DNA of 64,000 nt from a virus. The first letter of the stretch is position 1, and each line of letters opens with the position of its first letter. The notes below the pieces were generated by a model. That model did no database searches and had not been told where the DNA came from. It saw only the letters and a list, made by a program, of their open reading frames with translations. This document shows positions 1-64,000 of the stretch, piece after piece. The stretch lies in IMG/VR virus record IMGVR_UViG_3300020201_000010. The stretch is one strand, 5' to 3'. The position numbers and the translations under genes are program-made.

Positions 1-154
1 ATGACTTTGAGTAACAATGCAGCAGATGAGATATATATGACGATGGTAACAAAGATTCAGATAATAGCATATTTGAAAAAAGCTGGTTGGAATAATCAGG
101 TTCAGGTTATTACACCTGATGAAACTCAGGGGTTGTTTTTAAGTTGAGGATAGG

Positions 155-277
155 ATGGAAGAAACCAAAGTATGTAGTGGTTGCTGTTTAAAAAAAATAT
201 TAAATTTATTTCCAAAAAATGGACAGAAGTGTAAGGCCTGCAAAGCAAATCAGAGGGAAAGATGGAGCATAAGTTAG
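155..277 (+). CDS. Small CxxC...CxxC zinc-ribbon-like protein, 40 aa (not in ORF track)
   Basis: Manual translation MEETKVCSGCCLKKILNLFPKNGQKCKACKANQRERWSIS*; AGGA/GAGG upstream. Confidence 0.4.
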   Translation: MEETKVCSGCCLKKILNLFPKNGQKCKACKANQRERWSIS

Positions 278-726
278 AAATCAAAATAAAACTAGACACC
301 AAGAAATCTTTAAAGCCAGAAGATATTGAAATTTATCTTGATGATAAACAAATGTCACTAATGCAGAGTTTATTTTTAACTGCAAACGCTCGTTGTGTAA
401 GTGTTCCTTTTTATATGGGGTTTTTACCAGAAGATGTATACGAAAAACAGATTGGAATAAATAATTCTGGTTGGAAACAGTCATTAGATGAAGTTAATGT
501 ATTGAAAAGTATTCCAGGTTTAACTATTAAGCACGAAACAGTTGGTGTTAATGTAGATGAATTGAAATATAATATAAATGAATTCTTCAATTTATTATGC
601 AGTTCACGATACAGCAAATATTTAAGCCCAGAAGATATTAAAAAAATAAAGAGTGTTGATAGGGTGTTGAAAAAAATACTTAAAACAACACAATCTAATT
701 TTGAAATTTGTGATATTATCGCTTGA
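262..726 (+). CDS. Hypothetical protein; weak match to the IIE tail (EICDIIA*)
   Basis: 154 aa ORF, no recognisable domain. Confidence 0.7.
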   Translation: MEHKLEIKIKLDTKKSLKPEDIEIYLDDKQMSLMQSLFLTANARCVSVPFYMGFLPEDVYEKQIGINNSGWKQSLDEVNVLKSIPGLTIKHETVGVNVDELKYNINEFFNLLCSSRYSKYLSPEDIKKIKSVDRVLKKILKTTQSNFEICDIIA

Positions 727-750
727 CATTTGCCTGTTACAGAGTATTAT
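723..750 (+). promoter_or_regulatory. Sigma70-like promoter
   Basis: TTGACA (723-728), 16 nt spacer, TATTAT (745-750), upstream of an AT-rich intergenic region. Confidence 0.45.
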
Positions 751-933
751 TGAAGATAAATAGTATATTAAATTTTCATTAAGATATGGATAGTTTTAAA
801 AATCATATTTTATTAAAATATAATATAATAATAATTTAACATTCTTATGTGCTGCAAAGAAATATTTTATATATTATCTTAATAGCCTTAATAAGTATAA
901 GTTGCGTTAAGGCAAGGCCAAATTCAACTCAAA

Positions 934-969
934 ATATAAAAGATATAAAAGATATAAAAGATATAAAAG
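934..969. repeat. Tandem repeat, 9 bp x4 (ATATAAAAG)
   Basis: Four exact copies in intergenic DNA before ORF 1010. Confidence 0.9.
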
Positions 970-1009
970 CTGACCCTCCAGCATATGGGCACAAGATAGT
1001 TTAAGAGTT

Positions 1010-1429
1010 ATGAAATTTATTATAATACATACTCAACATGCAAAAATTTTCACGATTAATAATTGCAAAGCAAGTAAAAATATAAAAAATATAATTTTAA
1101 TTGTAGAAAGTATTTTTAGCAATGATATAATCGATATTCAGCATTTAAATATCAAAAATCTTTCAGATCCATATTTTCCTTACAATGATTCTTCAGATGA
1201 TGTATCATCATTATATTTTACTTACAATTGTTTTTCAGATTATTTAGCGTGCGTCAATATAACATTGGATATTTTAAAACTTTTTAATAATAAAATATAT
1301 AATGAGTTTTATCTTAAAAAGAAAGAATATTTTGAAAAAAAATTTATTTCCAAGAAAGAATTTTCCTTGCTGTGCAGCACTCTTGAAGAAACAAAAAAAC
1401 AATTTATTATTAGAGAGATTATAGAGTAA
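1010..1429 (+). CDS. Hypothetical protein, IIE-tail family (IIREIIE*)
   Basis: ORF track; C-terminal motif. Confidence 0.75.
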   Translation: MKFIIIHTQHAKIFTINNCKASKNIKNIILIVESIFSNDIIDIQHLNIKNLSDPYFPYNDSSDDVSSLYFTYNCFSDYLACVNITLDILKLFNNKIYNEFYLKKKEYFEKKFISKKEFSLLCSTLEETKKQFIIREIIE

Positions 1430-1430
1430 T

Positions 1431-1811
1431 ATGAATATTGGATATAAAGAATTTATATGGAAAGCAAACATTTTAGGTTCTAAACACAACACCTTGGATT
1501 TAAGTTTTATAAAAAAAGATTTGTTAATACAAAAAAGTTCAAGTTTTGTCAAAACAAATCTAGATCACGCGTATTTATCCAAAATGTTTCGTGAAGTGTT
1601 TCATGGAGCAACACTCATTTCTATACTTGATGTTAATAATATTTGTGCCCCCAAAGGTTTTTATCAACTCTTAAGTTCAAGCGATATGTTTTGTAAGAAA
1701 AACATATCAAAAGAGCTTTATTTGGAAATGCAATATTTACAACCAGAAGAATTTAAAAATACATTTGAAACATTTCATAATAACGCTCTAATAGAATATG
1801 TTATAAAATGA
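1431..1811 (+). CDS. Hypothetical protein (weak tail LIEYVIK*)
   Basis: ORF track; ATGA overlap with next gene. Confidence 0.7.
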   Translation: MNIGYKEFIWKANILGSKHNTLDLSFIKKDLLIQKSSSFVKTNLDHAYLSKMFREVFHGATLISILDVNNICAPKGFYQLLSSSDMFCKKNISKELYLEMQYLQPEEFKNTFETFHNNALIEYVIK

Positions 1812-2155
1812 ATTACTATGAAGTTACATATATTGATCAGGAACTTTGGCCTAACAAAAATATACTATACACTACACTTAATGATAGCGAAATATTTAAT
1901 CTATTGAGTTGTTTTTTAAGTTTAAGTGATTTAAAAATGATTTGTATTAGAGAAGTTTCTCATCAAGAGACCGAATATAGAATAATCAATAGTTTACTAG
2001 AGTTTTTAGATATATACAATGCTATACCTTCAAAAATTTTACCATATATTAATGAAAAAATATACCGTGAAATTTTAGGTTGCCCTCAAAATTTTATGCA
2101 TTATGATTTACCTAAAACGTTTGAAGAGTTTATAATTAAGAATATTATAGAATAA
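1808..2155 (+). CDS. Hypothetical protein, IIE-tail family (IIKNIIE*)
   Basis: ORF track; C-terminal motif. Confidence 0.75.
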   Translation: MNYYEVTYIDQELWPNKNILYTTLNDSEIFNLLSCFLSLSDLKMICIREVSHQETEYRIINSLLEFLDIYNAIPSKILPYINEKIYREILGCPQNFMHYDLPKTFEEFIIKNIIE

Positions 2156-2213
2156 ATGTAAAATAAACATTACATAAACCGTAAAATAATTATTATAAAG
2201 AAAATATAAATTA

Positions 2214-2594
2214 ATGTATTATAAAGTTACGCCATTAAATGGCTCTAAAATTGTATTCTTAAGTGACTTATTAATAGATGATTTTTCTGATTGGTTATCA
2301 AATGTTTTAAGAACATTTGAGGGCTATACACTATTAAAATTTCAAGAAATTAAATACGAAGAATATTATAATTTAACAGGTCAAGGCGTAGAGTTCTATG
2401 ACTCTCTACAAGATATATCAGAGTGGGGATTTCTTGAAGAGGAATGTATTGATTTGGTTTGTAAATATTTAACCCAAGATATATATACTGATATGAACAA
2501 ATCATTGGATGGTCAAGATCATTCTTTTAGTTATCTTCCTGAGACATTAGATGAATTTTTAAAATATAGAATGATTAAAAATATTATAACGTAA
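2214..2594 (+). CDS. Hypothetical protein, IIE-tail family (MIKNIIT*)
   Basis: ORF track; C-terminal motif. Confidence 0.75.
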   Translation: MYYKVTPLNGSKIVFLSDLLIDDFSDWLSNVLRTFEGYTLLKFQEIKYEEYYNLTGQGVEFYDSLQDISEWGFLEEECIDLVCKYLTQDIYTDMNKSLDGQDHSFSYLPETLDEFLKYRMIKNIIT

Positions 2595-2603
2595 AGGAAC
2601 ACC

Positions 2604-3698
2604 CTGAAAGTAAAAATACAACAGTTTTTAACACAAGCTCATAGTTGGAGTTATACCGGTATTGATTTGGGAAGATCTTTTATTGCAGCAGGCCATAATG
2701 TTGATTTTATACCAACAGATAAAGATATATATTTTCCTAAAGACCTAAATCCATATTTAAAACAGGCACCTTATGGTAACTATGACATTCAGATCAGCTA
2801 TACTCAGCCAGGTAACTGGAAAGAGTATTTTAAATATTCTGGAAAGAAGTTTGCTATCTGGAATTTTGAATATCAGCTAGCTCAAGGATCTCCGGGCTTG
2901 CTGCTTCCAGGCTTTGGGAAAAATCATGTTCATGTTGATATGATTTTTCCGTCATCACAGTTTAGCAAGAAGGTCTTCATGGATATGGGTGTGCCAGAGA
3001 GTAAGTTGATAGTTATCCCTCATGGTGTTGATGTAGAGAAATTCCAGACTAAAGAAAAATGGACCCTAAAAACTAAAAAGAGTAAGAAGATACTTTTAAA
3101 TATAATGCAGCCTCACACAAGAAAAAACATACCTGCTGCATTAGAGGTATATGGCAGAGCCTTTACTAATAAAGATGATGTTTGTTTAGTATGTAAAGTT
3201 TTTGTTAAAAATAAAAAGAACAACCAGTTTGATGTTGATTTTTATAAGCTACTTTCAGATTTTAAAAAGAAATATAAGAATCATGGCGAAGTAGAAGTTG
3301 TGACAGAGTTTATTCCAAATATAGCGCATCTTTATAACGCTGTTGATGTGCATTTTTCAGCAACACACTGCGAGTGTTTCTTCTATCCAGCAGCAGAGGC
3401 AATGTGCGCTGGAATAGTAAATATAGTTCCAAATTATTCTGGACATCTTGATTTTTGCAACGATCAGAACAGTTTGCTTATAGATGTTAAATTAACTAAA
3501 GCTCCAAAGAAGGATCAATATTGGATATACAACAGTTTTGCGATACATAGTGATATAAATATTGATGATGCTGTTAGCAAGTTGAAGTATGCTGTAGATA
3601 AAAACGACGAACTAAAACAAAAATTTAAACCTGGAATGGATTCTGTTAAAAAAACATATACTTGGGATAGTGTTGTTAAAAGTATAGTTGGTGTTTAG
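2604..3698 (+). CDS. Glycosyltransferase family 4 (GT-B), probable CTG start
   Basis: IPHGVD, RKNIPAALE, ECFFYPAAEAMCAG motifs; frame open upstream of the track start to CTG at 2604 with AAGGA 5 nt before it. Confidence 0.85.
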   Translation: MKVKIQQFLTQAHSWSYTGIDLGRSFIAAGHNVDFIPTDKDIYFPKDLNPYLKQAPYGNYDIQISYTQPGNWKEYFKYSGKKFAIWNFEYQLAQGSPGLLLPGFGKNHVHVDMIFPSSQFSKKVFMDMGVPESKLIVIPHGVDVEKFQTKEKWTLKTKKSKKILLNIMQPHTRKNIPAALEVYGRAFTNKDDVCLVCKVFVKNKKNNQFDVDFYKLLSDFKKKYKNHGEVEVVTEFIPNIAHLYNAVDVHFSATHCECFFYPAAEAMCAGIVNIVPNYSGHLDFCNDQNSLLIDVKLTKAPKKDQYWIYNSFAIHSDINIDDAVSKLKYAVDKNDELKQKFKPGMDSVKKTYTWDSVVKSIVGV

Positions 3699-3703
3699 GT
3701 AAA

Positions 3704-4978
3704 ATGATCAAGTTAACTTTAAAACAAATCAATAGTAGAGATAAAATAATACAACAAAACTTAACATGTATTAAAGAGGCGCCAATTCAAATAGAAGGAG
3801 TTCAAACAAAATGTTTATGGCAATGTAATGTTTGTTCTCACAAGTTTGAATGTAGGCTTGGAGATATTGATGGTTGTAAAAATTGTAAATTCAATAATGG
3901 TAACTTAGATTGTTTCACAAATCTTGTACAAAATAGCCAGTGGCCTATAAATTTTACAAATTTTTTTAAAATTAAAAAAATTACCGAAGCTCTTGAAGCA
4001 ACGCTATTAACAGAACAAATAAATTATTTTGGATCTAATAATGATGTAAAAATACAATGTAAAAATAAACATATAACTACCATTAAAGCTTATAGAATTT
4101 TGGCTGGTTCCTGGTGCGCAAGCTGTCCTAGACCAAAAAATTTAAGCGAAAGTATTTGCAGAGTTTATTTTAAAACTTTATTTAACGCAGATTTTATATC
4201 ACTTAAACCTGATTGGCTCAGAGACCCGTTAAGTGGTAATAAATTGGAGCTTGATGGATATTGTTATGATTTAAGTTTAGCTTTTGAACACCAGGGTGAA
4301 CAACATTATAAAGACAATGTTTTTAATGATCAAAATATGTTAAATATAATACAGGAAAGGGATAAATTTAAAGTAAAACAGTGTAAAAAACTAGGAATAA
4401 AATTATTTATAATACCGAATTTAATTAAAATGACGACGTTAAAAAAATTACCAGAATTAATAAAAAAACAAGCAATTAATCTTGGTGCAAATATAGATGG
4501 TATTGATTTTGATCAAAAAATAGATTATTCTTTGGTGTATGACTATGAGGCTAAGCACAAATTTAAAAAACAACAAATTAACAATGATATAATAAATACA
4601 ATTAATAAACATAACGGTAAGTGTTTATCTAAATATCAAACTATAAATAAAATGAAGTGGCAATGTTCCTTAGGACATGTATTTGAAAAGATGTTTTGTG
4701 AAATTAAAAATGGTTTTTGGTGTCCAAAATGTGCTCTAATCCAAAGCGGACAAAGCAGATCTGAAGCTGCTATTAAAAAAGCCAAGCCATCTTTTAAAAA
4801 GTTTTTAAAAGATAAAAAAACAAAATGCCTATCTGCATTTTGCTGTAAAGAAAAATTGATTTGGGAATGCGAATTTGGCCACAGATGGCAACAACATTTT
4901 CGATCTGTGAAAAAATCTAAACATTCAGGTTGCCCAACATGCGCCGGAAAATTACATAGTTTAAATATTATTAAATAA
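3704..4978 (+). CDS. Putative homing endonuclease: zinc-ribbon repeats plus PD-(D/E)xK/Vsr-like nuclease domain
   Basis: Repeated W-x-C-x-x-GH...CPxC units; PDWL...LELDGY...AFEHQGEQHY...RDKFK motif. Confidence 0.75.
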   Translation: MIKLTLKQINSRDKIIQQNLTCIKEAPIQIEGVQTKCLWQCNVCSHKFECRLGDIDGCKNCKFNNGNLDCFTNLVQNSQWPINFTNFFKIKKITEALEATLLTEQINYFGSNNDVKIQCKNKHITTIKAYRILAGSWCASCPRPKNLSESICRVYFKTLFNADFISLKPDWLRDPLSGNKLELDGYCYDLSLAFEHQGEQHYKDNVFNDQNMLNIIQERDKFKVKQCKKLGIKLFIIPNLIKMTTLKKLPELIKKQAINLGANIDGIDFDQKIDYSLVYDYEAKHKFKKQQINNDIINTINKHNGKCLSKYQTINKMKWQCSLGHVFEKMFCEIKNGFWCPKCALIQSGQSRSEAAIKKAKPSFKKFLKDKKTKCLSAFCCKEKLIWECEFGHRWQQHFRSVKKSKHSGCPTCAGKLHSLNIIK

Positions 4979-5058
4979 AAATACATTTACACAAAAATAA
5001 CATTAAAGAGATTTATACCTTAAGAAAAAATCAATATATTTATGAAACAAATAATTCT

Positions 5059-5334
5059 ATGATAAATGATAGTGGGTTAGAAAACAATATTAATTTTATT
5101 AATATTGTTTTACAATTAAATTGTGGCGCAGATTATAATGAAGAAAGGCTTATTCATTATGTTTTAAATTTAAATAATGATGACATGAAAGAAATATCGC
5201 CAGAGAATTGTTCTGATTGGGCTTTTATTATAAATAGAAATGATAATTATCAAGTATATAAAAAAGAATTAATGAAACACCCTATTTGGAAAGATGCTTT
5301 CGATGAGTTAATGATTAAAAACATCATAGAGTGA
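5059..5334 (+). CDS. Hypothetical protein, IIE-tail family (MIKNIIE*)
   Basis: ORF track; frame open upstream to 4975 without ATG. Confidence 0.7.
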   Translation: MINDSGLENNINFINIVLQLNCGADYNEERLIHYVLNLNNDDMKEISPENCSDWAFIINRNDNYQVYKKELMKHPIWKDAFDELMIKNIIE

Positions 5335-5416
5335 TGAGGCTCTAATTTTGTCGAGAACATTTATTCACTAAACACTATTAATTAATCTATAACATTAAGT
5401 AATTAAAGGATAAATA

Positions 5417-6124
5417 ATGCTCTCCATTTGTATTTGTGTATATAATAACTGGAATTTGACCAGAACATGTCTCAGCGATCTGTCAAAGTTAGAAGATACA
5501 GAAGTTATTATCGTAGATAATGGCTCTTCTGATCAAACTCAAGAAAACCTATCTAAGAAATCTTGTGTTTTACCCGAAAATTTCAAATATATTAGGGTCG
5601 AAGAAAACCTAGGGTTTGTTAGAGGAAGTAATTTAGCCTACCAAAACGCTTCTGGGCAATATATACTATTCCTTAATAACGATGTTAAAGTCAAGGAGCG
5701 GTTCAGTGATTGGACTCAGCTCCTTATCAATTCTATTGATAACGACCATGAAAGCATCGTTGGGCCTACAGGAGGTTTGCTGGATAGTAACTTTAACTTT
5801 ATTAGAGAAACTAGTAATTATGTTGAAAGTAAGTTTTTCTATATGTCAGGTTGGTGCCTAGCTGGAAAAAAAGAAACATTCGAAAAATTGAGAGAGGTGT
5901 TAGCTGATGGTAAGATGACCAACGGACCTTTCTCTGAGTTTGTATTTTCTTATTTTGAGGATGGAGACTTAAGTTGGCGCGCAAAGAAACTAGGGATTGA
6001 TTTAAGGGTAGTAGGAGTACCTGTTTTTCATTTTGGAAGAATGACAGGTAAAAAATTAAATTTACCAGGGATGTACTCAGAAAGTAGAAGAAGGTTTATC
6101 GAGAAGTGGGCTGGTAAGATCTAA
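5417..6124 (+). CDS. Glycosyltransferase family 2
   Basis: IIVDNGSSD, ENLGF, LFLNND, YFEDGDLSWRA motifs. Confidence 0.9.
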   Translation: MLSICICVYNNWNLTRTCLSDLSKLEDTEVIIVDNGSSDQTQENLSKKSCVLPENFKYIRVEENLGFVRGSNLAYQNASGQYILFLNNDVKVKERFSDWTQLLINSIDNDHESIVGPTGGLLDSNFNFIRETSNYVESKFFYMSGWCLAGKKETFEKLREVLADGKMTNGPFSEFVFSYFEDGDLSWRAKKLGIDLRVVGVPVFHFGRMTGKKLNLPGMYSESRRRFIEKWAGKI

Positions 6125-6156
6125 AGAGTGTAGTTAGATTAAATTGAGGAGCTTGA

Positions 6157-7578
6157 ATGAGAGTTGATACGAGTGGCATAATTAGGACATCCTCTAAAAC
6201 CAGAGTTGTTAGGCATGCCGAAAAATTCTTAAAAAAAGCTAAAGATAAATTTAATAATAGATATGATTATAGCAGTACTATTTACAAAGGAATACATACA
6301 AAAATAGAAATCATCTGCAAACTTCATGGTTCATACTGGCAGACGCCAATTTCCCATTTAGCAAGTCATGTTGGATGCCCCGATTGTGTAAGCATAAGGT
6401 ATAAGGAAGCCAAGCGTAAATCAATTGACCAGTTTTTATTAGAATGCAAAAATCTTCACGGTGATAAATATGATTATTCTAATGTTGCGTATATTAATCA
6501 AAATACGCAGGTAAAAATCACATGTCATATTCACGGTGAGTTTATGCAAACTCCAAATTGTCACTTAATCACAACTGGATGCCCCCAATGTGGCAGAAAG
6601 AAAAGAGACCAAGGATTAAGGCATACTAAAGAGCGTATTATAGAAGACATAAAAAAAATATATGGAGATCAATATATTTATGACGGTATTATTTATGCTA
6701 ATAATAATATGCCAATTGAAATTGTTTGCAAGCAGCATGGTAAATTTTCCAAATACCCTAGTGCATTAAAAAATGGTTATGGGTGTCCAGGATGCAGCCC
6801 AGTAAATAAATGGACAACAAAATCTATTGTACAAAGATTTATAGAAATTCATGGTAATAAATATAATTATTCAAAAGTAATATATAATGGTACGTGGTCT
6901 CATGTTGAGATAATTTGTTCGGTAAAAGAACACGGGTCTTTTAATCAGATTGTTGATAAGCATTTAGCTGGTAAAGGGTGTGCTGCCTGTGCAGGAAATA
7001 AAAAGCATACTAATAATTCTATTATAAAAGCATTTATTGATACTCACGGTGATAAGTATGATTATTCAAAAGTCAAGTATATAGGAGCCAACATAAAGGT
7101 TGAAATAATTTGTAAAAAAAATAATCACGGATCTTTTTTCCAAGGACCAATGCCACATAAATCTGGTGTTGGTTGCCCTCGATGCTCAACATCAGTTTCA
7201 AATAAAGAAATAGCTTGGTTAGATAGTTTAAATGTGCCGAATGAATTTAGACATGATAAAAATAAAAAAATATATTTATCAAAACCAAATTTATTAAATA
7301 ATAATTTTATAAAACCAGATGCGCTTGATTTAGCAAATAAAATAGTATATGAATTTGATGGAGATTTTCATCACGGAAATCCTTTATTATATAAAGCAGA
7401 AGATATAAATCCATTAAATAAAAAAACTTACGGTGAACTATATAATAGATTATTAAACAAGAATAAGATATTAAAAGATATGGGTTATACCGTTATACGC
7501 ATTTGGGAAAAAGATTATGATGAAAGTTTACGTATGGAAAAATTAGAAAAACAAAATAAGGAGAATGATAATGCTTGA
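6157..7578 (+). CDS. Putative homing endonuclease: YDYS/CxxHG..CPxC repeats plus Vsr/DUF559-like nuclease
   Basis: Five YDYS..Y....I.C..HG.F.Q....H....GCP.C units; C-terminal PDAL...EFDGDFHHG...GYTVIRIWE. Confidence 0.8.
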   Translation: MRVDTSGIIRTSSKTRVVRHAEKFLKKAKDKFNNRYDYSSTIYKGIHTKIEIICKLHGSYWQTPISHLASHVGCPDCVSIRYKEAKRKSIDQFLLECKNLHGDKYDYSNVAYINQNTQVKITCHIHGEFMQTPNCHLITTGCPQCGRKKRDQGLRHTKERIIEDIKKIYGDQYIYDGIIYANNNMPIEIVCKQHGKFSKYPSALKNGYGCPGCSPVNKWTTKSIVQRFIEIHGNKYNYSKVIYNGTWSHVEIICSVKEHGSFNQIVDKHLAGKGCAACAGNKKHTNNSIIKAFIDTHGDKYDYSKVKYIGANIKVEIICKKNNHGSFFQGPMPHKSGVGCPRCSTSVSNKEIAWLDSLNVPNEFRHDKNKKIYLSKPNLLNNNFIKPDALDLANKIVYEFDGDFHHGNPLLYKAEDINPLNKKTYGELYNRLLNKNKILKDMGYTVIRIWEKDYDESLRMEKLEKQNKENDNA

Positions 7579-8599
7579 TATTTTTAAACCAAGAATCGCT
7601 TATGGACCTTTTGAATATCAATGGGCTTACGATGCTTTTGAATTGCAAAATCTTAGTCATTGGTTACCTTTTGAGGTAAACATGAGCGGAGATGTAAATG
7701 ATTTTAAAAGAATGGATGAAAAAGATAAGTCGCTAATTGGCTCGGTGTTAAAATCGTTCACTATCAATGAGGTTTTTGTAGGTAATGATTATTGGTCTCG
7801 CATAGCTAAAATATTTAAAAAACAAGAGCTAGCCCTTATGGCTAATGCCTTTTCAAATGCTGAGGGAATTCATAGTGTAAGTTATGCGTACTTAGACGAA
7901 AGCCTTGGATTACTTGATTATAATGCTTTCTTAAAAGATCCTACTGCCAAAGCAAAAATAGATCGCATGATGGATACAAAATTTAAAACAAGAGAAGATA
8001 TTGCATTATCAATAGCTATTTTCAGCGCATTTGTAGAAGGCGTGAATCTATACTCAAGCTTCTTGATTCTTTTAAACTATTCTAGATTCAACACCATGAA
8101 AGGTCTTTCACAGATTATAAGTTGGAGTATTATGGATGAGGCTCTACATTCTAGTACAGGATGCAAACTTTTTCGCACCATAATTGAAGAAAATCCTCAA
8201 TTGTGGACAGATGACTTTAAGAAAAAGATTTATGACGCAGCTAGAGTTACTATTGAGTTGGAAGATGACTTTTTAACTCAGGCTTTTTCTTTAGGAAACG
8301 TAGAGGGGCTAACTTTAGCAGATGTTAAAGTTTTTATCAGACATCGCTGCAATTTAAAGTTAGAGGAGCTAGGATTAAAAAAGAATTGGAAGAATTTAGA
8401 TCAGGAGGCATTAAAAAGATTAGCTTGGTACGATGTGGCTTCTAATTCAAACCTTGGCCATCAGGATTTCTTTGCAGGCCGCGTTACCACATATAGTAAG
8501 GTAAGCACTGATCAAAATTGGGATAAAATCTGGGATGAAACAGATAAACAAAATAACTTTAAAAATACAACAAAAGATTTAGAAGGAGCTGCTGAATGA
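7565..8599 (+). CDS. nrdB: Ribonucleotide reductase class I beta subunit
   Basis: Ferritin-like ligands NE, EGIH, VEG, DEALH; Tyr in EGIHSVSY; adjacent to alpha subunit. Confidence 0.93.
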   Translation: MIMLDIFKPRIAYGPFEYQWAYDAFELQNLSHWLPFEVNMSGDVNDFKRMDEKDKSLIGSVLKSFTINEVFVGNDYWSRIAKIFKKQELALMANAFSNAEGIHSVSYAYLDESLGLLDYNAFLKDPTAKAKIDRMMDTKFKTREDIALSIAIFSAFVEGVNLYSSFLILLNYSRFNTMKGLSQIISWSIMDEALHSSTGCKLFRTIIEENPQLWTDDFKKKIYDAARVTIELEDDFLTQAFSLGNVEGLTLADVKVFIRHRCNLKLEELGLKKNWKNLDQEALKRLAWYDVASNSNLGHQDFFAGRVTTYSKVSTDQNWDKIWDETDKQNNFKNTTKDLEGAAE

Positions 8600-10332
8600 G
8601 TAATAAAACAGATTTGGAAATGCAAAAAGAATTAGGTGAAGCTCCTGAGTGGTTAGATGAAGTTGGATATAAAACATTAGCCAGCGGGTATTTACAAGAC
8701 TTATCTGAAACGAAGAAGGAGACTGTTAATGAAGCCATTACTCGTGTATGTCATTCAGTCTCGTCATATCTGAACAAGCCACAGTTAGAGAGTTTATTTA
8801 AAGAAGCAACAATGCGCAACTGGCTTTGTTATGCAAGCCCTATTTGGTCTAATGCTGGTACGGCTAGAGGCCTACCTATTAGTTGTAATAGTATTCATGT
8901 TGGAGATTCCGTATCTTCAATATTTAAAAAGAATACTGAGCTTGCAATGTTAACTAAATTTGGTGCGGGCGTTGGTATCTATATGGGGGATGTTCGAAGC
9001 AGAGGTGTAAATATAACTGGTAATGGAAAATCTGAGGGAATTATACCTTGGCTTAAAGTTCTAGAAGTTACAACCAACAGTGTAAGCCAGGGAAGCACGC
9101 GCAGAGGAGCCACAGCCACCTATGTTCCAGCTACCCATGGAGACATAAAAGATTTCTTACTAATTAGACGTGCAACGGGCGATCATAATATGCGAGCACG
9201 AAATATGAATATAGGAGTGTGTATTTCAGATCAGTTTTTACAAGAAGCTGATGATGGAAATAAACATAACCGTGAGTTATGGCATGATATTTTAAAAGAA
9301 AGATTTGAGCAAGGAGAACCCTATCTTTTATTTACAGATAACGCTAACCGTCAAAAGCCAGAATCATATGTAAAAAATAATTTAGACATTAAGACATCAA
9401 ATATTTGTAATGAAATTTATCAATATACTGATCCTGACCATACATTTGTGTGTTGTCTATCATCGTTAAATCTTGATCGGTACGACGAGTGGAAAGATTT
9501 TAAATTTTCAAATGGCATGACACTTCCTGAATTATCTACGTGGTTTCTTGACGGGATCATGAGTGAGTATATTGATAAAGCTCAGCATATAGAGCATTTT
9601 GAGTGTTCTGTTCGTTCAGCAATCAAAGGGAGAGCTTTAGGTTTAGGCGTTTTGGGCTTTCACTCTTACTTACAGCGTCACATGGTTGATATGGAGGGTT
9701 TTGAAGCTTTTAAAATTAATAATGAAATATTTAAGTTTATAAATGAGCAATCATTAAAAGCATCACAAGACATGGCTGTTGAATATGGAGAGCCTGAGTG
9801 GTGTAAAGGTTTGGGAGTTAGAAATACATTAAGAACAGCAGTAGCACCAACGGCTACTAATTCAACTATTTCTGGCGGGGTAAGTCCTGGTATAGAACCT
9901 ATAGCTCAAAATTTAATTAATCTTAAATCAGCTAAAGGAAATTTTGAAAAATACAATCGTGATCTTAAAAAATTATTAGTTGAAAAGGGATTAGATACGC
10001 AAGAGACATGGACGAAGATCATTAATGATAATGGATCTGTAAAAAATATAAAGCAATTAAGCAAAGAAGAAAAGGAAGTATTTAAAACTGCAAGAGAGAT
10101 GAATCAGCATACATTAATTAAACTAGCTTCACAGCGTCAAAAATATATTGATCAGGGGCAATCTTTAAATTTATTTTTCACTAGTAATTGTGATGCTAGA
10201 TATTTGACAGAAGTTCATCGGGCAGCGCATTCTGAAGGCTTAAAAGGTCTGTATTACTGTAGGAGCACATCTGTATTATCTTCATCCGCCAGTTACAGAT
10301 CTCCTGACGAGTGTATAGCCTGCGAAGGTTAA
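8596..10332 (+). CDS. nrdA: Ribonucleotide reductase class I alpha subunit (short, no ATP cone)
   Basis: PISC, SNICNE (NxCxE), CCLSSLNL, APT, GLYY, C-terminal ECIACEG. Confidence 0.95.
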   Translation: MSNKTDLEMQKELGEAPEWLDEVGYKTLASGYLQDLSETKKETVNEAITRVCHSVSSYLNKPQLESLFKEATMRNWLCYASPIWSNAGTARGLPISCNSIHVGDSVSSIFKKNTELAMLTKFGAGVGIYMGDVRSRGVNITGNGKSEGIIPWLKVLEVTTNSVSQGSTRRGATATYVPATHGDIKDFLLIRRATGDHNMRARNMNIGVCISDQFLQEADDGNKHNRELWHDILKERFEQGEPYLLFTDNANRQKPESYVKNNLDIKTSNICNEIYQYTDPDHTFVCCLSSLNLDRYDEWKDFKFSNGMTLPELSTWFLDGIMSEYIDKAQHIEHFECSVRSAIKGRALGLGVLGFHSYLQRHMVDMEGFEAFKINNEIFKFINEQSLKASQDMAVEYGEPEWCKGLGVRNTLRTAVAPTATNSTISGGVSPGIEPIAQNLINLKSAKGNFEKYNRDLKKLLVEKGLDTQETWTKIINDNGSVKNIKQLSKEEKEVFKTAREMNQHTLIKLASQRQKYIDQGQSLNLFFTSNCDARYLTEVHRAAHSEGLKGLYYCRSTSVLSSSASYRSPDECIACEG

Positions 10333-10340
10333 CATTACTC

Positions 10341-10386
10341 TTGACACTACAATACTCCCATGATACAAACGTCTAGTGGGAGTATT
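10341..10386 (+). promoter_or_regulatory. Sigma70-like promoter overlapping a stem-loop (probable terminator after nrdA)
   Basis: TTGACA 10341-46, 17 nt spacer, TG-n-TACAAA; inverted repeat AATACTCCCA / TGGGAGTATT followed by T run. Confidence 0.5.
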
Positions 10387-10429
10387 TTATGAAATTAAAA
10401 ATATTACTTATAAATAAGGAAGTAGAATA

Positions 10430-10672
10430 ATGGGTTATGTTGTTCACTATCCGCATAATATTTATATTTGTAAATTTAATAAAAGAACAAAAAATTTTAT
10501 AATAGATTGTTGTTTGGAAAACGCAAGTATATTTTTACAAAAAAATTATTTTATAAAATTCATAAATAGTACCAATGAATGGGGTTCTGGAGGTTGGGAA
10601 GAATATGTTAAAATTTTTAAATGTGAAATTATATCTTATAATGAAGCTATTATAAAGAATGTAGTAGAATGA
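10430..10672 (+). CDS. Hypothetical protein, IIE-tail family (IIKNVVE*)
   Basis: ORF track; C-terminal motif. Confidence 0.7.
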   Translation: MGYVVHYPHNIYICKFNKRTKNFIIDCCLENASIFLQKNYFIKFINSTNEWGSGGWEEYVKIFKCEIISYNEAIIKNVVE

Positions 10673-10801
10673 ATATAGGTAATAAAAACAAATAAAGAAG
10701 TGTATACAAATAAATAAAGGAAATTAAAATGAAAAGAGAAAACTAAAAACAACTTTTTTAAGCTAAACGAATTAGTAGTATCAAAACAAACTGGCAGAAC
10801 A

Positions 10802-11047
10802 ATGACTGTAGTAGAAGAAGATGGTGGCCAGATAGTATGTCAGTATATTTATAATAACAAATATAAGCAAGAGGTTGTCGAAATATCTGGACTTTTGACA
10901 TTAAGTGAGTGTATTATTAAACATACTGAGGCTCAAGAAATATTGAGAAATGCTGCGGTCAATGAGGCCGAGACTAAGCGAGTAGTAGATGAAACAAAAG
11001 AGAGAATGTTACGTCAAAAAGAAAAGAAGTTAGATCGTAAAAGATAA
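10802..11047 (+). CDS. YodC/DUF2158-like small protein; 5' end possibly frameshifted
   Basis: In-frame upstream sequence reads FKLNELVVSKQTGRTMTV...VCQY, resembling the FKxGDxVxLKSGGPxMTV...VxCxW pattern. Confidence 0.5.
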   Translation: MTVVEEDGGQIVCQYIYNNKYKQEVVEISGLLTLSECIIKHTEAQEILRNAAVNEAETKRVVDETKERMLRQKEKKLDRKR

Positions 11048-11095
11048 ATCATATGTGAATTAAAGTGATTAATAAATGATTAAGGATATCTTTTT

Positions 11096-11407
11096 ATGAA
11101 TGATGATTTATATTTATTTTCAAATGAAATAGTGGAGCCTGGAGAGTATCTTCTAATTTATGATAGCGGTCATTCAAATTTAATTAATATTGTTTGGTAT
11201 AAAAATGTGCTTATGCAAAAGGTAACCAAATCAGAGTGCGATATTATTTATGTTGAGAACGCGGAAGATGATCATGAAGATTATAAATATGATTTCTATC
11301 CAAACTTTGATTATGAAGTTTTGTTTTTCGGACCAATTCATAAAGTCAAACATTCTAAATTAGAATTTATTAAAAATAATGTTACTGTGCACAACATAAT
11401 AACATGA
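11096..11407 (+). CDS. Hypothetical protein, IIE-tail family (TVHNIIT*)
   Basis: ORF track; EPGEY and FFGPI shared with paralogs. Confidence 0.7.
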   Translation: MNDDLYLFSNEIVEPGEYLLIYDSGHSNLINIVWYKNVLMQKVTKSECDIIYVENAEDDHEDYKYDFYPNFDYEVLFFGPIHKVKHSKLEFIKNNVTVHNIIT

Positions 11408-11496
11408 CGATTAGATTGTAACGTGTATATTTCATTTACCTGTAAAATACATAATAAAAAAACCAAAAATATAATTATTACTGAGACTATTAAATA

Positions 11497-11781
11497 ATGG
11501 AATGCTTATCAAATATGGAAGTTAAAAAATGCGGCCTGTATCATATGCTATATAGCAGTAGTGACTCTTATGATCTACATAAAATTCAACATCAAGGAAT
11601 GTGTGTTGTATATGGTTTGATTCAAGAACTTGTGGTACACAGTGCTAATTGGTCTTCAGTCAAGTCAATTAAAACTATGAATCATACTTTTTTTATTGGT
11701 CCCATAATTGATGATAATCAAATAGAGAAAGCATTTGAAAGGAAGAAAAATTTAGATATGATGAAAGATATTATAGAATGA
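11497..11781 (+). CDS. Hypothetical protein, IIE-tail family (MMKDIIE*)
   Basis: ORF track; FFIGPI; ATGA overlap with GT2. Confidence 0.75.
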   Translation: MECLSNMEVKKCGLYHMLYSSSDSYDLHKIQHQGMCVVYGLIQELVVHSANWSSVKSIKTMNHTFFIGPIIDDNQIEKAFERKKNLDMMKDIIE

Positions 11782-12587
11782 AGAAGTTATTTATAATGAC
11801 GCTTACATGGAATGGGGAGTCAAAGCTTAAATCTCTAGCCCCAGGTTTACTTAAGAGCTTAGATAGTCTTGAATTAACATATGAATGGCATGTAAGAGAT
11901 AATGGTTCAAAAGACAATAGTGTTGAATTTTTAAAAACACTACCTAACACTATTATCTACGAAGTAGGGCACAACAGAGATAATTTTTCACAAGGTATGA
12001 ATTATTTATTTAATGAAGCTAAACCTGACAATGATGATTTGGTTTTACTTTTAAATAATGATATTGTATTTGGAGATATTGTATCACTAGATAAAATGAT
12101 TAAGCTCCAGGAAAAAACCACAAGTGATATTGTTGGTGCAAGATTGCTTTATAGGGACAGCGACCTCTTGCAACATGCAGGTGTAATCTTTGGCAGCAGG
12201 TACGGAGGAATGCCTTATCATCTATATCATAAAGAACCAACAACTACGACAGCTCAAGCCAATCGTTACTTCCAATCTGTAACAGCTGCCGTTATGTTAG
12301 TCACAGCTAAAGCTTTTAAAACTGTCGGTGGGTTCAATGAAAAATTCAATTGGGCTTTTGACGATACAGATTTGACATTAAGAATAGGAAAAATTAAATC
12401 AAAAAATATTGCTTACTGTGGTGAAACATTAATTTATCATGAAGAATCAGCATCTTTAAAAAAGAATCCTGTCAATAAAATGTGGATTGAAAGTAATGTA
12501 AAATTATTTAAGAGTAAACATATGGGTCAATATGAAATGGATCATGAAAAATATTTAAATGATAAAAACTATATGATTATTTTGTAA
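11778..12587 (+). CDS. Glycosyltransferase family 2
   Basis: VRDNGSKD, NFSQGMN, LLLNND, QHAG, DDTDLTLR motifs. Confidence 0.9.
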   Translation: MKKLFIMTLTWNGESKLKSLAPGLLKSLDSLELTYEWHVRDNGSKDNSVEFLKTLPNTIIYEVGHNRDNFSQGMNYLFNEAKPDNDDLVLLLNNDIVFGDIVSLDKMIKLQEKTTSDIVGARLLYRDSDLLQHAGVIFGSRYGGMPYHLYHKEPTTTTAQANRYFQSVTAAVMLVTAKAFKTVGGFNEKFNWAFDDTDLTLRIGKIKSKNIAYCGETLIYHEESASLKKNPVNKMWIESNVKLFKSKHMGQYEMDHEKYLNDKNYMIIL

Positions 12588-12638
12588 AATTCATTTATGA
12601 GTTATAAAACAATAATAAAATAATAATAAAATAAAAAA

Positions 12639-13010
12639 ATGAAAAAAAATAAAATAAAACTTAAACCTTTCAGATCAAGTTTTTATTCTCTTAAAACATT
12701 AATATATGATATAGAGTATAATACATTATCTTCACGCATATATAGCATGTATAATATATTACAATGTGCTTATTGCCCTGTAATTCATTATACTAATATT
12801 AATAATGAATTTGAACAAGGAAACATTGGCGGCGCACCTTTTTATGATAAATCATCTTTTGTAAAACAATTAAATCAATGTTTTGAAGAGGGTTTCGAGG
12901 TATATTTGAATGAGCAAGTAGGCCATGATACTTTATTACACAATAAAGATATAATTAAACTTAAAGATTTAAGAAGCAAACAAAAAATAATTAAAGATAT
13001 TATAGAATGA
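12639..13010 (+). CDS. Hypothetical protein, IIE-tail family (IIKDIIE*)
   Basis: ORF track; C-terminal motif. Confidence 0.75.
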   Translation: MKKNKIKLKPFRSSFYSLKTLIYDIEYNTLSSRIYSMYNILQCAYCPVIHYTNINNEFEQGNIGGAPFYDKSSFVKQLNQCFEEGFEVYLNEQVGHDTLLHNKDIIKLKDLRSKQKIIKDIIE

Positions 13011-13276
13011 TATCTGATAATTTTATTTACCCTGAAGATGTAATTAATCCTGGATACTATATTTTTTACAACTTAAAGACGCATATGAAGCTTTCTTATA
13101 TAAAGTATGTTTCAAATTATTTTGGTAAAGGACTTTGCACAGACGATTTAAATACTTTTTATTTGAATAAAGATTATAAAGGATATATTTTATATCAAAT
13201 TGAATTACCATCTATAACAAAAGAAGTTGAAGATTATTTTAATAACAATGAATTAATTAAAAAAATAATAGAATGA
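13007..13276 (+). CDS. Hypothetical protein, IIE-tail family (LIKKIIE*)
   Basis: ORF track; NPGYY shared with 11096. Confidence 0.75.
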   Translation: MISDNFIYPEDVINPGYYIFYNLKTHMKLSYIKYVSNYFGKGLCTDDLNTFYLNKDYKGYILYQIELPSITKEVEDYFNNNELIKKIIE

Positions 13277-14223
13277 AATATTTCCCATTTGCTCCGAACA
13301 TTCCTTGGTACGTAAAACAGGATTTTATTATTCCTAAAATGAATGCTGATATATTCTCTAGAGCAATAGAAAATAAAGATATATGTTTAGTTTGTTATGG
13401 TGGATTTTTTGAAACTTACTTTTCATTAAGTATATTGGAGCTTTTGAATTCAATTTATTTAGGTAAAAATTTCTACTGGAAAGGAAATTTAAATTTCTAT
13501 AAATTAGTTGAGATTAACAACTTAACATGTAATGATAAAGCACCTATAATTGAAAAAAAACATTTGCGAAACTATCCAATACCTTTATTTTTCGATCGTG
13601 AAAATTTTGTTTATTTTAATTGTTTAAATGATTATGTAACAAAAATATCATTAACTGAATTTAAAAGAAAATTAAATAGCGGGCCAATCACTAAGCAATT
13701 ATTTTTAAATTCTTTTAATAATTGGAATATTAAATATAAACCGAAAATGAGATTATTAAAAGAAACAAAATCTTTTAAAAGCTGGAGCGCTGCAAATAAT
13801 TTTAATCTTACTAATAAATATGTTTTAATTTTTCCAGATAGAATTGGCTGGTCCATTCATAATTGTTCAAATTTAAAATGGAATATAAATCATATACGGT
13901 CATTATCTGCAATGTTAAGTTTACATGGTTATAAAACAATTGTCGTAACTAATCATAAAAACTACAATAATCATAACATTATATCAATAAATCCAGATAT
14001 TGAAAATATAATGTTATTAATGAACAATGCAAAAGCTATTTTATCTGAAGAAGTTGATTTTAGTTTAGTTGCATTATTAAATTCATCCGCTAAAATTATT
14101 GGGCTAGATTCTGATTCAATTTTTAATTTATATTTAAATAATATATATCTAAACACTACCAATGAACTTTTTTTACAAAAAGAATTAAAAGTTATAGATG
14201 TTTTTAACGCAATCGTTAATTAG
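13273..14223 (+). CDS. Putative GT9-like/GT-B fold protein
   Basis: GGFFE...S at N-terminus, YVLIFP...KW...L...NAKAILS two-domain pattern; glycan cluster context. Confidence 0.45.
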   Translation: MKYFPFAPNIPWYVKQDFIIPKMNADIFSRAIENKDICLVCYGGFFETYFSLSILELLNSIYLGKNFYWKGNLNFYKLVEINNLTCNDKAPIIEKKHLRNYPIPLFFDRENFVYFNCLNDYVTKISLTEFKRKLNSGPITKQLFLNSFNNWNIKYKPKMRLLKETKSFKSWSAANNFNLTNKYVLIFPDRIGWSIHNCSNLKWNINHIRSLSAMLSLHGYKTIVVTNHKNYNNHNIISINPDIENIMLLMNNAKAILSEEVDFSLVALLNSSAKIIGLDSDSIFNLYLNNIYLNTTNELFLQKELKVIDVFNAIVN

Positions 14224-14251
14224 TGATATATTGTTTTAAAAGGAGTTATTC

Positions 14252-14992
14252 ATGAGTATCAGATCTTTAATGATGGTGACCTATAACAGATTAGAATTAA
14301 CAAAACAGACTGTTGAGAATATATATTCCGTCACAGATAATTTTAATTTTATCATTGTTGATAATGGGTCTTCTGATGGTACCATAGAATATTTAAACGA
14401 ATTAAACAGCAAACATCAGAATGTTAATTTATATTTTTATGAAAATAATACTGGTGTTGCCACTGGCCGCAATAGAGCATTAAAAATCGCAGCAGATTTG
14501 GGCACTGATTATTTTGTAACAATTGATAATGATGTTATCTTGCCTAGTAATTGGTTAGAAGATTGTATAGATATCTTGGACAAAGCTAATTACGGAATAA
14601 CAGGTGTTAATTTTGAGAAGCAACAATTTGCACTAATTGATGTTAATGGAATTTTAATTCAGCACAAGAGCCAAGGAAATATAGGGACAGCTTGCAAAGC
14701 CTTTACCAAAAAAGTGTTTAAGACAATAGGATATTTTACCACAGATTATCCAAAATATGGCCACGAAGATGCTTCATACTCTTTTCGCTGTAGAGTGGCA
14801 GGTTTTAAAATTGGATATATTAAAAATAGTGGTATCCATTTGGGAGAAGGTGAAGCTGATAGCGGAGATTATCGCGCATTCAAAGATGAATATGGTAAAA
14901 AAAACCTTCAACAATTTTATGCTGATTGCAGAGATTATATTGCAGGTAAAAAATCAATATATTTGCCATTTTCGGAAAAATTAAATGATTGA
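14252..14992 (+). CDS. Glycosyltransferase family 2
   Basis: TYNRLELT, IIVDNGSSDGT, GRNRA, IDNDV, GHEDASY. Confidence 0.9.
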   Translation: MSIRSLMMVTYNRLELTKQTVENIYSVTDNFNFIIVDNGSSDGTIEYLNELNSKHQNVNLYFYENNTGVATGRNRALKIAADLGTDYFVTIDNDVILPSNWLEDCIDILDKANYGITGVNFEKQQFALIDVNGILIQHKSQGNIGTACKAFTKKVFKTIGYFTTDYPKYGHEDASYSFRCRVAGFKIGYIKNSGIHLGEGEADSGDYRAFKDEYGKKNLQQFYADCRDYIAGKKSIYLPFSEKLND

Positions 14993-17054
14993 AGTTGCAA
15001 ATGAAGATTTAAATAAGTATATAGCATCGTCAATGAGCTGTTCGGCAAATATTGGCGGATATATAATAAAACCTATTCGCGGAAGATTGTTATTAGATTT
15101 ATCGACTTTTCCTTCTTATAAATATTGTGAATTAAACTTAAAAAGATCTTCTGGTAACGGAGCGGTTACTATTAATAATGAAAAGTATTTTACATTATCA
15201 AAGGTCTCTCAGAAAATAAAAATCGATATATCTATAAATAACACAATAGATATAAGAAGAGATTACGACTCACTTGGAGATTTGGTCTTATTATCAATAT
15301 GTTTATTAAACGATAATGTAACTATTGAAAAACAATCATTAACTGATTTGAAAAATTCTTTAAAAACTTGCGGTTCATATACGTCTATTACCATTTTGGG
15401 CGAAAAAATATTAGCTTCTTCTGGCGCGACTATAGATAATGGATTAATTGTACATGAAATAATAACTGACCCACCCAATGTTACCAGCATTGGTGAAAAA
15501 ATAATTTTTAATTCTGAATGTGAAATATTAAATATAATTCTTAAAGAAGTGCAGCCTCCTCCTTCATCAGATTTAATAAATATTCTTGGTAGAGCAGCTA
15601 GTTCTAATTTAAATAATCCTGAAGAATTAAAAACAAACAATCATATTCATGCTGCAAATGAAAAGTATCTATACTATAAGAAATTACATCAAGTTAAAAA
15701 TATGTCAGAAGAAATTAATTTATCACTTTCTACAATAAGTAATCATGAAGACGTATTTACAAATACATCAACTAGCTTATTATTAAAAAATAAAGCTAAA
15801 TTTTCCATACCTATCTCAAACATAGATCCTTATTCTAATTATATTTTAAATATTAAGGCTATGAAGATTAATGGAAACGGAAAGTTAGGGTTCCAGGTTC
15901 AAAGTAGCAGTAATATTATTAGTAAAAAAGTAATTGTTTGTTCTGGAAAACTTTGTAACGAATCATTAATATTTAGTTTTCCTGAGCCAAGCGATCCTAA
16001 CGATCCTTATTTTATAAATATATATAGACCAGAAAACTCATCATCAGGTGATGTTTTGTTAGAGTCAGTTACATTTAATAAATGCAAAAATATAGTTAAT
16101 AACTATCTAAGTTCTGATTTGTTTGTTGGTCATACTAATGCGCCAACAGCTATCAGCTTAAAGGCTGATGCTATAATAGATCCAAATTTTGATATCTTGT
16201 TAAAAACAAGATATCAAAATTTTTCCACACCACTAGTTGATATTGAGGGAACTCATAAGCATGATATTATTTTTAATGTAGAACCTTTTGGTTTTGAATC
16301 ATCACTGTGGGTAAAGAAAAACTTTCCATATTTTAGTTTAAATATCAAATCCAATCACAAAGCTTTCGGAAATATTGATGAATATTCTGCTGAAAACACA
16401 ATGTGTATTACTGATATAAACAATATAATATATACAAAAAATACTAAAGTTTATTTGCATGAAATAAATGATGATTTTATTTTCACACAAGAAATTATTA
16501 AATCATTGGAATCAAAAACAGTAATTGTTACGTCTTCATTGACTGATAAGTTTATATTAAAAAAATATACACAGGCCGTTATACATATAAAATGTTTATT
16601 ATCAGTTCTACCAATAGTTGAAACATCAGCTTTAAATAAAGCTTTCTATTTTGAAAAAGATCATTATTTTAATACTATACTTAATGACAATCAAACCATC
16701 GGAAATATGTATTCGATAAATGCTTCTTGCTTTTCTGGCAAGTTTGACTATGTTTCTCCTTATGAATACTATATTTCATCCAGCAGGAGACTTGCTGGTT
16801 CAAATTATTTAATATACTTATCTAAAAATAAACATCATAGAAGCAATTTAATTGAGAGTGCTTTGGTTTTAGGATTAAGTGTTTTAACAAATAATCATTA
16901 TTATATTAATAATAATAGGTGCAGAGTTGTGAGCAATGAAATGTTAAAAACAATAGATGCTACACATATTGATAAATATCAAGTAAATAATATTAATGAA
17001 TATAACACTAGAGTAATTCAAGAATTAAAAGAATTAGAAAGTATTTTATGTTGA
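14985..17054 (+). CDS. Large hypothetical protein (689 aa) in the glycan cluster
   Basis: ORF track; two (S/N)GNG-containing beta-rich segments. Confidence 0.75.
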   Translation: MIEVANEDLNKYIASSMSCSANIGGYIIKPIRGRLLLDLSTFPSYKYCELNLKRSSGNGAVTINNEKYFTLSKVSQKIKIDISINNTIDIRRDYDSLGDLVLLSICLLNDNVTIEKQSLTDLKNSLKTCGSYTSITILGEKILASSGATIDNGLIVHEIITDPPNVTSIGEKIIFNSECEILNIILKEVQPPPSSDLINILGRAASSNLNNPEELKTNNHIHAANEKYLYYKKLHQVKNMSEEINLSLSTISNHEDVFTNTSTSLLLKNKAKFSIPISNIDPYSNYILNIKAMKINGNGKLGFQVQSSSNIISKKVIVCSGKLCNESLIFSFPEPSDPNDPYFINIYRPENSSSGDVLLESVTFNKCKNIVNNYLSSDLFVGHTNAPTAISLKADAIIDPNFDILLKTRYQNFSTPLVDIEGTHKHDIIFNVEPFGFESSLWVKKNFPYFSLNIKSNHKAFGNIDEYSAENTMCITDINNIIYTKNTKVYLHEINDDFIFTQEIIKSLESKTVIVTSSLTDKFILKKYTQAVIHIKCLLSVLPIVETSALNKAFYFEKDHYFNTILNDNQTIGNMYSINASCFSGKFDYVSPYEYYISSSRRLAGSNYLIYLSKNKHHRSNLIESALVLGLSVLTNNHYYINNNRCRVVSNEMLKTIDATHIDKYQVNNINEYNTRVIQELKELESILC

Positions 17055-18013
17055 AAGTTTTATACTTACCACTTGGTAATCAGCCAGGAACTGTTCATGG
17101 GTTTGAGAAAACAGGAGTGGATCTTAAATCTTTTGATTTCTTCACACATGTTCAGAGAAATTCGGTAACTGAAACTAACAATGAATTTATTAAAATAGCT
17201 AGCGATTTTAAACCAGATTTAATTCATTGCCAGCTTCAAATGACAAATGTAATTCACTCATCAACTATTTCTAAAATAAAAGCAATATTACCAAATACAA
17301 TTATTACAAATTGGAGCGGTGATATTCGAAGAAAAGTTGCAAATGAAATGGTTGCAATGTCTTCTGTTGTTGATTATACATTATTATCAAACGTAGGACA
17401 AATAGATCTTTATAAACAAGCTGGTGCAAAAAATGTGCACTATTGGCAAATTGGTATGGACCAGAAATTTTCAAAGCCATTAAACAAAACTAATTTCAAA
17501 TACACAGTTTCATTTGTTGGAAACTGCTATGATAAACAATTCCCTGATGCTCATATAAGATCCCAAGTTGCTAGGCGATTGAGGACAACCTATAAATTGA
17601 AATTTGGTTTGTTTGGATCTGGTTATCAAGGTAACCTGGATGCAAAACCAGTTGATATCTCTGAAGTGAACGACATATATAATGATAGCCTTTGTGTATT
17701 AAGTATAAGTAATTTTAATGATGTTTCTCATTATTTTTCAGATAGATTTCTAATGTGCGTCGGCTCCGGGAGGCCTTGTATAACTTACAGGTTCCCAGGC
17801 GTGAATAATTATTTTGTTTCAGGCAAAGAGGTGTTAGTCGCAAATGATATGGATCATTTATCTGGTCTGGTAGAATATTGTGTTAATAATCTTGCATTAG
17901 TTAACGAAATAGGTATGAACGGAGCTATTAAAGCTCAAGCAGAACATACCTTTACTTCAAGAGCTTTAGAACTAATTGAAATTGTCGGATTAAGTGGGAA
18001 ACTTTATGATTAA
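17048..18013 (+). CDS. CgeB/YkvP-like glycosyltransferase
   Basis: VSFVGN, FSDRFLMCVGSG...LVAN...QAEHTFTSRA C-terminal domain pattern. Confidence 0.8.
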   Translation: MLKVLYLPLGNQPGTVHGFEKTGVDLKSFDFFTHVQRNSVTETNNEFIKIASDFKPDLIHCQLQMTNVIHSSTISKIKAILPNTIITNWSGDIRRKVANEMVAMSSVVDYTLLSNVGQIDLYKQAGAKNVHYWQIGMDQKFSKPLNKTNFKYTVSFVGNCYDKQFPDAHIRSQVARRLRTTYKLKFGLFGSGYQGNLDAKPVDISEVNDIYNDSLCVLSISNFNDVSHYFSDRFLMCVGSGRPCITYRFPGVNNYFVSGKEVLVANDMDHLSGLVEYCVNNLALVNEIGMNGAIKAQAEHTFTSRALELIEIVGLSGKLYD

Positions 18014-18584
18014 TTTATTTCAAAATTATTACGAAGAAAACAATGTTGCTAGACGTAATGAAATAGATTTTTGTATTTCTAAAAATATGGAAAACCAAGA
18101 CGTTAATCTTATACTTATAGAGTCAAATACGAGAATGACTTATTCTGATTTTTTTAGAATTATAAATAATTATACTGGGTCGGATGATATAAATATAATA
18201 GCTAATTTAGATATTTATTTAAATGAAACTATAAAGTTGTTAACAACAATGTCACATGATCAGGCATTTGCTATTTGCAGATGGGAATTAGAAAAAAATG
18301 GCGGATTAAGATTTGCTGATCGCCCTGATAGTCAAGATACGTGGATCTTTAAAGGAAAGATAAAAAATGTATTTGGTGATTTTAATTTGGGTTATTGTGG
18401 GTGTGATAACAGAATAGCTTATGAAATTCAAAAAGCTGGGTATCTTTTAAAAAACCCTGGCAAAACAATTCAAACGATTCACGCTCATAGTTCTGGTATA
18501 AGGAATTATAAATATAAAGGAAAAGAAAGAAAAGACTTTGAAGTTGGACCACCATATCTTACCATTACCCCCACAACATTATGA
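17994..18584 (+). CDS. Putative GT-A-like protein (start probably about 18006)
   Basis: IIANLDIY (DxD-like), SQDTWIF, GYCGCDNRIA. Confidence 0.55.
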   Translation: MGNFMINLFQNYYEENNVARRNEIDFCISKNMENQDVNLILIESNTRMTYSDFFRIINNYTGSDDINIIANLDIYLNETIKLLTTMSHDQAFAICRWELEKNGGLRFADRPDSQDTWIFKGKIKNVFGDFNLGYCGCDNRIAYEIQKAGYLLKNPGKTIQTIHAHSSGIRNYKYKGKERKDFEVGPPYLTITPTTL

Positions 18585-19477
18585 TAAATAAAATTACATT
18601 CTTTAACCACTTTCATAACGGCGACTTACATGTGTCAAGAACATTTGTAAGTGAAATTATTAACAAATTAAATATTTCAGGTTCTTATAGCCATAATAAA
18701 AATGAATATTTATTAAATGATTTAAATCTTACCAAAGATAGTATTATAAATATACATGAAAAGATAGGCGCTAAAAATAAACTTGATAGTTTATTTTTAA
18801 ATACTTGGTATGGTGCTTATGATCAAAAATATCAAAATGCTTATGGCATAACTTTTGATACGCTATATTCTATTTTTGATTTTCACTTGTCATCTAATTT
18901 TGGCATTAAACTAACTGACATACATCTAGATGCATCTAAGTTTTTCCCTAAAATTGATTTTTCAAAATTTAAAATTCAAAATATAGATGATTATTTTAAT
19001 AAAGTTTCATTTAAATACAAAATATTAATCTGCAATGGTGAAGCGTTATCTGGTCAAGCTGTTAATTTCCCATTAGCCCAAGTCATAAATTATTTAAGTG
19101 AAAAATATACTGACATTTTATTTATTTATACTAACGCTGATAAGAATATTGTTAATAAATCCAACGCTGTTTCATCTTCAAGTATTATTAATTATAGCCT
19201 TCCTACAGATTTAAATGAAACAGCCTATATATCAACTAAGTGTAATATTATTGTAGGAAGAGCTTCAGGAGCATATACTTTCTCTATGATACAAGATAAT
19301 ATGTTTGAACGTGATTGTACACTGATATCATTTTCTAATCTCAATAATAATAAGTTTTGGTTAGGTAATGATTTTACTAATATTTTAAATTATAGCGCCA
19401 AGGTAAAAAATTACAATATAGATAACCCAAATGAAGCTCAAAGAATACTGGAGGAAGAAATTCAATGCTTGAAATAA
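18581..19477 (+). CDS. Hypothetical protein, possible GT9-like
   Basis: FHNGDLH N-terminal motif, IVGRASGAY; glycan cluster context. Confidence 0.5.
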   Translation: MINKITFFNHFHNGDLHVSRTFVSEIINKLNISGSYSHNKNEYLLNDLNLTKDSIINIHEKIGAKNKLDSLFLNTWYGAYDQKYQNAYGITFDTLYSIFDFHLSSNFGIKLTDIHLDASKFFPKIDFSKFKIQNIDDYFNKVSFKYKILICNGEALSGQAVNFPLAQVINYLSEKYTDILFIYTNADKNIVNKSNAVSSSSIINYSLPTDLNETAYISTKCNIIVGRASGAYTFSMIQDNMFERDCTLISFSNLNNNKFWLGNDFTNILNYSAKVKNYNIDNPNEAQRILEEEIQCLK

Positions 19478-19905
19478 GACTGGTGAGGCATGAAGATGAA
19501 TACGAATTAGTTAATTTTTTTAGAAAAGTTGAATGTAATAATTATTTTCACCCTCATTCTTTCAACAAAGAATATGCTCAATTTTTGTGTAACTATAGTG
19601 GTTTAGATTTATATTATATTGTTTTAATTAATAATAAAATTATTGGCTACAGTCTATTAAGAGGTTGGGATGAAGGTGATGATATTCCAGAATTAGGAAT
19701 TATTGTTGATGATTCCTATAGAGGTAAAGGCTTGGCTAAAGCTATTATGAATTTTCTTCATACTGCTGCTAGACTGAAAGGCGCCACGAAAATTAGATTA
19801 AAGTTTTATAAATATAATGAAAAAGCGGTTAGCTTATATGAAAGCTTAGGTTATGAATTAAGTGATTTTGATAATGATCAGTATATAGGATATAAAAAAA
19901 TATGA
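19465..19905 (+). CDS. GNAT family acetyltransferase
   Basis: YRGKGLAK acetyl-CoA motif, NEKAVSLYESLGY. Confidence 0.9.
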   Translation: MLEIRLVRHEDEYELVNFFRKVECNNYFHPHSFNKEYAQFLCNYSGLDLYYIVLINNKIIGYSLLRGWDEGDDIPELGIIVDDSYRGKGLAKAIMNFLHTAARLKGATKIRLKFYKYNEKAVSLYESLGYELSDFDNDQYIGYKKI

Positions 19906-20507
19906 GAAAAAAAATATGTATATTTGGTAATTCTGGATTTGCAAAAGAGGTTAGTCAATGGATTCCTAAATTAGGCTATCAAATAGATGCATTCATTGAT
20001 CGTCCAGAAAATACGAATCATACACTTGGTGTTTACGATGACTCTTATTTTAATCCCACGCTTCATGTGGCGGTAGTCGCAATTGGAAACCCAGCTTTAA
20101 GAAAGAAAATTGTTGATAGTATTATTGCTAAACATGGTGATGATGTCTTTACAACCATTATTCATCCATCAGCAATTATTGATGATGCAGATGTAGGTAA
20201 AGGAGTTGTGATTTGTGCAGGGTGTATATTAACTTGTAATATTAAAGTTGGCGATTTTTCTCAATTAAACCTCTCAACTACTATTGGTCATGATACAGTT
20301 TTAGGTGAATATTTTACCACAGCTCCCGGCGCACATATTAATGGTCATGTTACAACAGGTACTAATGTATATTTTGGCTCAAATTCATCAACAGTTGAAA
20401 GTTTAAATATATGCAGTGATGTTATTGTTGGTGCTGGTGGCTGTGTTGTTAAAGATATAATTATGCCTGGAACATATGTGGGTGTTCCTGTTAAAAAAAT
20501 CACCTAA
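19902..20507 (+). CDS. NeuD/PglD/PerB-type sugar N-acetyltransferase (hexapeptide repeat)
   Basis: IFGNSGFAKE, VAIGNPALR, IHPSA, TTIGHD, left-handed beta-helix repeats, YVGVP. Confidence 0.9.
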   Translation: MRKKICIFGNSGFAKEVSQWIPKLGYQIDAFIDRPENTNHTLGVYDDSYFNPTLHVAVVAIGNPALRKKIVDSIIAKHGDDVFTTIIHPSAIIDDADVGKGVVICAGCILTCNIKVGDFSQLNLSTTIGHDTVLGEYFTTAPGAHINGHVTTGTNVYFGSNSSTVESLNICSDVIVGAGGCVVKDIIMPGTYVGVPVKKIT

Positions 20508-20515
20508 TAATAATA

Positions 20516-21337
20516 ATGCATAGTTGCATGAAGAGCTTTGCAACTACCCTGAGAATTGGCATAGGTGATATCATTCTTGCATGGGCAGCATTAGAAAATA
20601 TGAAGCATAAACTTAATGATATTTATATTGATGTTAATTGGAGTATATTATCAGCCTACAAAGATAATTCAGAAAATTATAAAAAATTTATTCAAGATTT
20701 AATTCAAACTCTGTTTACTGATAATAAATACAAACTATTTACTAACAAGCGTGGAGAAGAACATACTTTTGATGATTTTAGGAATTATGGGATACCAGCT
20801 GTTTTACCAAAAGCTGCTCATTTGCTTTGTGCAGATTACACTCTGATGGATGCAGAATATATTGTAATTACTACCAAGGTAAGACAGTTTGATAAAAAGA
20901 AATTTTTATCTTACAAAGATCACTTTATTGAAATTATTAAAAAATTAAGTATAAAATATAAAATCGTTTTGTTAGGCGAACAGGAGATAGAATACGGGGT
21001 AGAATATTCTTTATATGGAGTGAATCATATTTATTCTTTATATGATTATTTAAAAGACATAAATAATGTTATTGATCTTACTACCAAAGTAATTAGTTCG
21101 GATAATGCATCTTTAGAAAACGTCAAAAAAGATTGCGCTATAATGCATAAAGCACGAGCTGTTATTACTGTCGGTTGTGGTGGCAACTTGACTCTTGCCG
21201 CTGCCGTTTCAAAACATTTAATTGGAATAAGAAGAGATGATTATGAATTTGGTGATTTTATTTATCGAAACCCAAATGATGAGATATATGTAGTTAGAGA
21301 TCATGCTTTATGGCTTGATAAAATTGAAAAACTATAA
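20516..21337 (+). CDS. Putative GT9-like glycosyltransferase
   Basis: IGIGDII, IVLLGE, AVITVGCGGN. Confidence 0.5.
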   Translation: MHSCMKSFATTLRIGIGDIILAWAALENMKHKLNDIYIDVNWSILSAYKDNSENYKKFIQDLIQTLFTDNKYKLFTNKRGEEHTFDDFRNYGIPAVLPKAAHLLCADYTLMDAEYIVITTKVRQFDKKKFLSYKDHFIEIIKKLSIKYKIVLLGEQEIEYGVEYSLYGVNHIYSLYDYLKDINNVIDLTTKVISSDNASLENVKKDCAIMHKARAVITVGCGGNLTLAAAVSKHLIGIRRDDYEFGDFIYRNPNDEIYVVRDHALWLDKIEKL

Positions 21338-21345
21338 GGAACAAA

Positions 21346-21654
21346 ATGGCTAGTGAAAGTCTTGGGTTTTTGGTGGATAAAATTGCAACAATAAACAGTA
21401 AATTATTTATTGCTCAAGATGATTTATATAGAGTGCGTAGAATGTCATTCGAGGAATTCAAAACAGAATTTTCTACAGAAGAAAAAATGTTTGAATTATA
21501 TAATATTTTTAAAAAAGCTATGGATCTAAATGTTCAAAGGTCTGCACAAATTAAAGTATTTGATCAGCAGATAGTTAAAATGATTAAAGACGCTATCTCC
21601 GGTGTAGATATTGATGATGGTGTTGCAATTCAAGACCAACATAAAACTTATTAA
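21346..21654 (+). CDS. DUF4254-like helical protein
   Basis: ESLGFLVDKI..IN.KL...QD...NVQRS..I...D pattern. Confidence 0.55.
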   Translation: MASESLGFLVDKIATINSKLFIAQDDLYRVRRMSFEEFKTEFSTEEKMFELYNIFKKAMDLNVQRSAQIKVFDQQIVKMIKDAISGVDIDDGVAIQDQHKTY

Positions 21655-21674
21655 AATATTAAATCAGGAAAATA

Positions 21675-22793
21675 TTGTTACCAATATATAAGCCATATTT
21701 AAATGAAAATAATTTAAAATACGCACATGAAGCTCTCGATTCAACCTGGGTTTCTTCTAATGGCCCATACATTCAACAAGTTGAACATGACTTAGCAGCT
21801 TATTATAATATTAATTATTTTATTAGACCAAAAGTTCTTCTTACATCTAACGGAACAACTGCACTTCATCTTTGCGCCAGATTATTAAAAAATAATTATC
21901 CTAAAATTAAAAAAATATTAGCACCTAATAATGTTTATGTTGCAGCGTGGAATGCATTTTTGTTTGATAGAAATTATATTATTGAAACAATTGATGCCGA
22001 CATTAACACTTGGAATATTGATCTTGAAAAATTATATTTACAACTTAATAAAGAAGATTTTAGCGAGACAGCATTGCTCGTCGTACATAATGTTGGAAAT
22101 ATTTTAAATGTTCCTAAAATTAAAAGAGATTTCCCAGATTTAATTATCATCGAAGATAATTGCGAAGGTTTTTGTGGAACTTATGAAGGACTGCCTAGCG
22201 GATCAGTTTCATTCACCTCTTCAATTAGTTTCTTCGGTAATAAAAATTTAACCAGTGGAGAAGGTGGGGCAATCATTGCTTCAGAATCCGATCTTGATTA
22301 TTTGCTTTGTCTAAGATCTCAGGGGCAAAGTAATATAAGATTTATTCATGAAGAGCTTGGTTACAATTATAGAATAACTAATCCTAGCGCAGCTATTTTA
22401 AAAGGTCAAATTGAGTCTTGGCCTAAAATTACAAAACTCAAACAAGATGTGTTCGATCTTTATCGCAAATTGTTAAAAGGTGTTGATGGAATAGAATTGC
22501 AGCAAACAGACCAGGACACTACGCATAGTAATTGGATGTTTGGTGTTCGAATTATTGGTAATAAAAATTATAATAATATTGATAAATATTTTAAAAATAA
22601 TTATATTGAGGTTCGACCAATGTTTTACCCAGTAAATGCACATAAGCATTTAAAAGATATTAAATTTGATTCTATTGATGTGGCAAAAAAACTTAATCAG
22701 GAAATTGTAATTATTCCATGTTGGCCAGGTATCTCTGAACATGAGGTTTGTCATGTGGTAAATACATTAAAAAATTATATTAGGAGCAAATAA
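21675..22793 (+). CDS. DegT/DnrJ/EryC1/StrS aminotransferase (perosamine synthase-like)
   Basis: SNGTTALH, IEDNCE, SFFGNKNLTSGEGG, GYNYR. Confidence 0.92.
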   Translation: MLPIYKPYLNENNLKYAHEALDSTWVSSNGPYIQQVEHDLAAYYNINYFIRPKVLLTSNGTTALHLCARLLKNNYPKIKKILAPNNVYVAAWNAFLFDRNYIIETIDADINTWNIDLEKLYLQLNKEDFSETALLVVHNVGNILNVPKIKRDFPDLIIIEDNCEGFCGTYEGLPSGSVSFTSSISFFGNKNLTSGEGGAIIASESDLDYLLCLRSQGQSNIRFIHEELGYNYRITNPSAAILKGQIESWPKITKLKQDVFDLYRKLLKGVDGIELQQTDQDTTHSNWMFGVRIIGNKNYNNIDKYFKNNYIEVRPMFYPVNAHKHLKDIKFDSIDVAKKLNQEIVIIPCWPGISEHEVCHVVNTLKNYIRSK

Positions 22794-23404
22794 TGTATCA
22801 TGGTCAATTTGAAATAGATAAATATTTACATCAGAATTTTTTTGAAAATGTTTATGATGGATTCTTTGTTGAGTGCGGAGCCGTAGATGGTTTAACAGAA
22901 TCATCTTGTTTATTTTTTGAGCAGAAATTAAATTGGACAGGTATTAATATTGAACCAGTACCATCTTCATATAATTTATTAATACAGAATAGACCAAATA
23001 GTATTAATTTAAATTACGCCCTGTCTGATAAAAATGAGGAGGCAACTTTTACTCAAGCTAATCATCCGCAACACAGTATCTTTGGTAACGGATCTTTAAA
23101 CCATACAGTAGAACATAAATATGATTTAATTAATCAAGGATGCTCTTTTCATAAATTAAATGTAACCTGTAAAAGATTTGCTGATATATTTACATATGAA
23201 CGAGAAATAGATTTGTTTGTATTGGACGTTGAAGGTAGTGAATTAAAAGCTCTAGATGGTATTTTAGATTTAGATGTTAGCCTTCAGCCAAAGGTGTTCT
23301 GTATTGAATATCCATTTGCAGGTTTGAAAGAAATAGAAAAAAAATTAGTTAATTATAACTTATTTAGTTTACAACTTCAAAATGCAATATTTGTTAAAAA
23401 ATAA
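22793..23404 (+). CDS. FkbM family methyltransferase
   Basis: FFVECGAVDG, GINIEP, LDVEGSEL. Confidence 0.9.
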   Translation: MYHGQFEIDKYLHQNFFENVYDGFFVECGAVDGLTESSCLFFEQKLNWTGINIEPVPSSYNLLIQNRPNSINLNYALSDKNEEATFTQANHPQHSIFGNGSLNHTVEHKYDLINQGCSFHKLNVTCKRFADIFTYEREIDLFVLDVEGSELKALDGILDLDVSLQPKVFCIEYPFAGLKEIEKKLVNYNLFSLQLQNAIFVKK

Positions 23405-23415
23405 TTTGAAAGGTA

Positions 23416-24405
23416 ATGATGAGTAAAAGTGTAATAATTACAGGTGTCACTGGTCAAATAGGAAGTGGCTTTGCTAGGTTTCTTTTAAATGAAGGTCATG
23501 AAGTACACGGTATTATTAGACGAACATCATCATTTAATACATCGAGAATTGATGATGTATTTAGCCACCCAAAATTAAAACTTCATTATGGTGATATGAC
23601 TGATGGTTCTGTTTCTAATTTGATTTGTGACTTAAAACCTGATTATTTTATTAATCAGGCAGCTATGTCTCATGTTGCCGTATCATTTGATAATCCAGAA
23701 TATTGTTTTGATGTAAATGCTACCGGTGTAATTAGATGTCTGGAAGCTGTTAGAAGGCATAGTAAACATACTCGTGTTTTGCAAGCATCGACATCAGAGC
23801 TGTACGGAGATCATGTTGCTCCTCAAAATGAGTTAACACCATTTAAACCCCGGAGTCCGTACGCAGTAAGCAAATTGGCCGCTTTAGCATCGGTTGTAAA
23901 CTATCGGGAGGCTTATAATATATTCGCTGCTAACTCTATTACATTTAATACTGAAGGACCGGCACGAGGCGCAACATTTTTAACGCGCAAAGTCACTCTG
24001 GCCGCTGCACGAATATCTCTTGGCTTGCAAAAAGAATTACGTTTAGGCAACTTATGTTCCAAACGATCTTGGACGCACTATGAAGATCAACTTGATGGCC
24101 AATGGCTGGTTTTAAATGCAGATGAGCCGGACGATTATTGCATAGGTTTAGAGGAATCACATTCAATTCAAGAATTTGTTGAAATTGTTTTTTCAAAGTT
24201 AAATCTTGACTGGAAAGAATTTGTTATTTGCGATCCTAGATATTTTAGACCTACAGATGTTGATCACTTAGAGCCTGACTGTACAAAGATCAGATCTAAG
24301 CTAGGATGGAAGCCTAAGCACACATTTCAGCAGTTAGTTGATGAAATGGTTAAGCACGATCTTGATTTAGCAAGAAAAGAGAAGATTTTGTTAGATAATA
24401 AATAA
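23416..24405 (+). CDS. gmd: GDP-mannose 4,6-dehydratase
   Basis: ITGVTGQIGS, SHVAVSF, QASTSELYG, RSPYAVSK, FLTRK, LGNL, FRPTDV. Confidence 0.95.
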   Translation: MMSKSVIITGVTGQIGSGFARFLLNEGHEVHGIIRRTSSFNTSRIDDVFSHPKLKLHYGDMTDGSVSNLICDLKPDYFINQAAMSHVAVSFDNPEYCFDVNATGVIRCLEAVRRHSKHTRVLQASTSELYGDHVAPQNELTPFKPRSPYAVSKLAALASVVNYREAYNIFAANSITFNTEGPARGATFLTRKVTLAAARISLGLQKELRLGNLCSKRSWTHYEDQLDGQWLVLNADEPDDYCIGLEESHSIQEFVEIVFSKLNLDWKEFVICDPRYFRPTDVDHLEPDCTKIRSKLGWKPKHTFQQLVDEMVKHDLDLARKEKILLDNK

Positions 24406-24411
24406 GGGCAT

Positions 24412-25566
24412 ATGTTTTATGTTTATAAAATTACCAATATAATAAATAATAAAATATATATAGGCCAAACCATAACAACTATTAAAAAAAGATGGGATTC
24501 ACACATACGAGCTTCGTGTTTAGATAAACCAACAATGCTAATATCATTAGCTATAAAAAAATTTGGATTAGAATATTTTTCTATTGAAGAAATAGATAGA
24601 TCTAAAAATATTAATGATATAAACATTAAGGAAATATATTGGATTAATTTTTATAACTCCAGGCACAATGATATTGGCTATAATGTTAGTAGGGGTGGTG
24701 GCAATTCGATCAATAAGAAAAAATATCAGTTAGTAAGTAAAAATCAAGTATATAAAATAAGATTTGAATTATCAAAAGGCCATCACAGTTTCAATGATAT
24801 ATCAAATATTTTAAATATTGATTATGATACTGTTCGCGCAATATATCACAATCAATATTGCATAGATAAAAACTATATAAAACAAAATTATGATAAAATA
24901 TTAAAAAAAGGTTTGAAACAGCGCAGTGATATGTCAAGAGGATTAAGATCATATAAATCGAAGTTTTCTTATCAGGATATAGTAAACATAAGATCTTATT
25001 TTTATTATGAAAAATTATCTTGTGATAAATTATCTAAAATATATAATGTTTCTAATAATACTATATTAGATCTTATCAGGCTTAAATCATATGCAGATAT
25101 ACCAGCACCTTATTCATTAAAAAAAATCAAAGAAATAATTTTAAATAATAAATCAATTAATGGTATGAATCAGGGTCCCAAAAATAAAGGCGAAAAACAT
25201 GGTATGAATAAATATTCTGATGATTTAATTCAAAAAATTAGAACAATGTACTCAACTGGCAACTTTACGCAGAAATATATAGCTGATTGTTTTAATGTTC
25301 TGCCTAAATATGTTAGCAGAATAGTCACCGGAGAGCGCCGTGGAAAAACAAATATTGATGTAAAGCAGATAAAAGATAAGACTGTATCTTATAGTGGAAA
25401 TAAAAACCCAGCAGCAAAATTAACTACGGAAATTGTAAAACAAATTAGGGCAGAAATGAAATATTCTACAAAGGATAATATTGTTAAAAAATATACAGAG
25501 ATATACAAAGTTTCAAAAACATCTATATACTATATATTAAACAATAAAACATGGAACAATGTATGA
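24412..25566 (+). CDS. GIY-YIG homing endonuclease with repeated HTH-like units
   Basis: VYKITNIINNKIYIGQT...RW..H...E..WI...GYN; overlaps fcl start. Confidence 0.88.
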   Translation: MFYVYKITNIINNKIYIGQTITTIKKRWDSHIRASCLDKPTMLISLAIKKFGLEYFSIEEIDRSKNINDINIKEIYWINFYNSRHNDIGYNVSRGGGNSINKKKYQLVSKNQVYKIRFELSKGHHSFNDISNILNIDYDTVRAIYHNQYCIDKNYIKQNYDKILKKGLKQRSDMSRGLRSYKSKFSYQDIVNIRSYFYYEKLSCDKLSKIYNVSNNTILDLIRLKSYADIPAPYSLKKIKEIILNNKSINGMNQGPKNKGEKHGMNKYSDDLIQKIRTMYSTGNFTQKYIADCFNVLPKYVSRIVTGERRGKTNIDVKQIKDKTVSYSGNKNPAAKLTTEIVKQIRAEMKYSTKDNIVKKYTEIYKVSKTSIYYILNNKTWNNV

Positions 25567-26576
25567 CAGAAAATATTTTACTTACCGGCTGCACATCATT
25601 CCTTGGTGCAGCAATTATAGATTGTCTTGTAAAAGATGGGTATAATATATTTGGGTCCAATATTGTAAATTATTCAATTGAAAATAAACATATAATGTTT
25701 ATCATTCCAAACTCTAATGATTGCGATTGTTTAAATTTTGATAAATTAAATAATTATATAAATGAATTTAAAATCACAAAAATATTTCATGCAGCAGCTC
25801 GTTGTGGTGGAATTGGTTTAAATCAAAAAACTCCAGCAGACTTGACAGTTGAAAATATTCAAATGGGTATTAATGTATATATGGCTGCAAAATTAAATAA
25901 TATTGAATACGTATACACTCTAGGTAGCGTTTGTGCTTACCCTCAATTTTGCGATATACCATTTAAAGAGTCAGATTTGTGGAATGGAATGCCGGAAATA
26001 ACTAATGCTGGGTATGGTCACGCTAAGCGAACTTTACTTATGCTTGGCAATACTTACAGGTCACAATACGGCATTAAAGGTGGACAGTTAATACCAATTA
26101 ATATGTATGGTTTACAGGACCATTACGATTTAGAAAATTCGCATGTGATACCAGCTCTTATAAGAAAAATATATGAAGCGAAATTAAATAAAGACAAAGA
26201 TGTTACGTGTTGGGGTAGCGGCAAAGCATACAGAAGTTTTTTAAATAGTCATGATTGCGCTCAAGCTATAGTTAAAACATGTTTGTTAAATTTAGATTTT
26301 GAGCAACCAATTAATTTAGGACCAACTGATGATATATCTATTAAAGATTTATCTTTGTTAATATCTAAATTAATAAATTATAATGGAAATATTGTTTTTG
26401 ATCCATCAAAACCTGATGGACAATTAAGAAGATTGTTAGATACGTCTAGAGCTAAAGATATTTTGGATTGGCAAGCACAAATAAAATTCGAGAAAGGCTT
26501 AAACGATACCATTAAATGGTACATAGCTAATAGGGAATTATTAATAAATAATGAGTCAAAAAAAATACGAAGATAA
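25551..26576 (+). CDS. fcl: GDP-L-fucose synthase
   Basis: AAARCGGIG, LGSVCAYP, YGHAKR, NMYG, SHVIPALI, KPDG. Confidence 0.92.
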   Translation: MEQCMTENILLTGCTSFLGAAIIDCLVKDGYNIFGSNIVNYSIENKHIMFIIPNSNDCDCLNFDKLNNYINEFKITKIFHAAARCGGIGLNQKTPADLTVENIQMGINVYMAAKLNNIEYVYTLGSVCAYPQFCDIPFKESDLWNGMPEITNAGYGHAKRTLLMLGNTYRSQYGIKGGQLIPINMYGLQDHYDLENSHVIPALIRKIYEAKLNKDKDVTCWGSGKAYRSFLNSHDCAQAIVKTCLLNLDFEQPINLGPTDDISIKDLSLLISKLINYNGNIVFDPSKPDGQLRRLLDTSRAKDILDWQAQIKFEKGLNDTIKWYIANRELLINNESKKIRR

Positions 26577-27093
26577 TTATAATTATAAATATACGTTACA
26601 TTATATGTATAACAATGCAGCGCATAATAACAACGAAAACTATCACGTATGCAAACAAATTATTCATACTTATAACAGTATAAACATTGATGATTTATCT
26701 AAATTTACATTTTCATTAAGTCTTAATGGAGACGGAATGAAGAACTGGTCGTTTCATGATATTTACCATATAGAAAGTAACTTAGATGTTCTAATGGATA
26801 AAATATACAACGATCATTGTGCTGAAAATAAAAGTTACCCAGTAATTGAGTTTTGTAAGTATGAAGAATCTTTATATGAATTATCACTGAAATTTGCAAA
26901 AAAACATCATATTTTAAACTATTGTAGCGATGACATGTATCAAGAACTTTATAATGAAACAAATGAATTTACTTGTTTAAATGGAAATGTTTCATGGCTT
27001 GACTCAGGATTTGAATTAGCCACAATGATAGCAAGCTCGCCAACAATAAGTATATTTAAAAATAACATTATGATAAAAAACATTATTCAATAA
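26551..27093 (+). CDS. Hypothetical protein, IIE-tail family (MIKNIIQ*)
   Basis: ORF track; C-terminal motif. Confidence 0.75.
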   Translation: MSQKKYEDNYNYKYTLHYMYNNAAHNNNENYHVCKQIIHTYNSINIDDLSKFTFSLSLNGDGMKNWSFHDIYHIESNLDVLMDKIYNDHCAENKSYPVIEFCKYEESLYELSLKFAKKHHILNYCSDDMYQELYNETNEFTCLNGNVSWLDSGFELATMIASSPTISIFKNNIMIKNIIQ

Positions 27094-27426
27094 GGATAAT
27101 ATGGCAATTAAAAATAAAAACATGAATGTAAAGAAAAACAAGATGTTAGATGTGTTGTGAAGTTCTAACCTGGAGAGATAGTGTTTTTTCTTGAAAACAT
27201 TAAGAACAGAGATGTGGAATCTGAGCTGTTTGATAAAAAAGAAGCAGTATTAAAACCAAGAAGTCGTTGCTTTTCATTCTTAAATGTTATATAGATACAG
27301 CTAGAAAGGAATTCATGAGTTTATTTTTAGCTAATAGCTTTGTTCGAGAAATATTTGTAAAAGAGTTTAATAAAATATCAACAAATAATACCATTGTTAA
27401 TACTAAAACTTGGGTAGATGTAGGTT

Positions 27427-28332
27427 TTGATGAGTAAGATAAAAATATTAATTACAGGATGTCTTGGATTTATCGGTAGCAACGCTGCTAGGTTTTTATT
27501 AAAGGAAAGCAAAGACTATGAAATAGTGGGTATTGATTATGCTGTTGAACCTAAACTTCTTCATGCTATTCATTTAAATAAAAATAATACTTTTTACTTA
27601 GGCAATATAACTGATTCTCATTTCATTAATAACGTTTTAAGTTTAGAAAAACCAGATGTTATCATTCATATGGCTGATACCAAACTGCCTGGATGCGTTG
27701 ATACAAATGTTGTCGGAACACATGTTTTAATTGAAAATGCCATAAAACATAAAATACAAAAATTTGTTTATATATCTTCTGACAAAGTATGTGGAAAGAT
27801 ATCAGCTAATGAAAATGATCATGCAACGCCTAATACTACTTATGCTGTTAGTAAATATTCATCAGAACTTTTATTACAAGTGTCAGGATTAAATTATGTG
27901 ATTATAAGACCTTGCAATATATTTGGACCAAGACAGTCAGAAGAATATTTGATACCGTATGTTATCAAAAGTATGATAGAAGAACGTGTGGTTAAACTTT
28001 ATAATCAAGGTTTAAACTTACGTGATTATTTATATGTTACAGATTTTGCGGCTGCACTAAAGATTATACTTGAAAAAGGTACGGGCCCAGTATACCATGT
28101 GAGTTCAGATTGGCAGCTTTCTAGCTTGGACCTATATAAGAATATATCAGATATCTTTAATATGAAAGATTACCCAATAGAATTTAATAATACATTTAAA
28201 ACAGATAACGAAAGAAATATAAAATGTTCGGATCTAAAAGCACTAGGCTGGAAGCCAGAAGCAAAATTTAAAGAATCATTAAACACAACTATTAATTGGT
28301 ATGTTAATAACTATCAATGGTTCTTAAAATGA
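27427..28332 (+). CDS. Extended SDR nucleotide-sugar 4,6-dehydratase (RfbB-like scaffold)
   Basis: TGCLGFIGS, NVVGT, YAVSK, NIFGPRQ, RDYLYV, YHV. Confidence 0.85.
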   Translation: MMSKIKILITGCLGFIGSNAARFLLKESKDYEIVGIDYAVEPKLLHAIHLNKNNTFYLGNITDSHFINNVLSLEKPDVIIHMADTKLPGCVDTNVVGTHVLIENAIKHKIQKFVYISSDKVCGKISANENDHATPNTTYAVSKYSSELLLQVSGLNYVIIRPCNIFGPRQSEEYLIPYVIKSMIEERVVKLYNQGLNLRDYLYVTDFAAALKIILEKGTGPVYHVSSDWQLSSLDLYKNISDIFNMKDYPIEFNNTFKTDNERNIKCSDLKALGWKPEAKFKESLNTTINWYVNNYQWFLK

Positions 28333-29248
28333 AGAAGAGATGGACAGAACAAGAAGATAATTTATTAAAAAAAATATATTGTAATATAAACAGAAACGAA
28401 TTAAAAAATATGTTTCATAACAGAACATATGATGCTATAAAATTAAGAGCAAGATATTTTGGTTTAAAATATAAAAATATTGATTCTAGAATTGGTGATG
28501 TTAAAGTATTATTAAATGATAATAATGAAGTTTATTATTGGTTAGGGTTTTTATTAGCGGATGGTCATTTTTCTAATAAAAAAAGAATCGTTATAAAAAT
28601 AGCACAAAAAGATACCAATCATTTAGAAAAGTTTGCAAAATTATTAAATTCAAAAGTAAAGATAAGCAATAGTTCACATAGATATTGTTCGGTTCAAATA
28701 CAAGATAAAATTAATGTTAAAATACTGTGTGATAAATTTGGTATTAATTCTAATAAAACTTATAATCCTCCAACCAAAATATTTAGCATAAATAATAACC
28801 AATTAATGTTTTCATTAATCGTTGGCTTTATTGATGGTGATGGCTGTATTTTTAAAAAAAAAACAGGCATGATGCTGGATTAAGGATTAAAATACACTCT
28901 TCATGGTTTCATATTCTACAAAATTTTGAATGTTTTATTTATGATTATTTAAATATCAATCATAATAAATCTGTTATAATTAATAACCAAGGATATGCGC
29001 AACTTTCAATACTTAATAATGAAATATTAAGAAAAATTAAAAAAGAAATAATTAAACTTAATTTGCCTATTTTAAATAGAAAATGGGATAAAATAAATGA
29101 GAATATTTACGGCAAGTATCAAAAAACAACAATACAAAAACAAACAGTCATGATATTAATGAATAAAAAATATAATATAAAACAGATTACTAAAATAACA
29201 AATATTAGTGCTGGCGTTATATATAATTATATAAGGAATGCAAAATGA
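28329..29248 (+). pseudogene. Two-motif LAGLIDADG homing endonuclease split by a -1 frameshift at an A10 run
   Basis: YWLGFLLADG and VGFIDGDG motifs; the -1 frame after 28854-28863 continues RIKIHSSW...LPILNRKW to 29248. Confidence 0.8.
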
Positions 29249-29850
29249 GTGACATATATTTTACAAGTGATAATCACTTCTATCACAAAAATATTATTCA
29301 ATATTGTAACCGGCCATTTGAGTCTGTAGAAGATATGAACGAGAAAATGGTTAAGAGATGGAACTCTGTCGTTAAACCAAATGATACCGTTTACGATCTT
29401 GGTGACTTTGCAATGGGTTCGGGAGCTAAGGAGATCGAAATTATCTTTAAGCGCCTTAATGGTAAAAAGATTTTAATCAAAGGTAATCATGATGCTAAAC
29501 CAACACTAAATTGTCAATGGTATAGTATTCATGATATGCTTGAAATAAACATTAATGGGCAAAAAATTGTTCTACTTCATTTTGCTATGAAAGTTTGGAA
29601 TAATAGCCACAGGGATAGTTGGCAGCTGTACGGGCACAGTCATATGAGTTTGCCAGAAAGCTCCAGCCTGTCTTTTGATGTAGGTGTTGATGGTTGGAAT
29701 TATGCTCCGATATCCATTTCTCGTATAGCTGAAAAGATGAAATGGAAAAAAGAAAATATTGACTTTTACTCTTCACCCGAGTATGTTGAAGCAAATAAGG
29801 ATAAGGATAGTACGTTTAAATTTAATCAAGAATTTAATCATAAATTTTAA
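29245..29850 (+). CDS. Calcineurin-like metallophosphoesterase
   Basis: TSDNHF.H, LGDF, GNHD, LHF, YGHSH, DVGVD. Confidence 0.92.
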   Translation: MSDIYFTSDNHFYHKNIIQYCNRPFESVEDMNEKMVKRWNSVVKPNDTVYDLGDFAMGSGAKEIEIIFKRLNGKKILIKGNHDAKPTLNCQWYSIHDMLEININGQKIVLLHFAMKVWNNSHRDSWQLYGHSHMSLPESSSLSFDVGVDGWNYAPISISRIAEKMKWKKENIDFYSSPEYVEANKDKDSTFKFNQEFNHKF

Positions 29851-29851
29851 A

Positions 29852-30217
29852 ATGAATATTAAATGTTTTTATAATGCGGGAGACGATAGTGATTTTTCGC
29901 TCATTAAACATGCACCATATTTTGCATTCCATTCCGAATGTTTAGTTGGTGTCGATTATAATAAATTAATTATAAAAAATTCTTATATTAAACGTTATTG
30001 CGTTGATGAGGAAATGAAACGCTCTATCTTTTTCATTGGTCCATTAACATCAGATCATATAGTTTATTTTAATCAAAAATACGGATTAAATATTTCTATT
30101 GATCATACAAGCTTTTCATTTATCAATAATTCAAATTTAATTAACCAAGACCCCGAAATAGTTGCTGAAGTTAAAAAATACTTTTATAATAAAACAATAA
30201 AGAATATAATAGAATGA
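29852..30217 (+). CDS. Hypothetical protein, IIE-tail family (TIKNIIE*)
   Basis: Probable start ATG 29852; FFIGPL shared with 11497. Confidence 0.7.
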   Translation: MNIKCFYNAGDDSDFSLIKHAPYFAFHSECLVGVDYNKLIIKNSYIKRYCVDEEMKRSIFFIGPLTSDHIVYFNQKYGLNISIDHTSFSFINNSNLINQDPEIVAEVKKYFYNKTIKNIIE

Positions 30218-30807
30218 AATTTAAATTATTTATAATCATATCATTAATTTTAATTCCATTAACGACTCGCGGAGATCAGTCATTAATACAAACCTTTCTG
30301 ATTCGCTCTAACTATCTCAACTCAGGTAATGTTGCCAAAGCAAATAATTATCGGATTCATGAATATACCTCAATTCGCAATACAACGTTTATGGGCAAAA
30401 ATATTATGCTTCATGAGAAAGTTATTGGGCCATTAAAGTGCGTTGAGAAAAAAATTAAAGCAACCTGCTCCGATAACTATACACCTAAAGTTCTTTCTGG
30501 TTGGAGACCTAATAATACAATTCAAGGAGCAGAGATCTCAAATCATGTATTCGGAATAGCTATTGATATTGACCCGTCCATTAATACTTGTTGCGGCTGT
30601 GTTAAAGATTGGGCAAAAGCCGAAGGATGTAAAAATGCTGTGAAACCAGATGACGGCTCTGCTCCACTAGGAACTTATGAAATACCTCGGTGCTGGATTG
30701 ATTCTTTTAATGAGTATGGTTGGTACTGGCTAGGTGATGAGCCAACATTAAGGGATACAATGCATTTTGAATTCTTAGCAAAACCAGTGGATGTTAGTTG
30801 TGATTAA
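30214..30807 (+). CDS. Secreted M15-family peptidoglycan peptidase with signal peptide
   Basis: SNHVFGIAIDI, WYWLG, DTMHFE; hydrophobic N-terminus. Confidence 0.85.
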   Translation: MKFKLFIIISLILIPLTTRGDQSLIQTFLIRSNYLNSGNVAKANNYRIHEYTSIRNTTFMGKNIMLHEKVIGPLKCVEKKIKATCSDNYTPKVLSGWRPNNTIQGAEISNHVFGIAIDIDPSINTCCGCVKDWAKAEGCKNAVKPDDGSAPLGTYEIPRCWIDSFNEYGWYWLGDEPTLRDTMHFEFLAKPVDVSCD

Positions 30808-31249
30808 TATATTCTATTTTGGAGCTTATCATAAATCTAACCAAGGTATGACTGGTAGTAAAAAAATTATAATCGATGTTATATCAGATATTGATGTGGA
30901 AAAACTTGGTATATTTTTAGCTAAATACGAGTATTCTTCTAATTATAACTTTACTTTAAGTAAAGTTCATGGCCCATACGAAATAGAAAATTTTTCCAGA
31001 TATGAAATAGAAAATTTTTCCAGATATGAAATAGAAAATTTTTCCAGATCTCTGCCATCCAACGTTTTAAATCATCTTGGTGTTAAATGGTTGGAAAACG
31101 CACATACGATTGATTCTATAGATCAAGAAATTTTTGATGAAATCAAACTGTGTATTATGTACCCTACAAGTTTCACAACTATGTTTAGAAGCTGTGATAC
31201 TTTCAGTGAATATAAAAATATGATTATGATTAAAGATATCATAGAATGA
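30791..31249 (+). CDS. Hypothetical protein, IIE-tail family (MIKDIIE*), with an internal 8-aa repeat
   Basis: ORF track; YEIENFSR x3. Confidence 0.7.
   Translation: MLVVINIFYFGAYHKSNQGMTGSKKIIIDVISDIDVEKLGIFLAKYEYSSNYNFTLSKVHGPYEIENFSRYEIENFSRYEIENFSRSLPSNVLNHLGVKWLENAHTIDSIDQEIFDEIKLCIMYPTSFTTMFRSCDTFSEYKNMIMIKDIIE
30977..31048. repeat. Tandem repeat, 24 bp x3, in frame
   Basis: TAYGAAATAGAAAATTTTTCCAGA x3. Confidence 0.95.
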
Positions 31250-31608
31250 AAAAATATCGTTTTCCTATTAAAGATGAGTTTGGTGTTATTATCAATTCAT
31301 TCTATGTCAATAGCAAAGTGCAAAGAAAACATATTGCTAAAATGTTAGATTCATTAAGTTATCTCAATTTTTGTGATAACTTTGACAGAAGCGGCAATAA
31401 AGTTACATATAATTTATTGGATGTAATGCACTATTTCATATTGTTCGAATATTTGAAGTATGAACATATAAATGAAGATATGTATAAAGAAGGAAAGATG
31501 TTACTTGGAATGTTCTCTAGTAATTTAAAAACAGTTAACCAATTTTTCCAATTCGATTCTTTAAGTGAAGCTAAAATGTATTTTCCAATAAAACAAATTA
31601 TCGAGTGA
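31246..31608 (+). CDS. Hypothetical protein, IIE-tail family (PIKQIIE*)
   Basis: ORF track; C-terminal motif. Confidence 0.75.
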   Translation: MKKYRFPIKDEFGVIINSFYVNSKVQRKHIAKMLDSLSYLNFCDNFDRSGNKVTYNLLDVMHYFILFEYLKYEHINEDMYKEGKMLLGMFSSNLKTVNQFFQFDSLSEAKMYFPIKQIIE

Positions 31609-31617
31609 GAGTTTTTT

Positions 31618-31788
31618 ATGAGTACTAAAATTACAAGAGACGGTAAAGAATTGTTGCCACGAAAGAAAATAGCTTCAAAGAATGAAAAACTTGATGCCGT
31701 TTCTAATAAAGATATTGATTTGGCTCTCTCTGAATTTGGAGAAGAACCCGATGAAGAATGTGATGGAGAAGATTATTTAGATTATTAA
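31618..31788 (+). CDS. Small protein with an acidic tail, 56 aa (not in track)
   Basis: MSTKITRDGKELLPRKKIASK...FGEEPDEECDGEDYLDY*; stop overlaps the next ATG. Confidence 0.6.
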   Translation: MSTKITRDGKELLPRKKIASKNEKLDAVSNKDIDLALSEFGEEPDEECDGEDYLDY

Positions 31789-32069
31789 TGACTATAAAAA
31801 GAATCAAATCAAATGGTCAAAATATTGAAGTTAAAACTAAAAAAATAGATTACAAACTTCATAACTTTTTATCTTTCTTAGATGAAGATGTTTTAAAAAT
31901 TTTTATTATAAAAAGCGAAGATAAATACGCTATATCATTTATTGATAATCTTCTTTCAGCTGCAAATAATTTAAATAATTCCTCTGAACAAAATAAAGAA
32001 ATTGATGCCGCTAAAAAAATACTTAATAATAGAAAAAATCAAATTATAATTAAACAAATTATAGAATAA
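31788..32069 (+). CDS. Hypothetical protein, IIE-tail family (IIKQIIE*)
   Basis: ORF track; C-terminal motif. Confidence 0.75.
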   Translation: MTIKRIKSNGQNIEVKTKKIDYKLHNFLSFLDEDVLKIFIIKSEDKYAISFIDNLLSAANNLNNSSEQNKEIDAAKKILNNRKNQIIIKQIIE

Positions 32070-32076
32070 GGGTATA

Positions 32077-33453
32077 ATGTCAGTTAAAACAACAAACGTA
32101 ACATTGGAGAATAATATCGTGGATGACCTAGAAGAAAAACAAGAAGTTGAAGAAATTACACAACCTGCTGATGATGTTAATCTCGCTACGTTGGAAGCAC
32201 TTAAACAGAAAATGAAAGCTAAGAAAGAGGAAAACTCTATGTCCGTTAAAATCGTGGAAGATAAAAAAAGAAGCATTAACTTTGGCGTAATTGGATCCGG
32301 TCAGTGCGGATCTCGACTGTCTCAAAGTCTTTATGAAATGGGATATCCAGCTGTAGCAATGAATACTGCCGAGGTTGATTTAAGAGATATTAAACTGCCG
32401 CAAGACTCAAAACTTTTACTGGATTATACAATTGGTGGTGCCGCAAAAAGTTTATCAATTGGACACGAAGCTGCAGAAGCTAATCGCGAAGCCATTGTTG
32501 AACTGGTTGATACAAAGCTAGGTGATTGTCAGGCTTTTGTTTTTTGCGCAAGCCTTGGTGGCGGAAGCGGAGCTGGTAGCGCAAATGTTGTTCTTGATAT
32601 TTTGGCACAAACTGGAAAACCAACAATTGCCCTGGTTGTATTACCCATGAGTTCAGATGACCACGTTACAAAGAATAATGCAGTTGAAACACTTGTCATG
32701 CTAAGTAAACTCCTAAAAGAAAAGAAACTTTCAAATTGTTTTATTGTTGATAATGCTCGCGTAGAAAATTTATTAGGTGATGTGAATCCTCTTGATTTGT
32801 TTGAAGCTTCTAATACCGTGATAACAGAACCGCTCAATTATCTTAATACCTTAGGCTCTCTTTCGAGCCGAGCAAAAAGTATTGACCCATTAGAAACAGC
32901 CAAGTTGTTATTTGATTCTGAAGGATTATCAATTTTTGGAAGCATTACCATTCCAGCTTCAGATCTGGACGGTGACACAGCAATTGCAGAGGCTATTCTT
33001 GCAAACTTAAATGATGGCCTTCTTGCTTCGAACTTTGATTTGGCTCAAGCTAAATATTGCGCATTTGCAATTATTGGAAATGCTAAGGCCTGGTCTAAAG
33101 TTAAAAGCTCTGCATTAACTTACGCTAACGCTGTTCTTGAGGAAACTGCATCAAAGGCAGACGCAGTATTTCGTGGATTATATGAAAGCGAAGAAGTTGG
33201 TGATAACCTTAAAATATTTAGTTATTTTAGCGGTTTAGGAATTCCGACACAAAGAGTTAATTCATTAAAAGAAGAAGTTAAAAAAGGTATGGAAAGAACT
33301 CAGTCACGAGAAAAAGATAGAGCTGCAAATCTTGATGTTGCTGGAATTAAAGATGAAAACCAAAGTGCTGCAGACAAAGTTAAAGAGATGATACGTCAAA
33401 AGAATTCTGGTTTTGGAAAGAATTTTGGCGGAGGAAAAGATTTTCGAAAATAA
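32077..33453 (+). CDS. Tubulin/FtsZ-superfamily GTPase (phage PhuZ/TubZ-like)
   Basis: GSGQCG, AMNT, GAAK, SLGGGSGAG signature, VDN, T7-like SIDPLE. Confidence 0.9.
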   Translation: MSVKTTNVTLENNIVDDLEEKQEVEEITQPADDVNLATLEALKQKMKAKKEENSMSVKIVEDKKRSINFGVIGSGQCGSRLSQSLYEMGYPAVAMNTAEVDLRDIKLPQDSKLLLDYTIGGAAKSLSIGHEAAEANREAIVELVDTKLGDCQAFVFCASLGGGSGAGSANVVLDILAQTGKPTIALVVLPMSSDDHVTKNNAVETLVMLSKLLKEKKLSNCFIVDNARVENLLGDVNPLDLFEASNTVITEPLNYLNTLGSLSSRAKSIDPLETAKLLFDSEGLSIFGSITIPASDLDGDTAIAEAILANLNDGLLASNFDLAQAKYCAFAIIGNAKAWSKVKSSALTYANAVLEETASKADAVFRGLYESEEVGDNLKIFSYFSGLGIPTQRVNSLKEEVKKGMERTQSREKDRAANLDVAGIKDENQSAADKVKEMIRQKNSGFGKNFGGGKDFRK

Positions 33454-33475
33454 TCAATTTTATTGAATAAAATTC

Positions 33476-33522
33476 ATAAAACATCTTAACATTATGATAT
33501 ATATTATGTTAAGATGTTTTAT
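33476..33522 (+). promoter_or_regulatory. 17-bp perfect stem-loop covering the GIY-YIG start codon
   Basis: ATAAAACATCTTAACAT (33476-92) pairs with ATGTTAAGATGTTTTAT (33506-22); ATG 33514 lies in the 3' arm. Confidence 0.7.
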
Positions 33523-34977
33523 TTATATGTGATTACAAATACTATTAATGGTAAAATTTACATTGGTAAAACTTCAGATCGTAAAGGTGGAATATCTAAT
33601 AGATTACGTGAACATTTTCTTACAGCTAAATCAGGAGATAATAAATATTTATATAGATCAATAAGAAAATATGGAAATATAAATTTTACAATTACAGAAA
33701 TTAATAAAAATGAAAGCGAACAATATATTTTAAAACATGAAATAATATTAATTTCATTATTTAATACTAGAGATAAGAAAATAGGCTACAATAACTCTAA
33801 GGGCGGAGAAGGTGCTTCTGGATTTCAAGTTGGTGAAAAATCTTCTAAATCTATATTTACTAATCAAGAAGCAGAAAATATTATAAAATTATATATTAGT
33901 GGAGGCTTCACCGCAGATATGATAGCTAAAAAATATAATGTTAAAAATAGCATTGTTAATAAAATTATACGTGGTAAAACATATTATCATGTTTTTGAAA
34001 AATTAAACCAAACAGAAAAAGATAAAATAAATATCATAAAAGATGATAATAATAAATGTGGTTATATTAAAAGCGGAATTAAAAAAGCATTTCTAAAAGA
34101 ACATGAAACATTAGAAATATATAATAGTTATTTTAGTAGTAATTTTAATATGAATGAAATTTGTAGTAAATTTAATATTAGTAATAATCTTGTTATGAAT
34201 ATTTTATTAGGAAATACATGGAAGCATTTAAAATTAACGCCCATTAGAGAAAAAAGAAAAATTAACAAAAAAATTATTTTAACAAAAGATAATGCTGTAG
34301 AAATTATATATCTATTTAAAATAAATAAAATGACTATAGATAATTTGAGTAAAATGTTTCATGTTAGATCTGAAACTATATCTAAAATTATTTCAGGTAA
34401 AACTTGGCCCGATTTAGTTACTGAGATATACAGACCCTCTAGTCAATGCAAAACAAAACTAAAAGAATGTCACGTTAAAGCAATACATTTTCTAGGTAGT
34501 CAATCTATGATTATGAAAGATATAGCTTATATTTTTAATACAAATGTAGCTGTAGTACGAGAAATTCTAAAATGTACTAACTTTTCTTATCTTAATTTAA
34601 CACCAGTAAAAATTAGTAATCCCGTTAGAAAGATAGAAGAACATAATGTAATCGAAATATTTAAAATGTATTCAGATAATATTAGTAAACAAAAAATAGT
34701 AGAACAGTATAATATCAATATAGCATCATTAAATAACATATTGTCAAGAAGAACTTGGTCACAAATAAATATTCCAAAAAAATATTTAAATATCAACTCT
34801 ACATGTAAAGCAGAAGAAAAAAACGCTAATTTAGTAAAAAATATTTTTTATTTGAATTATTTAGGTATGTCTTTGAAAGAAATATCAATAATTACTAAAC
34901 GTTCAAAATCTCATATAGTTAATATATTACACCGCACATGTTGTAAAAATATTAACGTTCCTGATTATCTTATTTAA
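33514..34977 (+). CDS. GIY-YIG homing endonuclease with tandem HTH-like repeats
   Basis: LYVITNTINGKIYIGKT...R..EH...E..LI...GYN...GGEG. Confidence 0.9.
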   Translation: MFYLYVITNTINGKIYIGKTSDRKGGISNRLREHFLTAKSGDNKYLYRSIRKYGNINFTITEINKNESEQYILKHEIILISLFNTRDKKIGYNNSKGGEGASGFQVGEKSSKSIFTNQEAENIIKLYISGGFTADMIAKKYNVKNSIVNKIIRGKTYYHVFEKLNQTEKDKINIIKDDNNKCGYIKSGIKKAFLKEHETLEIYNSYFSSNFNMNEICSKFNISNNLVMNILLGNTWKHLKLTPIREKRKINKKIILTKDNAVEIIYLFKINKMTIDNLSKMFHVRSETISKIISGKTWPDLVTEIYRPSSQCKTKLKECHVKAIHFLGSQSMIMKDIAYIFNTNVAVVREILKCTNFSYLNLTPVKISNPVRKIEEHNVIEIFKMYSDNISKQKIVEQYNINIASLNNILSRRTWSQINIPKKYLNINSTCKAEEKNANLVKNIFYLNYLGMSLKEISIITKRSKSHIVNILHRTCCKNINVPDYLI

Positions 34978-35019
34978 AAAATCTTCGATAGTCAAAACCA
35001 TAATACTACGTATATACGA

Positions 35020-36531
35020 ATGAATATAAAACTAACATTAAGAGATAATAGAGTGTTTATTGATGATTCTATCCCTAGAGAAACTCTTTGGGATATTGAT
35101 ACTCTTTTGAGTTATTATGTTCAAGGGCATGAATTCTCACCACAGTTCAAAGCTAGAAGATGGGATGGTAAGAAAAAACTCCTTGAATCATCTAATCTTT
35201 CAGCTCCTCTAGGTCTTGCTAATAAAATTAAAACATTTCTAGTCGAACGTGGTTATGAAGTTCAAATTGAAGACCAAAGACCACCAAAAAAAATCGGTAA
35301 GAAAATTAATATTTTGCCAGCCCTAGCTGCTCAAAACAAAATACCCTTCGATTACCAGCTTGAAGCAGTAGATGTCTGTAAGCAAATTGGTAATGATCGC
35401 GGTATAATTAGAGCTGCCACAGGATCCGGTAAGACTGTATTGTCTGCTTTAATCGCAGCTGAATTTGGAGTGAATACTGTAGTTTATGTTATTGGTAAGG
35501 ATTTGCTATATCAATTTTATGAATTATATAAAAGTTTATTTGGAGAAGATAACGTTGGATTAATTGGTGATGGTCAAGCAATTATTAAAGCTCCTAATAA
35601 AACACATCCAACAATTCATATTGCTTCAATCTGGACCGTTGGAGTTGCTTTTGGTTTAGATGGTAAATCAATTATTTCAGATAAAGAAGATATGACAGAA
35701 GAAAAAAAGATGTCAATTGAAAAATATGATCTAATTAGAAGAATTGCAGAGGGCGCTAAACTTGTAATTATTGATGAATGTCATATGTCAACAGCAAGTA
35801 CATTTACAACTTTATTTACACATACACAGCCAGAAAGAATTTATGGTCTGAGCGCTACTGACTGGAAGGATTCTGGAGATGATATTGTGCTTGAAGCTAA
35901 TCTTGGTAATCGTATAGTTAATATTCCAGCTTCATTATTAATTGAACTTGGTTATCTTGTACCTCCAATAATTAAATTTATTAATGTCGGTAAATCAAAA
36001 GTTAAACTTCCTAAAAACTATCAAACAATATATTCAAAGCATATTATAGAGAATGATAGTAGGAACGATCTAATAATTCAAGGCGCAGTTAAACTAGTTG
36101 AGCAGGGGTATAAACCATTAGTTTTATTTAGTAAATTAAAACATGGCCAAGCTATTTATGATAAATTATCTAAAGAAATGGAGTGCGTCTTATTAAGTGG
36201 TAAAGATAGCAGCGAGATTAGGCTTCAGGCAAATGAAGATTTTTTAAATGGTAAAATTAAAGCCATTGTTGTTTCTAACATATATGATATTGGGGTGGAT
36301 TTACCATGCGTCAGTGCGATAATATGTTCCGCGCCTTCGAAGTCAACCACTCGTGTATTACAGCGTGTTGGAAGAGCGATTAGAAAAGATTATAACAACC
36401 CAAATAAAACACGAGCAATTATTTTAGAATTCTTTGACGATGTTGATTTTTTAAAAGCACAAGCGAGGATCCGCAAACGTGTCTATGAAGCTGAGGGTTT
36501 CAAGGTATATTGGCCTAAGGGTGTGAGGTAG
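35020..36531 (+). CDS. Superfamily 2 DNA helicase (UvsW/XPB-like)
   Basis: ATGSGKT, DECH, SAT, GVDLP, QRVGRAIR. Confidence 0.93.
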   Translation: MNIKLTLRDNRVFIDDSIPRETLWDIDTLLSYYVQGHEFSPQFKARRWDGKKKLLESSNLSAPLGLANKIKTFLVERGYEVQIEDQRPPKKIGKKINILPALAAQNKIPFDYQLEAVDVCKQIGNDRGIIRAATGSGKTVLSALIAAEFGVNTVVYVIGKDLLYQFYELYKSLFGEDNVGLIGDGQAIIKAPNKTHPTIHIASIWTVGVAFGLDGKSIISDKEDMTEEKKMSIEKYDLIRRIAEGAKLVIIDECHMSTASTFTTLFTHTQPERIYGLSATDWKDSGDDIVLEANLGNRIVNIPASLLIELGYLVPPIIKFINVGKSKVKLPKNYQTIYSKHIIENDSRNDLIIQGAVKLVEQGYKPLVLFSKLKHGQAIYDKLSKEMECVLLSGKDSSEIRLQANEDFLNGKIKAIVVSNIYDIGVDLPCVSAIICSAPSKSTTRVLQRVGRAIRKDYNNPNKTRAIILEFFDDVDFLKAQARIRKRVYEAEGFKVYWPKGVR

Positions 36532-37691
36532 TGGGAGCAAAATTAACGCAAAAAGATTTTATACAAAGGTCTTTAGCTGTTCATAATAGTAAGTACGATT
36601 ATTCAAAATCAATATATATTAGTTCACATTCTAAATTAATTATTATTTGTTCAAAACATGGAGATTTTCAACAAATACCAAGTAGCCATATGTCTGGGCA
36701 TGGTTGTCACAAATGTTATCATGAAAATCAGAGTATAGCTAAAGAAGAATTTATTAATCGTTCTAATAAAAAACATAATAGAAAATATAATTATTCATTA
36801 GTTAAATCATTTAAAACATCAGATACTGTTATTATAATTTGTCCTTATCATGGAAAATTTGAACAAAAAATAAAAAATCATTTAAGTGGGTACGGCGGAT
36901 GTAAGCAGTGTTATACCGATAACTATCACTATAATGAAAATACTTTTATAAAAAAATCTAATGAGGTACATAATAATAAATATAATTATTCATTAATTAA
37001 TTTTATTAAGCTATCAGAATATATTATAATTATATGTAAAAATCATGGAAAATTTAAAACAACTGGAGCAAATCATTTATCTGGTTATGGATGTGTTAAT
37101 TGTGCAAATGATTCAAAGAAAAACTCTTTAGATGATTTTATATCTGTATCTAATGTTATACATAAACATAAATATAATTATTCTTTAGTAAAATATATAA
37201 ATAATAATTCTTATATAGATATTATTTGCCCAACACACGGTAGCTTCAAACAAAAACCACGTAACCACTCAGGTGGTTTTGGTTGCAAACAGTGTTCTGT
37301 TCAAGCTGGTAATGGAACAAAGTCTATTTCAAAAGGTGAAACACAATGGTTAAACGATTTGAATATTTTAGATAAAAATAGACAAATTATTATAAAATTA
37401 AATTATTGTAATTATATAGTTGATGGTTTTGACATTACCACAAATACCGTATATGAATTTTATGGAGATTTTTATCACGGCAATCCTAAGTATTATAAAT
37501 CAACAAAAATTAATGCAGTGAATAAAAAATTATTTGGTGAATTATATCAAAATACATTAAATCGAGAAGATGTTTTATTACAAAACGGTTACAACGTAGC
37601 TTATATATGGGAGTCAGACTTTAAAGCTGGTAAACCGTTTACGCTAAGATCCTCACATAATAAATTAGATCAATATAAAGGAATTAAATAA
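36531..37691 (+). CDS. Putative homing endonuclease, paralog of 6157..7578
   Basis: YDYS/YNYS...C..HG.F.Q....H.SG.GC..C repeats; VDG...YEFYGDFYHG...AYIWE. Confidence 0.8.
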   Translation: MGAKLTQKDFIQRSLAVHNSKYDYSKSIYISSHSKLIIICSKHGDFQQIPSSHMSGHGCHKCYHENQSIAKEEFINRSNKKHNRKYNYSLVKSFKTSDTVIIICPYHGKFEQKIKNHLSGYGGCKQCYTDNYHYNENTFIKKSNEVHNNKYNYSLINFIKLSEYIIIICKNHGKFKTTGANHLSGYGCVNCANDSKKNSLDDFISVSNVIHKHKYNYSLVKYINNNSYIDIICPTHGSFKQKPRNHSGGFGCKQCSVQAGNGTKSISKGETQWLNDLNILDKNRQIIIKLNYCNYIVDGFDITTNTVYEFYGDFYHGNPKYYKSTKINAVNKKLFGELYQNTLNREDVLLQNGYNVAYIWESDFKAGKPFTLRSSHNKLDQYKGIK

Positions 37692-37693
37692 GT

Positions 37694-38299
37694 ATGTCAT
37701 TAACAGAAAAAGAAAAAGATGAATTGCTCTCATATACGCCGAAAAGATGGCAAACATTTTTTCTTAAACTTAAAACATGGGAGGATGATAAAATCTCAAA
37801 GTGGAACGATCATCAACTGCTCGGATACTTTCTCAAACGTCATAAAGATTGCTCCGGCATTAAGTACGTTTTTGATATTAGTAAAACCCCAAGTAAAACT
37901 TCAGAATTGTTTATGATGAAAAAGCTCAAAGGTGCCATCGAAACAACAAACCCAACCCTGATTAAAGAATACATTGATTGGGTCTTTGATAAAAAAATAA
38001 TTCCAAACAAACAAAAAGTCACCAGTGTTGGCTTTTTAACAATGCCTAAATTTATAAATGAATTCTTGTTTTATAAAAAAGAAGCGGCTAGACCAAGACG
38101 GTCAGTGTCTCTTCCGAAAGATTATAAAGAGCTAGCTAATCAACTAAATATTAGTGTGGAAACTTTTGGCGATATTGCTTTTATTAAAATGTCATCTGAT
38201 AAATTCAAACAAGATATCACACACCCCAATGTTGTTTTTCTTAATAATCTTCAGGCTATGGGCCTAGACCTTAATACATTAGATAGCTTGGAGGATTAA
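37694..38299 (+). CDS. Hypothetical protein in the replication module
   Basis: ORF track; tightly coupled upstream of the loader and helicase. Confidence 0.75.
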   Translation: MSLTEKEKDELLSYTPKRWQTFFLKLKTWEDDKISKWNDHQLLGYFLKRHKDCSGIKYVFDISKTPSKTSELFMMKKLKGAIETTNPTLIKEYIDWVFDKKIIPNKQKVTSVGFLTMPKFINEFLFYKKEAARPRRSVSLPKDYKELANQLNISVETFGDIAFIKMSSDKFKQDITHPNVVFLNNLQAMGLDLNTLDSLED

Positions 38300-38742
38300 T
38301 GCAGTTTCCAAAAAAAGATAGTAATATAACTTTAACATTATCATCTGGAGAAAAAATTACAGGCCATGTTTTATTTTGGGCCCATGAAGATAATAAAGAT
38401 GTTACATGGACTTGTATTATTAATGATAGAGGTAATCAGTGCATGTATCAACAATTTTGGATTGCTGGTTTTATTATAAATTTTATAAAACCAGAACTGT
38501 TTGATGATATATATGAGCCTGAAGAAAATGCTTTAGAAAATTATGTGAAAAATATTGTCGAGCCCGAACCGCCTCATGTCACAGAAACTGACATGACATC
38601 GCGAGCAAAGAAATTTATTCAAATTAGAAGCGATTCTAAAAAAAAAGTGATAAAAGAAATGTCTGAACTATTAAATAGAGATGATATCATACATACAAAA
38701 CATTCTTCCGAAATTTATCAGCACCCATTTATGAAAAAATAA
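38299..38742 (+). CDS. Hypothetical protein
   Basis: ORF track. Confidence 0.75.
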   Translation: MQFPKKDSNITLTLSSGEKITGHVLFWAHEDNKDVTWTCIINDRGNQCMYQQFWIAGFIINFIKPELFDDIYEPEENALENYVKNIVEPEPPHVTETDMTSRAKKFIQIRSDSKKKVIKEMSELLNRDDIIHTKHSSEIYQHPFMKK

Positions 38743-38744
38743 TT

Positions 38745-39428
38745 ATGATTTGTGAAGCGTTAAGAAATATACCAAAGAAAAAATTAGAAATTTTAATTGC
38801 TAAAATAGAGGCTGATGTTGAAGACCACGCTCGCCAACAAGTTTTGAAAAAAGCCTTCATTAGATATTTTGATTCAAATATTCCTTATCTTTATTGGAAG
38901 ATAAGTATGAATGATTTTAAAGGTGATGAAAATCTTAAAATATTTTATGATAACTTTATAAATGATTTTCAAAAGAATTATGATAGAGGTAAAATCGTGT
39001 GTTTGGCAGGCAGTTTTGGCAGAGGTAAATCTACCGTAGCAACTAATATTATAAAAAGAGCTGTAGAGGGTGGGTATAGCGGATTGTATGTTACGTTATC
39101 TGATATTGTTTCAATTGTTCAGTCTGATTCTAAGTTTGAAGCTAGAAAAGACTTGATGACAGTTGATTTTCTGGTAATTGATGAATTCGATACTAGGCAC
39201 ATATCAAACACTCAAGCAGCCTATGAATTCTTTGCAAGATCAACAGAGGATATATTTAGGTCTCGTATCCAGAATTCTTTACCATTAATACTTTGCACTA
39301 ATTCACCTAACCCGCTTGAGTCTTTTACAGGTGCCCTGAAAGAAAGTTTGAGTTCCTTGTGGCACCATGTAGAGATGATACCAGTTTTGGGTAAAGATTT
39401 TAGGAAGGAAATAATAATTAATGAGTGA
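38745..39428 (+). CDS. DnaC/IstB-like AAA+ helicase loader
   Basis: GSFGRGKS Walker A, LVIDE Walker B, CTN; next to DnaB. Confidence 0.85.
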   Translation: MICEALRNIPKKKLEILIAKIEADVEDHARQQVLKKAFIRYFDSNIPYLYWKISMNDFKGDENLKIFYDNFINDFQKNYDRGKIVCLAGSFGRGKSTVATNIIKRAVEGGYSGLYVTLSDIVSIVQSDSKFEARKDLMTVDFLVIDEFDTRHISNTQAAYEFFARSTEDIFRSRIQNSLPLILCTNSPNPLESFTGALKESLSSLWHHVEMIPVLGKDFRKEIIINE

Positions 39429-40836
39429 TTTAGAAAAAAGAATATTAGACGGAATTATATCAGATCCAAAACTTGCCATGGATTTTTGTTCTCAATATGA
39501 AGCTAAGTATTTTTTAGATCCTGAAAATAGAGTGGTTGCAACACAAATAATTAAATATGTTTCAGCTTATAAAAGTGCCCCCACCAAAAGAGCTGTAATT
39601 GATTTCTGCAATAATAAAGAAACAGCAGAATTAATTGATAAATTTTGGGATAACGTTTCCTCATATAATTCTTCTGAATATAATTATGATTTAAGTTGTT
39701 TAAAAAAGAATTATTCTAATGCTCAGTTTGAAGAGATGCGTGCACAGTTTTTAAAAGGAACAGATCAAACACAAATTATTGCAGACGTTAAAAAGAAAAT
39801 AAACGAAATACAGTCTATTAGTGGATCAAAATCTTATCTTCGCAAAACACTAAAAGAATATCTTCCAGAATTTACTGATAAATATAAGGCTAAAGTTGCT
39901 AACCCCGAACTTGGAGTAGGAATCCTTACTGGCTATTCTATGATCGATTATGTGATTAACGGTTTGAGACCAGCTGACTTGGTTTTAATTTGTGGTATTA
40001 GCGGCAGTGGTAAAAGCCAGTTTATGAACAATATGGCAATTAATATATGGAAGCAGCAAAATACAATTGATATGGCTAAAGAAGATTATACAAAAGGATT
40101 TAACGTTTGCTATATGAGTTTAGAAATGCCATTTGAAGATTGTCATCAAAGAACAATGGCCGCACTTTCAGATGTTCCTAGCTATCATATTCGAGATGCT
40201 AAATTAACTAGAGCTGAGGCCTCGGCAGTTTCCAAAGCAAATAAATTTATTAAGAATTTTAATTATGAATTTGATATTGTAGATGTTCCTCGCGGTTTCA
40301 CCGTACAACAATTAGAATTAGAATTTGAAAGAATTAAGGCATCTTACACACCTGATGTTATTTTTATTGATTACATGTCTCTCATGGAAAGCGCTGATGC
40401 AGACGCGGATGATTGGTTATTATTAGGTGCTCTAGCTGGCAAGATTCATGAATTCGCCAGAAGTCATAGCATTCCTGTTGTAACTGCTGCACAACTTAAC
40501 CGAATTGACCCTGCTAAAATTAAAAATGGGAATCATATTGGGCAACATCGTATCGGAAGAAGCGCTTTAATTACAACACATTGTACGCTTATCCTTCAGA
40601 TAGACGATGATCAGACTTATAAAAATGACGTTGATACTTTTAAATATCATATTATTAAGGCAAGAAATGGCCAAGATAATATATCTCATTCCATAACCAA
40701 GAACTTTGCTCATTGTGCAGTTAGAGATCTTCCTTTTTCTGAAAGTATAGATGCGAACTATCTTGAAGACGTTGATATTTCGGAGGCTCTTAACAATATG
40801 AGGGATGATATTTCGGACATTATTAAAAACTGGTAA
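39421..40836 (+). CDS. dnaB: Replicative helicase, DnaB family
   Basis: GISGSGKS, SLEM, IFIDYMSL, TAAQLNR, KARNG. Confidence 0.92.
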   Translation: MSDLEKRILDGIISDPKLAMDFCSQYEAKYFLDPENRVVATQIIKYVSAYKSAPTKRAVIDFCNNKETAELIDKFWDNVSSYNSSEYNYDLSCLKKNYSNAQFEEMRAQFLKGTDQTQIIADVKKKINEIQSISGSKSYLRKTLKEYLPEFTDKYKAKVANPELGVGILTGYSMIDYVINGLRPADLVLICGISGSGKSQFMNNMAINIWKQQNTIDMAKEDYTKGFNVCYMSLEMPFEDCHQRTMAALSDVPSYHIRDAKLTRAEASAVSKANKFIKNFNYEFDIVDVPRGFTVQQLELEFERIKASYTPDVIFIDYMSLMESADADADDWLLLGALAGKIHEFARSHSIPVVTAAQLNRIDPAKIKNGNHIGQHRIGRSALITTHCTLILQIDDDQTYKNDVDTFKYHIIKARNGQDNISHSITKNFAHCAVRDLPFSESIDANYLEDVDISEALNNMRDDISDIIKNW

Positions 40837-40853
40837 ATATTAAACATTATTTC

Positions 40854-41027
40854 ATGGATCAATCAAAAGAAATATTAGCTGAAGCGATTAGGGTGGAATA
40901 TAATTCTCAAACGGATGAGGTTTGTCTGGTATTTTTGATTACTAATGAGAAATTTAAACAAAAGATTAAAAAAGATTGGATGGCGGATCAAGAAGTAAAA
41001 ATTGACGGAAAGTATCTTATTAAATAA
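40854..41027 (+). CDS. Small hypothetical protein, 57 aa (not in track)
   Basis: Manual translation MDQSKEILAEAIRVEYNSQTDEVCLVF...KYLIK*. Confidence 0.55.
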   Translation: MDQSKEILAEAIRVEYNSQTDEVCLVFLITNEKFKQKIKKDWMADQEVKIDGKYLIK

Positions 41028-41059
41028 AAATGGTGATATATAGGAGTTGAAGGAGAATT

Positions 41060-41377
41060 ATGCCAGCTTACGATCATATATGTACAGAATGTCAGCATGA
41101 GTGGACAGAGTTTTATTCTATAAATGATGCTATACCAGGCACATGTCCATCTTGTAAAATAGAGGGAAAGGTAAAGAGATTAATATCAGGTTTACCGATG
41201 GTAAAGGTTGTTTTAACTGGCCAAGATTTAAAGAAGTCAATGGCAGCTGACACTCAGAAGTTAAGACAAGAGATGAAAACTAATGAGAAATTAAGAGCGA
41301 ATGTTATGGGAGAAGACGCTTATAATAGACAGGTTGTTTCTGATGATAAATTTAAAGATAGATATAAGAATATTTAA
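41060..41377 (+). CDS. FmdB-family zinc-ribbon protein
   Basis: MPAYDHICTECQH...CPSC...KRLIS; strong AGGAG RBS. Confidence 0.85.
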   Translation: MPAYDHICTECQHEWTEFYSINDAIPGTCPSCKIEGKVKRLISGLPMVKVVLTGQDLKKSMAADTQKLRQEMKTNEKLRANVMGEDAYNRQVVSDDKFKDRYKNI

Positions 41378-41554
41378 GTAAATATAAAATGATAAAAATT
41401 AATCCTAAAATTTTTTTTATATTAAAAGCTCTGCTAGATATTAATGATATTAATATAATTAAAGCGACCCTAGAATCTTTAATCGAGGAGTTCGAAGAGA
41501 ATAATATAAACAATGAGGAGTAAGAAACATTAAAATATTATTTTAAGGACTAAT

Positions 41555-42196
41555 TTGATAACTCATGAAGAAGCTAACTTAATTGCTGAAAATTTTTATA
41601 AAATTAAATTAAAATCAGAAAAATCTAAAAGTAAAAAAATTATTAAACAGTATAATGATTATCAAAATTATTTAATAAATAAATTATCTTATTTGGTTAT
41701 TAGTAAATCTAATAAATATAAACAGTTTGCAAATCATTTAGATTTGCAACAAGAAGGTTTTGAAGCAATGGTAATGGCTTTAAAGACTTATAATCCTAAA
41801 AATAATAATATAATTTGGTGGTTAAACAAATATATAAATACAAAAATTTCACGAGCAGCTAATGCTCACTCAATAATAAAAATACCAATTAAAAAAACAA
41901 AAGATATGTTACCATATAAAGTAAAAAATATGCCAATCATATTAGACTATAATAGTCCTGAATTAATTATTGAAAATGAGCAATCTAAAAATCTATTAGA
42001 GGGCGCAATGAGTACTTTACCTTATATTCAAAAAGAAGTAATTAATTTATTATTTGATCTTAAAATAAAAGGACTTGAGCAAAATAGTATTTCTGAAGTT
42101 TGTAAACATTTAAATCTATCTAGAAACGAATGTAATAAATTAATAAGAGTTGCGAAAGAATCTTTAAAACAACAACTAATTAGCTATGGAACATAA
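41555..42196 (+). CDS. Sigma70-family sigma factor (regions 2 and 4)
   Basis: DLQQEG...A...YNP...W...I, IKIP, C-terminal HTH SEVCKHLNLSR. Confidence 0.8.
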   Translation: MITHEEANLIAENFYKIKLKSEKSKSKKIIKQYNDYQNYLINKLSYLVISKSNKYKQFANHLDLQQEGFEAMVMALKTYNPKNNNIIWWLNKYINTKISRAANAHSIIKIPIKKTKDMLPYKVKNMPIILDYNSPELIIENEQSKNLLEGAMSTLPYIQKEVINLLFDLKIKGLEQNSISEVCKHLNLSRNECNKLIRVAKESLKQQLISYGT

Positions 42197-42569
42197 AGTT
42201 TATATTGAAGATGTATACTTAGCTAATCAAAGTAACTGTAAAAAAGTTTCAGCATATTTAAAATATAATTGGTTAAGAAATTTATTAAATAATTGCGGTC
42301 TTAATTTAGACCAATGTTATCCCGAAGATTCTGATGAGCCACATGACCAAACTCCAAATCAAAGAAATAAATTAAGAATGTTATTAAAAGAAAATAACAT
42401 ATTTGTTTCAGATAGTTTTGATGATGAAGTACAGGTTTTTATTGAAAATGAATTAATAGCTCATTGGGTAAAACCAATTTATGATTTAAGAAAGGATTTA
42501 ACAAAAATAAATATTAAAGAAAAAATATATGTAGGAATAAAAGTAAAACACTGGTCAGTATTTGATTAA
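42186..42569 (+). CDS. Hypothetical protein
   Basis: ORF track. Confidence 0.75.
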   Translation: MEHKVYIEDVYLANQSNCKKVSAYLKYNWLRNLLNNCGLNLDQCYPEDSDEPHDQTPNQRNKLRMLLKENNIFVSDSFDDEVQVFIENELIAHWVKPIYDLRKDLTKINIKEKIYVGIKVKHWSVFD

Positions 42570-42586
42570 AATATAAAGGAGTAATT

Positions 42587-42895
42587 ATGGCAACAAAGAA
42601 AAATAAAAACACAGACGTTAACAATACAGAAGTTGAAAAAGAAGAAGATGTTCATGAAGATATATTAGAAACAGTTCTTCCAGAAGAATTAAAAACCATT
42701 ACTGATTTGAAGGCCAAGGCGGTTGCTCTAGCAGCAGAAGCTCAAAAATCTTTGGATGTAGCTAAGATGGCAGATTTAGAAGCAACGAATTTTACTATGC
42801 AAGTATTTTTAAAATATAAAATTGACCCAACAAAAGATCAACTACATCAGGACGGATCAATTCATAGAGATGTGGATGTTCAAAAAGGTGTATAA
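42587..42895 (+). CDS. Hypothetical protein (acidic, helical)
   Basis: ORF track; AAGGAG RBS. Confidence 0.8.
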   Translation: MATKKNKNTDVNNTEVEKEEDVHEDILETVLPEELKTITDLKAKAVALAAEAQKSLDVAKMADLEATNFTMQVFLKYKIDPTKDQLHQDGSIHRDVDVQKGV

Positions 42896-43726
42896 TTGAA
42901 TCAGTTTATTAAACTTAAAGATAATGATTGGGTTAATAAACAAAGGTTATCTGGTAAGGTCGTGGCAGATGCTTTAAGCTTATTAGAAGATGAGGTTAAT
43001 AAAAAAACAACTAAATCTTTAATTGAATTAAATAATTTTGCTGAAGAGTTAATATTAGATAGAAAATGTTCTGCTACATTTAAAGGATATCATGGTTTTC
43101 CAGCTGCTGTTTGTATTTCTGTTAACAATCAATTGGTGCATGGTGTGCCCACAGATTACGTATTGCAAGATGGTGATATTGTTAAATTTGATTTGGGCGC
43201 AACATTTCAGGGAGTTATATCTGATTCAGCATTAACTTGTGTTTTCGGAAATTATAAAGAAGAAAAACATAGACAACTAGTTTTAGCTACTCAGGACTCT
43301 TTGACCAATGCTATTGAATGTATTGAATTGGCTAATGGTTATAACCGCCTAGGTAATATTGGCTATAGTATTGCAGAATCTGCTAATCAGAGAGGTTTTG
43401 GTTTAATCAGTAACTATGGTGGACACGGCCTAGATATTGATTGTCCTCATGCCCAACCATTTGTTTCAAACTTTTCAAGTACAAGAGATGACGGTATAAG
43501 GTTTCAACCAGGACTAACTATAGCAATTGAGCCATTACTTTGTATTGGTAGTAATGAGACAACAACTTCTGAACAAGATAAGTGGACAGTCACTACTCCA
43601 GGAATAAATGCTCATGTAGAACATACAATTTATTTACATGAAGATAAAGTTGAGGTAATGACGTGGCGCGGAGAAAGAGATTTTGTCAATAAAGAATATA
43701 AATATAGAGAGAGAAGAATATTGTGA
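42896..43726 (+). CDS. map: Methionine aminopeptidase type I
   Basis: GFPAAVCISVNNQLVHG, DLG...SDSA, GHG, AIEP, AHVEHT. Confidence 0.95.
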   Translation: MNQFIKLKDNDWVNKQRLSGKVVADALSLLEDEVNKKTTKSLIELNNFAEELILDRKCSATFKGYHGFPAAVCISVNNQLVHGVPTDYVLQDGDIVKFDLGATFQGVISDSALTCVFGNYKEEKHRQLVLATQDSLTNAIECIELANGYNRLGNIGYSIAESANQRGFGLISNYGGHGLDIDCPHAQPFVSNFSSTRDDGIRFQPGLTIAIEPLLCIGSNETTTSEQDKWTVTTPGINAHVEHTIYLHEDKVEVMTWRGERDFVNKEYKYRERRIL

Positions 43727-43917
43727 AAATTAAATTTAAAGATAATAGCTATATAGAATTTATTTTATCATCTCCAGGTAATGTTTCTGTTGTGTTGGGT
43801 GCTCAAGATGCTTCTAACCCATTGAATTTAGTTGTTAATTCAGCCGAAGTAACATTGGATGAGTTATCAAAGTTGGTAGCTGGTATTGGTGTTCCTTTGC
43901 CATTAATTAAAAAATAA
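43723..43917 (+). CDS. Hypothetical protein
   Basis: ORF track; GTGA overlap with map. Confidence 0.6.
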   Translation: MKIKFKDNSYIEFILSSPGNVSVVLGAQDASNPLNLVVNSAEVTLDELSKLVAGIGVPLPLIKK

Positions 43918-44012
43918 GAAGATCTTATTTTTATCGAGAAAACATCAAAATATAATAGTAATAAGTACAAACCGTAAAGGTTATAACAATAACAATAAAA
44001 AAGGAAAAGAAT

Positions 44013-44318
44013 ATGAGTAATCAAATTTCACAAATCGTAAGTGGTTTAAATCGTCGCAGTTTCACCAACAATACACAGCGAGTATTACACACTCTTCTCA
44101 CCGCTCCAGGTGATGGATGGGTAACTCTTGCTAAACTTAGAGTTCCTTCAGCTGGATCACGAGTTCGTGATCTTCGTAAAGAAGAGTTCGGTGAGATCGA
44201 AGTAGAGTGTGCTTCAGCTACAGCACTTGGAGTTCGTGGTGGGAATAATACATTCCTCTATCGTGTTGCACGTAGAGGGCTAACGGCAACTCAGGTCCGC
44301 CGAGTATTTGGTTCATAA
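44013..44318 (+). CDS. Small basic winged-HTH-like DNA-binding protein
   Basis: RVL..LL...WVT...L..PSAGSRVRDLRK...IE...Y.V pattern; stand-alone gene followed by a strong terminator. Confidence 0.6.
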   Translation: MSNQISQIVSGLNRRSFTNNTQRVLHTLLTAPGDGWVTLAKLRVPSAGSRVRDLRKEEFGEIEVECASATALGVRGGNNTFLYRVARRGLTATQVRRVFGS

Positions 44319-44337
44319 TCTCTTAGAGATTTTACAT

Positions 44338-44387
44338 TTTAAAAACAAAAAAGCCCAGGTTAAACCCTGGGCTTTTTTGTTTTTAAA
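44338..44387. terminator. Bidirectional intrinsic terminator
   Basis: 22-bp perfect inverted repeat TTTAAAAACAAAAAAGCCCAGG / CCTGGGCTTTTTTGTTTTTAAA with a 6-nt loop. Confidence 0.9.
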
Positions 44388-44449
44388 GTTTGGGCTTATT
44401 ACTGTATATTATTAGAATTATCGATATTATTCTAATAATAGGACTACCA

Positions 44450-46516
44450 TTGGCTACAAAATATCCTGATCAAATTGATGGTAACAATGAGTTACCACAA
44501 GTAATAAATAATGTAACACCTGTAATCGCAGAGGTTGTTAATAATTTACGTGGAGCAATTATAGCCATAGAGCAAGAGTTAGGAGCTGACCCTAGCCGCG
44601 AATATGGAACGGTTCGTACCAGATTAGATGCAATGCAAGATTCGCTTAATGCATTAATTGCTGGTGGTGCAGGTATCAGTGCTGTTAAGCAAGACAATAC
44701 AACAGTTGTTACTAATGCAACTTCTTTAAATTTTACTGGGACAGGTGTAACAGTAACTTCTTCTGGTTCACAGGCTAATATTGCAATTAATGGTGGTGGA
44801 GACCAAGCTGTCCAGGTTCAACAGTCAATTGCTGTTGTAGCAAATAATCAAACATCATTTACTTTATCAAATATTCCAGCAAATAGTGCGGCAGTAATGA
44901 TGTTTGTAAATGGTGCCAAACAAGATTATGGTACCGATTACTTCGTTTCATCTTCCGCTGTAACATATACTGGTCCGCCTTCCTTATTAACAACAGATAT
45001 TGTTGAGTTTTGGTATTTAGTTTCTGGATCAATTAGTCCAGGAGGTGCGGACCTTACTATCCAAGAAGAAGGTGGTAATATTGATACCGCTACTACATTA
45101 ATTAACTTTATTGGAACAGGTATTACTGCAACATCTGCTGGATCTGGATTAGTAAATGTAACCTTAGCTGTTAATGTTACAGAGTCAACTGATGATATTA
45201 TTGTAGTTACACCAACAGCTGGTAATTATAATTTAACATCACCACATTTACGTATTACATCGAGTCAGGGCGTTGCATTTGGAATAAATACACCAAGCAG
45301 TGCAGCGGTTACCGCAGTTGGTGTATTTATTGGTTTAAATGCTGGGTCAAGCCGTACTGGTGGTAGTTCAAACGTTGCTGTAGGCCAGGGAGCATTAAAT
45401 AATGCTGGATCTGGAAGTGATAATGTTGCTGTTGGTTCGTCAGCTGGAGCATCTAATACTGGTAGTAATAATACAGCAGTCGGTCCTAATGCAAATGTTA
45501 TAGGTGCTTTAACTGACGCAATATCAATAGGATCGTCAACTAGTGCCGTATCGAATAGGCAAATTATTATTGGGACAGGTATTACAGGAGCTGCTTCAAC
45601 AAATGGTTATATTACTATTGGTGATGCATTTACCGCTGTGGGTCTAGCATCTTCATCTAAAGGAGCTATTAACGGAAGGCATAGCGTAGCTTCCGGTTTA
45701 GGTTTAGTAAGCCAAAGTGCTATTTGGGGTATTTATGCTTCTAATACAGCTTCTAACACTTTAAGCACTCCATTAATTGTAATGGATAATACTGATGGTC
45801 TTGCTGGTGGTTCAAGAATCCAAATGTTTCAAGGACAGACAGCACCAATAGGAAATATTACTGGTAATCCTGGTGATATTTATTTTAGGTCTGATACAGC
45901 ATCATCTGTTCCATATTATCATACTGGAGCAAGTGCTAATAATACTAGTTGGACAACATTTGGAAGTTTACCTGCTCAGGCAGCTTTAACCGTTGTAGCT
46001 AACGCAACCAACGGCGTTGCTTCACCGACAGCAGTAGCAGCCGCAACAGACGGACATGTATTTAGACGCTCTGGAACTGCTCTTGGGTTTGGGCAAATCG
46101 TTACAGCTGGTGTCGCGGATCAAACAATCACACTTCCTAAATTAGCAAACGGCTCAGCGAGTGGTCAAAGCTTTACCTGGGACGGATCTGCTTGGACGTT
46201 AATAGGCATACTTACAGCCACCAATTTAACGGACGCAAATTTGTCAAGATCTATATCTGATGGAGCAAGATTTGTTCTGCCAAATGCAACTTTAACAGCT
46301 GCGAGAACTTTAACATTAGCAGCTACTGGAAGCCCTATTTTAGGCGAAACAATTTACGTCGAGCGCTATGATACTACAGCTAATATTTATACTGTAGTTG
46401 ATGCCGTTTCTGCTTTAACAATATTCGTGTTTCCGGTCACTATTAGACGTTCAGCTTCGTTCAGGTGGAATGGAACAAATTGGACCAATACCGAATCAAG
46501 CATAAGGCTCACATAA
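44450..46516 (+). CDS. Virion structural/tail fibre protein with YadA-head-like repeats (probable TTG start 44450)
   Basis: Gly/Ser/Thr/Ala-rich; GSxNxAVG/AISIG repeats; AGGA 6 nt before TTG. Confidence 0.7.
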   Translation: MATKYPDQIDGNNELPQVINNVTPVIAEVVNNLRGAIIAIEQELGADPSREYGTVRTRLDAMQDSLNALIAGGAGISAVKQDNTTVVTNATSLNFTGTGVTVTSSGSQANIAINGGGDQAVQVQQSIAVVANNQTSFTLSNIPANSAAVMMFVNGAKQDYGTDYFVSSSAVTYTGPPSLLTTDIVEFWYLVSGSISPGGADLTIQEEGGNIDTATTLINFIGTGITATSAGSGLVNVTLAVNVTESTDDIIVVTPTAGNYNLTSPHLRITSSQGVAFGINTPSSAAVTAVGVFIGLNAGSSRTGGSSNVAVGQGALNNAGSGSDNVAVGSSAGASNTGSNNTAVGPNANVIGALTDAISIGSSTSAVSNRQIIIGTGITGAASTNGYITIGDAFTAVGLASSSKGAINGRHSVASGLGLVSQSAIWGIYASNTASNTLSTPLIVMDNTDGLAGGSRIQMFQGQTAPIGNITGNPGDIYFRSDTASSVPYYHTGASANNTSWTTFGSLPAQAALTVVANATNGVASPTAVAAATDGHVFRRSGTALGFGQIVTAGVADQTITLPKLANGSASGQSFTWDGSAWTLIGILTATNLTDANLSRSISDGARFVLPNATLTAARTLTLAATGSPILGETIYVERYDTTANIYTVVDAVSALTIFVFPVTIRRSASFRWNGTNWTNTESSIRLT

Positions 46517-47496
46517 TGCTTAGAAACATTCAGTCAAGCGGTCTAGGCTTAAGAGGAATTGGAGTGTTTAATCCTTTAAGCATCACAAGCTCGACTCCTT
46601 TCCTTTGGTGCGAAGTTGATCAAGGAACCATCTTTAGTGGTGATGCTTTATCAGCCGGAACGACTCCGCCAGTTGTTACGATAACCGGCACTAACTCTGT
46701 AGCTTTTCCAACCGTCAAAGTACGAATTGCAGTCGGCGGAGCTAGAGGAACGGCAACCTATGAAACCAGCCACGATAACATAACCTGGGCAGCTCCTACA
46801 GCTACCGTGGCTTCTGTTAACGTTGGTCCTTTTACGATAAATTTTCCGGTCGGCACTTATAACATAAACAACACATATGATGCTAATCCTCAGACGTTAA
46901 ATGATATGACAACGCAAGCAAATCACATGGCTTGCAATAGTTTAACTGGACCATTGATTACTCCAAATTCTCTAGGTGGGCGCGCTGGTTTTACAGTGAC
47001 TTCTACGGCTTATTTCCGTCGCTCTGTACTAACAAATACCAGATCTGTAACGGGTCCAATGACGATAATTATCAATGGTGTAAGTCCGTTTTCTACTGGA
47101 TTAGTTATTCTATGTGGAGGTGTCAACTTTATGAGAGATATTAGAAGTGGTGGCGCTGGAGAATGGGCTGTTACTTCCGTTGGCGTCGGTTACTTTAGCC
47201 CAGGAGTAATCGCAAGTTCCAATAGAGATTTTCAACTTTCTGCGAGTTGGAACGGCGCGAATTCGCTTGGTGAAATTCGACAACGCGGTTTAGCTACTGC
47301 GAGCGGCGTAGGCAATCCAAGCGACCCAGCTGCACTAGGCTTAACCAACTTAGCATGGGGAGCACATTCGAGCGGAGTCCAACCGGCTTTAGATTTTAGA
47401 CTTACTTCGATCTTTGCATGCGATGGGTTGATCTCAGATACTGATTTAAAGTATCTCCGCGACGGCTTTGCTTATCGATATTCCATAACTTCATAA
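46516..47496 (+). CDS. Tail-associated beta-sandwich (LamG-like) protein, copy 1; probable start 46516
   Basis: TAATG overlap; paralog of 53961..54920. Confidence 0.7.
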   Translation: MLRNIQSSGLGLRGIGVFNPLSITSSTPFLWCEVDQGTIFSGDALSAGTTPPVVTITGTNSVAFPTVKVRIAVGGARGTATYETSHDNITWAAPTATVASVNVGPFTINFPVGTYNINNTYDANPQTLNDMTTQANHMACNSLTGPLITPNSLGGRAGFTVTSTAYFRRSVLTNTRSVTGPMTIIINGVSPFSTGLVILCGGVNFMRDIRSGGAGEWAVTSVGVGYFSPGVIASSNRDFQLSASWNGANSLGEIRQRGLATASGVGNPSDPAALGLTNLAWGAHSSGVQPALDFRLTSIFACDGLISDTDLKYLRDGFAYRYSITS

Positions 47497-47521
47497 CTAC
47501 TACTAAACGACTAAGGACCTA

Positions 47522-47725
47522 ATGACGGATCTTGAAAACATAAACTGGAAAATGCAAAAAATTATTGAGCAAAATGAAAGAGTGATTTCGCAGAATGACG
47601 CGATGATGGATTTGTTATCGAATTACATAAAAGCGACAGGCGACGATTTAAGAGCTTTATCAAAACGGATTGATTTGTTAGAAGATGCGCCTTTACGAAT
47701 AATGAATGGTGGCGGTGGGCATTGA
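47522..47725 (+). CDS. Small coiled-coil protein
   Basis: ORF track; AAGGA RBS. Confidence 0.65.
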   Translation: MTDLENINWKMQKIIEQNERVISQNDAMMDLLSNYIKATGDDLRALSKRIDLLEDAPLRIMNGGGGH

Positions 47726-48054
47726 GTATCTCGCTGAAACCGGAAAGTAAATTCAGCCTAAGTTTGAATCAGTTAATTTTGGCGGTTATATTTATTATTA
47801 CTAGCACTTTTTCAGCCAGTCTTATTTACGCGAAAATCTCTCAATCTTCAAAAGAACAAGACGAGACACGAGAACAGGTTAAGAAGCTTACCGATGCCAC
47901 TGATAAAATATCGAATGTGTTGGAAATTATATCAAAGGATCAGAGTCAACAGAAGCAAGATATTATCTCAGTTAAAGAAGATGTTAATAAAATCAAGATC
48001 GAGTCGGTTCTAACAAATTCTTACATACAAGATTTGAAAGGACGCAAAAAATGA
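47722..48054 (+). CDS. Single-TM coiled-coil protein (lysis accessory-like), copy 1
   Basis: Hydrophobic residues about 16-37 then a heptad-rich tail; near-identical to 58011..58343. Confidence 0.7.
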   Translation: MSISLKPESKFSLSLNQLILAVIFIITSTFSASLIYAKISQSSKEQDETREQVKKLTDATDKISNVLEIISKDQSQQKQDIISVKEDVNKIKIESVLTNSYIQDLKGRKK

Positions 48055-48326
48055 TCGATTTTCTTGCTATGATTTTCTCTATAGAAACGCTGATGTTCGT
48101 ACTTACCATTCAAATTTTGGTTTATACTATTCGTGGCTCTCTAGAATTTTTATTTCCGAAACTAATAAATGATGTGCGGCTTAAAAAGTTTTGGAAATTA
48201 TTTGTCTTAAAGTCTTTGCCGAGCTTGATCGCTTTGACTTTTGGGTTTTTCGGGCAGATACAAATCGCCCAGAGCAACCTGTACGGCTACAGCTCAGTAT
48301 GTATTTTGTGTTCGCGAGCTGACTAA
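48051..48326 (+). CDS. Holin-like membrane protein, possibly 3'-truncated or chimeric
   Basis: Two hydrophobic segments; composition shifts at about 48250. Confidence 0.45.
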   Translation: MIDFLAMIFSIETLMFVLTIQILVYTIRGSLEFLFPKLINDVRLKKFWKLFVLKSLPSLIALTFGFFGQIQIAQSNLYGYSSVCILCSRAD

Positions 48327-48376
48327 TCAGGAAATGGTTGATACTCACAACTGGTTTGTGGCGAATCCATAATAGT

Positions 48377-48421
48377 TAAAATAATAACCTTAGTAAAATA
48401 ATAACCTTAGTAAAATAATAA
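48377..48421. repeat. Tandem repeat, 17 bp x2.6 (TAAAATAATAACCTTAG)
   Basis: Directly upstream of the tail spike gene. Confidence 0.9.
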
Positions 48422-48438
48422 TAAGAAGGTATATAAAT

Positions 48439-51400
48439 ATGGTACAACTTAGAGAAGATCAAATTAATGTTATTACAGTGTTAGGTGGAACAAGTGGATC
48501 AACACAGCCTAGTTCGCCTGGTGTTAATTCTATTTGGATTAATGATGATTCCCCATCATTACCTAAGTTTACTGATAGTGCAGGAACTGTTATTACACTT
48601 GGCAGCGGCACACAAGATGTTTATGATAACTTTGTCGATTTAAGAGCTGCAACTCCTATTAACGGAGAACTTGTAATTTTAAAATCTCATACAGTTGCTG
48701 GTCTTGGTGGAGGAACATTTAGAGGCGTGACTGGCGCAGCGCCAGGAACATATGTGGATAACAATGGTAACATTGCAGAGAATGGTACCGGAACTGCTGC
48801 TTGGTTAAGAGTTGATCCTCAGTTTTATCCAGAAGACTTTGGTGCAATTGGAAATAATACTGCAAATGATAGCGCTGCTTTTCAAGCTGTATTTAACTCT
48901 ACTGCTAGCGGCACTATTCAAGGACGTACTGGAGCCATATATAGACTTCAAAGCACTCTTAATCTTTCATATCGTATAAACACACAATTTCTTGGTAATA
49001 AATGTACTATTAATTTTGTGTTAGGAGCAGTTGGTGGTAATGCTATTGATATGAGTCGCACTAATCGAGTATCATTTTATGATTGCAATATCAACGCAGA
49101 CTCACTTTTTAACGGCACATTAGTTAATTGTACTGGCGACGATTTACTTGGACCTAGTTATTATGTACAATTTGAACGTTGCGTTTTCACAGGACCAACC
49201 ACATGTAAAGGTGTTGATTTTAATGGTGGATTATTATATGCTTTAGACGATTGTACGTTTATTGGTTTCACTGTTTGTATTGATATGAAGACTGTTAATT
49301 TTTCTAACGTTGGAAGGTTTACTAATGTTATAACACGAGGTTACTTAACATGTGGTTATCACAATCCTGGTGATGCTATTACATGGATTAATTGCACATT
49401 TGGTCCTAATAATCTTGATAAAGGCGGCAGAGCAGTACTTCAAGATGTAGGTCGTTCTGGCTTTGGTTGGGACTTTCAGGGATGTTGGGCTGGAGATGGA
49501 TCTGCAGACCTTGTTGCATTTGTTGAGCTACACGGGTTTGTTTATGGTTTAAATATGCATGGAAATACATTCTATGCAACTGGAGGATGTTCTGCACTAC
49601 TTAGTGATACAGGGTCAATTAACGGCGTATCCATTACTGGCAATTCATTTACAGGATCTTCCGGATTAGATATCAATATTGCTATTGGGTATGGCGTTGA
49701 TGTAGCAGCAAACAGTACTCCCGGTGGCATTTCAATAAGCGGGTCACAATCATCTATTCGTAATCAGTATGGTAGTGATGATTTTATTAATAATTTCGTC
49801 TGTTCCAACTTTGCAGCTGGTTTAAATGGTCTTGGTTATGGTGGTATTCGAATGCTTGGAGCACATGCAAGCTCAATTCCATTAGGTGGCCCAGCATACG
49901 TTATTCATGCTTTATCTGATGGAGTTCACGGTCAAGGGTCAATAGCTTTAGGTCCAAATACACTTCCTGTTGTGTGGGCCACAGCAAGAGTATCTCTTGA
50001 TGTTCTTAATGGTATTACCGGAGCAGCTGAGTTAGGCCTACAAGTACACAAAACAGGTATGAGTTGGCATCAGGCAGCACCATTTGTTCCTCAAAATGCT
50101 GCTATTGGAGCTGCCGATCTTGGCTCAACGTCAGCGCGTTGGAATAAAGCTTGGTTGGATGAGATGGATGTTGGTGGTGTTACATACCCAACAGCAGTAG
50201 GGAGTATAGGTCAGACTCTTACTCTAAATGCTCCAGGGTCACTATCTTTTACCAGTTCTGGTGGGTTACTAGTTAGTGGTCTTGTTGCTGATAATAATAG
50301 TTCGCCTATAGCAAATGCAAATGCGACAATTATGCAAACTTATGCGGCTCTTAATATGCCTTTAATGGTGCCAGATGGACTTTATTATATTAGTTCTGGT
50401 TTTGAATTAACCAGACCGCTCCGAGGAGCAGGTGAAGTACCAGGTAGTGGAACTCAATTCCGAGCAACTGCAGCTATGCCATGGTTATGCCGTGTTGTCA
50501 CATCTTCAGTCGTAATTGACGGAATATGTTTTCATGGTGATTTATTAGCTAATCATTGTATTGAAATATTTAATGGTGGATACGCAAATATTAAAAATGT
50601 AAGATGTTATTGGTCACGACTAGACGGGATTCATGCTCCAATTTCAGGTAATAATATTGGTGTTCTTTTTGAAAAAGTTGGAGCTATAAATTGTGGGCGG
50701 AGAGAGTCAACCGGTACTGCAACTGGTACATCGTCAATAGTAACATTTACAGGTTCACCAGACTTAACGACTCTTGGTATTCGGCTAGGTGTAGACTCTG
50801 TGACATTTGGATCTGAATTAACACAAGCAAGTGCCAATGGATTCGTGGCTTACGTGCATGAGATTTCAGCTGTAACAGCGACTACGCTTGAAGTATATCC
50901 CTCGCTTGAATATGCAATTTCAGGATCGACATTCAGTATCAATATGGGATCTGGTATGTGTTTCGAGGCACATGGAGATAACGGTTCTCATGTTCTTGTT
51001 GATTGCCTATTTCAAAATAGTGCTGATGCTGGCTTTAGAGAAATGGGTTTATTTGGCTCTCGCGAGTATGGTACGATTTACGAAAATAATAATGTTGGAC
51101 ATATTATAGGTGCGTTTGTTAACGTAGGATCTGATGTGCAATGGTCCAGGTCTGACTCTCCATATTTTGAAAATAATACTTATGGCGATTACATTGTTCA
51201 ACGCGGTGGGAAAAGTCAGCTCACATTAGGATTTATAGATGCTCCAGCAAATCTTAAAATTCGAGCTTATCCTGGAGCAGACTATCCAAACGTCACATCT
51301 CCTTTCCAAATTTTTTATACACCTATAGGCGTAACATCTACTTTGACACCAGAAAATAATTTTGGTAGAGTCACTAGATTTACTGCTGACCATAATATTA

Positions 51401-53964
51401 CAGTTCAATCGCACTCATTTAGAGCGTATTTGACTGGAGCAAATTATGAACTTTATGTTGAAACAGGAACGCTTACTGTAACAGCTTTTCCCGGAGTAAC
51501 TATTGCTAACTTAAGTGGTGGTACTTTTACACCTGGGACTAATATTACTTTAAGGTGTATTGGATCAAACGTATGGGAAATAGTTGGAAGTGTTCTAGAC
51601 GAATACCCTACTATGGCCGCTTCACGCCTAGTAGCTCCGGTGAATGGACGTCGAAGCATCACGAAGGGCTTCGCGTCCGCCGGCGATGGCGGCGGAGGCG
51701 AATGGATCGAATTCACCGGAGCAGCTCCGGGGACCTACGTTCACAACGGAGGAACCGTCATCGTGCCGATTGCAGGCAACGGCAGCGCGGCGAAGATTCG
51801 GCAGGGCTGGACCGAGGTGGACCCGCGCTGGTTTTTCGTAAGCAACGGAATCACTGACGTAACCGCCGCGCTCCAAGCGATGTTTGATGCGCTGCCAAAC
51901 AACACCACGTTTCGCTTCCCGCGAGGCGGGGAGTACGTGCACGGCACGATCAACCTGACCGGCCGCACGGGCCTTCGGCTGTTCGGCGATAAATCCACGT
52001 TCATTTTTGCTGGCACCACTGGCACCGTCGGGTTTGATTGCACGCGCACGCTCGACCAGGAATTCCACAACTTGCGCTTTATCGTCGGCGCTGGCGTGCC
52101 TTCGCAACTGCTGCATTTTGCTGGCGACGATATCCTCGGAATCTCTGGCGGGGTCCTGGTCAGTGATTGCAGGTTCGTGGCTCCGGCCGGCACTTCAAGC
52201 TCGATCAACTTCGCGGGCGTGGTGGGTGCGGAGGTTTCGAACTGCGCCATCAATGGCGGGATCGCGGGCATTCGAGGAAGCTCCCCGTTCTCGATCAACA
52301 TCCTGATTGACCGCCTGAACACCGTAAACCAGGTGCTCTCGGGAAACGTCAACCCAAACACGAACTGGTCGTTCCACGGGTGCATCGCCCAGCGCCGCGT
52401 TGACGGTCGCGCGGGTTTCATTCACCAGGACCCTGCGGTGCCTCAGAGCTGCGCCGGCCTGAGCATCGTCGCATGCTGGACTGGCGATGGATTCACTCAC
52501 GACCGAGCGTGGTACAACTTCGAGAGCCACGTGACCGGGCTGTCGATGCACGGCTGTTTTGCCTACACCTTCGGCAGCCCCATCCTCCACCTCACCGGTA
52601 GCGGCGAAGGTTGGGATATATCTGGCAACCACTTTTTTGGGCCAACGCTGCCCATGACCGTCGCCAACCTCGCCGCGGCCCGATTCGGCGCCAACTCCTG
52701 GGGTGGGGTGGCTGTCCCCGTGACGTTCGTCTCGGGCTGCAACTACAATGACCTAGGTCCGTTTTTCGGCGGACTCAGCACGAGTAACGATCTGCACATC
52801 AGCCCCGTAACGCTAGGCGCCAACGGCCAGGAGTACGGTGGAATTAAGATACACGGCGCTTGGCTTCCAAGCGCGCCTGTCCCATCCGGGGACGGCCCGG
52901 CTCTCATTGCGCATGCGCTGGACGTTACTGGGATCGGGCAAGGGTCGCTCATTTTCGCTCCCAACCGCGTGGGCGCGGTCCAGGCGACGGCTGCCATCGA
53001 ATTGATGGTCAAAAATAGCGGCGTGGTGGAGCGGGGACTGACCGTCCTCAACAACGACATGAGCTGGCATCGACCAGGAGCGTTCTTGCCAGCCGGAGCG
53101 GCCGTAGGAACAGCCAACATCGGAGCCAGTGGGGCCCGCTGGAACAAGGCGTTCCTCGATGAATTGCAGGTCGGCGGCGTTGACTACGGCCTAGCGAGCG
53201 TGCTCACCGCGAACCCCAGCGGTAGCGATGTTGGCATGATCAATCCCGGCGATATCGGGATGAACAACAAGGAGATCTACGACGTCAACACCATCACTCA
53301 GACGTCGGGTGGGATCGACCAATACTGCCCAGGGCCGCTCGTTCGACAGAACGTAACCGGCACCACGAGCCCCGTCTTTGATGCGGCGTGGTATGCGCAG
53401 ACAGCTGGATTTGCAGTCCAGGCGGGCTACCGGCAATGCGCCTACGAGGTGTCGGCACCGAGCGGGATGCGTGTGTTGTGGCCAACAGCTTCTCCTAGCC
53501 TACCTGGCGTCGGTGGAATAATGGCGGTGACGTCTGTGGCCGGATCGACCGTGACCATGGGCTGGCAGGACGACGTGCTCAACGCCAGAAGCGCGGATGG
53601 CAAAGTCACCGTGGAGCGCACGACACCCGGCGCAGCAACCGACTCGGCGTCGCTGGCCAACGCGGCCACTTTGCACCTCAGCTACACGACGGCCACGAAC
53701 CGAGACCATGCGTTGATTGCGGTTGTCAAAATGACCGTCGCCTCGGTGCGCTACGTCGTGCGGCTGGCAATCGACGCGGAGAACGTGGCGGGCACCGTCG
53801 CTGTTTTGGGCCAGCAAGTGCTCGGCTCTTTGCCCGTCGGCGTCACGCTCGCGGCCAACGTGAGCGGCACTGCTGTTCGCGCGGCACTGCTCAATAGTAC
53901 GGGCTCAGCCATTGGCCCCATCCGCATGCGCTGGAGTCGCGCGACAGTCGAGGACCCGTCGTGA
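48439..53964 (+). CDS. Large tail spike/fibre with repeated pectate-lyase-like beta-helix modules (putative depolymerase)
   Basis: FGAIGNNTANDSAAFQA and FVSNGITDVTAALQA module starts; internal duplication of GAAPGTY and QGS...MSWH...ARWNKA.LDE segments. Confidence 0.8.
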   Translation: MVQLREDQINVITVLGGTSGSTQPSSPGVNSIWINDDSPSLPKFTDSAGTVITLGSGTQDVYDNFVDLRAATPINGELVILKSHTVAGLGGGTFRGVTGAAPGTYVDNNGNIAENGTGTAAWLRVDPQFYPEDFGAIGNNTANDSAAFQAVFNSTASGTIQGRTGAIYRLQSTLNLSYRINTQFLGNKCTINFVLGAVGGNAIDMSRTNRVSFYDCNINADSLFNGTLVNCTGDDLLGPSYYVQFERCVFTGPTTCKGVDFNGGLLYALDDCTFIGFTVCIDMKTVNFSNVGRFTNVITRGYLTCGYHNPGDAITWINCTFGPNNLDKGGRAVLQDVGRSGFGWDFQGCWAGDGSADLVAFVELHGFVYGLNMHGNTFYATGGCSALLSDTGSINGVSITGNSFTGSSGLDINIAIGYGVDVAANSTPGGISISGSQSSIRNQYGSDDFINNFVCSNFAAGLNGLGYGGIRMLGAHASSIPLGGPAYVIHALSDGVHGQGSIALGPNTLPVVWATARVSLDVLNGITGAAELGLQVHKTGMSWHQAAPFVPQNAAIGAADLGSTSARWNKAWLDEMDVGGVTYPTAVGSIGQTLTLNAPGSLSFTSSGGLLVSGLVADNNSSPIANANATIMQTYAALNMPLMVPDGLYYISSGFELTRPLRGAGEVPGSGTQFRATAAMPWLCRVVTSSVVIDGICFHGDLLANHCIEIFNGGYANIKNVRCYWSRLDGIHAPISGNNIGVLFEKVGAINCGRRESTGTATGTSSIVTFTGSPDLTTLGIRLGVDSVTFGSELTQASANGFVAYVHEISAVTATTLEVYPSLEYAISGSTFSINMGSGMCFEAHGDNGSHVLVDCLFQNSADAGFREMGLFGSREYGTIYENNNVGHIIGAFVNVGSDVQWSRSDSPYFENNTYGDYIVQRGGKSQLTLGFIDAPANLKIRAYPGADYPNVTSPFQIFYTPIGVTSTLTPENNFGRVTRFTADHNITVQSHSFRAYLTGANYELYVETGTLTVTAFPGVTIANLSGGTFTPGTNITLRCIGSNVWEIVGSVLDEYPTMAASRLVAPVNGRRSITKGFASAGDGGGGEWIEFTGAAPGTYVHNGGTVIVPIAGNGSAAKIRQGWTEVDPRWFFVSNGITDVTAALQAMFDALPNNTTFRFPRGGEYVHGTINLTGRTGLRLFGDKSTFIFAGTTGTVGFDCTRTLDQEFHNLRFIVGAGVPSQLLHFAGDDILGISGGVLVSDCRFVAPAGTSSSINFAGVVGAEVSNCAINGGIAGIRGSSPFSINILIDRLNTVNQVLSGNVNPNTNWSFHGCIAQRRVDGRAGFIHQDPAVPQSCAGLSIVACWTGDGFTHDRAWYNFESHVTGLSMHGCFAYTFGSPILHLTGSGEGWDISGNHFFGPTLPMTVANLAAARFGANSWGGVAVPVTFVSGCNYNDLGPFFGGLSTSNDLHISPVTLGANGQEYGGIKIHGAWLPSAPVPSGDGPALIAHALDVTGIGQGSLIFAPNRVGAVQATAAIELMVKNSGVVERGLTVLNNDMSWHRPGAFLPAGAAVGTANIGASGARWNKAFLDELQVGGVDYGLASVLTANPSGSDVGMINPGDIGMNNKEIYDVNTITQTSGGIDQYCPGPLVRQNVTGTTSPVFDAAWYAQTAGFAVQAGYRQCAYEVSAPSGMRVLWPTASPSLPGVGGIMAVTSVAGSTVTMGWQDDVLNARSADGKVTVERTTPGAATDSASLANAATLHLSYTTATNRDHALIAVVKMTVASVRYVVRLAIDAENVAGTVAVLGQQVLGSLPVGVTLAANVSGTAVRAALLNSTGSAIGPIRMRWSRATVEDPS

Positions 53965-54920
53965 GCGTCTTAGACTACTATCGAGCGCAGGTGTTCAACC
54001 CGCTTTCGATCACGGGCGCCACGCCGTTTCTTTGGTGCGAAGTCGACCGAGGCACGACGTTCTCGGGCGACGGGATCGCGGCGGGCACCACCCCGCCCGT
54101 CGTGACGATTACGGGGGTCAACTCGCCAACGTTCCCGACGATCAAGGTTCGCATCCCCGCCGGCGGTGCACGCGGCACGGCCACCTACGAAACCAGCTAC
54201 GACGGCGTGCTTTGGAGCACGGCGGCCGCAACGCTCGCGTCTGTGGTGGTGGGACCGTTCACGATCAATTTCCCCGTCGGCACCTACGCAACGGACAACA
54301 CGTACGACGCGAATCCGCAGACGCTGGCCGACATGACAGCGCAGCTCAACCACCTGAGCGCGATTGCCGCGACGGGTCCGCTCATTGTGCCCAACGCGCT
54401 CGGCGGGCGCGCGGGATTCACCGCCGCTGCGGCGGGGTACTTCCGGCGCGCCGTGCTGACGGGCGCGCGCGTTGTGTCTGGGCCCATGACGATCATTGTG
54501 GTGGGCGTGAGTGACGTGACGCCAGCCGCAGCGATCCTCGCTGGCGGCGTCGATTTTATGAGAGATTTGCGTTGCGACGGGAGCGGCAATATTGCGCTAG
54601 TCGCGTCGGCGTCGGCCGCGCTATCGCCCACTGCGGCGCTCAGTGCCAGTAAGGCGTTCATGGCATCTGGCAACTGGGACGGGGCGAGTTCCGGGGGGCA
54701 GCTGCGGCAGCAGGGCCTGCCGCCAATAACTGGCACGTGCAATCCGGCGGAGCCCGCGCCGATCCTACTATCGTCGATGGGATTCGGCGCGAACGCGGCT
54801 GGCACATGGGCGTGCGTCGGCTATCAGATGTGCGCCGTCTTCGCTTGCGACGGCCTACTGTCCGCCGCAGAGCTGGCCTACCTCCGCGACGGCTTTGCAC
54901 ACCGCTACTCGATACTCTGA
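53961..54920 (+). CDS. Tail-associated beta-sandwich (LamG-like) protein, copy 2 (GC-rich)
   Basis: GTGA overlap with the spike; collinear with 46516..47496. Confidence 0.8.
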   Translation: MSVLDYYRAQVFNPLSITGATPFLWCEVDRGTTFSGDGIAAGTTPPVVTITGVNSPTFPTIKVRIPAGGARGTATYETSYDGVLWSTAAATLASVVVGPFTINFPVGTYATDNTYDANPQTLADMTAQLNHLSAIAATGPLIVPNALGGRAGFTAAAAGYFRRAVLTGARVVSGPMTIIVVGVSDVTPAAAILAGGVDFMRDLRCDGSGNIALVASASAALSPTAALSASKAFMASGNWDGASSGGQLRQQGLPPITGTCNPAEPAPILLSSMGFGANAAGTWACVGYQMCAVFACDGLLSAAELAYLRDGFAHRYSIL

Positions 54921-54939
54921 CACCACGAGGTAACCGCAA

Positions 54940-55161
54940 ATGACCGAAAGGAACGAAATGACCGAAATAACCGAAATAACCGAAATAACCGAAATGCAGC
55001 AAGAGCTAAAGGAAGCATCGAAAGCTGCGCGCGCTCGGGCCCGTGCCGATGCGCTGGAGGATGCCGAACTGATTGAGAGCATCCGTGAGCGAAAAGAGGC
55101 TGGTGTGTTCGAGCGGATACACCTTGCGCGTACCGCACTCGAAGGCGTGACGATCACGTGA
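54940..55161 (+). CDS. Small helical protein with a 9-bp repeat (TEI)n
   Basis: GAGG RBS; ACCGAAATA x3 plus variants at about 54943-54996. Confidence 0.55.
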   Translation: MTERNEMTEITEITEITEMQQELKEASKAARARARADALEDAELIESIRERKEAGVFERIHLARTALEGVTIT

Positions 55162-55326
55162 ACAAATTCATTTATTTCCGAGATTTTACCAGGTCTGTAG
55201 CCGTCTTGAACTACTTAAGTTACATTTCTAAGATTGCTTATCGTTGCTAACGCAACTAACGATCAGATTCAAGGAGTACATAATTGGTTTGTTTCTAAAT
55301 ACTAATCAATAAATTAAATAAAGGAA

Positions 55327-56031
55327 ATGATTATGTCTTTAAATTTTGAAATATTTAAAAATAAACTATCAGAAAGTCATAAGTTAAATATTAAATATAA
55401 AGATACATCTTTATTTATGAAAATATTTAGTTATTTATTATTTTTCAATAAAGATTTTATGACTAACTATGTTACAACAATAGGTTCAACAGTATATTTT
55501 CCTTCAAAACATTTTGTTGATAATAACCAAGCAGAATCTATCCAAACATTAGCTCATGAATTCATTCATGTTAATGATAATAAGAAATATTCCATATTTT
55601 ATAAACCAGCATATTTATTTCCACAATGTTTGGCATTATTATCATTGCTAACATTTTTTGCTTTTATGACAAGCTATGCTTTTTTGTTTTTATTATTTTT
55701 AATATTTTTATTACCGATACCATCATATACCAGAACGCATCTTGAGCTACGTGGTTATCAAATGACTTTATATATTCGTTATCTTTATTTAAAACATTTA
55801 AATATTGACGAAGATTCAATCAAGTTAAATTTAAATAAAAATATTGAAATAATATCAGAACGTTATTTCAAAGGATCAGCATATTATTTCATGTGGCCAA
55901 AAGGTGTAAAAGAAGAATTATCAGATTTTGCACATAAAATAATGTCAGGCAATGTTCCTGGTAGAAACAATATATATTTAATAATTACAGATGCTTTTAA
56001 TTTATGTAAATTAAAATCCAAGATACCATAA
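55327..56031 (+). CDS. Membrane protein with an HExxH zinc-peptidase-like motif
   Basis: LAHEFIH, downstream hydrophobic segment, ELRGY. Confidence 0.65.
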   Translation: MIMSLNFEIFKNKLSESHKLNIKYKDTSLFMKIFSYLLFFNKDFMTNYVTTIGSTVYFPSKHFVDNNQAESIQTLAHEFIHVNDNKKYSIFYKPAYLFPQCLALLSLLTFFAFMTSYAFLFLLFLIFLLPIPSYTRTHLELRGYQMTLYIRYLYLKHLNIDEDSIKLNLNKNIEIISERYFKGSAYYFMWPKGVKEELSDFAHKIMSGNVPGRNNIYLIITDAFNLCKLKSKIP

Positions 56032-56124
56032 AAACAACGTTGAACTTATAGCCGTCCCAACAAACCTATTTTGAAAATTTCTCAAGGTATATTACGGATT
56101 CAATAAGCTCAACGTTGACGTAAA

Positions 56125-56601
56125 TTATTCAGCTGTATAAATATAAGTATTCACACCTACTTTAACAAGATTTTCTACTAACAATGGTTCTATTTTTTTC
56201 ATATCTTTACCCATATGATTGATATGGGCATTAAGTTTATTTTGCGAACCGTATTTACTTAGTTCTGCAAGGCCTTTAGTAAGTGCAACGAAATCAATTT
56301 TACCTTTTTCATTTAAACAAAGAATTTGAGCAACGATCGTATCGCTTTGAACTTGAGTATAGATTACATTACCAAGTTTAAAATTTGTTTGACCACGATA
56401 CCAAGAACGATATTCTGATTTGGTTTTTTCCCAACGTTTGCTTAAGCCAACAGCAAAGGGGTTATCATCCCAATCACCGCTAATACCAACAATATTAATT
56501 ATCATTCTGTTATCGCCAGAGTTAGGAAACGCAGAATTACCTGTAACATTTTTGAGTGTTCCTAATAAAAATTTATTTTCAAATTTAACTTCTTTTGTCA
56601 T
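56125..56601 (-). CDS. Macro domain (Poa1p-like) protein
   Basis: G.WD...FAVGLSKRW...YRSWY...FKLGNV...QV...VAQI...IDF.AL..GL pattern. Confidence 0.7.
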   Translation of the reverse strand: MTKEVKFENKFLLGTLKNVTGNSAFPNSGDNRMIINIVGISGDWDDNPFAVGLSKRWEKTKSEYRSWYRGQTNFKLGNVIYTQVQSDTIVAQILCLNEKGKIDFVALTKGLAELSKYGSQNKLNAHINHMGKDMKKIEPLLVENLVKVGVNTYIYTAE

Positions 56602-56609
56602 TTTATTCC

Positions 56610-56840
56610 TTAACGTTTTGTTCTATAAACTATTCTACCGCGACTCAAATCATATGGACTCATTTCAATTTCTACTGAATCACCTTCAATAATTTTAATA
56701 GCATTCTTTCTAATTTTACCAGAGAGAGCACATACTATACTGGTATTTTGCTCACTTTCATCTGATCTAACTACAAATATTCCATTACCATTAGCTTTTG
56801 TTACAGTACCTTTTATTCTAATACAATCATCTGCTGGCAT
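56610..56840 (-). CDS. infA: Translation initiation factor IF-1
   Basis: G.V...F.V...LSGKIRKNAIKIIEGDSVEIEMSPYDLSRGRIVYR. Confidence 0.95.
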   Translation of the reverse strand: MPADDCIRIKGTVTKANGNGIFVVRSDESEQNTSIVCALSGKIRKNAIKIIEGDSVEIEMSPYDLSRGRIVYRTKR

Positions 56841-57364
56841 TAAATAGTTCCTTTATTAATTATTTTAATTATTTTTTCGTTTTGTGTTGGTAGTTCTGCT
56901 GTTATTATTTGAAAACTATTTGGTTCAGTGTTTTGTTTATTATAAGTATTAATTACAAATTTTAATAATGAAAAATTTGAATTTAATGGATATGTATATT
57001 TATAATGATTATTTTGTAATTTATAATATCTTAAATTAACTTTACCGCATGATTTTTCAAACAGATACAGATTAGTTTCGTCATTGTGCATAGCTATTAT
57101 AGCAAAATCGCTCTTATCGACAATTTGTTTTACATTTATTTTATAATAAAGATCGGATACATTCTTATCTTCACCTTGTATAATTTTAATTTTTTTATTT
57201 TTAAGAATTAATTTATTACCAGCAGCATCATTCCAATATTCCCAACCATTAGGCACCAATCCACAATAGTTAATTAAACTTTTTATTAATTGGTAGTTTT
57301 CTTTATCTTCAAATACTGCTTCAAAATTAATATATGCTTTTTGATCATTACTCAAATATGTCAT
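56840..57364 (-). CDS. Hypothetical protein
   Basis: ORF track. Confidence 0.7.
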   Translation of the reverse strand: MTYLSNDQKAYINFEAVFEDKENYQLIKSLINYCGLVPNGWEYWNDAAGNKLILKNKKIKIIQGEDKNVSDLYYKINVKQIVDKSDFAIIAMHNDETNLYLFEKSCGKVNLRYYKLQNNHYKYTYPLNSNFSLLKFVINTYNKQNTEPNSFQIITAELPTQNEKIIKIINKGTI

Positions 57365-57992
57365 AATTAAAATTCTTTTTATATCTAGTAATTTTTTCTA
57401 TATGGTATAGTTTAGATATAATTTCTTTTTGTTTCATGGTTAAAAAGGGCCAAAAATTATGTTTGGCAGGATCCGCATTTGCCGATAAGATATTTTTATT
57501 TTGGTCTAGTTTGATAGCCCATTCAATCTCTCTTACTGTTAAACCATTAACATAATAACTGTCAATATCTTTTGTTAAATCTGACTTATAAATATTACCA
57601 AAAGGCAATATATCATAGTAATCAAAGTCAGGATAATTTCTAATTATAATATCGGTTTTAGAAATATCACCAACAATTAAATTATTATCACCAGCAACAT
57701 GTTTACAATATGTAGCGCACAGATTATGTTTAGTATTTTCATTAAGATCGATTATCCAACTATTAAATAAAGGTTCGTCATATATGTAATATTTAATATT
57801 ATTATCTGTGCAAAACTTTTTTGACTCAGCATTATTTAATATAACAGCTGTTGTTTTTATCTGAGTTTGTTTACAAATTAAACAAAGCTCTTTATTAATC
57901 TCGTGTATGTCACTAAGGTTAATTAAAAGATCAGTTTTACTACTTTGATTAACATATTTAATTAACCAACTTACGATTTTTTGCTTATCCAT
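57348..57992 (-). CDS. Hypothetical protein
   Basis: ORF track. Confidence 0.7.
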   Translation of the reverse strand: MDKQKIVSWLIKYVNQSSKTDLLINLSDIHEINKELCLICKQTQIKTTAVILNNAESKKFCTDNNIKYYIYDEPLFNSWIIDLNENTKHNLCATYCKHVAGDNNLIVGDISKTDIIIRNYPDFDYYDILPFGNIYKSDLTKDIDSYYVNGLTVREIEWAIKLDQNKNILSANADPAKHNFWPFLTMKQKEIISKLYHIEKITRYKKNFNYDIFE

Positions 57993-58010
57993 ATTTGTTA
58001 TAAATTATAT

Positions 58011-58343
58011 TTATCTTCTATTAGATTTAAGATCTGATATATAAGAATTAGTTAAAACTGCTTCAATTTTAATTTTATTAACATCTTCTTTAACAGAGCT
58101 AAGATCCTGTTTTTGCTGAGTTTGTTCTTTAGATATAATTTCAAGAACATTACTAATTTTCTCAGTAGCATCAGTTAATTTTTTCACTTGTTCTTTTGTT
58201 TCATCGGCTTCTTTTGATGCCTGAGTAAATTTAGCATAAATAAGACTGGCTGAGAAAGTAGTTGTTATAACAAATATAACAGCCAGTATCAACTGGTTTA
58301 AACTTAAGCTAAATTTAGATTCTGGTTTTAAAGATATTGACAT
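58011..58343 (-). CDS. Single-TM coiled-coil protein, copy 2
   Basis: About 18 substitutions in 110 aa vs 47722..48054 by manual alignment. Confidence 0.8.
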   Translation of the reverse strand: MSISLKPESKFSLSLNQLILAVIFVITTTFSASLIYAKFTQASKEADETKEQVKKLTDATEKISNVLEIISKEQTQQKQDLSSVKEDVNKIKIEAVLTNSYISDLKSNRR

Positions 58344-58379
58344 AGCAATAAAATGACAAAATATGCAGATATTACCTTA

Positions 58380-58958
58380 TTACAAATGAGGTTCTCTTTT
58401 AATGTAATTAAGATGATCTAGCTTTGATTCCATAAGTTTAGACCATAATACATAAGTGTTTTGAGTATCAACAATAGCGCTATGTGCACCTAATTTTGGT
58501 TTAATTCCAGCGTGAGCTAGGGATGCCTCAAGAGTTAATTTTGGTTTAACAATCCCATTTATATAAGTTAAACCTCTTGTGAATTCTTTTGTGCACATCC
58601 AAAGATGTGCTGGGAATTTTTTATTACATTTATCCCAAAAAGCATGACTAAACCTTCTGTCAAATGGGGCAGAATGAGCAATGAAACACCTATGCTCAGG
58701 AGTCAGTCCGTCTTGAAGTATAAAATTGTTGCAATACTCTACCACATCTTCTTTATTTTCACCTTTTAAAAGGTCTTCGTAAGTTTTCTTAGTGATAGCA
58801 AGAGCTTCTGGGTGAGCTGTCTCTGGATGCTCGCATTTAACGATTTTGTTAATTTGCATACGGTCAGAACAACGAATAATCGAAACTTCTGTCACTTCGC
58901 TTAAGGAAGTTGACACGCCTGTTGTTTCATAATCAATAATATAATATGCTAAAGCCAT
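58380..58958 (-). CDS. DEDDh 3'-5' exonuclease (DnaQ-like)
   Basis: IDYETTG, AHSAPFD, AHSAIVD; probable start 58958. Confidence 0.9.
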   Translation of the reverse strand: MALAYYIIDYETTGVSTSLSEVTEVSIIRCSDRMQINKIVKCEHPETAHPEALAITKKTYEDLLKGENKEDVVEYCNNFILQDGLTPEHRCFIAHSAPFDRRFSHAFWDKCNKKFPAHLWMCTKEFTRGLTYINGIVKPKLTLEASLAHAGIKPKLGAHSAIVDTQNTYVLWSKLMESKLDHLNYIKREPHL

Positions 58959-59191
58959 TAAAACCTTTTCGTGTATCTTATCATGTTGGTTCCCCAATCA
59001 TAAATACTAGCAATAGTTTTTTTTATTTGATTGGTTTTGAGTTCAGGCGGGGATGATAGTTTGCCCATACCTTTTGTGTAATTTTCAAGAGCTTCTTCAG
59101 GAGATACTGCTAAAACTCTGTATTTTAGCTTCACCGGAACAAACCCCTCTACTTGTACGGAATAATATTTTTCTTTTTCTTTTGTATCCAT
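58958..59191 (-). CDS. Hypothetical protein
   Basis: ORF track; AGGA RBS. Confidence 0.7.
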   Translation of the reverse strand: MDTKEKEKYYSVQVEGFVPVKLKYRVLAVSPEEALENYTKGMGKLSSPPELKTNQIKKTIASIYDWGTNMIRYTKRF

Positions 59192-59212
59192 GAATGTTCC
59201 TGTATTAAAGTG

Positions 59213-60052
59213 ATGGCTTATTTAGACCCTGAGATGAATCAATTATTAAATTATTTTGGTATGGCAGCAGAATCATTGCCAGAACCACCTGTGTCGGAAC
59301 GTCAACCATCTGTGGATTTATATAACATCATATCTCAATCTAATAAATATTTATCAGGATTAGATCCTGCAGTTGAAGTTTTAGCTAAAAAATTAATTGT
59401 TGAATGTTTAAAAAAAGGCATTCAGGTTGAGCTTACTAGCGGTTATAGAACATTGACTGAACAAGATAAGTTATATCAGCAAGGACGTGGCGCTAATGGT
59501 GATATTGTTACTGGAGCAAAAGCTGGCATGTCTCATCATAATTGGGGTTTAGCGTTTGACGTAGCTCCATTAAATGATGAAGGCGAACCTCATTGGCCAA
59601 ATGACAATTCTTTATGGTCTAACATTGGTAATATTGGTAAGTCATTAGGTTTAAAATGGGGAGGTGATTTTTCTAATAGAAAAGATTATTCTCATTTCGA
59701 AGCCAATACACCTTTAGCTGATCTTCTTACAGGCAAGACTCGAAGTATTTATAGTGATCTTAACTTATCAAGAGTACAAAAAAATCCTGTAAAACAAAAT
59801 GTAAAACAAACTGTAACGGTTTCAAAACCATCTAATGGTTATAAACGAATGACTCAAGCAGGCCATGAACTACAACAGATTGCTCAACATATATTAAAAG
59901 AAACTAGAGGAGAGCCTATTGGTACTAAAGTTCCTTTTCAATTAGGCGGTAAAGAATATATGGCCGTAAGAGAAATTCATAATAATGGTCCTAATGCAAG
60001 AGAAGGTTTAAATGTGGACCATCCAGGAATTAGTTTATTTGAAAAGGTTTAA
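59213..60052 (+). CDS. M15-family L-Ala-D-Glu peptidase (endolysin-like); probable start 59213
   Basis: SGYRT..EQ..LYQQGR, SHHNWGLAFD, WGGDF...DYSHFE. Confidence 0.9.
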   Translation: MAYLDPEMNQLLNYFGMAAESLPEPPVSERQPSVDLYNIISQSNKYLSGLDPAVEVLAKKLIVECLKKGIQVELTSGYRTLTEQDKLYQQGRGANGDIVTGAKAGMSHHNWGLAFDVAPLNDEGEPHWPNDNSLWSNIGNIGKSLGLKWGGDFSNRKDYSHFEANTPLADLLTGKTRSIYSDLNLSRVQKNPVKQNVKQTVTVSKPSNGYKRMTQAGHELQQIAQHILKETRGEPIGTKVPFQLGGKEYMAVREIHNNGPNAREGLNVDHPGISLFEKV

Positions 60053-60246
60053 TTATTTTTATTAATTTCCCAACCTAACACTCGCCAAAATTTTCCAGAA
60101 GAGTCATGCTCTGTAGAAAATAACCACATCTTAAATGGTAACGGTTCTTCATAAGCCCAAGGATCTAGCCACTTAATATTACAATTAATATGTGTGCAAT
60201 TTCTAATTTTATTTATTAAGTAATATGCTATTTTTTCTTTTTTCAT
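60049..60246 (-). CDS. Hypothetical protein
   Basis: ORF track. Confidence 0.55.
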   Translation of the reverse strand: MKKEKIAYYLINKIRNCTHINCNIKWLDPWAYEEPLPFKMWLFSTEHDSSGKFWRVLGWEINKNN

Positions 60247-60247
60247 A

Positions 60248-60511
60248 TTATTTTCCTAACTGATATTTAGTTGTAATAATTAACTTAACAACTCTATATT
60301 GTACATCTTCTCTACTTAAATATTTTTTTCCATAAAATATAGCATCATCTATATTTTCATATTGGCTTGCTTCTTCTATATCTACCCATCCAAACTCAAA
60401 CATAGATTCTGCTGGTTTATCACTTGTAAGAAATTTACCTACAAGATTAGGCAATGCTAAACCCATTCGCTGAATCACATATTTATTTTCTTTTATAATT
60501 TTACTTAACAT
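60248..60511 (-). CDS. Hypothetical protein
   Basis: ORF track. Confidence 0.65.
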   Translation of the reverse strand: MLSKIIKENKYVIQRMGLALPNLVGKFLTSDKPAESMFEFGWVDIEEASQYENIDDAIFYGKKYLSREDVQYRVVKLIITTKYQLGK

Positions 60512-60514
60512 ATG

Positions 60515-61012
60515 TTAAAATAAGTTCAACTGTTTATTTCTTTGTAATTTTTCTATAATAAAACTATACTCATTAAGTTCTGATTTATCACGTGATAAAA
60601 TTTTTGTTGCTTGCCATTCTTTTTTATCATAATCAGGAAAGTAAACATCACCTTCAACATAAGAAAGCACGGTTGTACGGTAAAATGTAATACAGCGCGG
60701 TAAAGCTAATTTATATATTTCCGATCCACCAATAATAAAAGGCTGGTCACATGAATGTTTTAAAGCTTCATCAATGGAACGGACAGTTAAACAGTCTTTA
60801 GAACTGTAAGCGGGGTCTCTACTAATAACGATGTTTATTCGGCCAGGTAATGCTCTACCAATTGACTCGTGATTCTTCCGACCCATGATAATCGTTTTAT
60901 TTAAAGTTATTTCTTTAAAGAATAATAAATCTTCCTTTAGTTTCCAAGGAAGCGACTGAGATTTGCCTATAACTCCGTTTATTGATATGGCGGCAATCAT
61001 ATTTATATTCAT
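60515..61012 (-). CDS. folA: Dihydrofolate reductase
   Basis: IAA...GVIG...LPWK.KEDL..FK, IIMGRK...SI...LPGR.N, IIGG..IY, GD.YFP. Confidence 0.96.
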   Translation of the reverse strand: MNINMIAAISINGVIGKSQSLPWKLKEDLLFFKEITLNKTIIMGRKNHESIGRALPGRINIVISRDPAYSSKDCLTVRSIDEALKHSCDQPFIIGGSEIYKLALPRCITFYRTTVLSYVEGDVYFPDYDKKEWQATKILSRDKSELNEYSFIIEKLQRNKQLNLF

Positions 61013-61383
61013 ACAATAACCATCGTTGGCTTATGTTTTTTAGTTAGCCAGGATCCATGATATTCTACATCATTTATCATTGCAAAAGAAGCTATAACTA
61101 TCTTATCACCTTTTTTAAATAAATGAGCAGCACCACCATTTATGAAAAATTCATTATGATTATTCTTCTTATCAATTGAATATAATTTAACATCAATTAC
61201 ATATGTCTGAATTCTATTACCGTTAGTTATATTATAAACATGAACTAATTCATTTGGAAGTATGCCTGATTCATTTAAGTAATACTTGCTAATAAAAATA
61301 CTATCTTGGTCATGATGGTAATAATTAACATTGGTTTCAGTAACATAAGCTTGTATTTTTGATTTAAGGACATTAATTAGCAT
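61009..61383 (-). CDS. panD: Aspartate 1-decarboxylase-like (pyruvoyl) protein with an atypical cleavage loop
   Basis: LKSKI, GILPNE.V...NITNG.RI.TYVI, INGGAAHL...GD..VI..F. Confidence 0.8.
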   Translation of the reverse strand: MLINVLKSKIQAYVTETNVNYYHHDQDSIFISKYYLNESGILPNELVHVYNITNGNRIQTYVIDVKLYSIDKKNNHNEFFINGGAAHLFKKGDKIVIASFAMINDVEYHGSWLTKKHKPTMVIV

Positions 61384-61384
61384 A

Positions 61385-62011
61385 TTAAACTTTCTTTCGT
61401 GATCTTTCTTTTCTTTCAGTCATCCATTGACCAACAGTTAAACCTGAAGGTAAAATTGCCGTATGTTCTGGTACAACAAAAAAGACAGCAGAGTATTGCC
61501 AATCATCGGAAGCCACTACTTCATGTTTGGTTGCTGCTGCTCCATTAATTTCTGTGACCAACTCTCCTAAATGTATTCCTGGATAGTATTCTCGAACTCT
61601 TTGCAGTAAAGGATCATTTTCTCCATCAAGATATTTAAATGTATCTAATGTATTTCTATACATACTTATAGTAAATAAATCAAAGTCAACATGAGGAGCT
61701 GTTGTAGCTCCTGGTTGATATTGAAGAATACGTAATGTTGAATCTGGCCCAGGATAGAATTCTTCTGGTAAGTTGAGCATGTATGAAGCACATAAAGCTT
61801 CATTCTTTGCCATTTCATAAAGAGCTATAATATCTGGAATTTGATCTTCAATGCTAGCAAAGTATTTTGGTGCTATGTGTGCGTAACGTTTAAGATCATC
61901 CCAGATATTATCACCATTAGGACTTTCAATTACAGAAGGCTTAAAACCTGTATTAAATGAGGAGAATGCAAATGACGAGAGCGTGTTGTATTGTTCTTGA
62001 GTAAATGTCAT
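61385..62011 (-). CDS. 2-oxoglutarate/Fe(II) dioxygenase, IPNS-like fold
   Basis: LRILQY...PHVDFDLFT (HxD), GE, TKHEV (distal His), YSAVFF. Confidence 0.8.
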   Translation of the reverse strand: MTFTQEQYNTLSSFAFSSFNTGFKPSVIESPNGDNIWDDLKRYAHIAPKYFASIEDQIPDIIALYEMAKNEALCASYMLNLPEEFYPGPDSTLRILQYQPGATTAPHVDFDLFTISMYRNTLDTFKYLDGENDPLLQRVREYYPGIHLGELVTEINGAAATKHEVVASDDWQYSAVFFVVPEHTAILPSGLTVGQWMTERKERSRKKV

Positions 62012-62049
62012 AATTTTCTTATTGATAAAATAGCTATTGCTTAATATTA

Positions 62050-62913
62050 TTACACTGCTACTGGAACTTTAATGCTTGGTCCGGGATTATAATCTATAAT
62101 ATTAAAATCATCTAAAGTATATGAGAATATATCTTTAGCTTTATTTAAAATTAATTTTGGGCTGTCAGGAATAATATTATTTGTGGCAGTAATATATTGC
62201 TTAACCGCTTGGTCTTGATTTAAATATATATGCGCATTATGAATATTATGTATTAGTTTGTAAGGAGTTAATTCACATTGTTGAGCAAGCATGTAGGTTA
62301 GTGCTGAGTAGAAAAAAATATTAGCTGAAATTCCTGGAAGCCAATCACCACTACGTTGTGTTAAAATCCCAGTTAATCTTTTCTTACTATCAACATTTAA
62401 ATAAAAATTGAAATGGCAAGGAGGTAATTTAACCCTATCACTACACACATCTTTAGCATTCCATAAATCCATCATTATTCTTCTGGATATTGGGTTGCCT
62501 CTAAGCTCATCTACTATAAATTGCACTTGGTCAAAACCACCAGGATCAGAATTGCGTAAAGAATAGTCTCCACCTTGATGACGCATTTGCCAACCATATA
62601 TTGGGCCTAGCTCACCATCAGCATAACCATTTCGTGTTTCAAATTCTTTATCACGCCAGGCTGTCCAAATTTTAGAACCCATAGCCTCAAGATCATTTAT
62701 ATTTGTTGATCCGGAAAGCATCCACAGAAGTTCGGAGAAAATTGATTTGTAAGCATATTTTCTAACTGTAGGTAGTGGAAAATGTTCGCTGATATCATAA
62801 GTACACTGAACACCTGTTAATGACCTACAGACGATACCTGTACGAGTCTGATTATCATCGCCATATTTATATATTTTCTTTAATGTTTTATCGTAATCTT
62901 TTAGTATGTACAT
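62050..62913 (-). CDS. thyA: Thymidylate synthase
   Basis: ELLW.L.G, GPIYG.Q.R, SRR, LPPCH, QRS.D, AN, AHIY. Confidence 0.92.
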   Translation of the reverse strand: MYILKDYDKTLKKIYKYGDDNQTRTGIVCRSLTGVQCTYDISEHFPLPTVRKYAYKSIFSELLWMLSGSTNINDLEAMGSKIWTAWRDKEFETRNGYADGELGPIYGWQMRHQGGDYSLRNSDPGGFDQVQFIVDELRGNPISRRIMMDLWNAKDVCSDRVKLPPCHFNFYLNVDSKKRLTGILTQRSGDWLPGISANIFFYSALTYMLAQQCELTPYKLIHNIHNAHIYLNQDQAVKQYITATNNIIPDSPKLILNKAKDIFSYTLDDFNIIDYNPGPSIKVPVAV

Positions 62914-62931
62914 ATTATTTACTCCAATATT

Positions 62932-63507
62932 TTAAAAGTCCATGAAATCGCGTTTGGTTGCTAGCGTCACAAGGCGTACACCAGCGGCTATAATAGCGTC
63001 TCGGCCGCCTTCCTGACGATCAACGAGCGCAATGATACCAGCCACTTCGCAGCCGGCATCCTGCAACACTTTGAGAGCTTTAAGGCTTGAGCCACCAGTC
63101 GTTATGACATCTTCAAGCAACGCGACTCGGAGCCCAGGACGCAGGGCTTTGTCGCCTTCGATGCGCTTGGCTGAGCCATGATCTTTAAGCTCTTTGCGAA
63201 CGTAAATGGCAGGGATGGGTGCGCCTCGCTGGAAGCTGATTAGTGAAACTGCTGAAGCCAGCGGGCAACCGCCAAGTTCAACGCCGCACACTGCTTCAAT
63301 TTCACCAAGTTCCACTAGGGCATCGAATATTAGCTCACCAACCAGAGAGTGGCCCTCTGCGGTGAGGATCGTTTGCTTGCAGTCGATGAAGAAGTCACTT
63401 TCACTACCTGATACTAGAGTAACTTTCTTTTTTTCGAAGCTGAGCTGGCTCAGTAGTTCGACGAGACGTGCGCGCTTTTGTTCCATGGCTATTGTTGTTA
63501 GCATCAC
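62932..63507 (-). CDS. pyrE: Orotate phosphoribosyltransferase (GC-rich)
   Basis: VTL.SG..SDFFIDCK, GVELGG, VRKE.KDHG, LEDVITTGGS, LVDR.EGG. Confidence 0.93.
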   Translation of the reverse strand: MMLTTIAMEQKRARLVELLSQLSFEKKKVTLVSGSESDFFIDCKQTILTAEGHSLVGELIFDALVELGEIEAVCGVELGGCPLASAVSLISFQRGAPIPAIYVRKELKDHGSAKRIEGDKALRPGLRVALLEDVITTGGSSLKALKVLQDAGCEVAGIIALVDRQEGGRDAIIAAGVRLVTLATKRDFMDF

Positions 63508-63836
63508 TCTATAATCTCCTGTATCATTAATTGTTCTCGAAAATTAGTTGCTTTGATTTTATCAAGTTGGTTTATGAAATCTTGACATGTATATTTTTTA
63601 TTTAAACTATAAATCGTATTATCATCTGTTGGGCAGAATATAATACCTATATGCTCAAGCCCTGTGATGCAATCAAAAAGAAAGTCTCCAATTGGGTTAT
63701 ATGACCAGTAAATCCATTTATGTTTCTCAAAACTATAATTTTTCAGATCAAATAGATATTCGTGTATCATACTTTCTAATATATCTATGTCATAATTGCA
63801 ATCGTGGCTTAAGGTTCCTATATTAAATTTGGTCAC
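63504..63836 (-). CDS. Hypothetical protein, IIE-tail family (MIQEIIE*)
   Basis: ORF track; GTGA overlap with pyrE. Confidence 0.75.
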   Translation of the reverse strand: MTKFNIGTLSHDCNYDIDILESMIHEYLFDLKNYSFEKHKWIYWSYNPIGDFLFDCITGLEHIGIIFCPTDDNTIYSLNKKYTCQDFINQLDKIKATNFREQLMIQEIIE

Positions 63837-63861
63837 TCAATAATTTCCCGAATTATTTTAA

Positions 63862-64000
63862 TTAAATCTCTAATTTGCTGTGAGTCTTGGATTCAATTAT
63901 TCCAGCATTGGAGATTTCAATAAATTCTACACCAGTAGTTTTAAGATCATTTAAGTTAAAAACGCCCTGATAAGAACATGCACTTCTAATGCCATTATGA
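63862..64000 (-). CDS. 3' end of an IMP dehydrogenase/GMP reductase family gene (partial)
   Basis: Manual translation ...GIRSACSYQGVFNLNDLK...EFIEISNAGIIESKTHSKLEI*, resembling the GLRS...Y.G...I.EL...F..I..AG..ES..H C-terminus. Confidence 0.7.
   Translation of the reverse strand, partial: HNGIRSACSYQGVFNLNDLKTTGVEFIEISNAGIIESKTHSKLEI

What the first reader, a model, noticed from the sequence alone, without database searches (positions are those of the whole stretch)
1010..63836. A shared C-terminal tag (x-I-K-[N/D/E/Q]-I-I-E-COOH) on 15 otherwise unannotatable small proteins
Fifteen 80-180 aa ORFs end in nearly the same heptapeptide right before the stop: IIREIIE (1429), IIKNIIE (2155), MIKNIIT (2594), MIKNIIE (5334), IIKNVVE (10672), TVHNIIT (11407), MMKDIIE (11781), IIKDIIE (13010), LIKKIIE (13276), MIKNIIQ (27093), TIKNIIE (30217), MIKDIIE (31249), PIKQIIE (31608), IIKQIIE (32069) and MIQEIIE (63504, minus strand). 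Weaker matches end at 726 and 1811. Seen directly: codons vary synonymously (ATT/ATC/ATA, AAA/AAG, AAT/AAC, GAA/GAG, TAA/TGA), so selection looks protein-level; the bodies are mostly dissimilar; none of the recognisable enzymes carries the tail; the genes sit singly or in short runs between core genes on both strands. Inference: many unrelated cargoes share one terminal docking motif for a single hub. Candidates are a capsid-packaging or ejection signal (a C-terminal analogue of the T4 internal-protein targeting sequence; I-x-E also matches T4 prohead protease specificity), a PDZ/TPR-type adaptor, a degron, or a sorting signal for a phage compartment or filament. I do not recognise this as a described system.
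Basis: partly seen in the sequence, partly recalled or inferred. Interest (0 to 1): 0.92.

Follow-up and report, generated by a model that had tools for sequence, protein, structure and literature searches.

The report
Shared C-terminal helix tag in huge phages
About one gene in six of this uncultured large phage, and about 100 genes in each of its 435-459 kb relatives, ends in the same short helix (...I-I-K-N-I-I-E), which sits on unrelated protein folds and matches no family in the libraries searched, so it looks like a common handle whose reader is still unknown.

Summary
All 15 ORFs end as stated. In the window, 16 of 18 six-frame matches to the loose heptapeptide are followed directly by a stop (P = 4e-17), and the codons vary synonymously.

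The heptapeptide is the core of a roughly 13-residue N-capped amphipathic helix, L-[ST]-x-[DE]-E-h-h-I-[KR]-x-I-I-E-COOH.

The tail marks a clade of uncultured, tubulin-encoding huge phages that are syntenic with the window. It ends 10-22% of their predicted genes, about 100 per 435-459 kb genome.

- One body type, a small His/Cys3 zinc domain, gives 921 protein clusters in 1.84 billion proteins.
- It matches no Pfam, PHROG or PDB entry. No cultured phage matched the one member searched, and no paper holds three tail strings.
- It is absent from 185,579 prokaryote genomes.
- It sits on at least two unrelated folds (the zinc beta domain and a DUF4116 alpha-solenoid) and on dozens of orphan bodies.
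- Tagged genes turn over fast: 0 of 14 in the window have homologues in relatives, against 44 of 73 untagged genes.

My best reading is a portable docking handle for one unidentified partner, at 0.45. The links to the T4 protease, to PDZ domains and to a co-evolving "dialect" were not supported.

This scan has noted other shared tails in other phages, but not this one.

The parts
1010..1429 (+). tagged ORF, 139 aa, ends IIREIIE
1808..2155 (+). tagged ORF, 115 aa, ends T-F-E-E-F-IIKNIIE (capping box plus tail)
   Evidence: The identical protein is on 8 metagenome contigs.
2214..2594 (+). tagged ORF, 126 aa, ends MIKNIIT
5059..5334 (+). tagged ORF, 91 aa, ends MIKNIIE. It lies between syntenic core genes.
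10430..10672 (+). tagged ORF, 80 aa, ends IIKNVVE
11096..11407 (+). tagged ORF, 103 aa, ends TVHNIIT (the most degenerate tail)
11497..11781 (+). tagged ORF, 94 aa, ends MMKDIIE. Its stop overlaps the next start (ATGA).
12639..13010 (+). tagged ORF, 123 aa, ends IIKDIIE
13007..13276 (+). tagged ORF, 89 aa, ends LIKKIIE
26551..27093 (+). tagged ORF, 180 aa, ends MIKNIIQ. No Pfam family.
29852..30217 (+). tagged ORF, 121 aa from ATG 29852, ends TIKNIIE
30791..31249 (+). tagged ORF, 152 aa, ends MIKDIIE. It holds an internal triple repeat. No Pfam family.
31246..31608 (+). tagged ORF, 120 aa, ends PIKQIIE
31788..32069 (+). tagged ORF, 93 aa, ends IIKQIIE. It lies directly upstream of the tubulin gene.
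63504..63836 (-). tagged ORF, 110 aa, ends MIQEIIE
262..726 (+). weak tail (ICDIIA); membership doubtful
1431..1811 (+). weak tail (IEYVIK); membership doubtful
63833..63892 (-). start-less 19-codon remnant ending IIREIIE plus a stop. It overlaps the end of the upstream gene in another frame and is probably the relic of a lost tagged gene.

Best explanation
SHOWN
- The heptapeptide is the conserved core of a C-terminal helix of about 13 residues: L-[ST]-x-[DE]-E-h-h-I-[KR]-x-I-I-E-COOH. It has an S/T-x-x-E capping box at its start and the protein stops right after the last Glu.
- It is a module kept by purifying selection on the protein.
- It ends 10-22% of the predicted genes in a clade of uncultured, tubulin-encoding huge phages to which the window's phage belongs.
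- It sits on unrelated bodies: a zinc-binding beta domain of about 70 aa, DUF4116 alpha-solenoids, and dozens of orphan bodies, including all 15 in the window.
- The genes that carry it are small and lie in gene-dense, non-structural regions between conserved core genes. They are replaced so fast that related phages share none of them detectably.

INFERRED
- The helix is a common interaction handle. One shared partner, phage- or host-encoded, grips these otherwise diverse and probably host-directed accessory proteins by an Ile-rich face (positions -7, -6, -3, -2), a basic residue at -5 and the terminal Glu/carboxylate.
- The variable bodies supply the individual specificities. The logic is that of a constant docking motif on variable heads.
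- The partner and the process it serves (turnover, delivery, co-assembly or loading) are not identified.
For: - Terminal restriction. Window: 16 of 18 matches are terminal. G002: 92 of 101. The reversed-pattern control gave 0 hits against 78, 27, 15, 11 and 5 forward hits.
- Protein-level selection: all synonymous codons are used.
- Clade membership: the window is collinear with G002 at 35-50% aa identity, and its core genes are shared with G001, G002 and G004.
- Scale: 74 of 740, 88 of 681, 25 of 220, 18 of 83 and 14 of 87 predicted genes are tagged. There are 921 clusters of the zinc type among 1.84 billion proteins, and nearly all matches end at the last residue. At least 119 metagenome loci hold 467 tagged ORFs.
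- Two folds: AF2 gives six strands plus a terminal helix (pLDDT 87.6) against an all-alpha solenoid (pLDDT 94.8). In the solenoid the last block of residues (191-198), which holds the tail, drops to pLDDT 67, as if it projected past the packed repeats. DUF4116 matches at 1e-12 to 1e-28.
- Body diversity: the G002 bodies fall into 60 BLAST clusters.
- What is conserved: the tail is far better conserved than the bodies, including the polar K (137 of 150) and E (135 of 150) and the exact stop position.
- Turnover: 0 of 14 tagged against 44 of 73 untagged window genes have homologues in relatives (Fisher P = 1.4e-5).
Against: - No binding partner was found or tested.
- In the commonest body (326 of 467 metagenome members have a Cys just before the tail) the helix is an integral part of the fold. 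It starts at a zinc ligand and is modelled with pLDDT about 90, so its Ile face may simply be the hydrophobic core.
- Most expansion is within genomes, so common descent with extreme divergence could explain many of the 'unrelated' bodies.
- The genome-specific variants of the tail follow G+C content and give no sign of a co-evolving reader.
- The one complex prediction gave no verdict.
Confidence: 0.45

Rival explanations
1. Ordinary structural helix of one hyper-divergent family. The tail is the ancestral C-terminal helix of a small zinc-ribbon-like domain. It nucleates or caps the fold. Lineage-specific expansion and fast divergence erased the rest, so no common reader exists.
For: - The zinc type dominates: 70% of metagenome members, and 50 of 77 tagged genes in G001.
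- The helix begins at the invariant Cys ligand and is confidently packed.
- Most tagged genes have their nearest relative in the same genome.
- Several window tails keep the capping box with 0 or 4 inserted residues, as expected of a helix.
- A ~35-copy zinc-ribbon expansion is known in Bacillus phage G (PMC7824862).
Against: - The tail also ends DUF4116 alpha-solenoids, a Pfam family defined independently of these phages and with a wholly different fold.
- Surface-type residues (K, E) and the exact stop are conserved as strongly as the hydrophobic ones. The zinc ligands themselves are dispensable: none of the window's 15 proteins fits the zinc type.
- The profile of the zinc type finds window proteins only weakly (best E = 0.0015, 13 bits).
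Confidence: 0.27
2. Degron or protease-adaptor tether (a special case of the handle). The tail is read by a Clp-type or other AAA+ machine, either to clear early proteins on schedule or to tether variable adaptors that deliver host targets.
For: - G001, G002 and G003 each encode a full-length cellular-type ClpP (PF00574, 1e-54 to 1e-61; 3e-43 to solved ClpPs) in a neighbourhood with no recognised head gene.
- An extreme C-terminal position with a free carboxylate is typical of ssrA-type degrons and of the SspB tail that tethers to ClpX (PMC9963277).
- MoxR-like AAA+ genes sit directly next to tagged genes in three genomes.
Against: - No ClpX-like unfoldase was found. The phage AAA+ proteins show no [GA][YFW][VILA]G pore-loop match, and only one of four shows any [ILVM]-G-[FLM] match.
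- The sequence resembles no known degron.
- The adjacency could be chance, because 10-13% of genes are tagged and they cluster.
- ClpP could not be checked in the window's own phage.
Confidence: 0.12
3. Capsid-loading or ejection signal (a special case of the handle). The tail docks small anti-host proteins to the inside of the prohead for co-injection, as a C-terminal analogue of the T4 capsid targeting sequence.
For: - Precedents for short terminal peptides that load diverse cargo into HK97-fold shells: the T4 CTS (PMC3012670, PMC7697877), encapsulin cargo-loading peptides (PMC8229669), and the HK97 protease (Duda 2013, seen only as a reference).
- Giant phage heads hold tens of ejection proteins (PMC7411985).
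- Tagged proteins are small and fast-evolving, as arms-race cargo would be.
Against: - Tagged genes lie in gene-dense regions beside nucleotide-metabolism, sugar and replication genes and are absent from the large-gene blocks.
- No Peptidase_S77 or S78 was found.
- No flexible linker precedes the tail.
- About 100 different cargo species per genome would be unprecedented.
- Expression timing is unknown; the simple promoter k-mer scan found nothing.
Confidence: 0.08
4. Composition or DNA-level artefact. The motif reflects AT-driven Ile/Lys/Asn richness, or a conserved DNA signal (translational coupling, a recombination site) at gene ends.
For: - Tagged genes overlap the next start by ATGA in about 48% of cases, against 16-21% for other genes.
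- GAA is 92% of last codons in G002, so the final GAA-TGA partly doubles as a start for the next gene.
Against: - The motif is almost never internal, and the reversed pattern gave 0 hits.
- All synonymous codons are used at every position.
- Half of the tagged genes have no overlapping downstream start.
- The pattern gave only three chance hits (open frames of 11-33 codons) in 185,579 prokaryote genomes, many of them AT-rich.
Confidence: 0.02

Closest known systems
T4 capsid targeting sequence (CTS) of internal proteins IPI-III and Alt
   Same: A short conserved terminal peptide shared by otherwise unrelated, small, fast-evolving phage proteins in hyperplastic loci. One reader handles all of them.
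   Different: The CTS is N-terminal and is removed by the gp21 protease after L/I-x-E. Here the peptide is at the extreme C-terminus and nothing follows it. No S77 protease was found in relatives. The genes are not near recognised head genes.
Bacterial microcompartment encapsulation peptides and encapsulin cargo-loading peptides
   Same: Short portable terminal peptides (amphipathic helices in the microcompartment case) that sit on diverse cargo and are read by one shell or scaffold (PMC4594438, PMC11157265, PMC12339742, PMC8229669).
   Different: Those peptides are joined by a flexible linker, have other sequence patterns, and accompany shell genes. Here the helix follows the body directly through a capping box, is acidic, and no BMC shell gene is present. 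The number of carriers per genome (about 100) is far larger.
C-terminal degrons and adaptor tethers of AAA+ proteases (ssrA tag; SspB C-terminal ClpX-binding peptide)
   Same: Extreme C-terminal position. The phage relatives encode their own cellular-type ClpP.
   Different: The sequence is unlike LAA-type or SspB-type motifs, and it ends in Glu. No ClpX-like partner is encoded. Nothing was tested.
Lineage-specific expansions of small zinc-ribbon proteins in jumbo phages (Bacillus phage G, about 35 copies; PMC7824862) and constant-motif/variable-head multigene families of giant viruses (e.g. poxvirus ankyrin proteins with a C-terminal F-box-like motif; own knowledge)
   Same: Tens of paralogous small zinc-binding or repeat proteins per giant genome, with a conserved C-terminal element on variable bodies.
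   Different: One member searched found no match in GenBank phages. The conserved element here is only about 13 residues and also sits on non-homologous bodies.
Pfam DUF4116 repeat (PF13475)
   Same: 13 of the G002 tagged proteins are DUF4116 repeat proteins.
   Different: The Pfam repeat does not include the tail. No DUF4116 protein occurs in the window, G001, G003 or G004.

Membership tests
T4-type capsid targeting sequence | N-terminal position, about 10 residues | tested here: not met
   The motif is at the extreme C-terminus in all cases.
T4-type capsid targeting sequence | Removal by a gp21-type prohead protease (Peptidase_S77) after L/I-x-E | tested here: not met
   No PF03420 match in G001-G004 (the named control genomes do not hold this family either). 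No residues follow the Glu.
Encapsulin cargo-loading peptide / BMC encapsulation peptide | Terminal peptide joined by a flexible linker, with a shell gene in the same genome | tested here: not met
   No linker: a capping box directly follows the body. No BMC domain and no HK97-type capsid Pfam hit. Encapsulin shell not searched.
ssrA-type / SspB-type ClpX recognition peptides | C-terminal LAA-like or LRVVK-like sequence read by ClpX | tested here: not met
   The tail ends I-I-E. The phage AAA+ proteins show no pore-loop match, and one of four has a single [ILVM]-G-[FLM] match. Binding itself cannot be tested with these tools.
PDZ / tail-specific-protease ligands | Hydrophobic C-terminal residue, with a PDZ reader present | tested here: not met
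   The last residue is Glu in 135 of 150. No PDZ_2 or Peptidase_S41 in G001-G004. Host readers not testable.
His/Cys3 zinc beta-domain with IIKNIIE helix (new family, this report) | Invariant H...CxxC...C just before the tail | tested here: not met
   Met by 37 of 37 sequences in alignment A1 and by the relatives. None of the window's 15 proteins fits it, and the A1 profile finds them only weakly (best E = 0.0015).
IIKNIIE-tail module (new, this report) | C-terminal [ILMV]-I-[KR]-x-I-I-[EQ] directly before the stop, helix-forming, in a phage of the tubulin-encoding huge-phage clade | tested here: met
   15 window ORFs. Clade membership by synteny. Helix seen in two AF2 models of relatives; not modelled for window proteins.
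DUF4116 (PF13475) | Match to the Pfam repeat | tested here: not met
   G002 proteins only. The two window tagged proteins that were scanned have no family.
C1 / treble-clef zinc fingers | Structural match well above background | tested here: inconclusive
   Best VIA Z = 4.1 to PKC C1 domains, below the tool's background level. Foldseek E > 1.

The most novel reading that the evidence does not exclude
A clade of huge phages runs a proteome-scale address system. A 13-residue C-terminal helix marks about 100 fast-evolving effector proteins per genome for one dedicated reader. The system would sort, deliver or time these proteins as a group, making it a viral counterpart of the PTS1/KDEL type of terminal sorting signal and portable enough to be grafted onto captured domains such as DUF4116.
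Probability: 0.25. Interest if true: 0.9.

Novelty: new variant of a known kind. Interest (0 to 1): 0.74.

Why it matters
If one reader handles a tenth to a fifth of a huge phage's proteome through a 13-residue tag, that would be a new organising principle of phage infection. It would also give a direct way to pick out, by sequence alone, the accessory (probably host-directed) gene sets of a whole uncultured phage clade. The tag could serve as a portable handle for biotechnology.

Even on the tamer reading, this is a very large and easily recognised protein family or module: 921 clusters for one body type, matching nothing in Pfam or PHROGs. It deserves a family definition, and it explains a sizeable share of the 'dark' small ORFs in these genomes.

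Tried and rejected
- **Co-evolving 'dialect'.** Tails differ between genomes: KN in G003, G004 and the window; KD in G002; RE/KE in G001. Homologous zinc bodies carry their own genome's variant. However, the variants follow G+C content across 46 sources (Spearman 0.63 for D/E at -4 and 0.71 for R at -5). They are therefore explained by mutational drift at tolerant positions and are not evidence for a reader.
- **Complex prediction.** A DUF4116-tail protein was folded with a zinc-tail protein of G002 to test tail-to-tail association. Result: no verdict (score 0.00). This is not evidence either way.
- **Readers sought in G001-G004 and not found.** PDZ_2, Peptidase_S41, Peptidase_S77, Peptidase_S78, the BMC shell domain and the HK97 capsid Pfam.
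- **AAA_2 search.** It found only MoxR-like ATPases with no [GA][YFW][VILA]G pore-loop match; one of the four has a single [ILVM]-G-[FLM] match.
- **Promoter k-mer scan of upstream regions, to time expression.** Nothing usable.
- **Fold searches of the zinc-domain model.** No clear match.
- **ESM Atlas look-up of window 1808-2155.** Uninformative.
- **Homology searches.** Window 1808-2155 found only itself. Cultured phages gave no relative of the zinc type or close relative of the core genes.
- **Whole genome of the window.** Not held, so the tag count and the presence of ClpP in the window's own phage beyond 64 kb are unknown.

Full report
**1. The observation**

The window (28-33% G+C over most of its length) is a densely packed phage genome segment.
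- Genes recognised: tubulin/FtsZ-like GTPase (32077-33453), UvsW-like and DnaB-like helicases, ribonucleotide reductase, thymidylate synthase, many glycosyltransferases and sugar-nucleotide enzymes, and several homing endonucleases.
- In the six-frame translation, the loose heptapeptide occurs 18 times and 16 of these are followed at once by a stop codon, where stops make up 7% of codons (binomial P = 4.4e-17). One of the two exceptions lies out of frame within the gene at 36531. The other is the weak IVHEIIT inside the 689-aa gene.
- Ile, Lys, Asn/Asp and Glu are each written with several codons, both TAA and TGA are used, and the DNA behind the stop is unrelated.
- With the tail removed, the 17 bodies show no significant pairwise BLASTP similarity.
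- The ORF ending at 30217 is better started at ATG 29852.
- A start-less remnant ending IIREIIE plus a stop lies at 63833-63892 on the minus strand.

**2. Where the window comes from**
- The 115-aa protein of 1808-2155 is found, letter for letter, only on metagenome contigs of three JGI samples and three sequencing runs. The longest contig on record is 109 kb.
- Cultured phages hold no near relative.

**3. The tail is not private to this phage**
- A DNA pattern for I-K-N-I-I-E plus a stop, run against IMG/VR, gave mostly chance hits in short frames. It also gave a handful of large viral contigs with many hits each.
- Read out, these ORFs show a longer consensus. In the commonest type it is L-T-C-[DNE]-E-x-I-I-K-N-I-I-E-COOH, preceded by an invariant His and a CxxC.
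- A profile of 37 such proteins finds 921 clusters (50% identity representatives) among 1.84 billion proteins. They are 60-140 aa long, and nearly all matches run to the very last residue. In the best 150: Ile at -7, -6, -3 and -2 in 137-146; Lys at -5 in 137; Glu at -1 in 135; Cys at -11 in 149.
- Ten that were looked up are all metagenomic and unnamed.
- Pfam and PHROGs have no family for them, and PDB sequences give no significant match. One member searched by tblastn found nothing in GenBank phages, and no paper holds the three tail strings searched.
- A more specific 30-nt pattern (E-x-I-I-K-[ND]-I-I-E-stop) has only three hits in one genome each of 185,579 prokaryote species. All three lie in open frames of 11-33 codons.
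- The same pattern hits seven IMG/VR contigs, one of which is the window's own phage, and at least 119 metagenome stretches holding 467 tagged ORFs.

**4. Whole-genome view of relatives**

I fetched four records:

| Handle | Size | CheckV completeness | IMG/VR record |
|---|---|---|---|
| G001 | 458,729 bp | 100% | IMGVR_UViG_3300028920_000022 |
| G002 | 435,004 bp | 100% | IMGVR_UViG_3300027740_000003 |
| G003 | 131 kb | 31% | IMGVR_UViG_3300005577_000027 |
| G004 | 85 kb | 20% | IMGVR_UViG_3300005577_000030 |

- The strict pattern I-K-x-I-I-E-stop occurs 27, 78, 15 and 11 times in G001, G002, G003 and G004. The same pattern read backwards occurs 0 times.
- With a simple gene call, the numbers of predicted genes that end in the tail are:

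| Source | Tagged genes | Predicted genes |
|---|---|---|
| G001 | 74 | 740 |
| G002 | 88 | 681 |
| G003 | 25 | 220 |
| G004 | 18 | 83 |
| Window | 14 | 87 |

- My pattern misses variants such as C at -7.
- In G002, 92 of 101 strict heptamers in six frames are terminal.
- Tagged genes crowd into gene-dense regions and are absent from the blocks of large genes.
- These phages are relatives of the window's phage. Window genes from 2667 to 44390 are collinear with G002 239170-207110 at 35-50% amino-acid identity, and most core genes also have homologues in G001 and G004. Tubulin is present in G001, G002 and G004.
- The tagged genes are the fast-moving part. None of the window's 14 called tagged genes has a homologue at E <= 1e-5 in any relative, against 44 of 73 other genes (Fisher P = 1.4e-5). 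In the window they lie between genes whose G002 homologues follow one another closely.

**5. Anatomy of the tail**
- Across body types the consensus is L-[ST]-x-[DE]-E-h-h-I-[KR]-x-I-I-E. S/T-x-x-E is the classical helix N-capping box (established knowledge).
- A variant replaces it with a C-P-x-C knuckle directly before the heptapeptide.
- Several window proteins keep the box with either 0 or 4 residues (one helical turn) between it and the heptapeptide.
- AlphaFold2 on the zinc type gives six strands and one helix, residues 61-70 of 71, which is the tail (pLDDT 87.6).
- So the tail is a short, acidic, amphipathic helix with four Ile on one side.

**6. Is it one family or a portable module?**
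- The G002 bodies, with the tail removed, fall into 60 BLAST clusters, 49 of them singletons.
- One cluster of 13 proteins (69-439 aa) consists of DUF4116 repeats (Pfam 1e-12 to 1e-28).
- Its AlphaFold2 model is an all-alpha solenoid (pLDDT 94.8). The tail lies at the end of the last helix (180-197), and the last block of residues (191-198) falls to pLDDT 67.
- A zinc beta domain and an alpha-solenoid cannot be homologous, so the tail sits on at least two unrelated folds. DUF4116 proteins occur only in G002, which fits a lineage-specific fusion.
- On the other side, the zinc type is the majority (326 of 467 metagenome members). There the helix is anchored by a zinc ligand, and most paralogues have their nearest relative in the same genome. 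Much of the apparent diversity may thus be divergence from a few ancestors.
- None of the window's 15 proteins fits the zinc type, and the zinc-type profile finds them only weakly (best E = 0.0015, 13 bits).

**7. Tests of particular mechanisms**

(a) DNA-level causes
- Codon use in 78 G002 tails covers all synonyms.
- There is a real secondary effect. About 48% of tagged genes overlap the next start by ATGA, against 16-21% of other genes, and GAA makes up 92% of last codons in G002. The final GAA-TGA therefore often doubles as a start for the next gene. This cannot explain a 7-13-residue peptide, and half of the tagged genes have no such overlap.

(b) Co-evolving reader
- Tail variants look genome-specific, and homologous bodies carry their own genome's variant.
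- The variants track G+C: N to D/E at -4 and K to R at -5, with Spearman 0.63 and 0.71 over 46 sources. I reject this as evidence for a reader.

(c) T4-type protease
- No Peptidase_S77 or S78 was found in the relatives.

(d) PDZ or tail-specific protease
- None was found in the relatives.

(e) Microcompartment-type shell
- None was found.

(f) Proteolysis
- G001, G002 and G003 each encode a full-length cellular-type ClpP. Its neighbours are a DksA-like protein, an FtsK-like ATPase and unknowns rather than recognisable head genes.
- The only other AAA+ genes found are MoxR-like. None has a [GA][YFW][VILA]G pore-loop match and one of four has a single [ILVM]-G-[FLM] match. They sit directly beside tagged genes in three genomes, and two are followed by a ~490-aa gene.
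- These are leads, not evidence, because tagged genes are frequent and clustered.

(g) Tail-to-tail association
- One complex prediction gave no verdict.

(h) Import into a replication compartment
- This is unlikely. The replication, nucleotide and sugar enzymes lack the tail.

**8. Reading**

Shown:
- A protein-level conserved, strictly terminal helix.
- Presence on unrelated folds.
- Carried by 10-22% of predicted genes in the five sequences examined from this clade.
- Virus-only distribution.
- Rapid turnover of the carriers.
- No match in the libraries searched.

Inferred:
- The helix is a common handle read by one partner, with the variable bodies providing specificity (0.45).
- The structural-helix reading keeps 0.27.
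- Degron/adaptor tether (0.12) and capsid loading (0.08) are special cases of the handle with some circumstantial support each.
- A composition or DNA artefact is excluded for practical purposes (0.02).

**9. Comparison with what is known, and with this scan**
- In logic, the nearest known systems are the T4 capsid targeting sequence, microcompartment encapsulation peptides, encapsulin loading peptides and C-terminal degrons or tethers (papers). The defining features of each that could be tested were not met.
- The nearest genomic analogy is the zinc-ribbon expansion of Bacillus phage G (PMC7824862).
- Earlier notes of this scan describe other shared C-terminal tails on small phage proteins in other genomes. 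None concerns this peptide or this clade.

Noticed in passing
window 44000-56000 (ORFs 48439-53964 and 53961-54920): G+C jumps from about 30% to 41-55% inside and after the 1841-aa ORF. No Pfam family matches this ORF, and no Pfam or PHROG family matches the neighbouring 708- and 343-aa ORFs. The 1841-aa ORF and the next one have no homologue in G001-G004. They look like recently acquired fibre-type modules.
   Followed up: no
window 3704-4978, 6157-7578, 24412-25566, 28317-28883, 33514-34977, 36531-37691: Six homing-endonuclease-like genes (DUF4379/DUF723 zinc-module HNH type, two GIY-YIG, one LAGLIDADG) are scattered among core genes. Only some of them have a homologue in the relatives.
   Followed up: partly
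G002 410663-411280; G001 160353-161009; G003 73634-74302: The huge-phage relatives encode a full-length cellular-type ClpP (3e-43 to solved ClpPs). It sits beside a DksA-like and an FtsK-like gene, not beside recognisable head genes.
   Followed up: partly
G002 420921-422234; G001 130696-132036 and 146780-148084; G003 90894-92309: MoxR-like AAA+ ATPases, two of them followed by a ~490-aa gene, each have a tagged small gene directly upstream or around them.
   Followed up: partly
window 42896-43726 and 30214-30807: The phage encodes an M24 (methionine-aminopeptidase-type) peptidase, conserved in G001 and G002, and an M15 peptidase-domain protein.
   Followed up: no
window 30791-31249: This tagged protein contains a perfect threefold tandem repeat of eight residues (YEIENFSR) in its middle.
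   Followed up: no
L002 1-8340 (upstream of the window): Just upstream of the window, the same phage encodes a protein of more than 2224 aa and a 972-aa protein with a Dockerin_1 hit.
   Followed up: no
window 17048-26576 versus G001: The sugar-nucleotide/glycosyltransferase block is shared gene for gene with G001 (38-59% identity) but is largely missing from G002.
   Followed up: no
P0007, P0055, P0090, P0138: Rare members hold two zinc-domain-plus-tail units in one chain, or five extra residues after the tail. An internal tail is therefore tolerated now and then.
   Followed up: no
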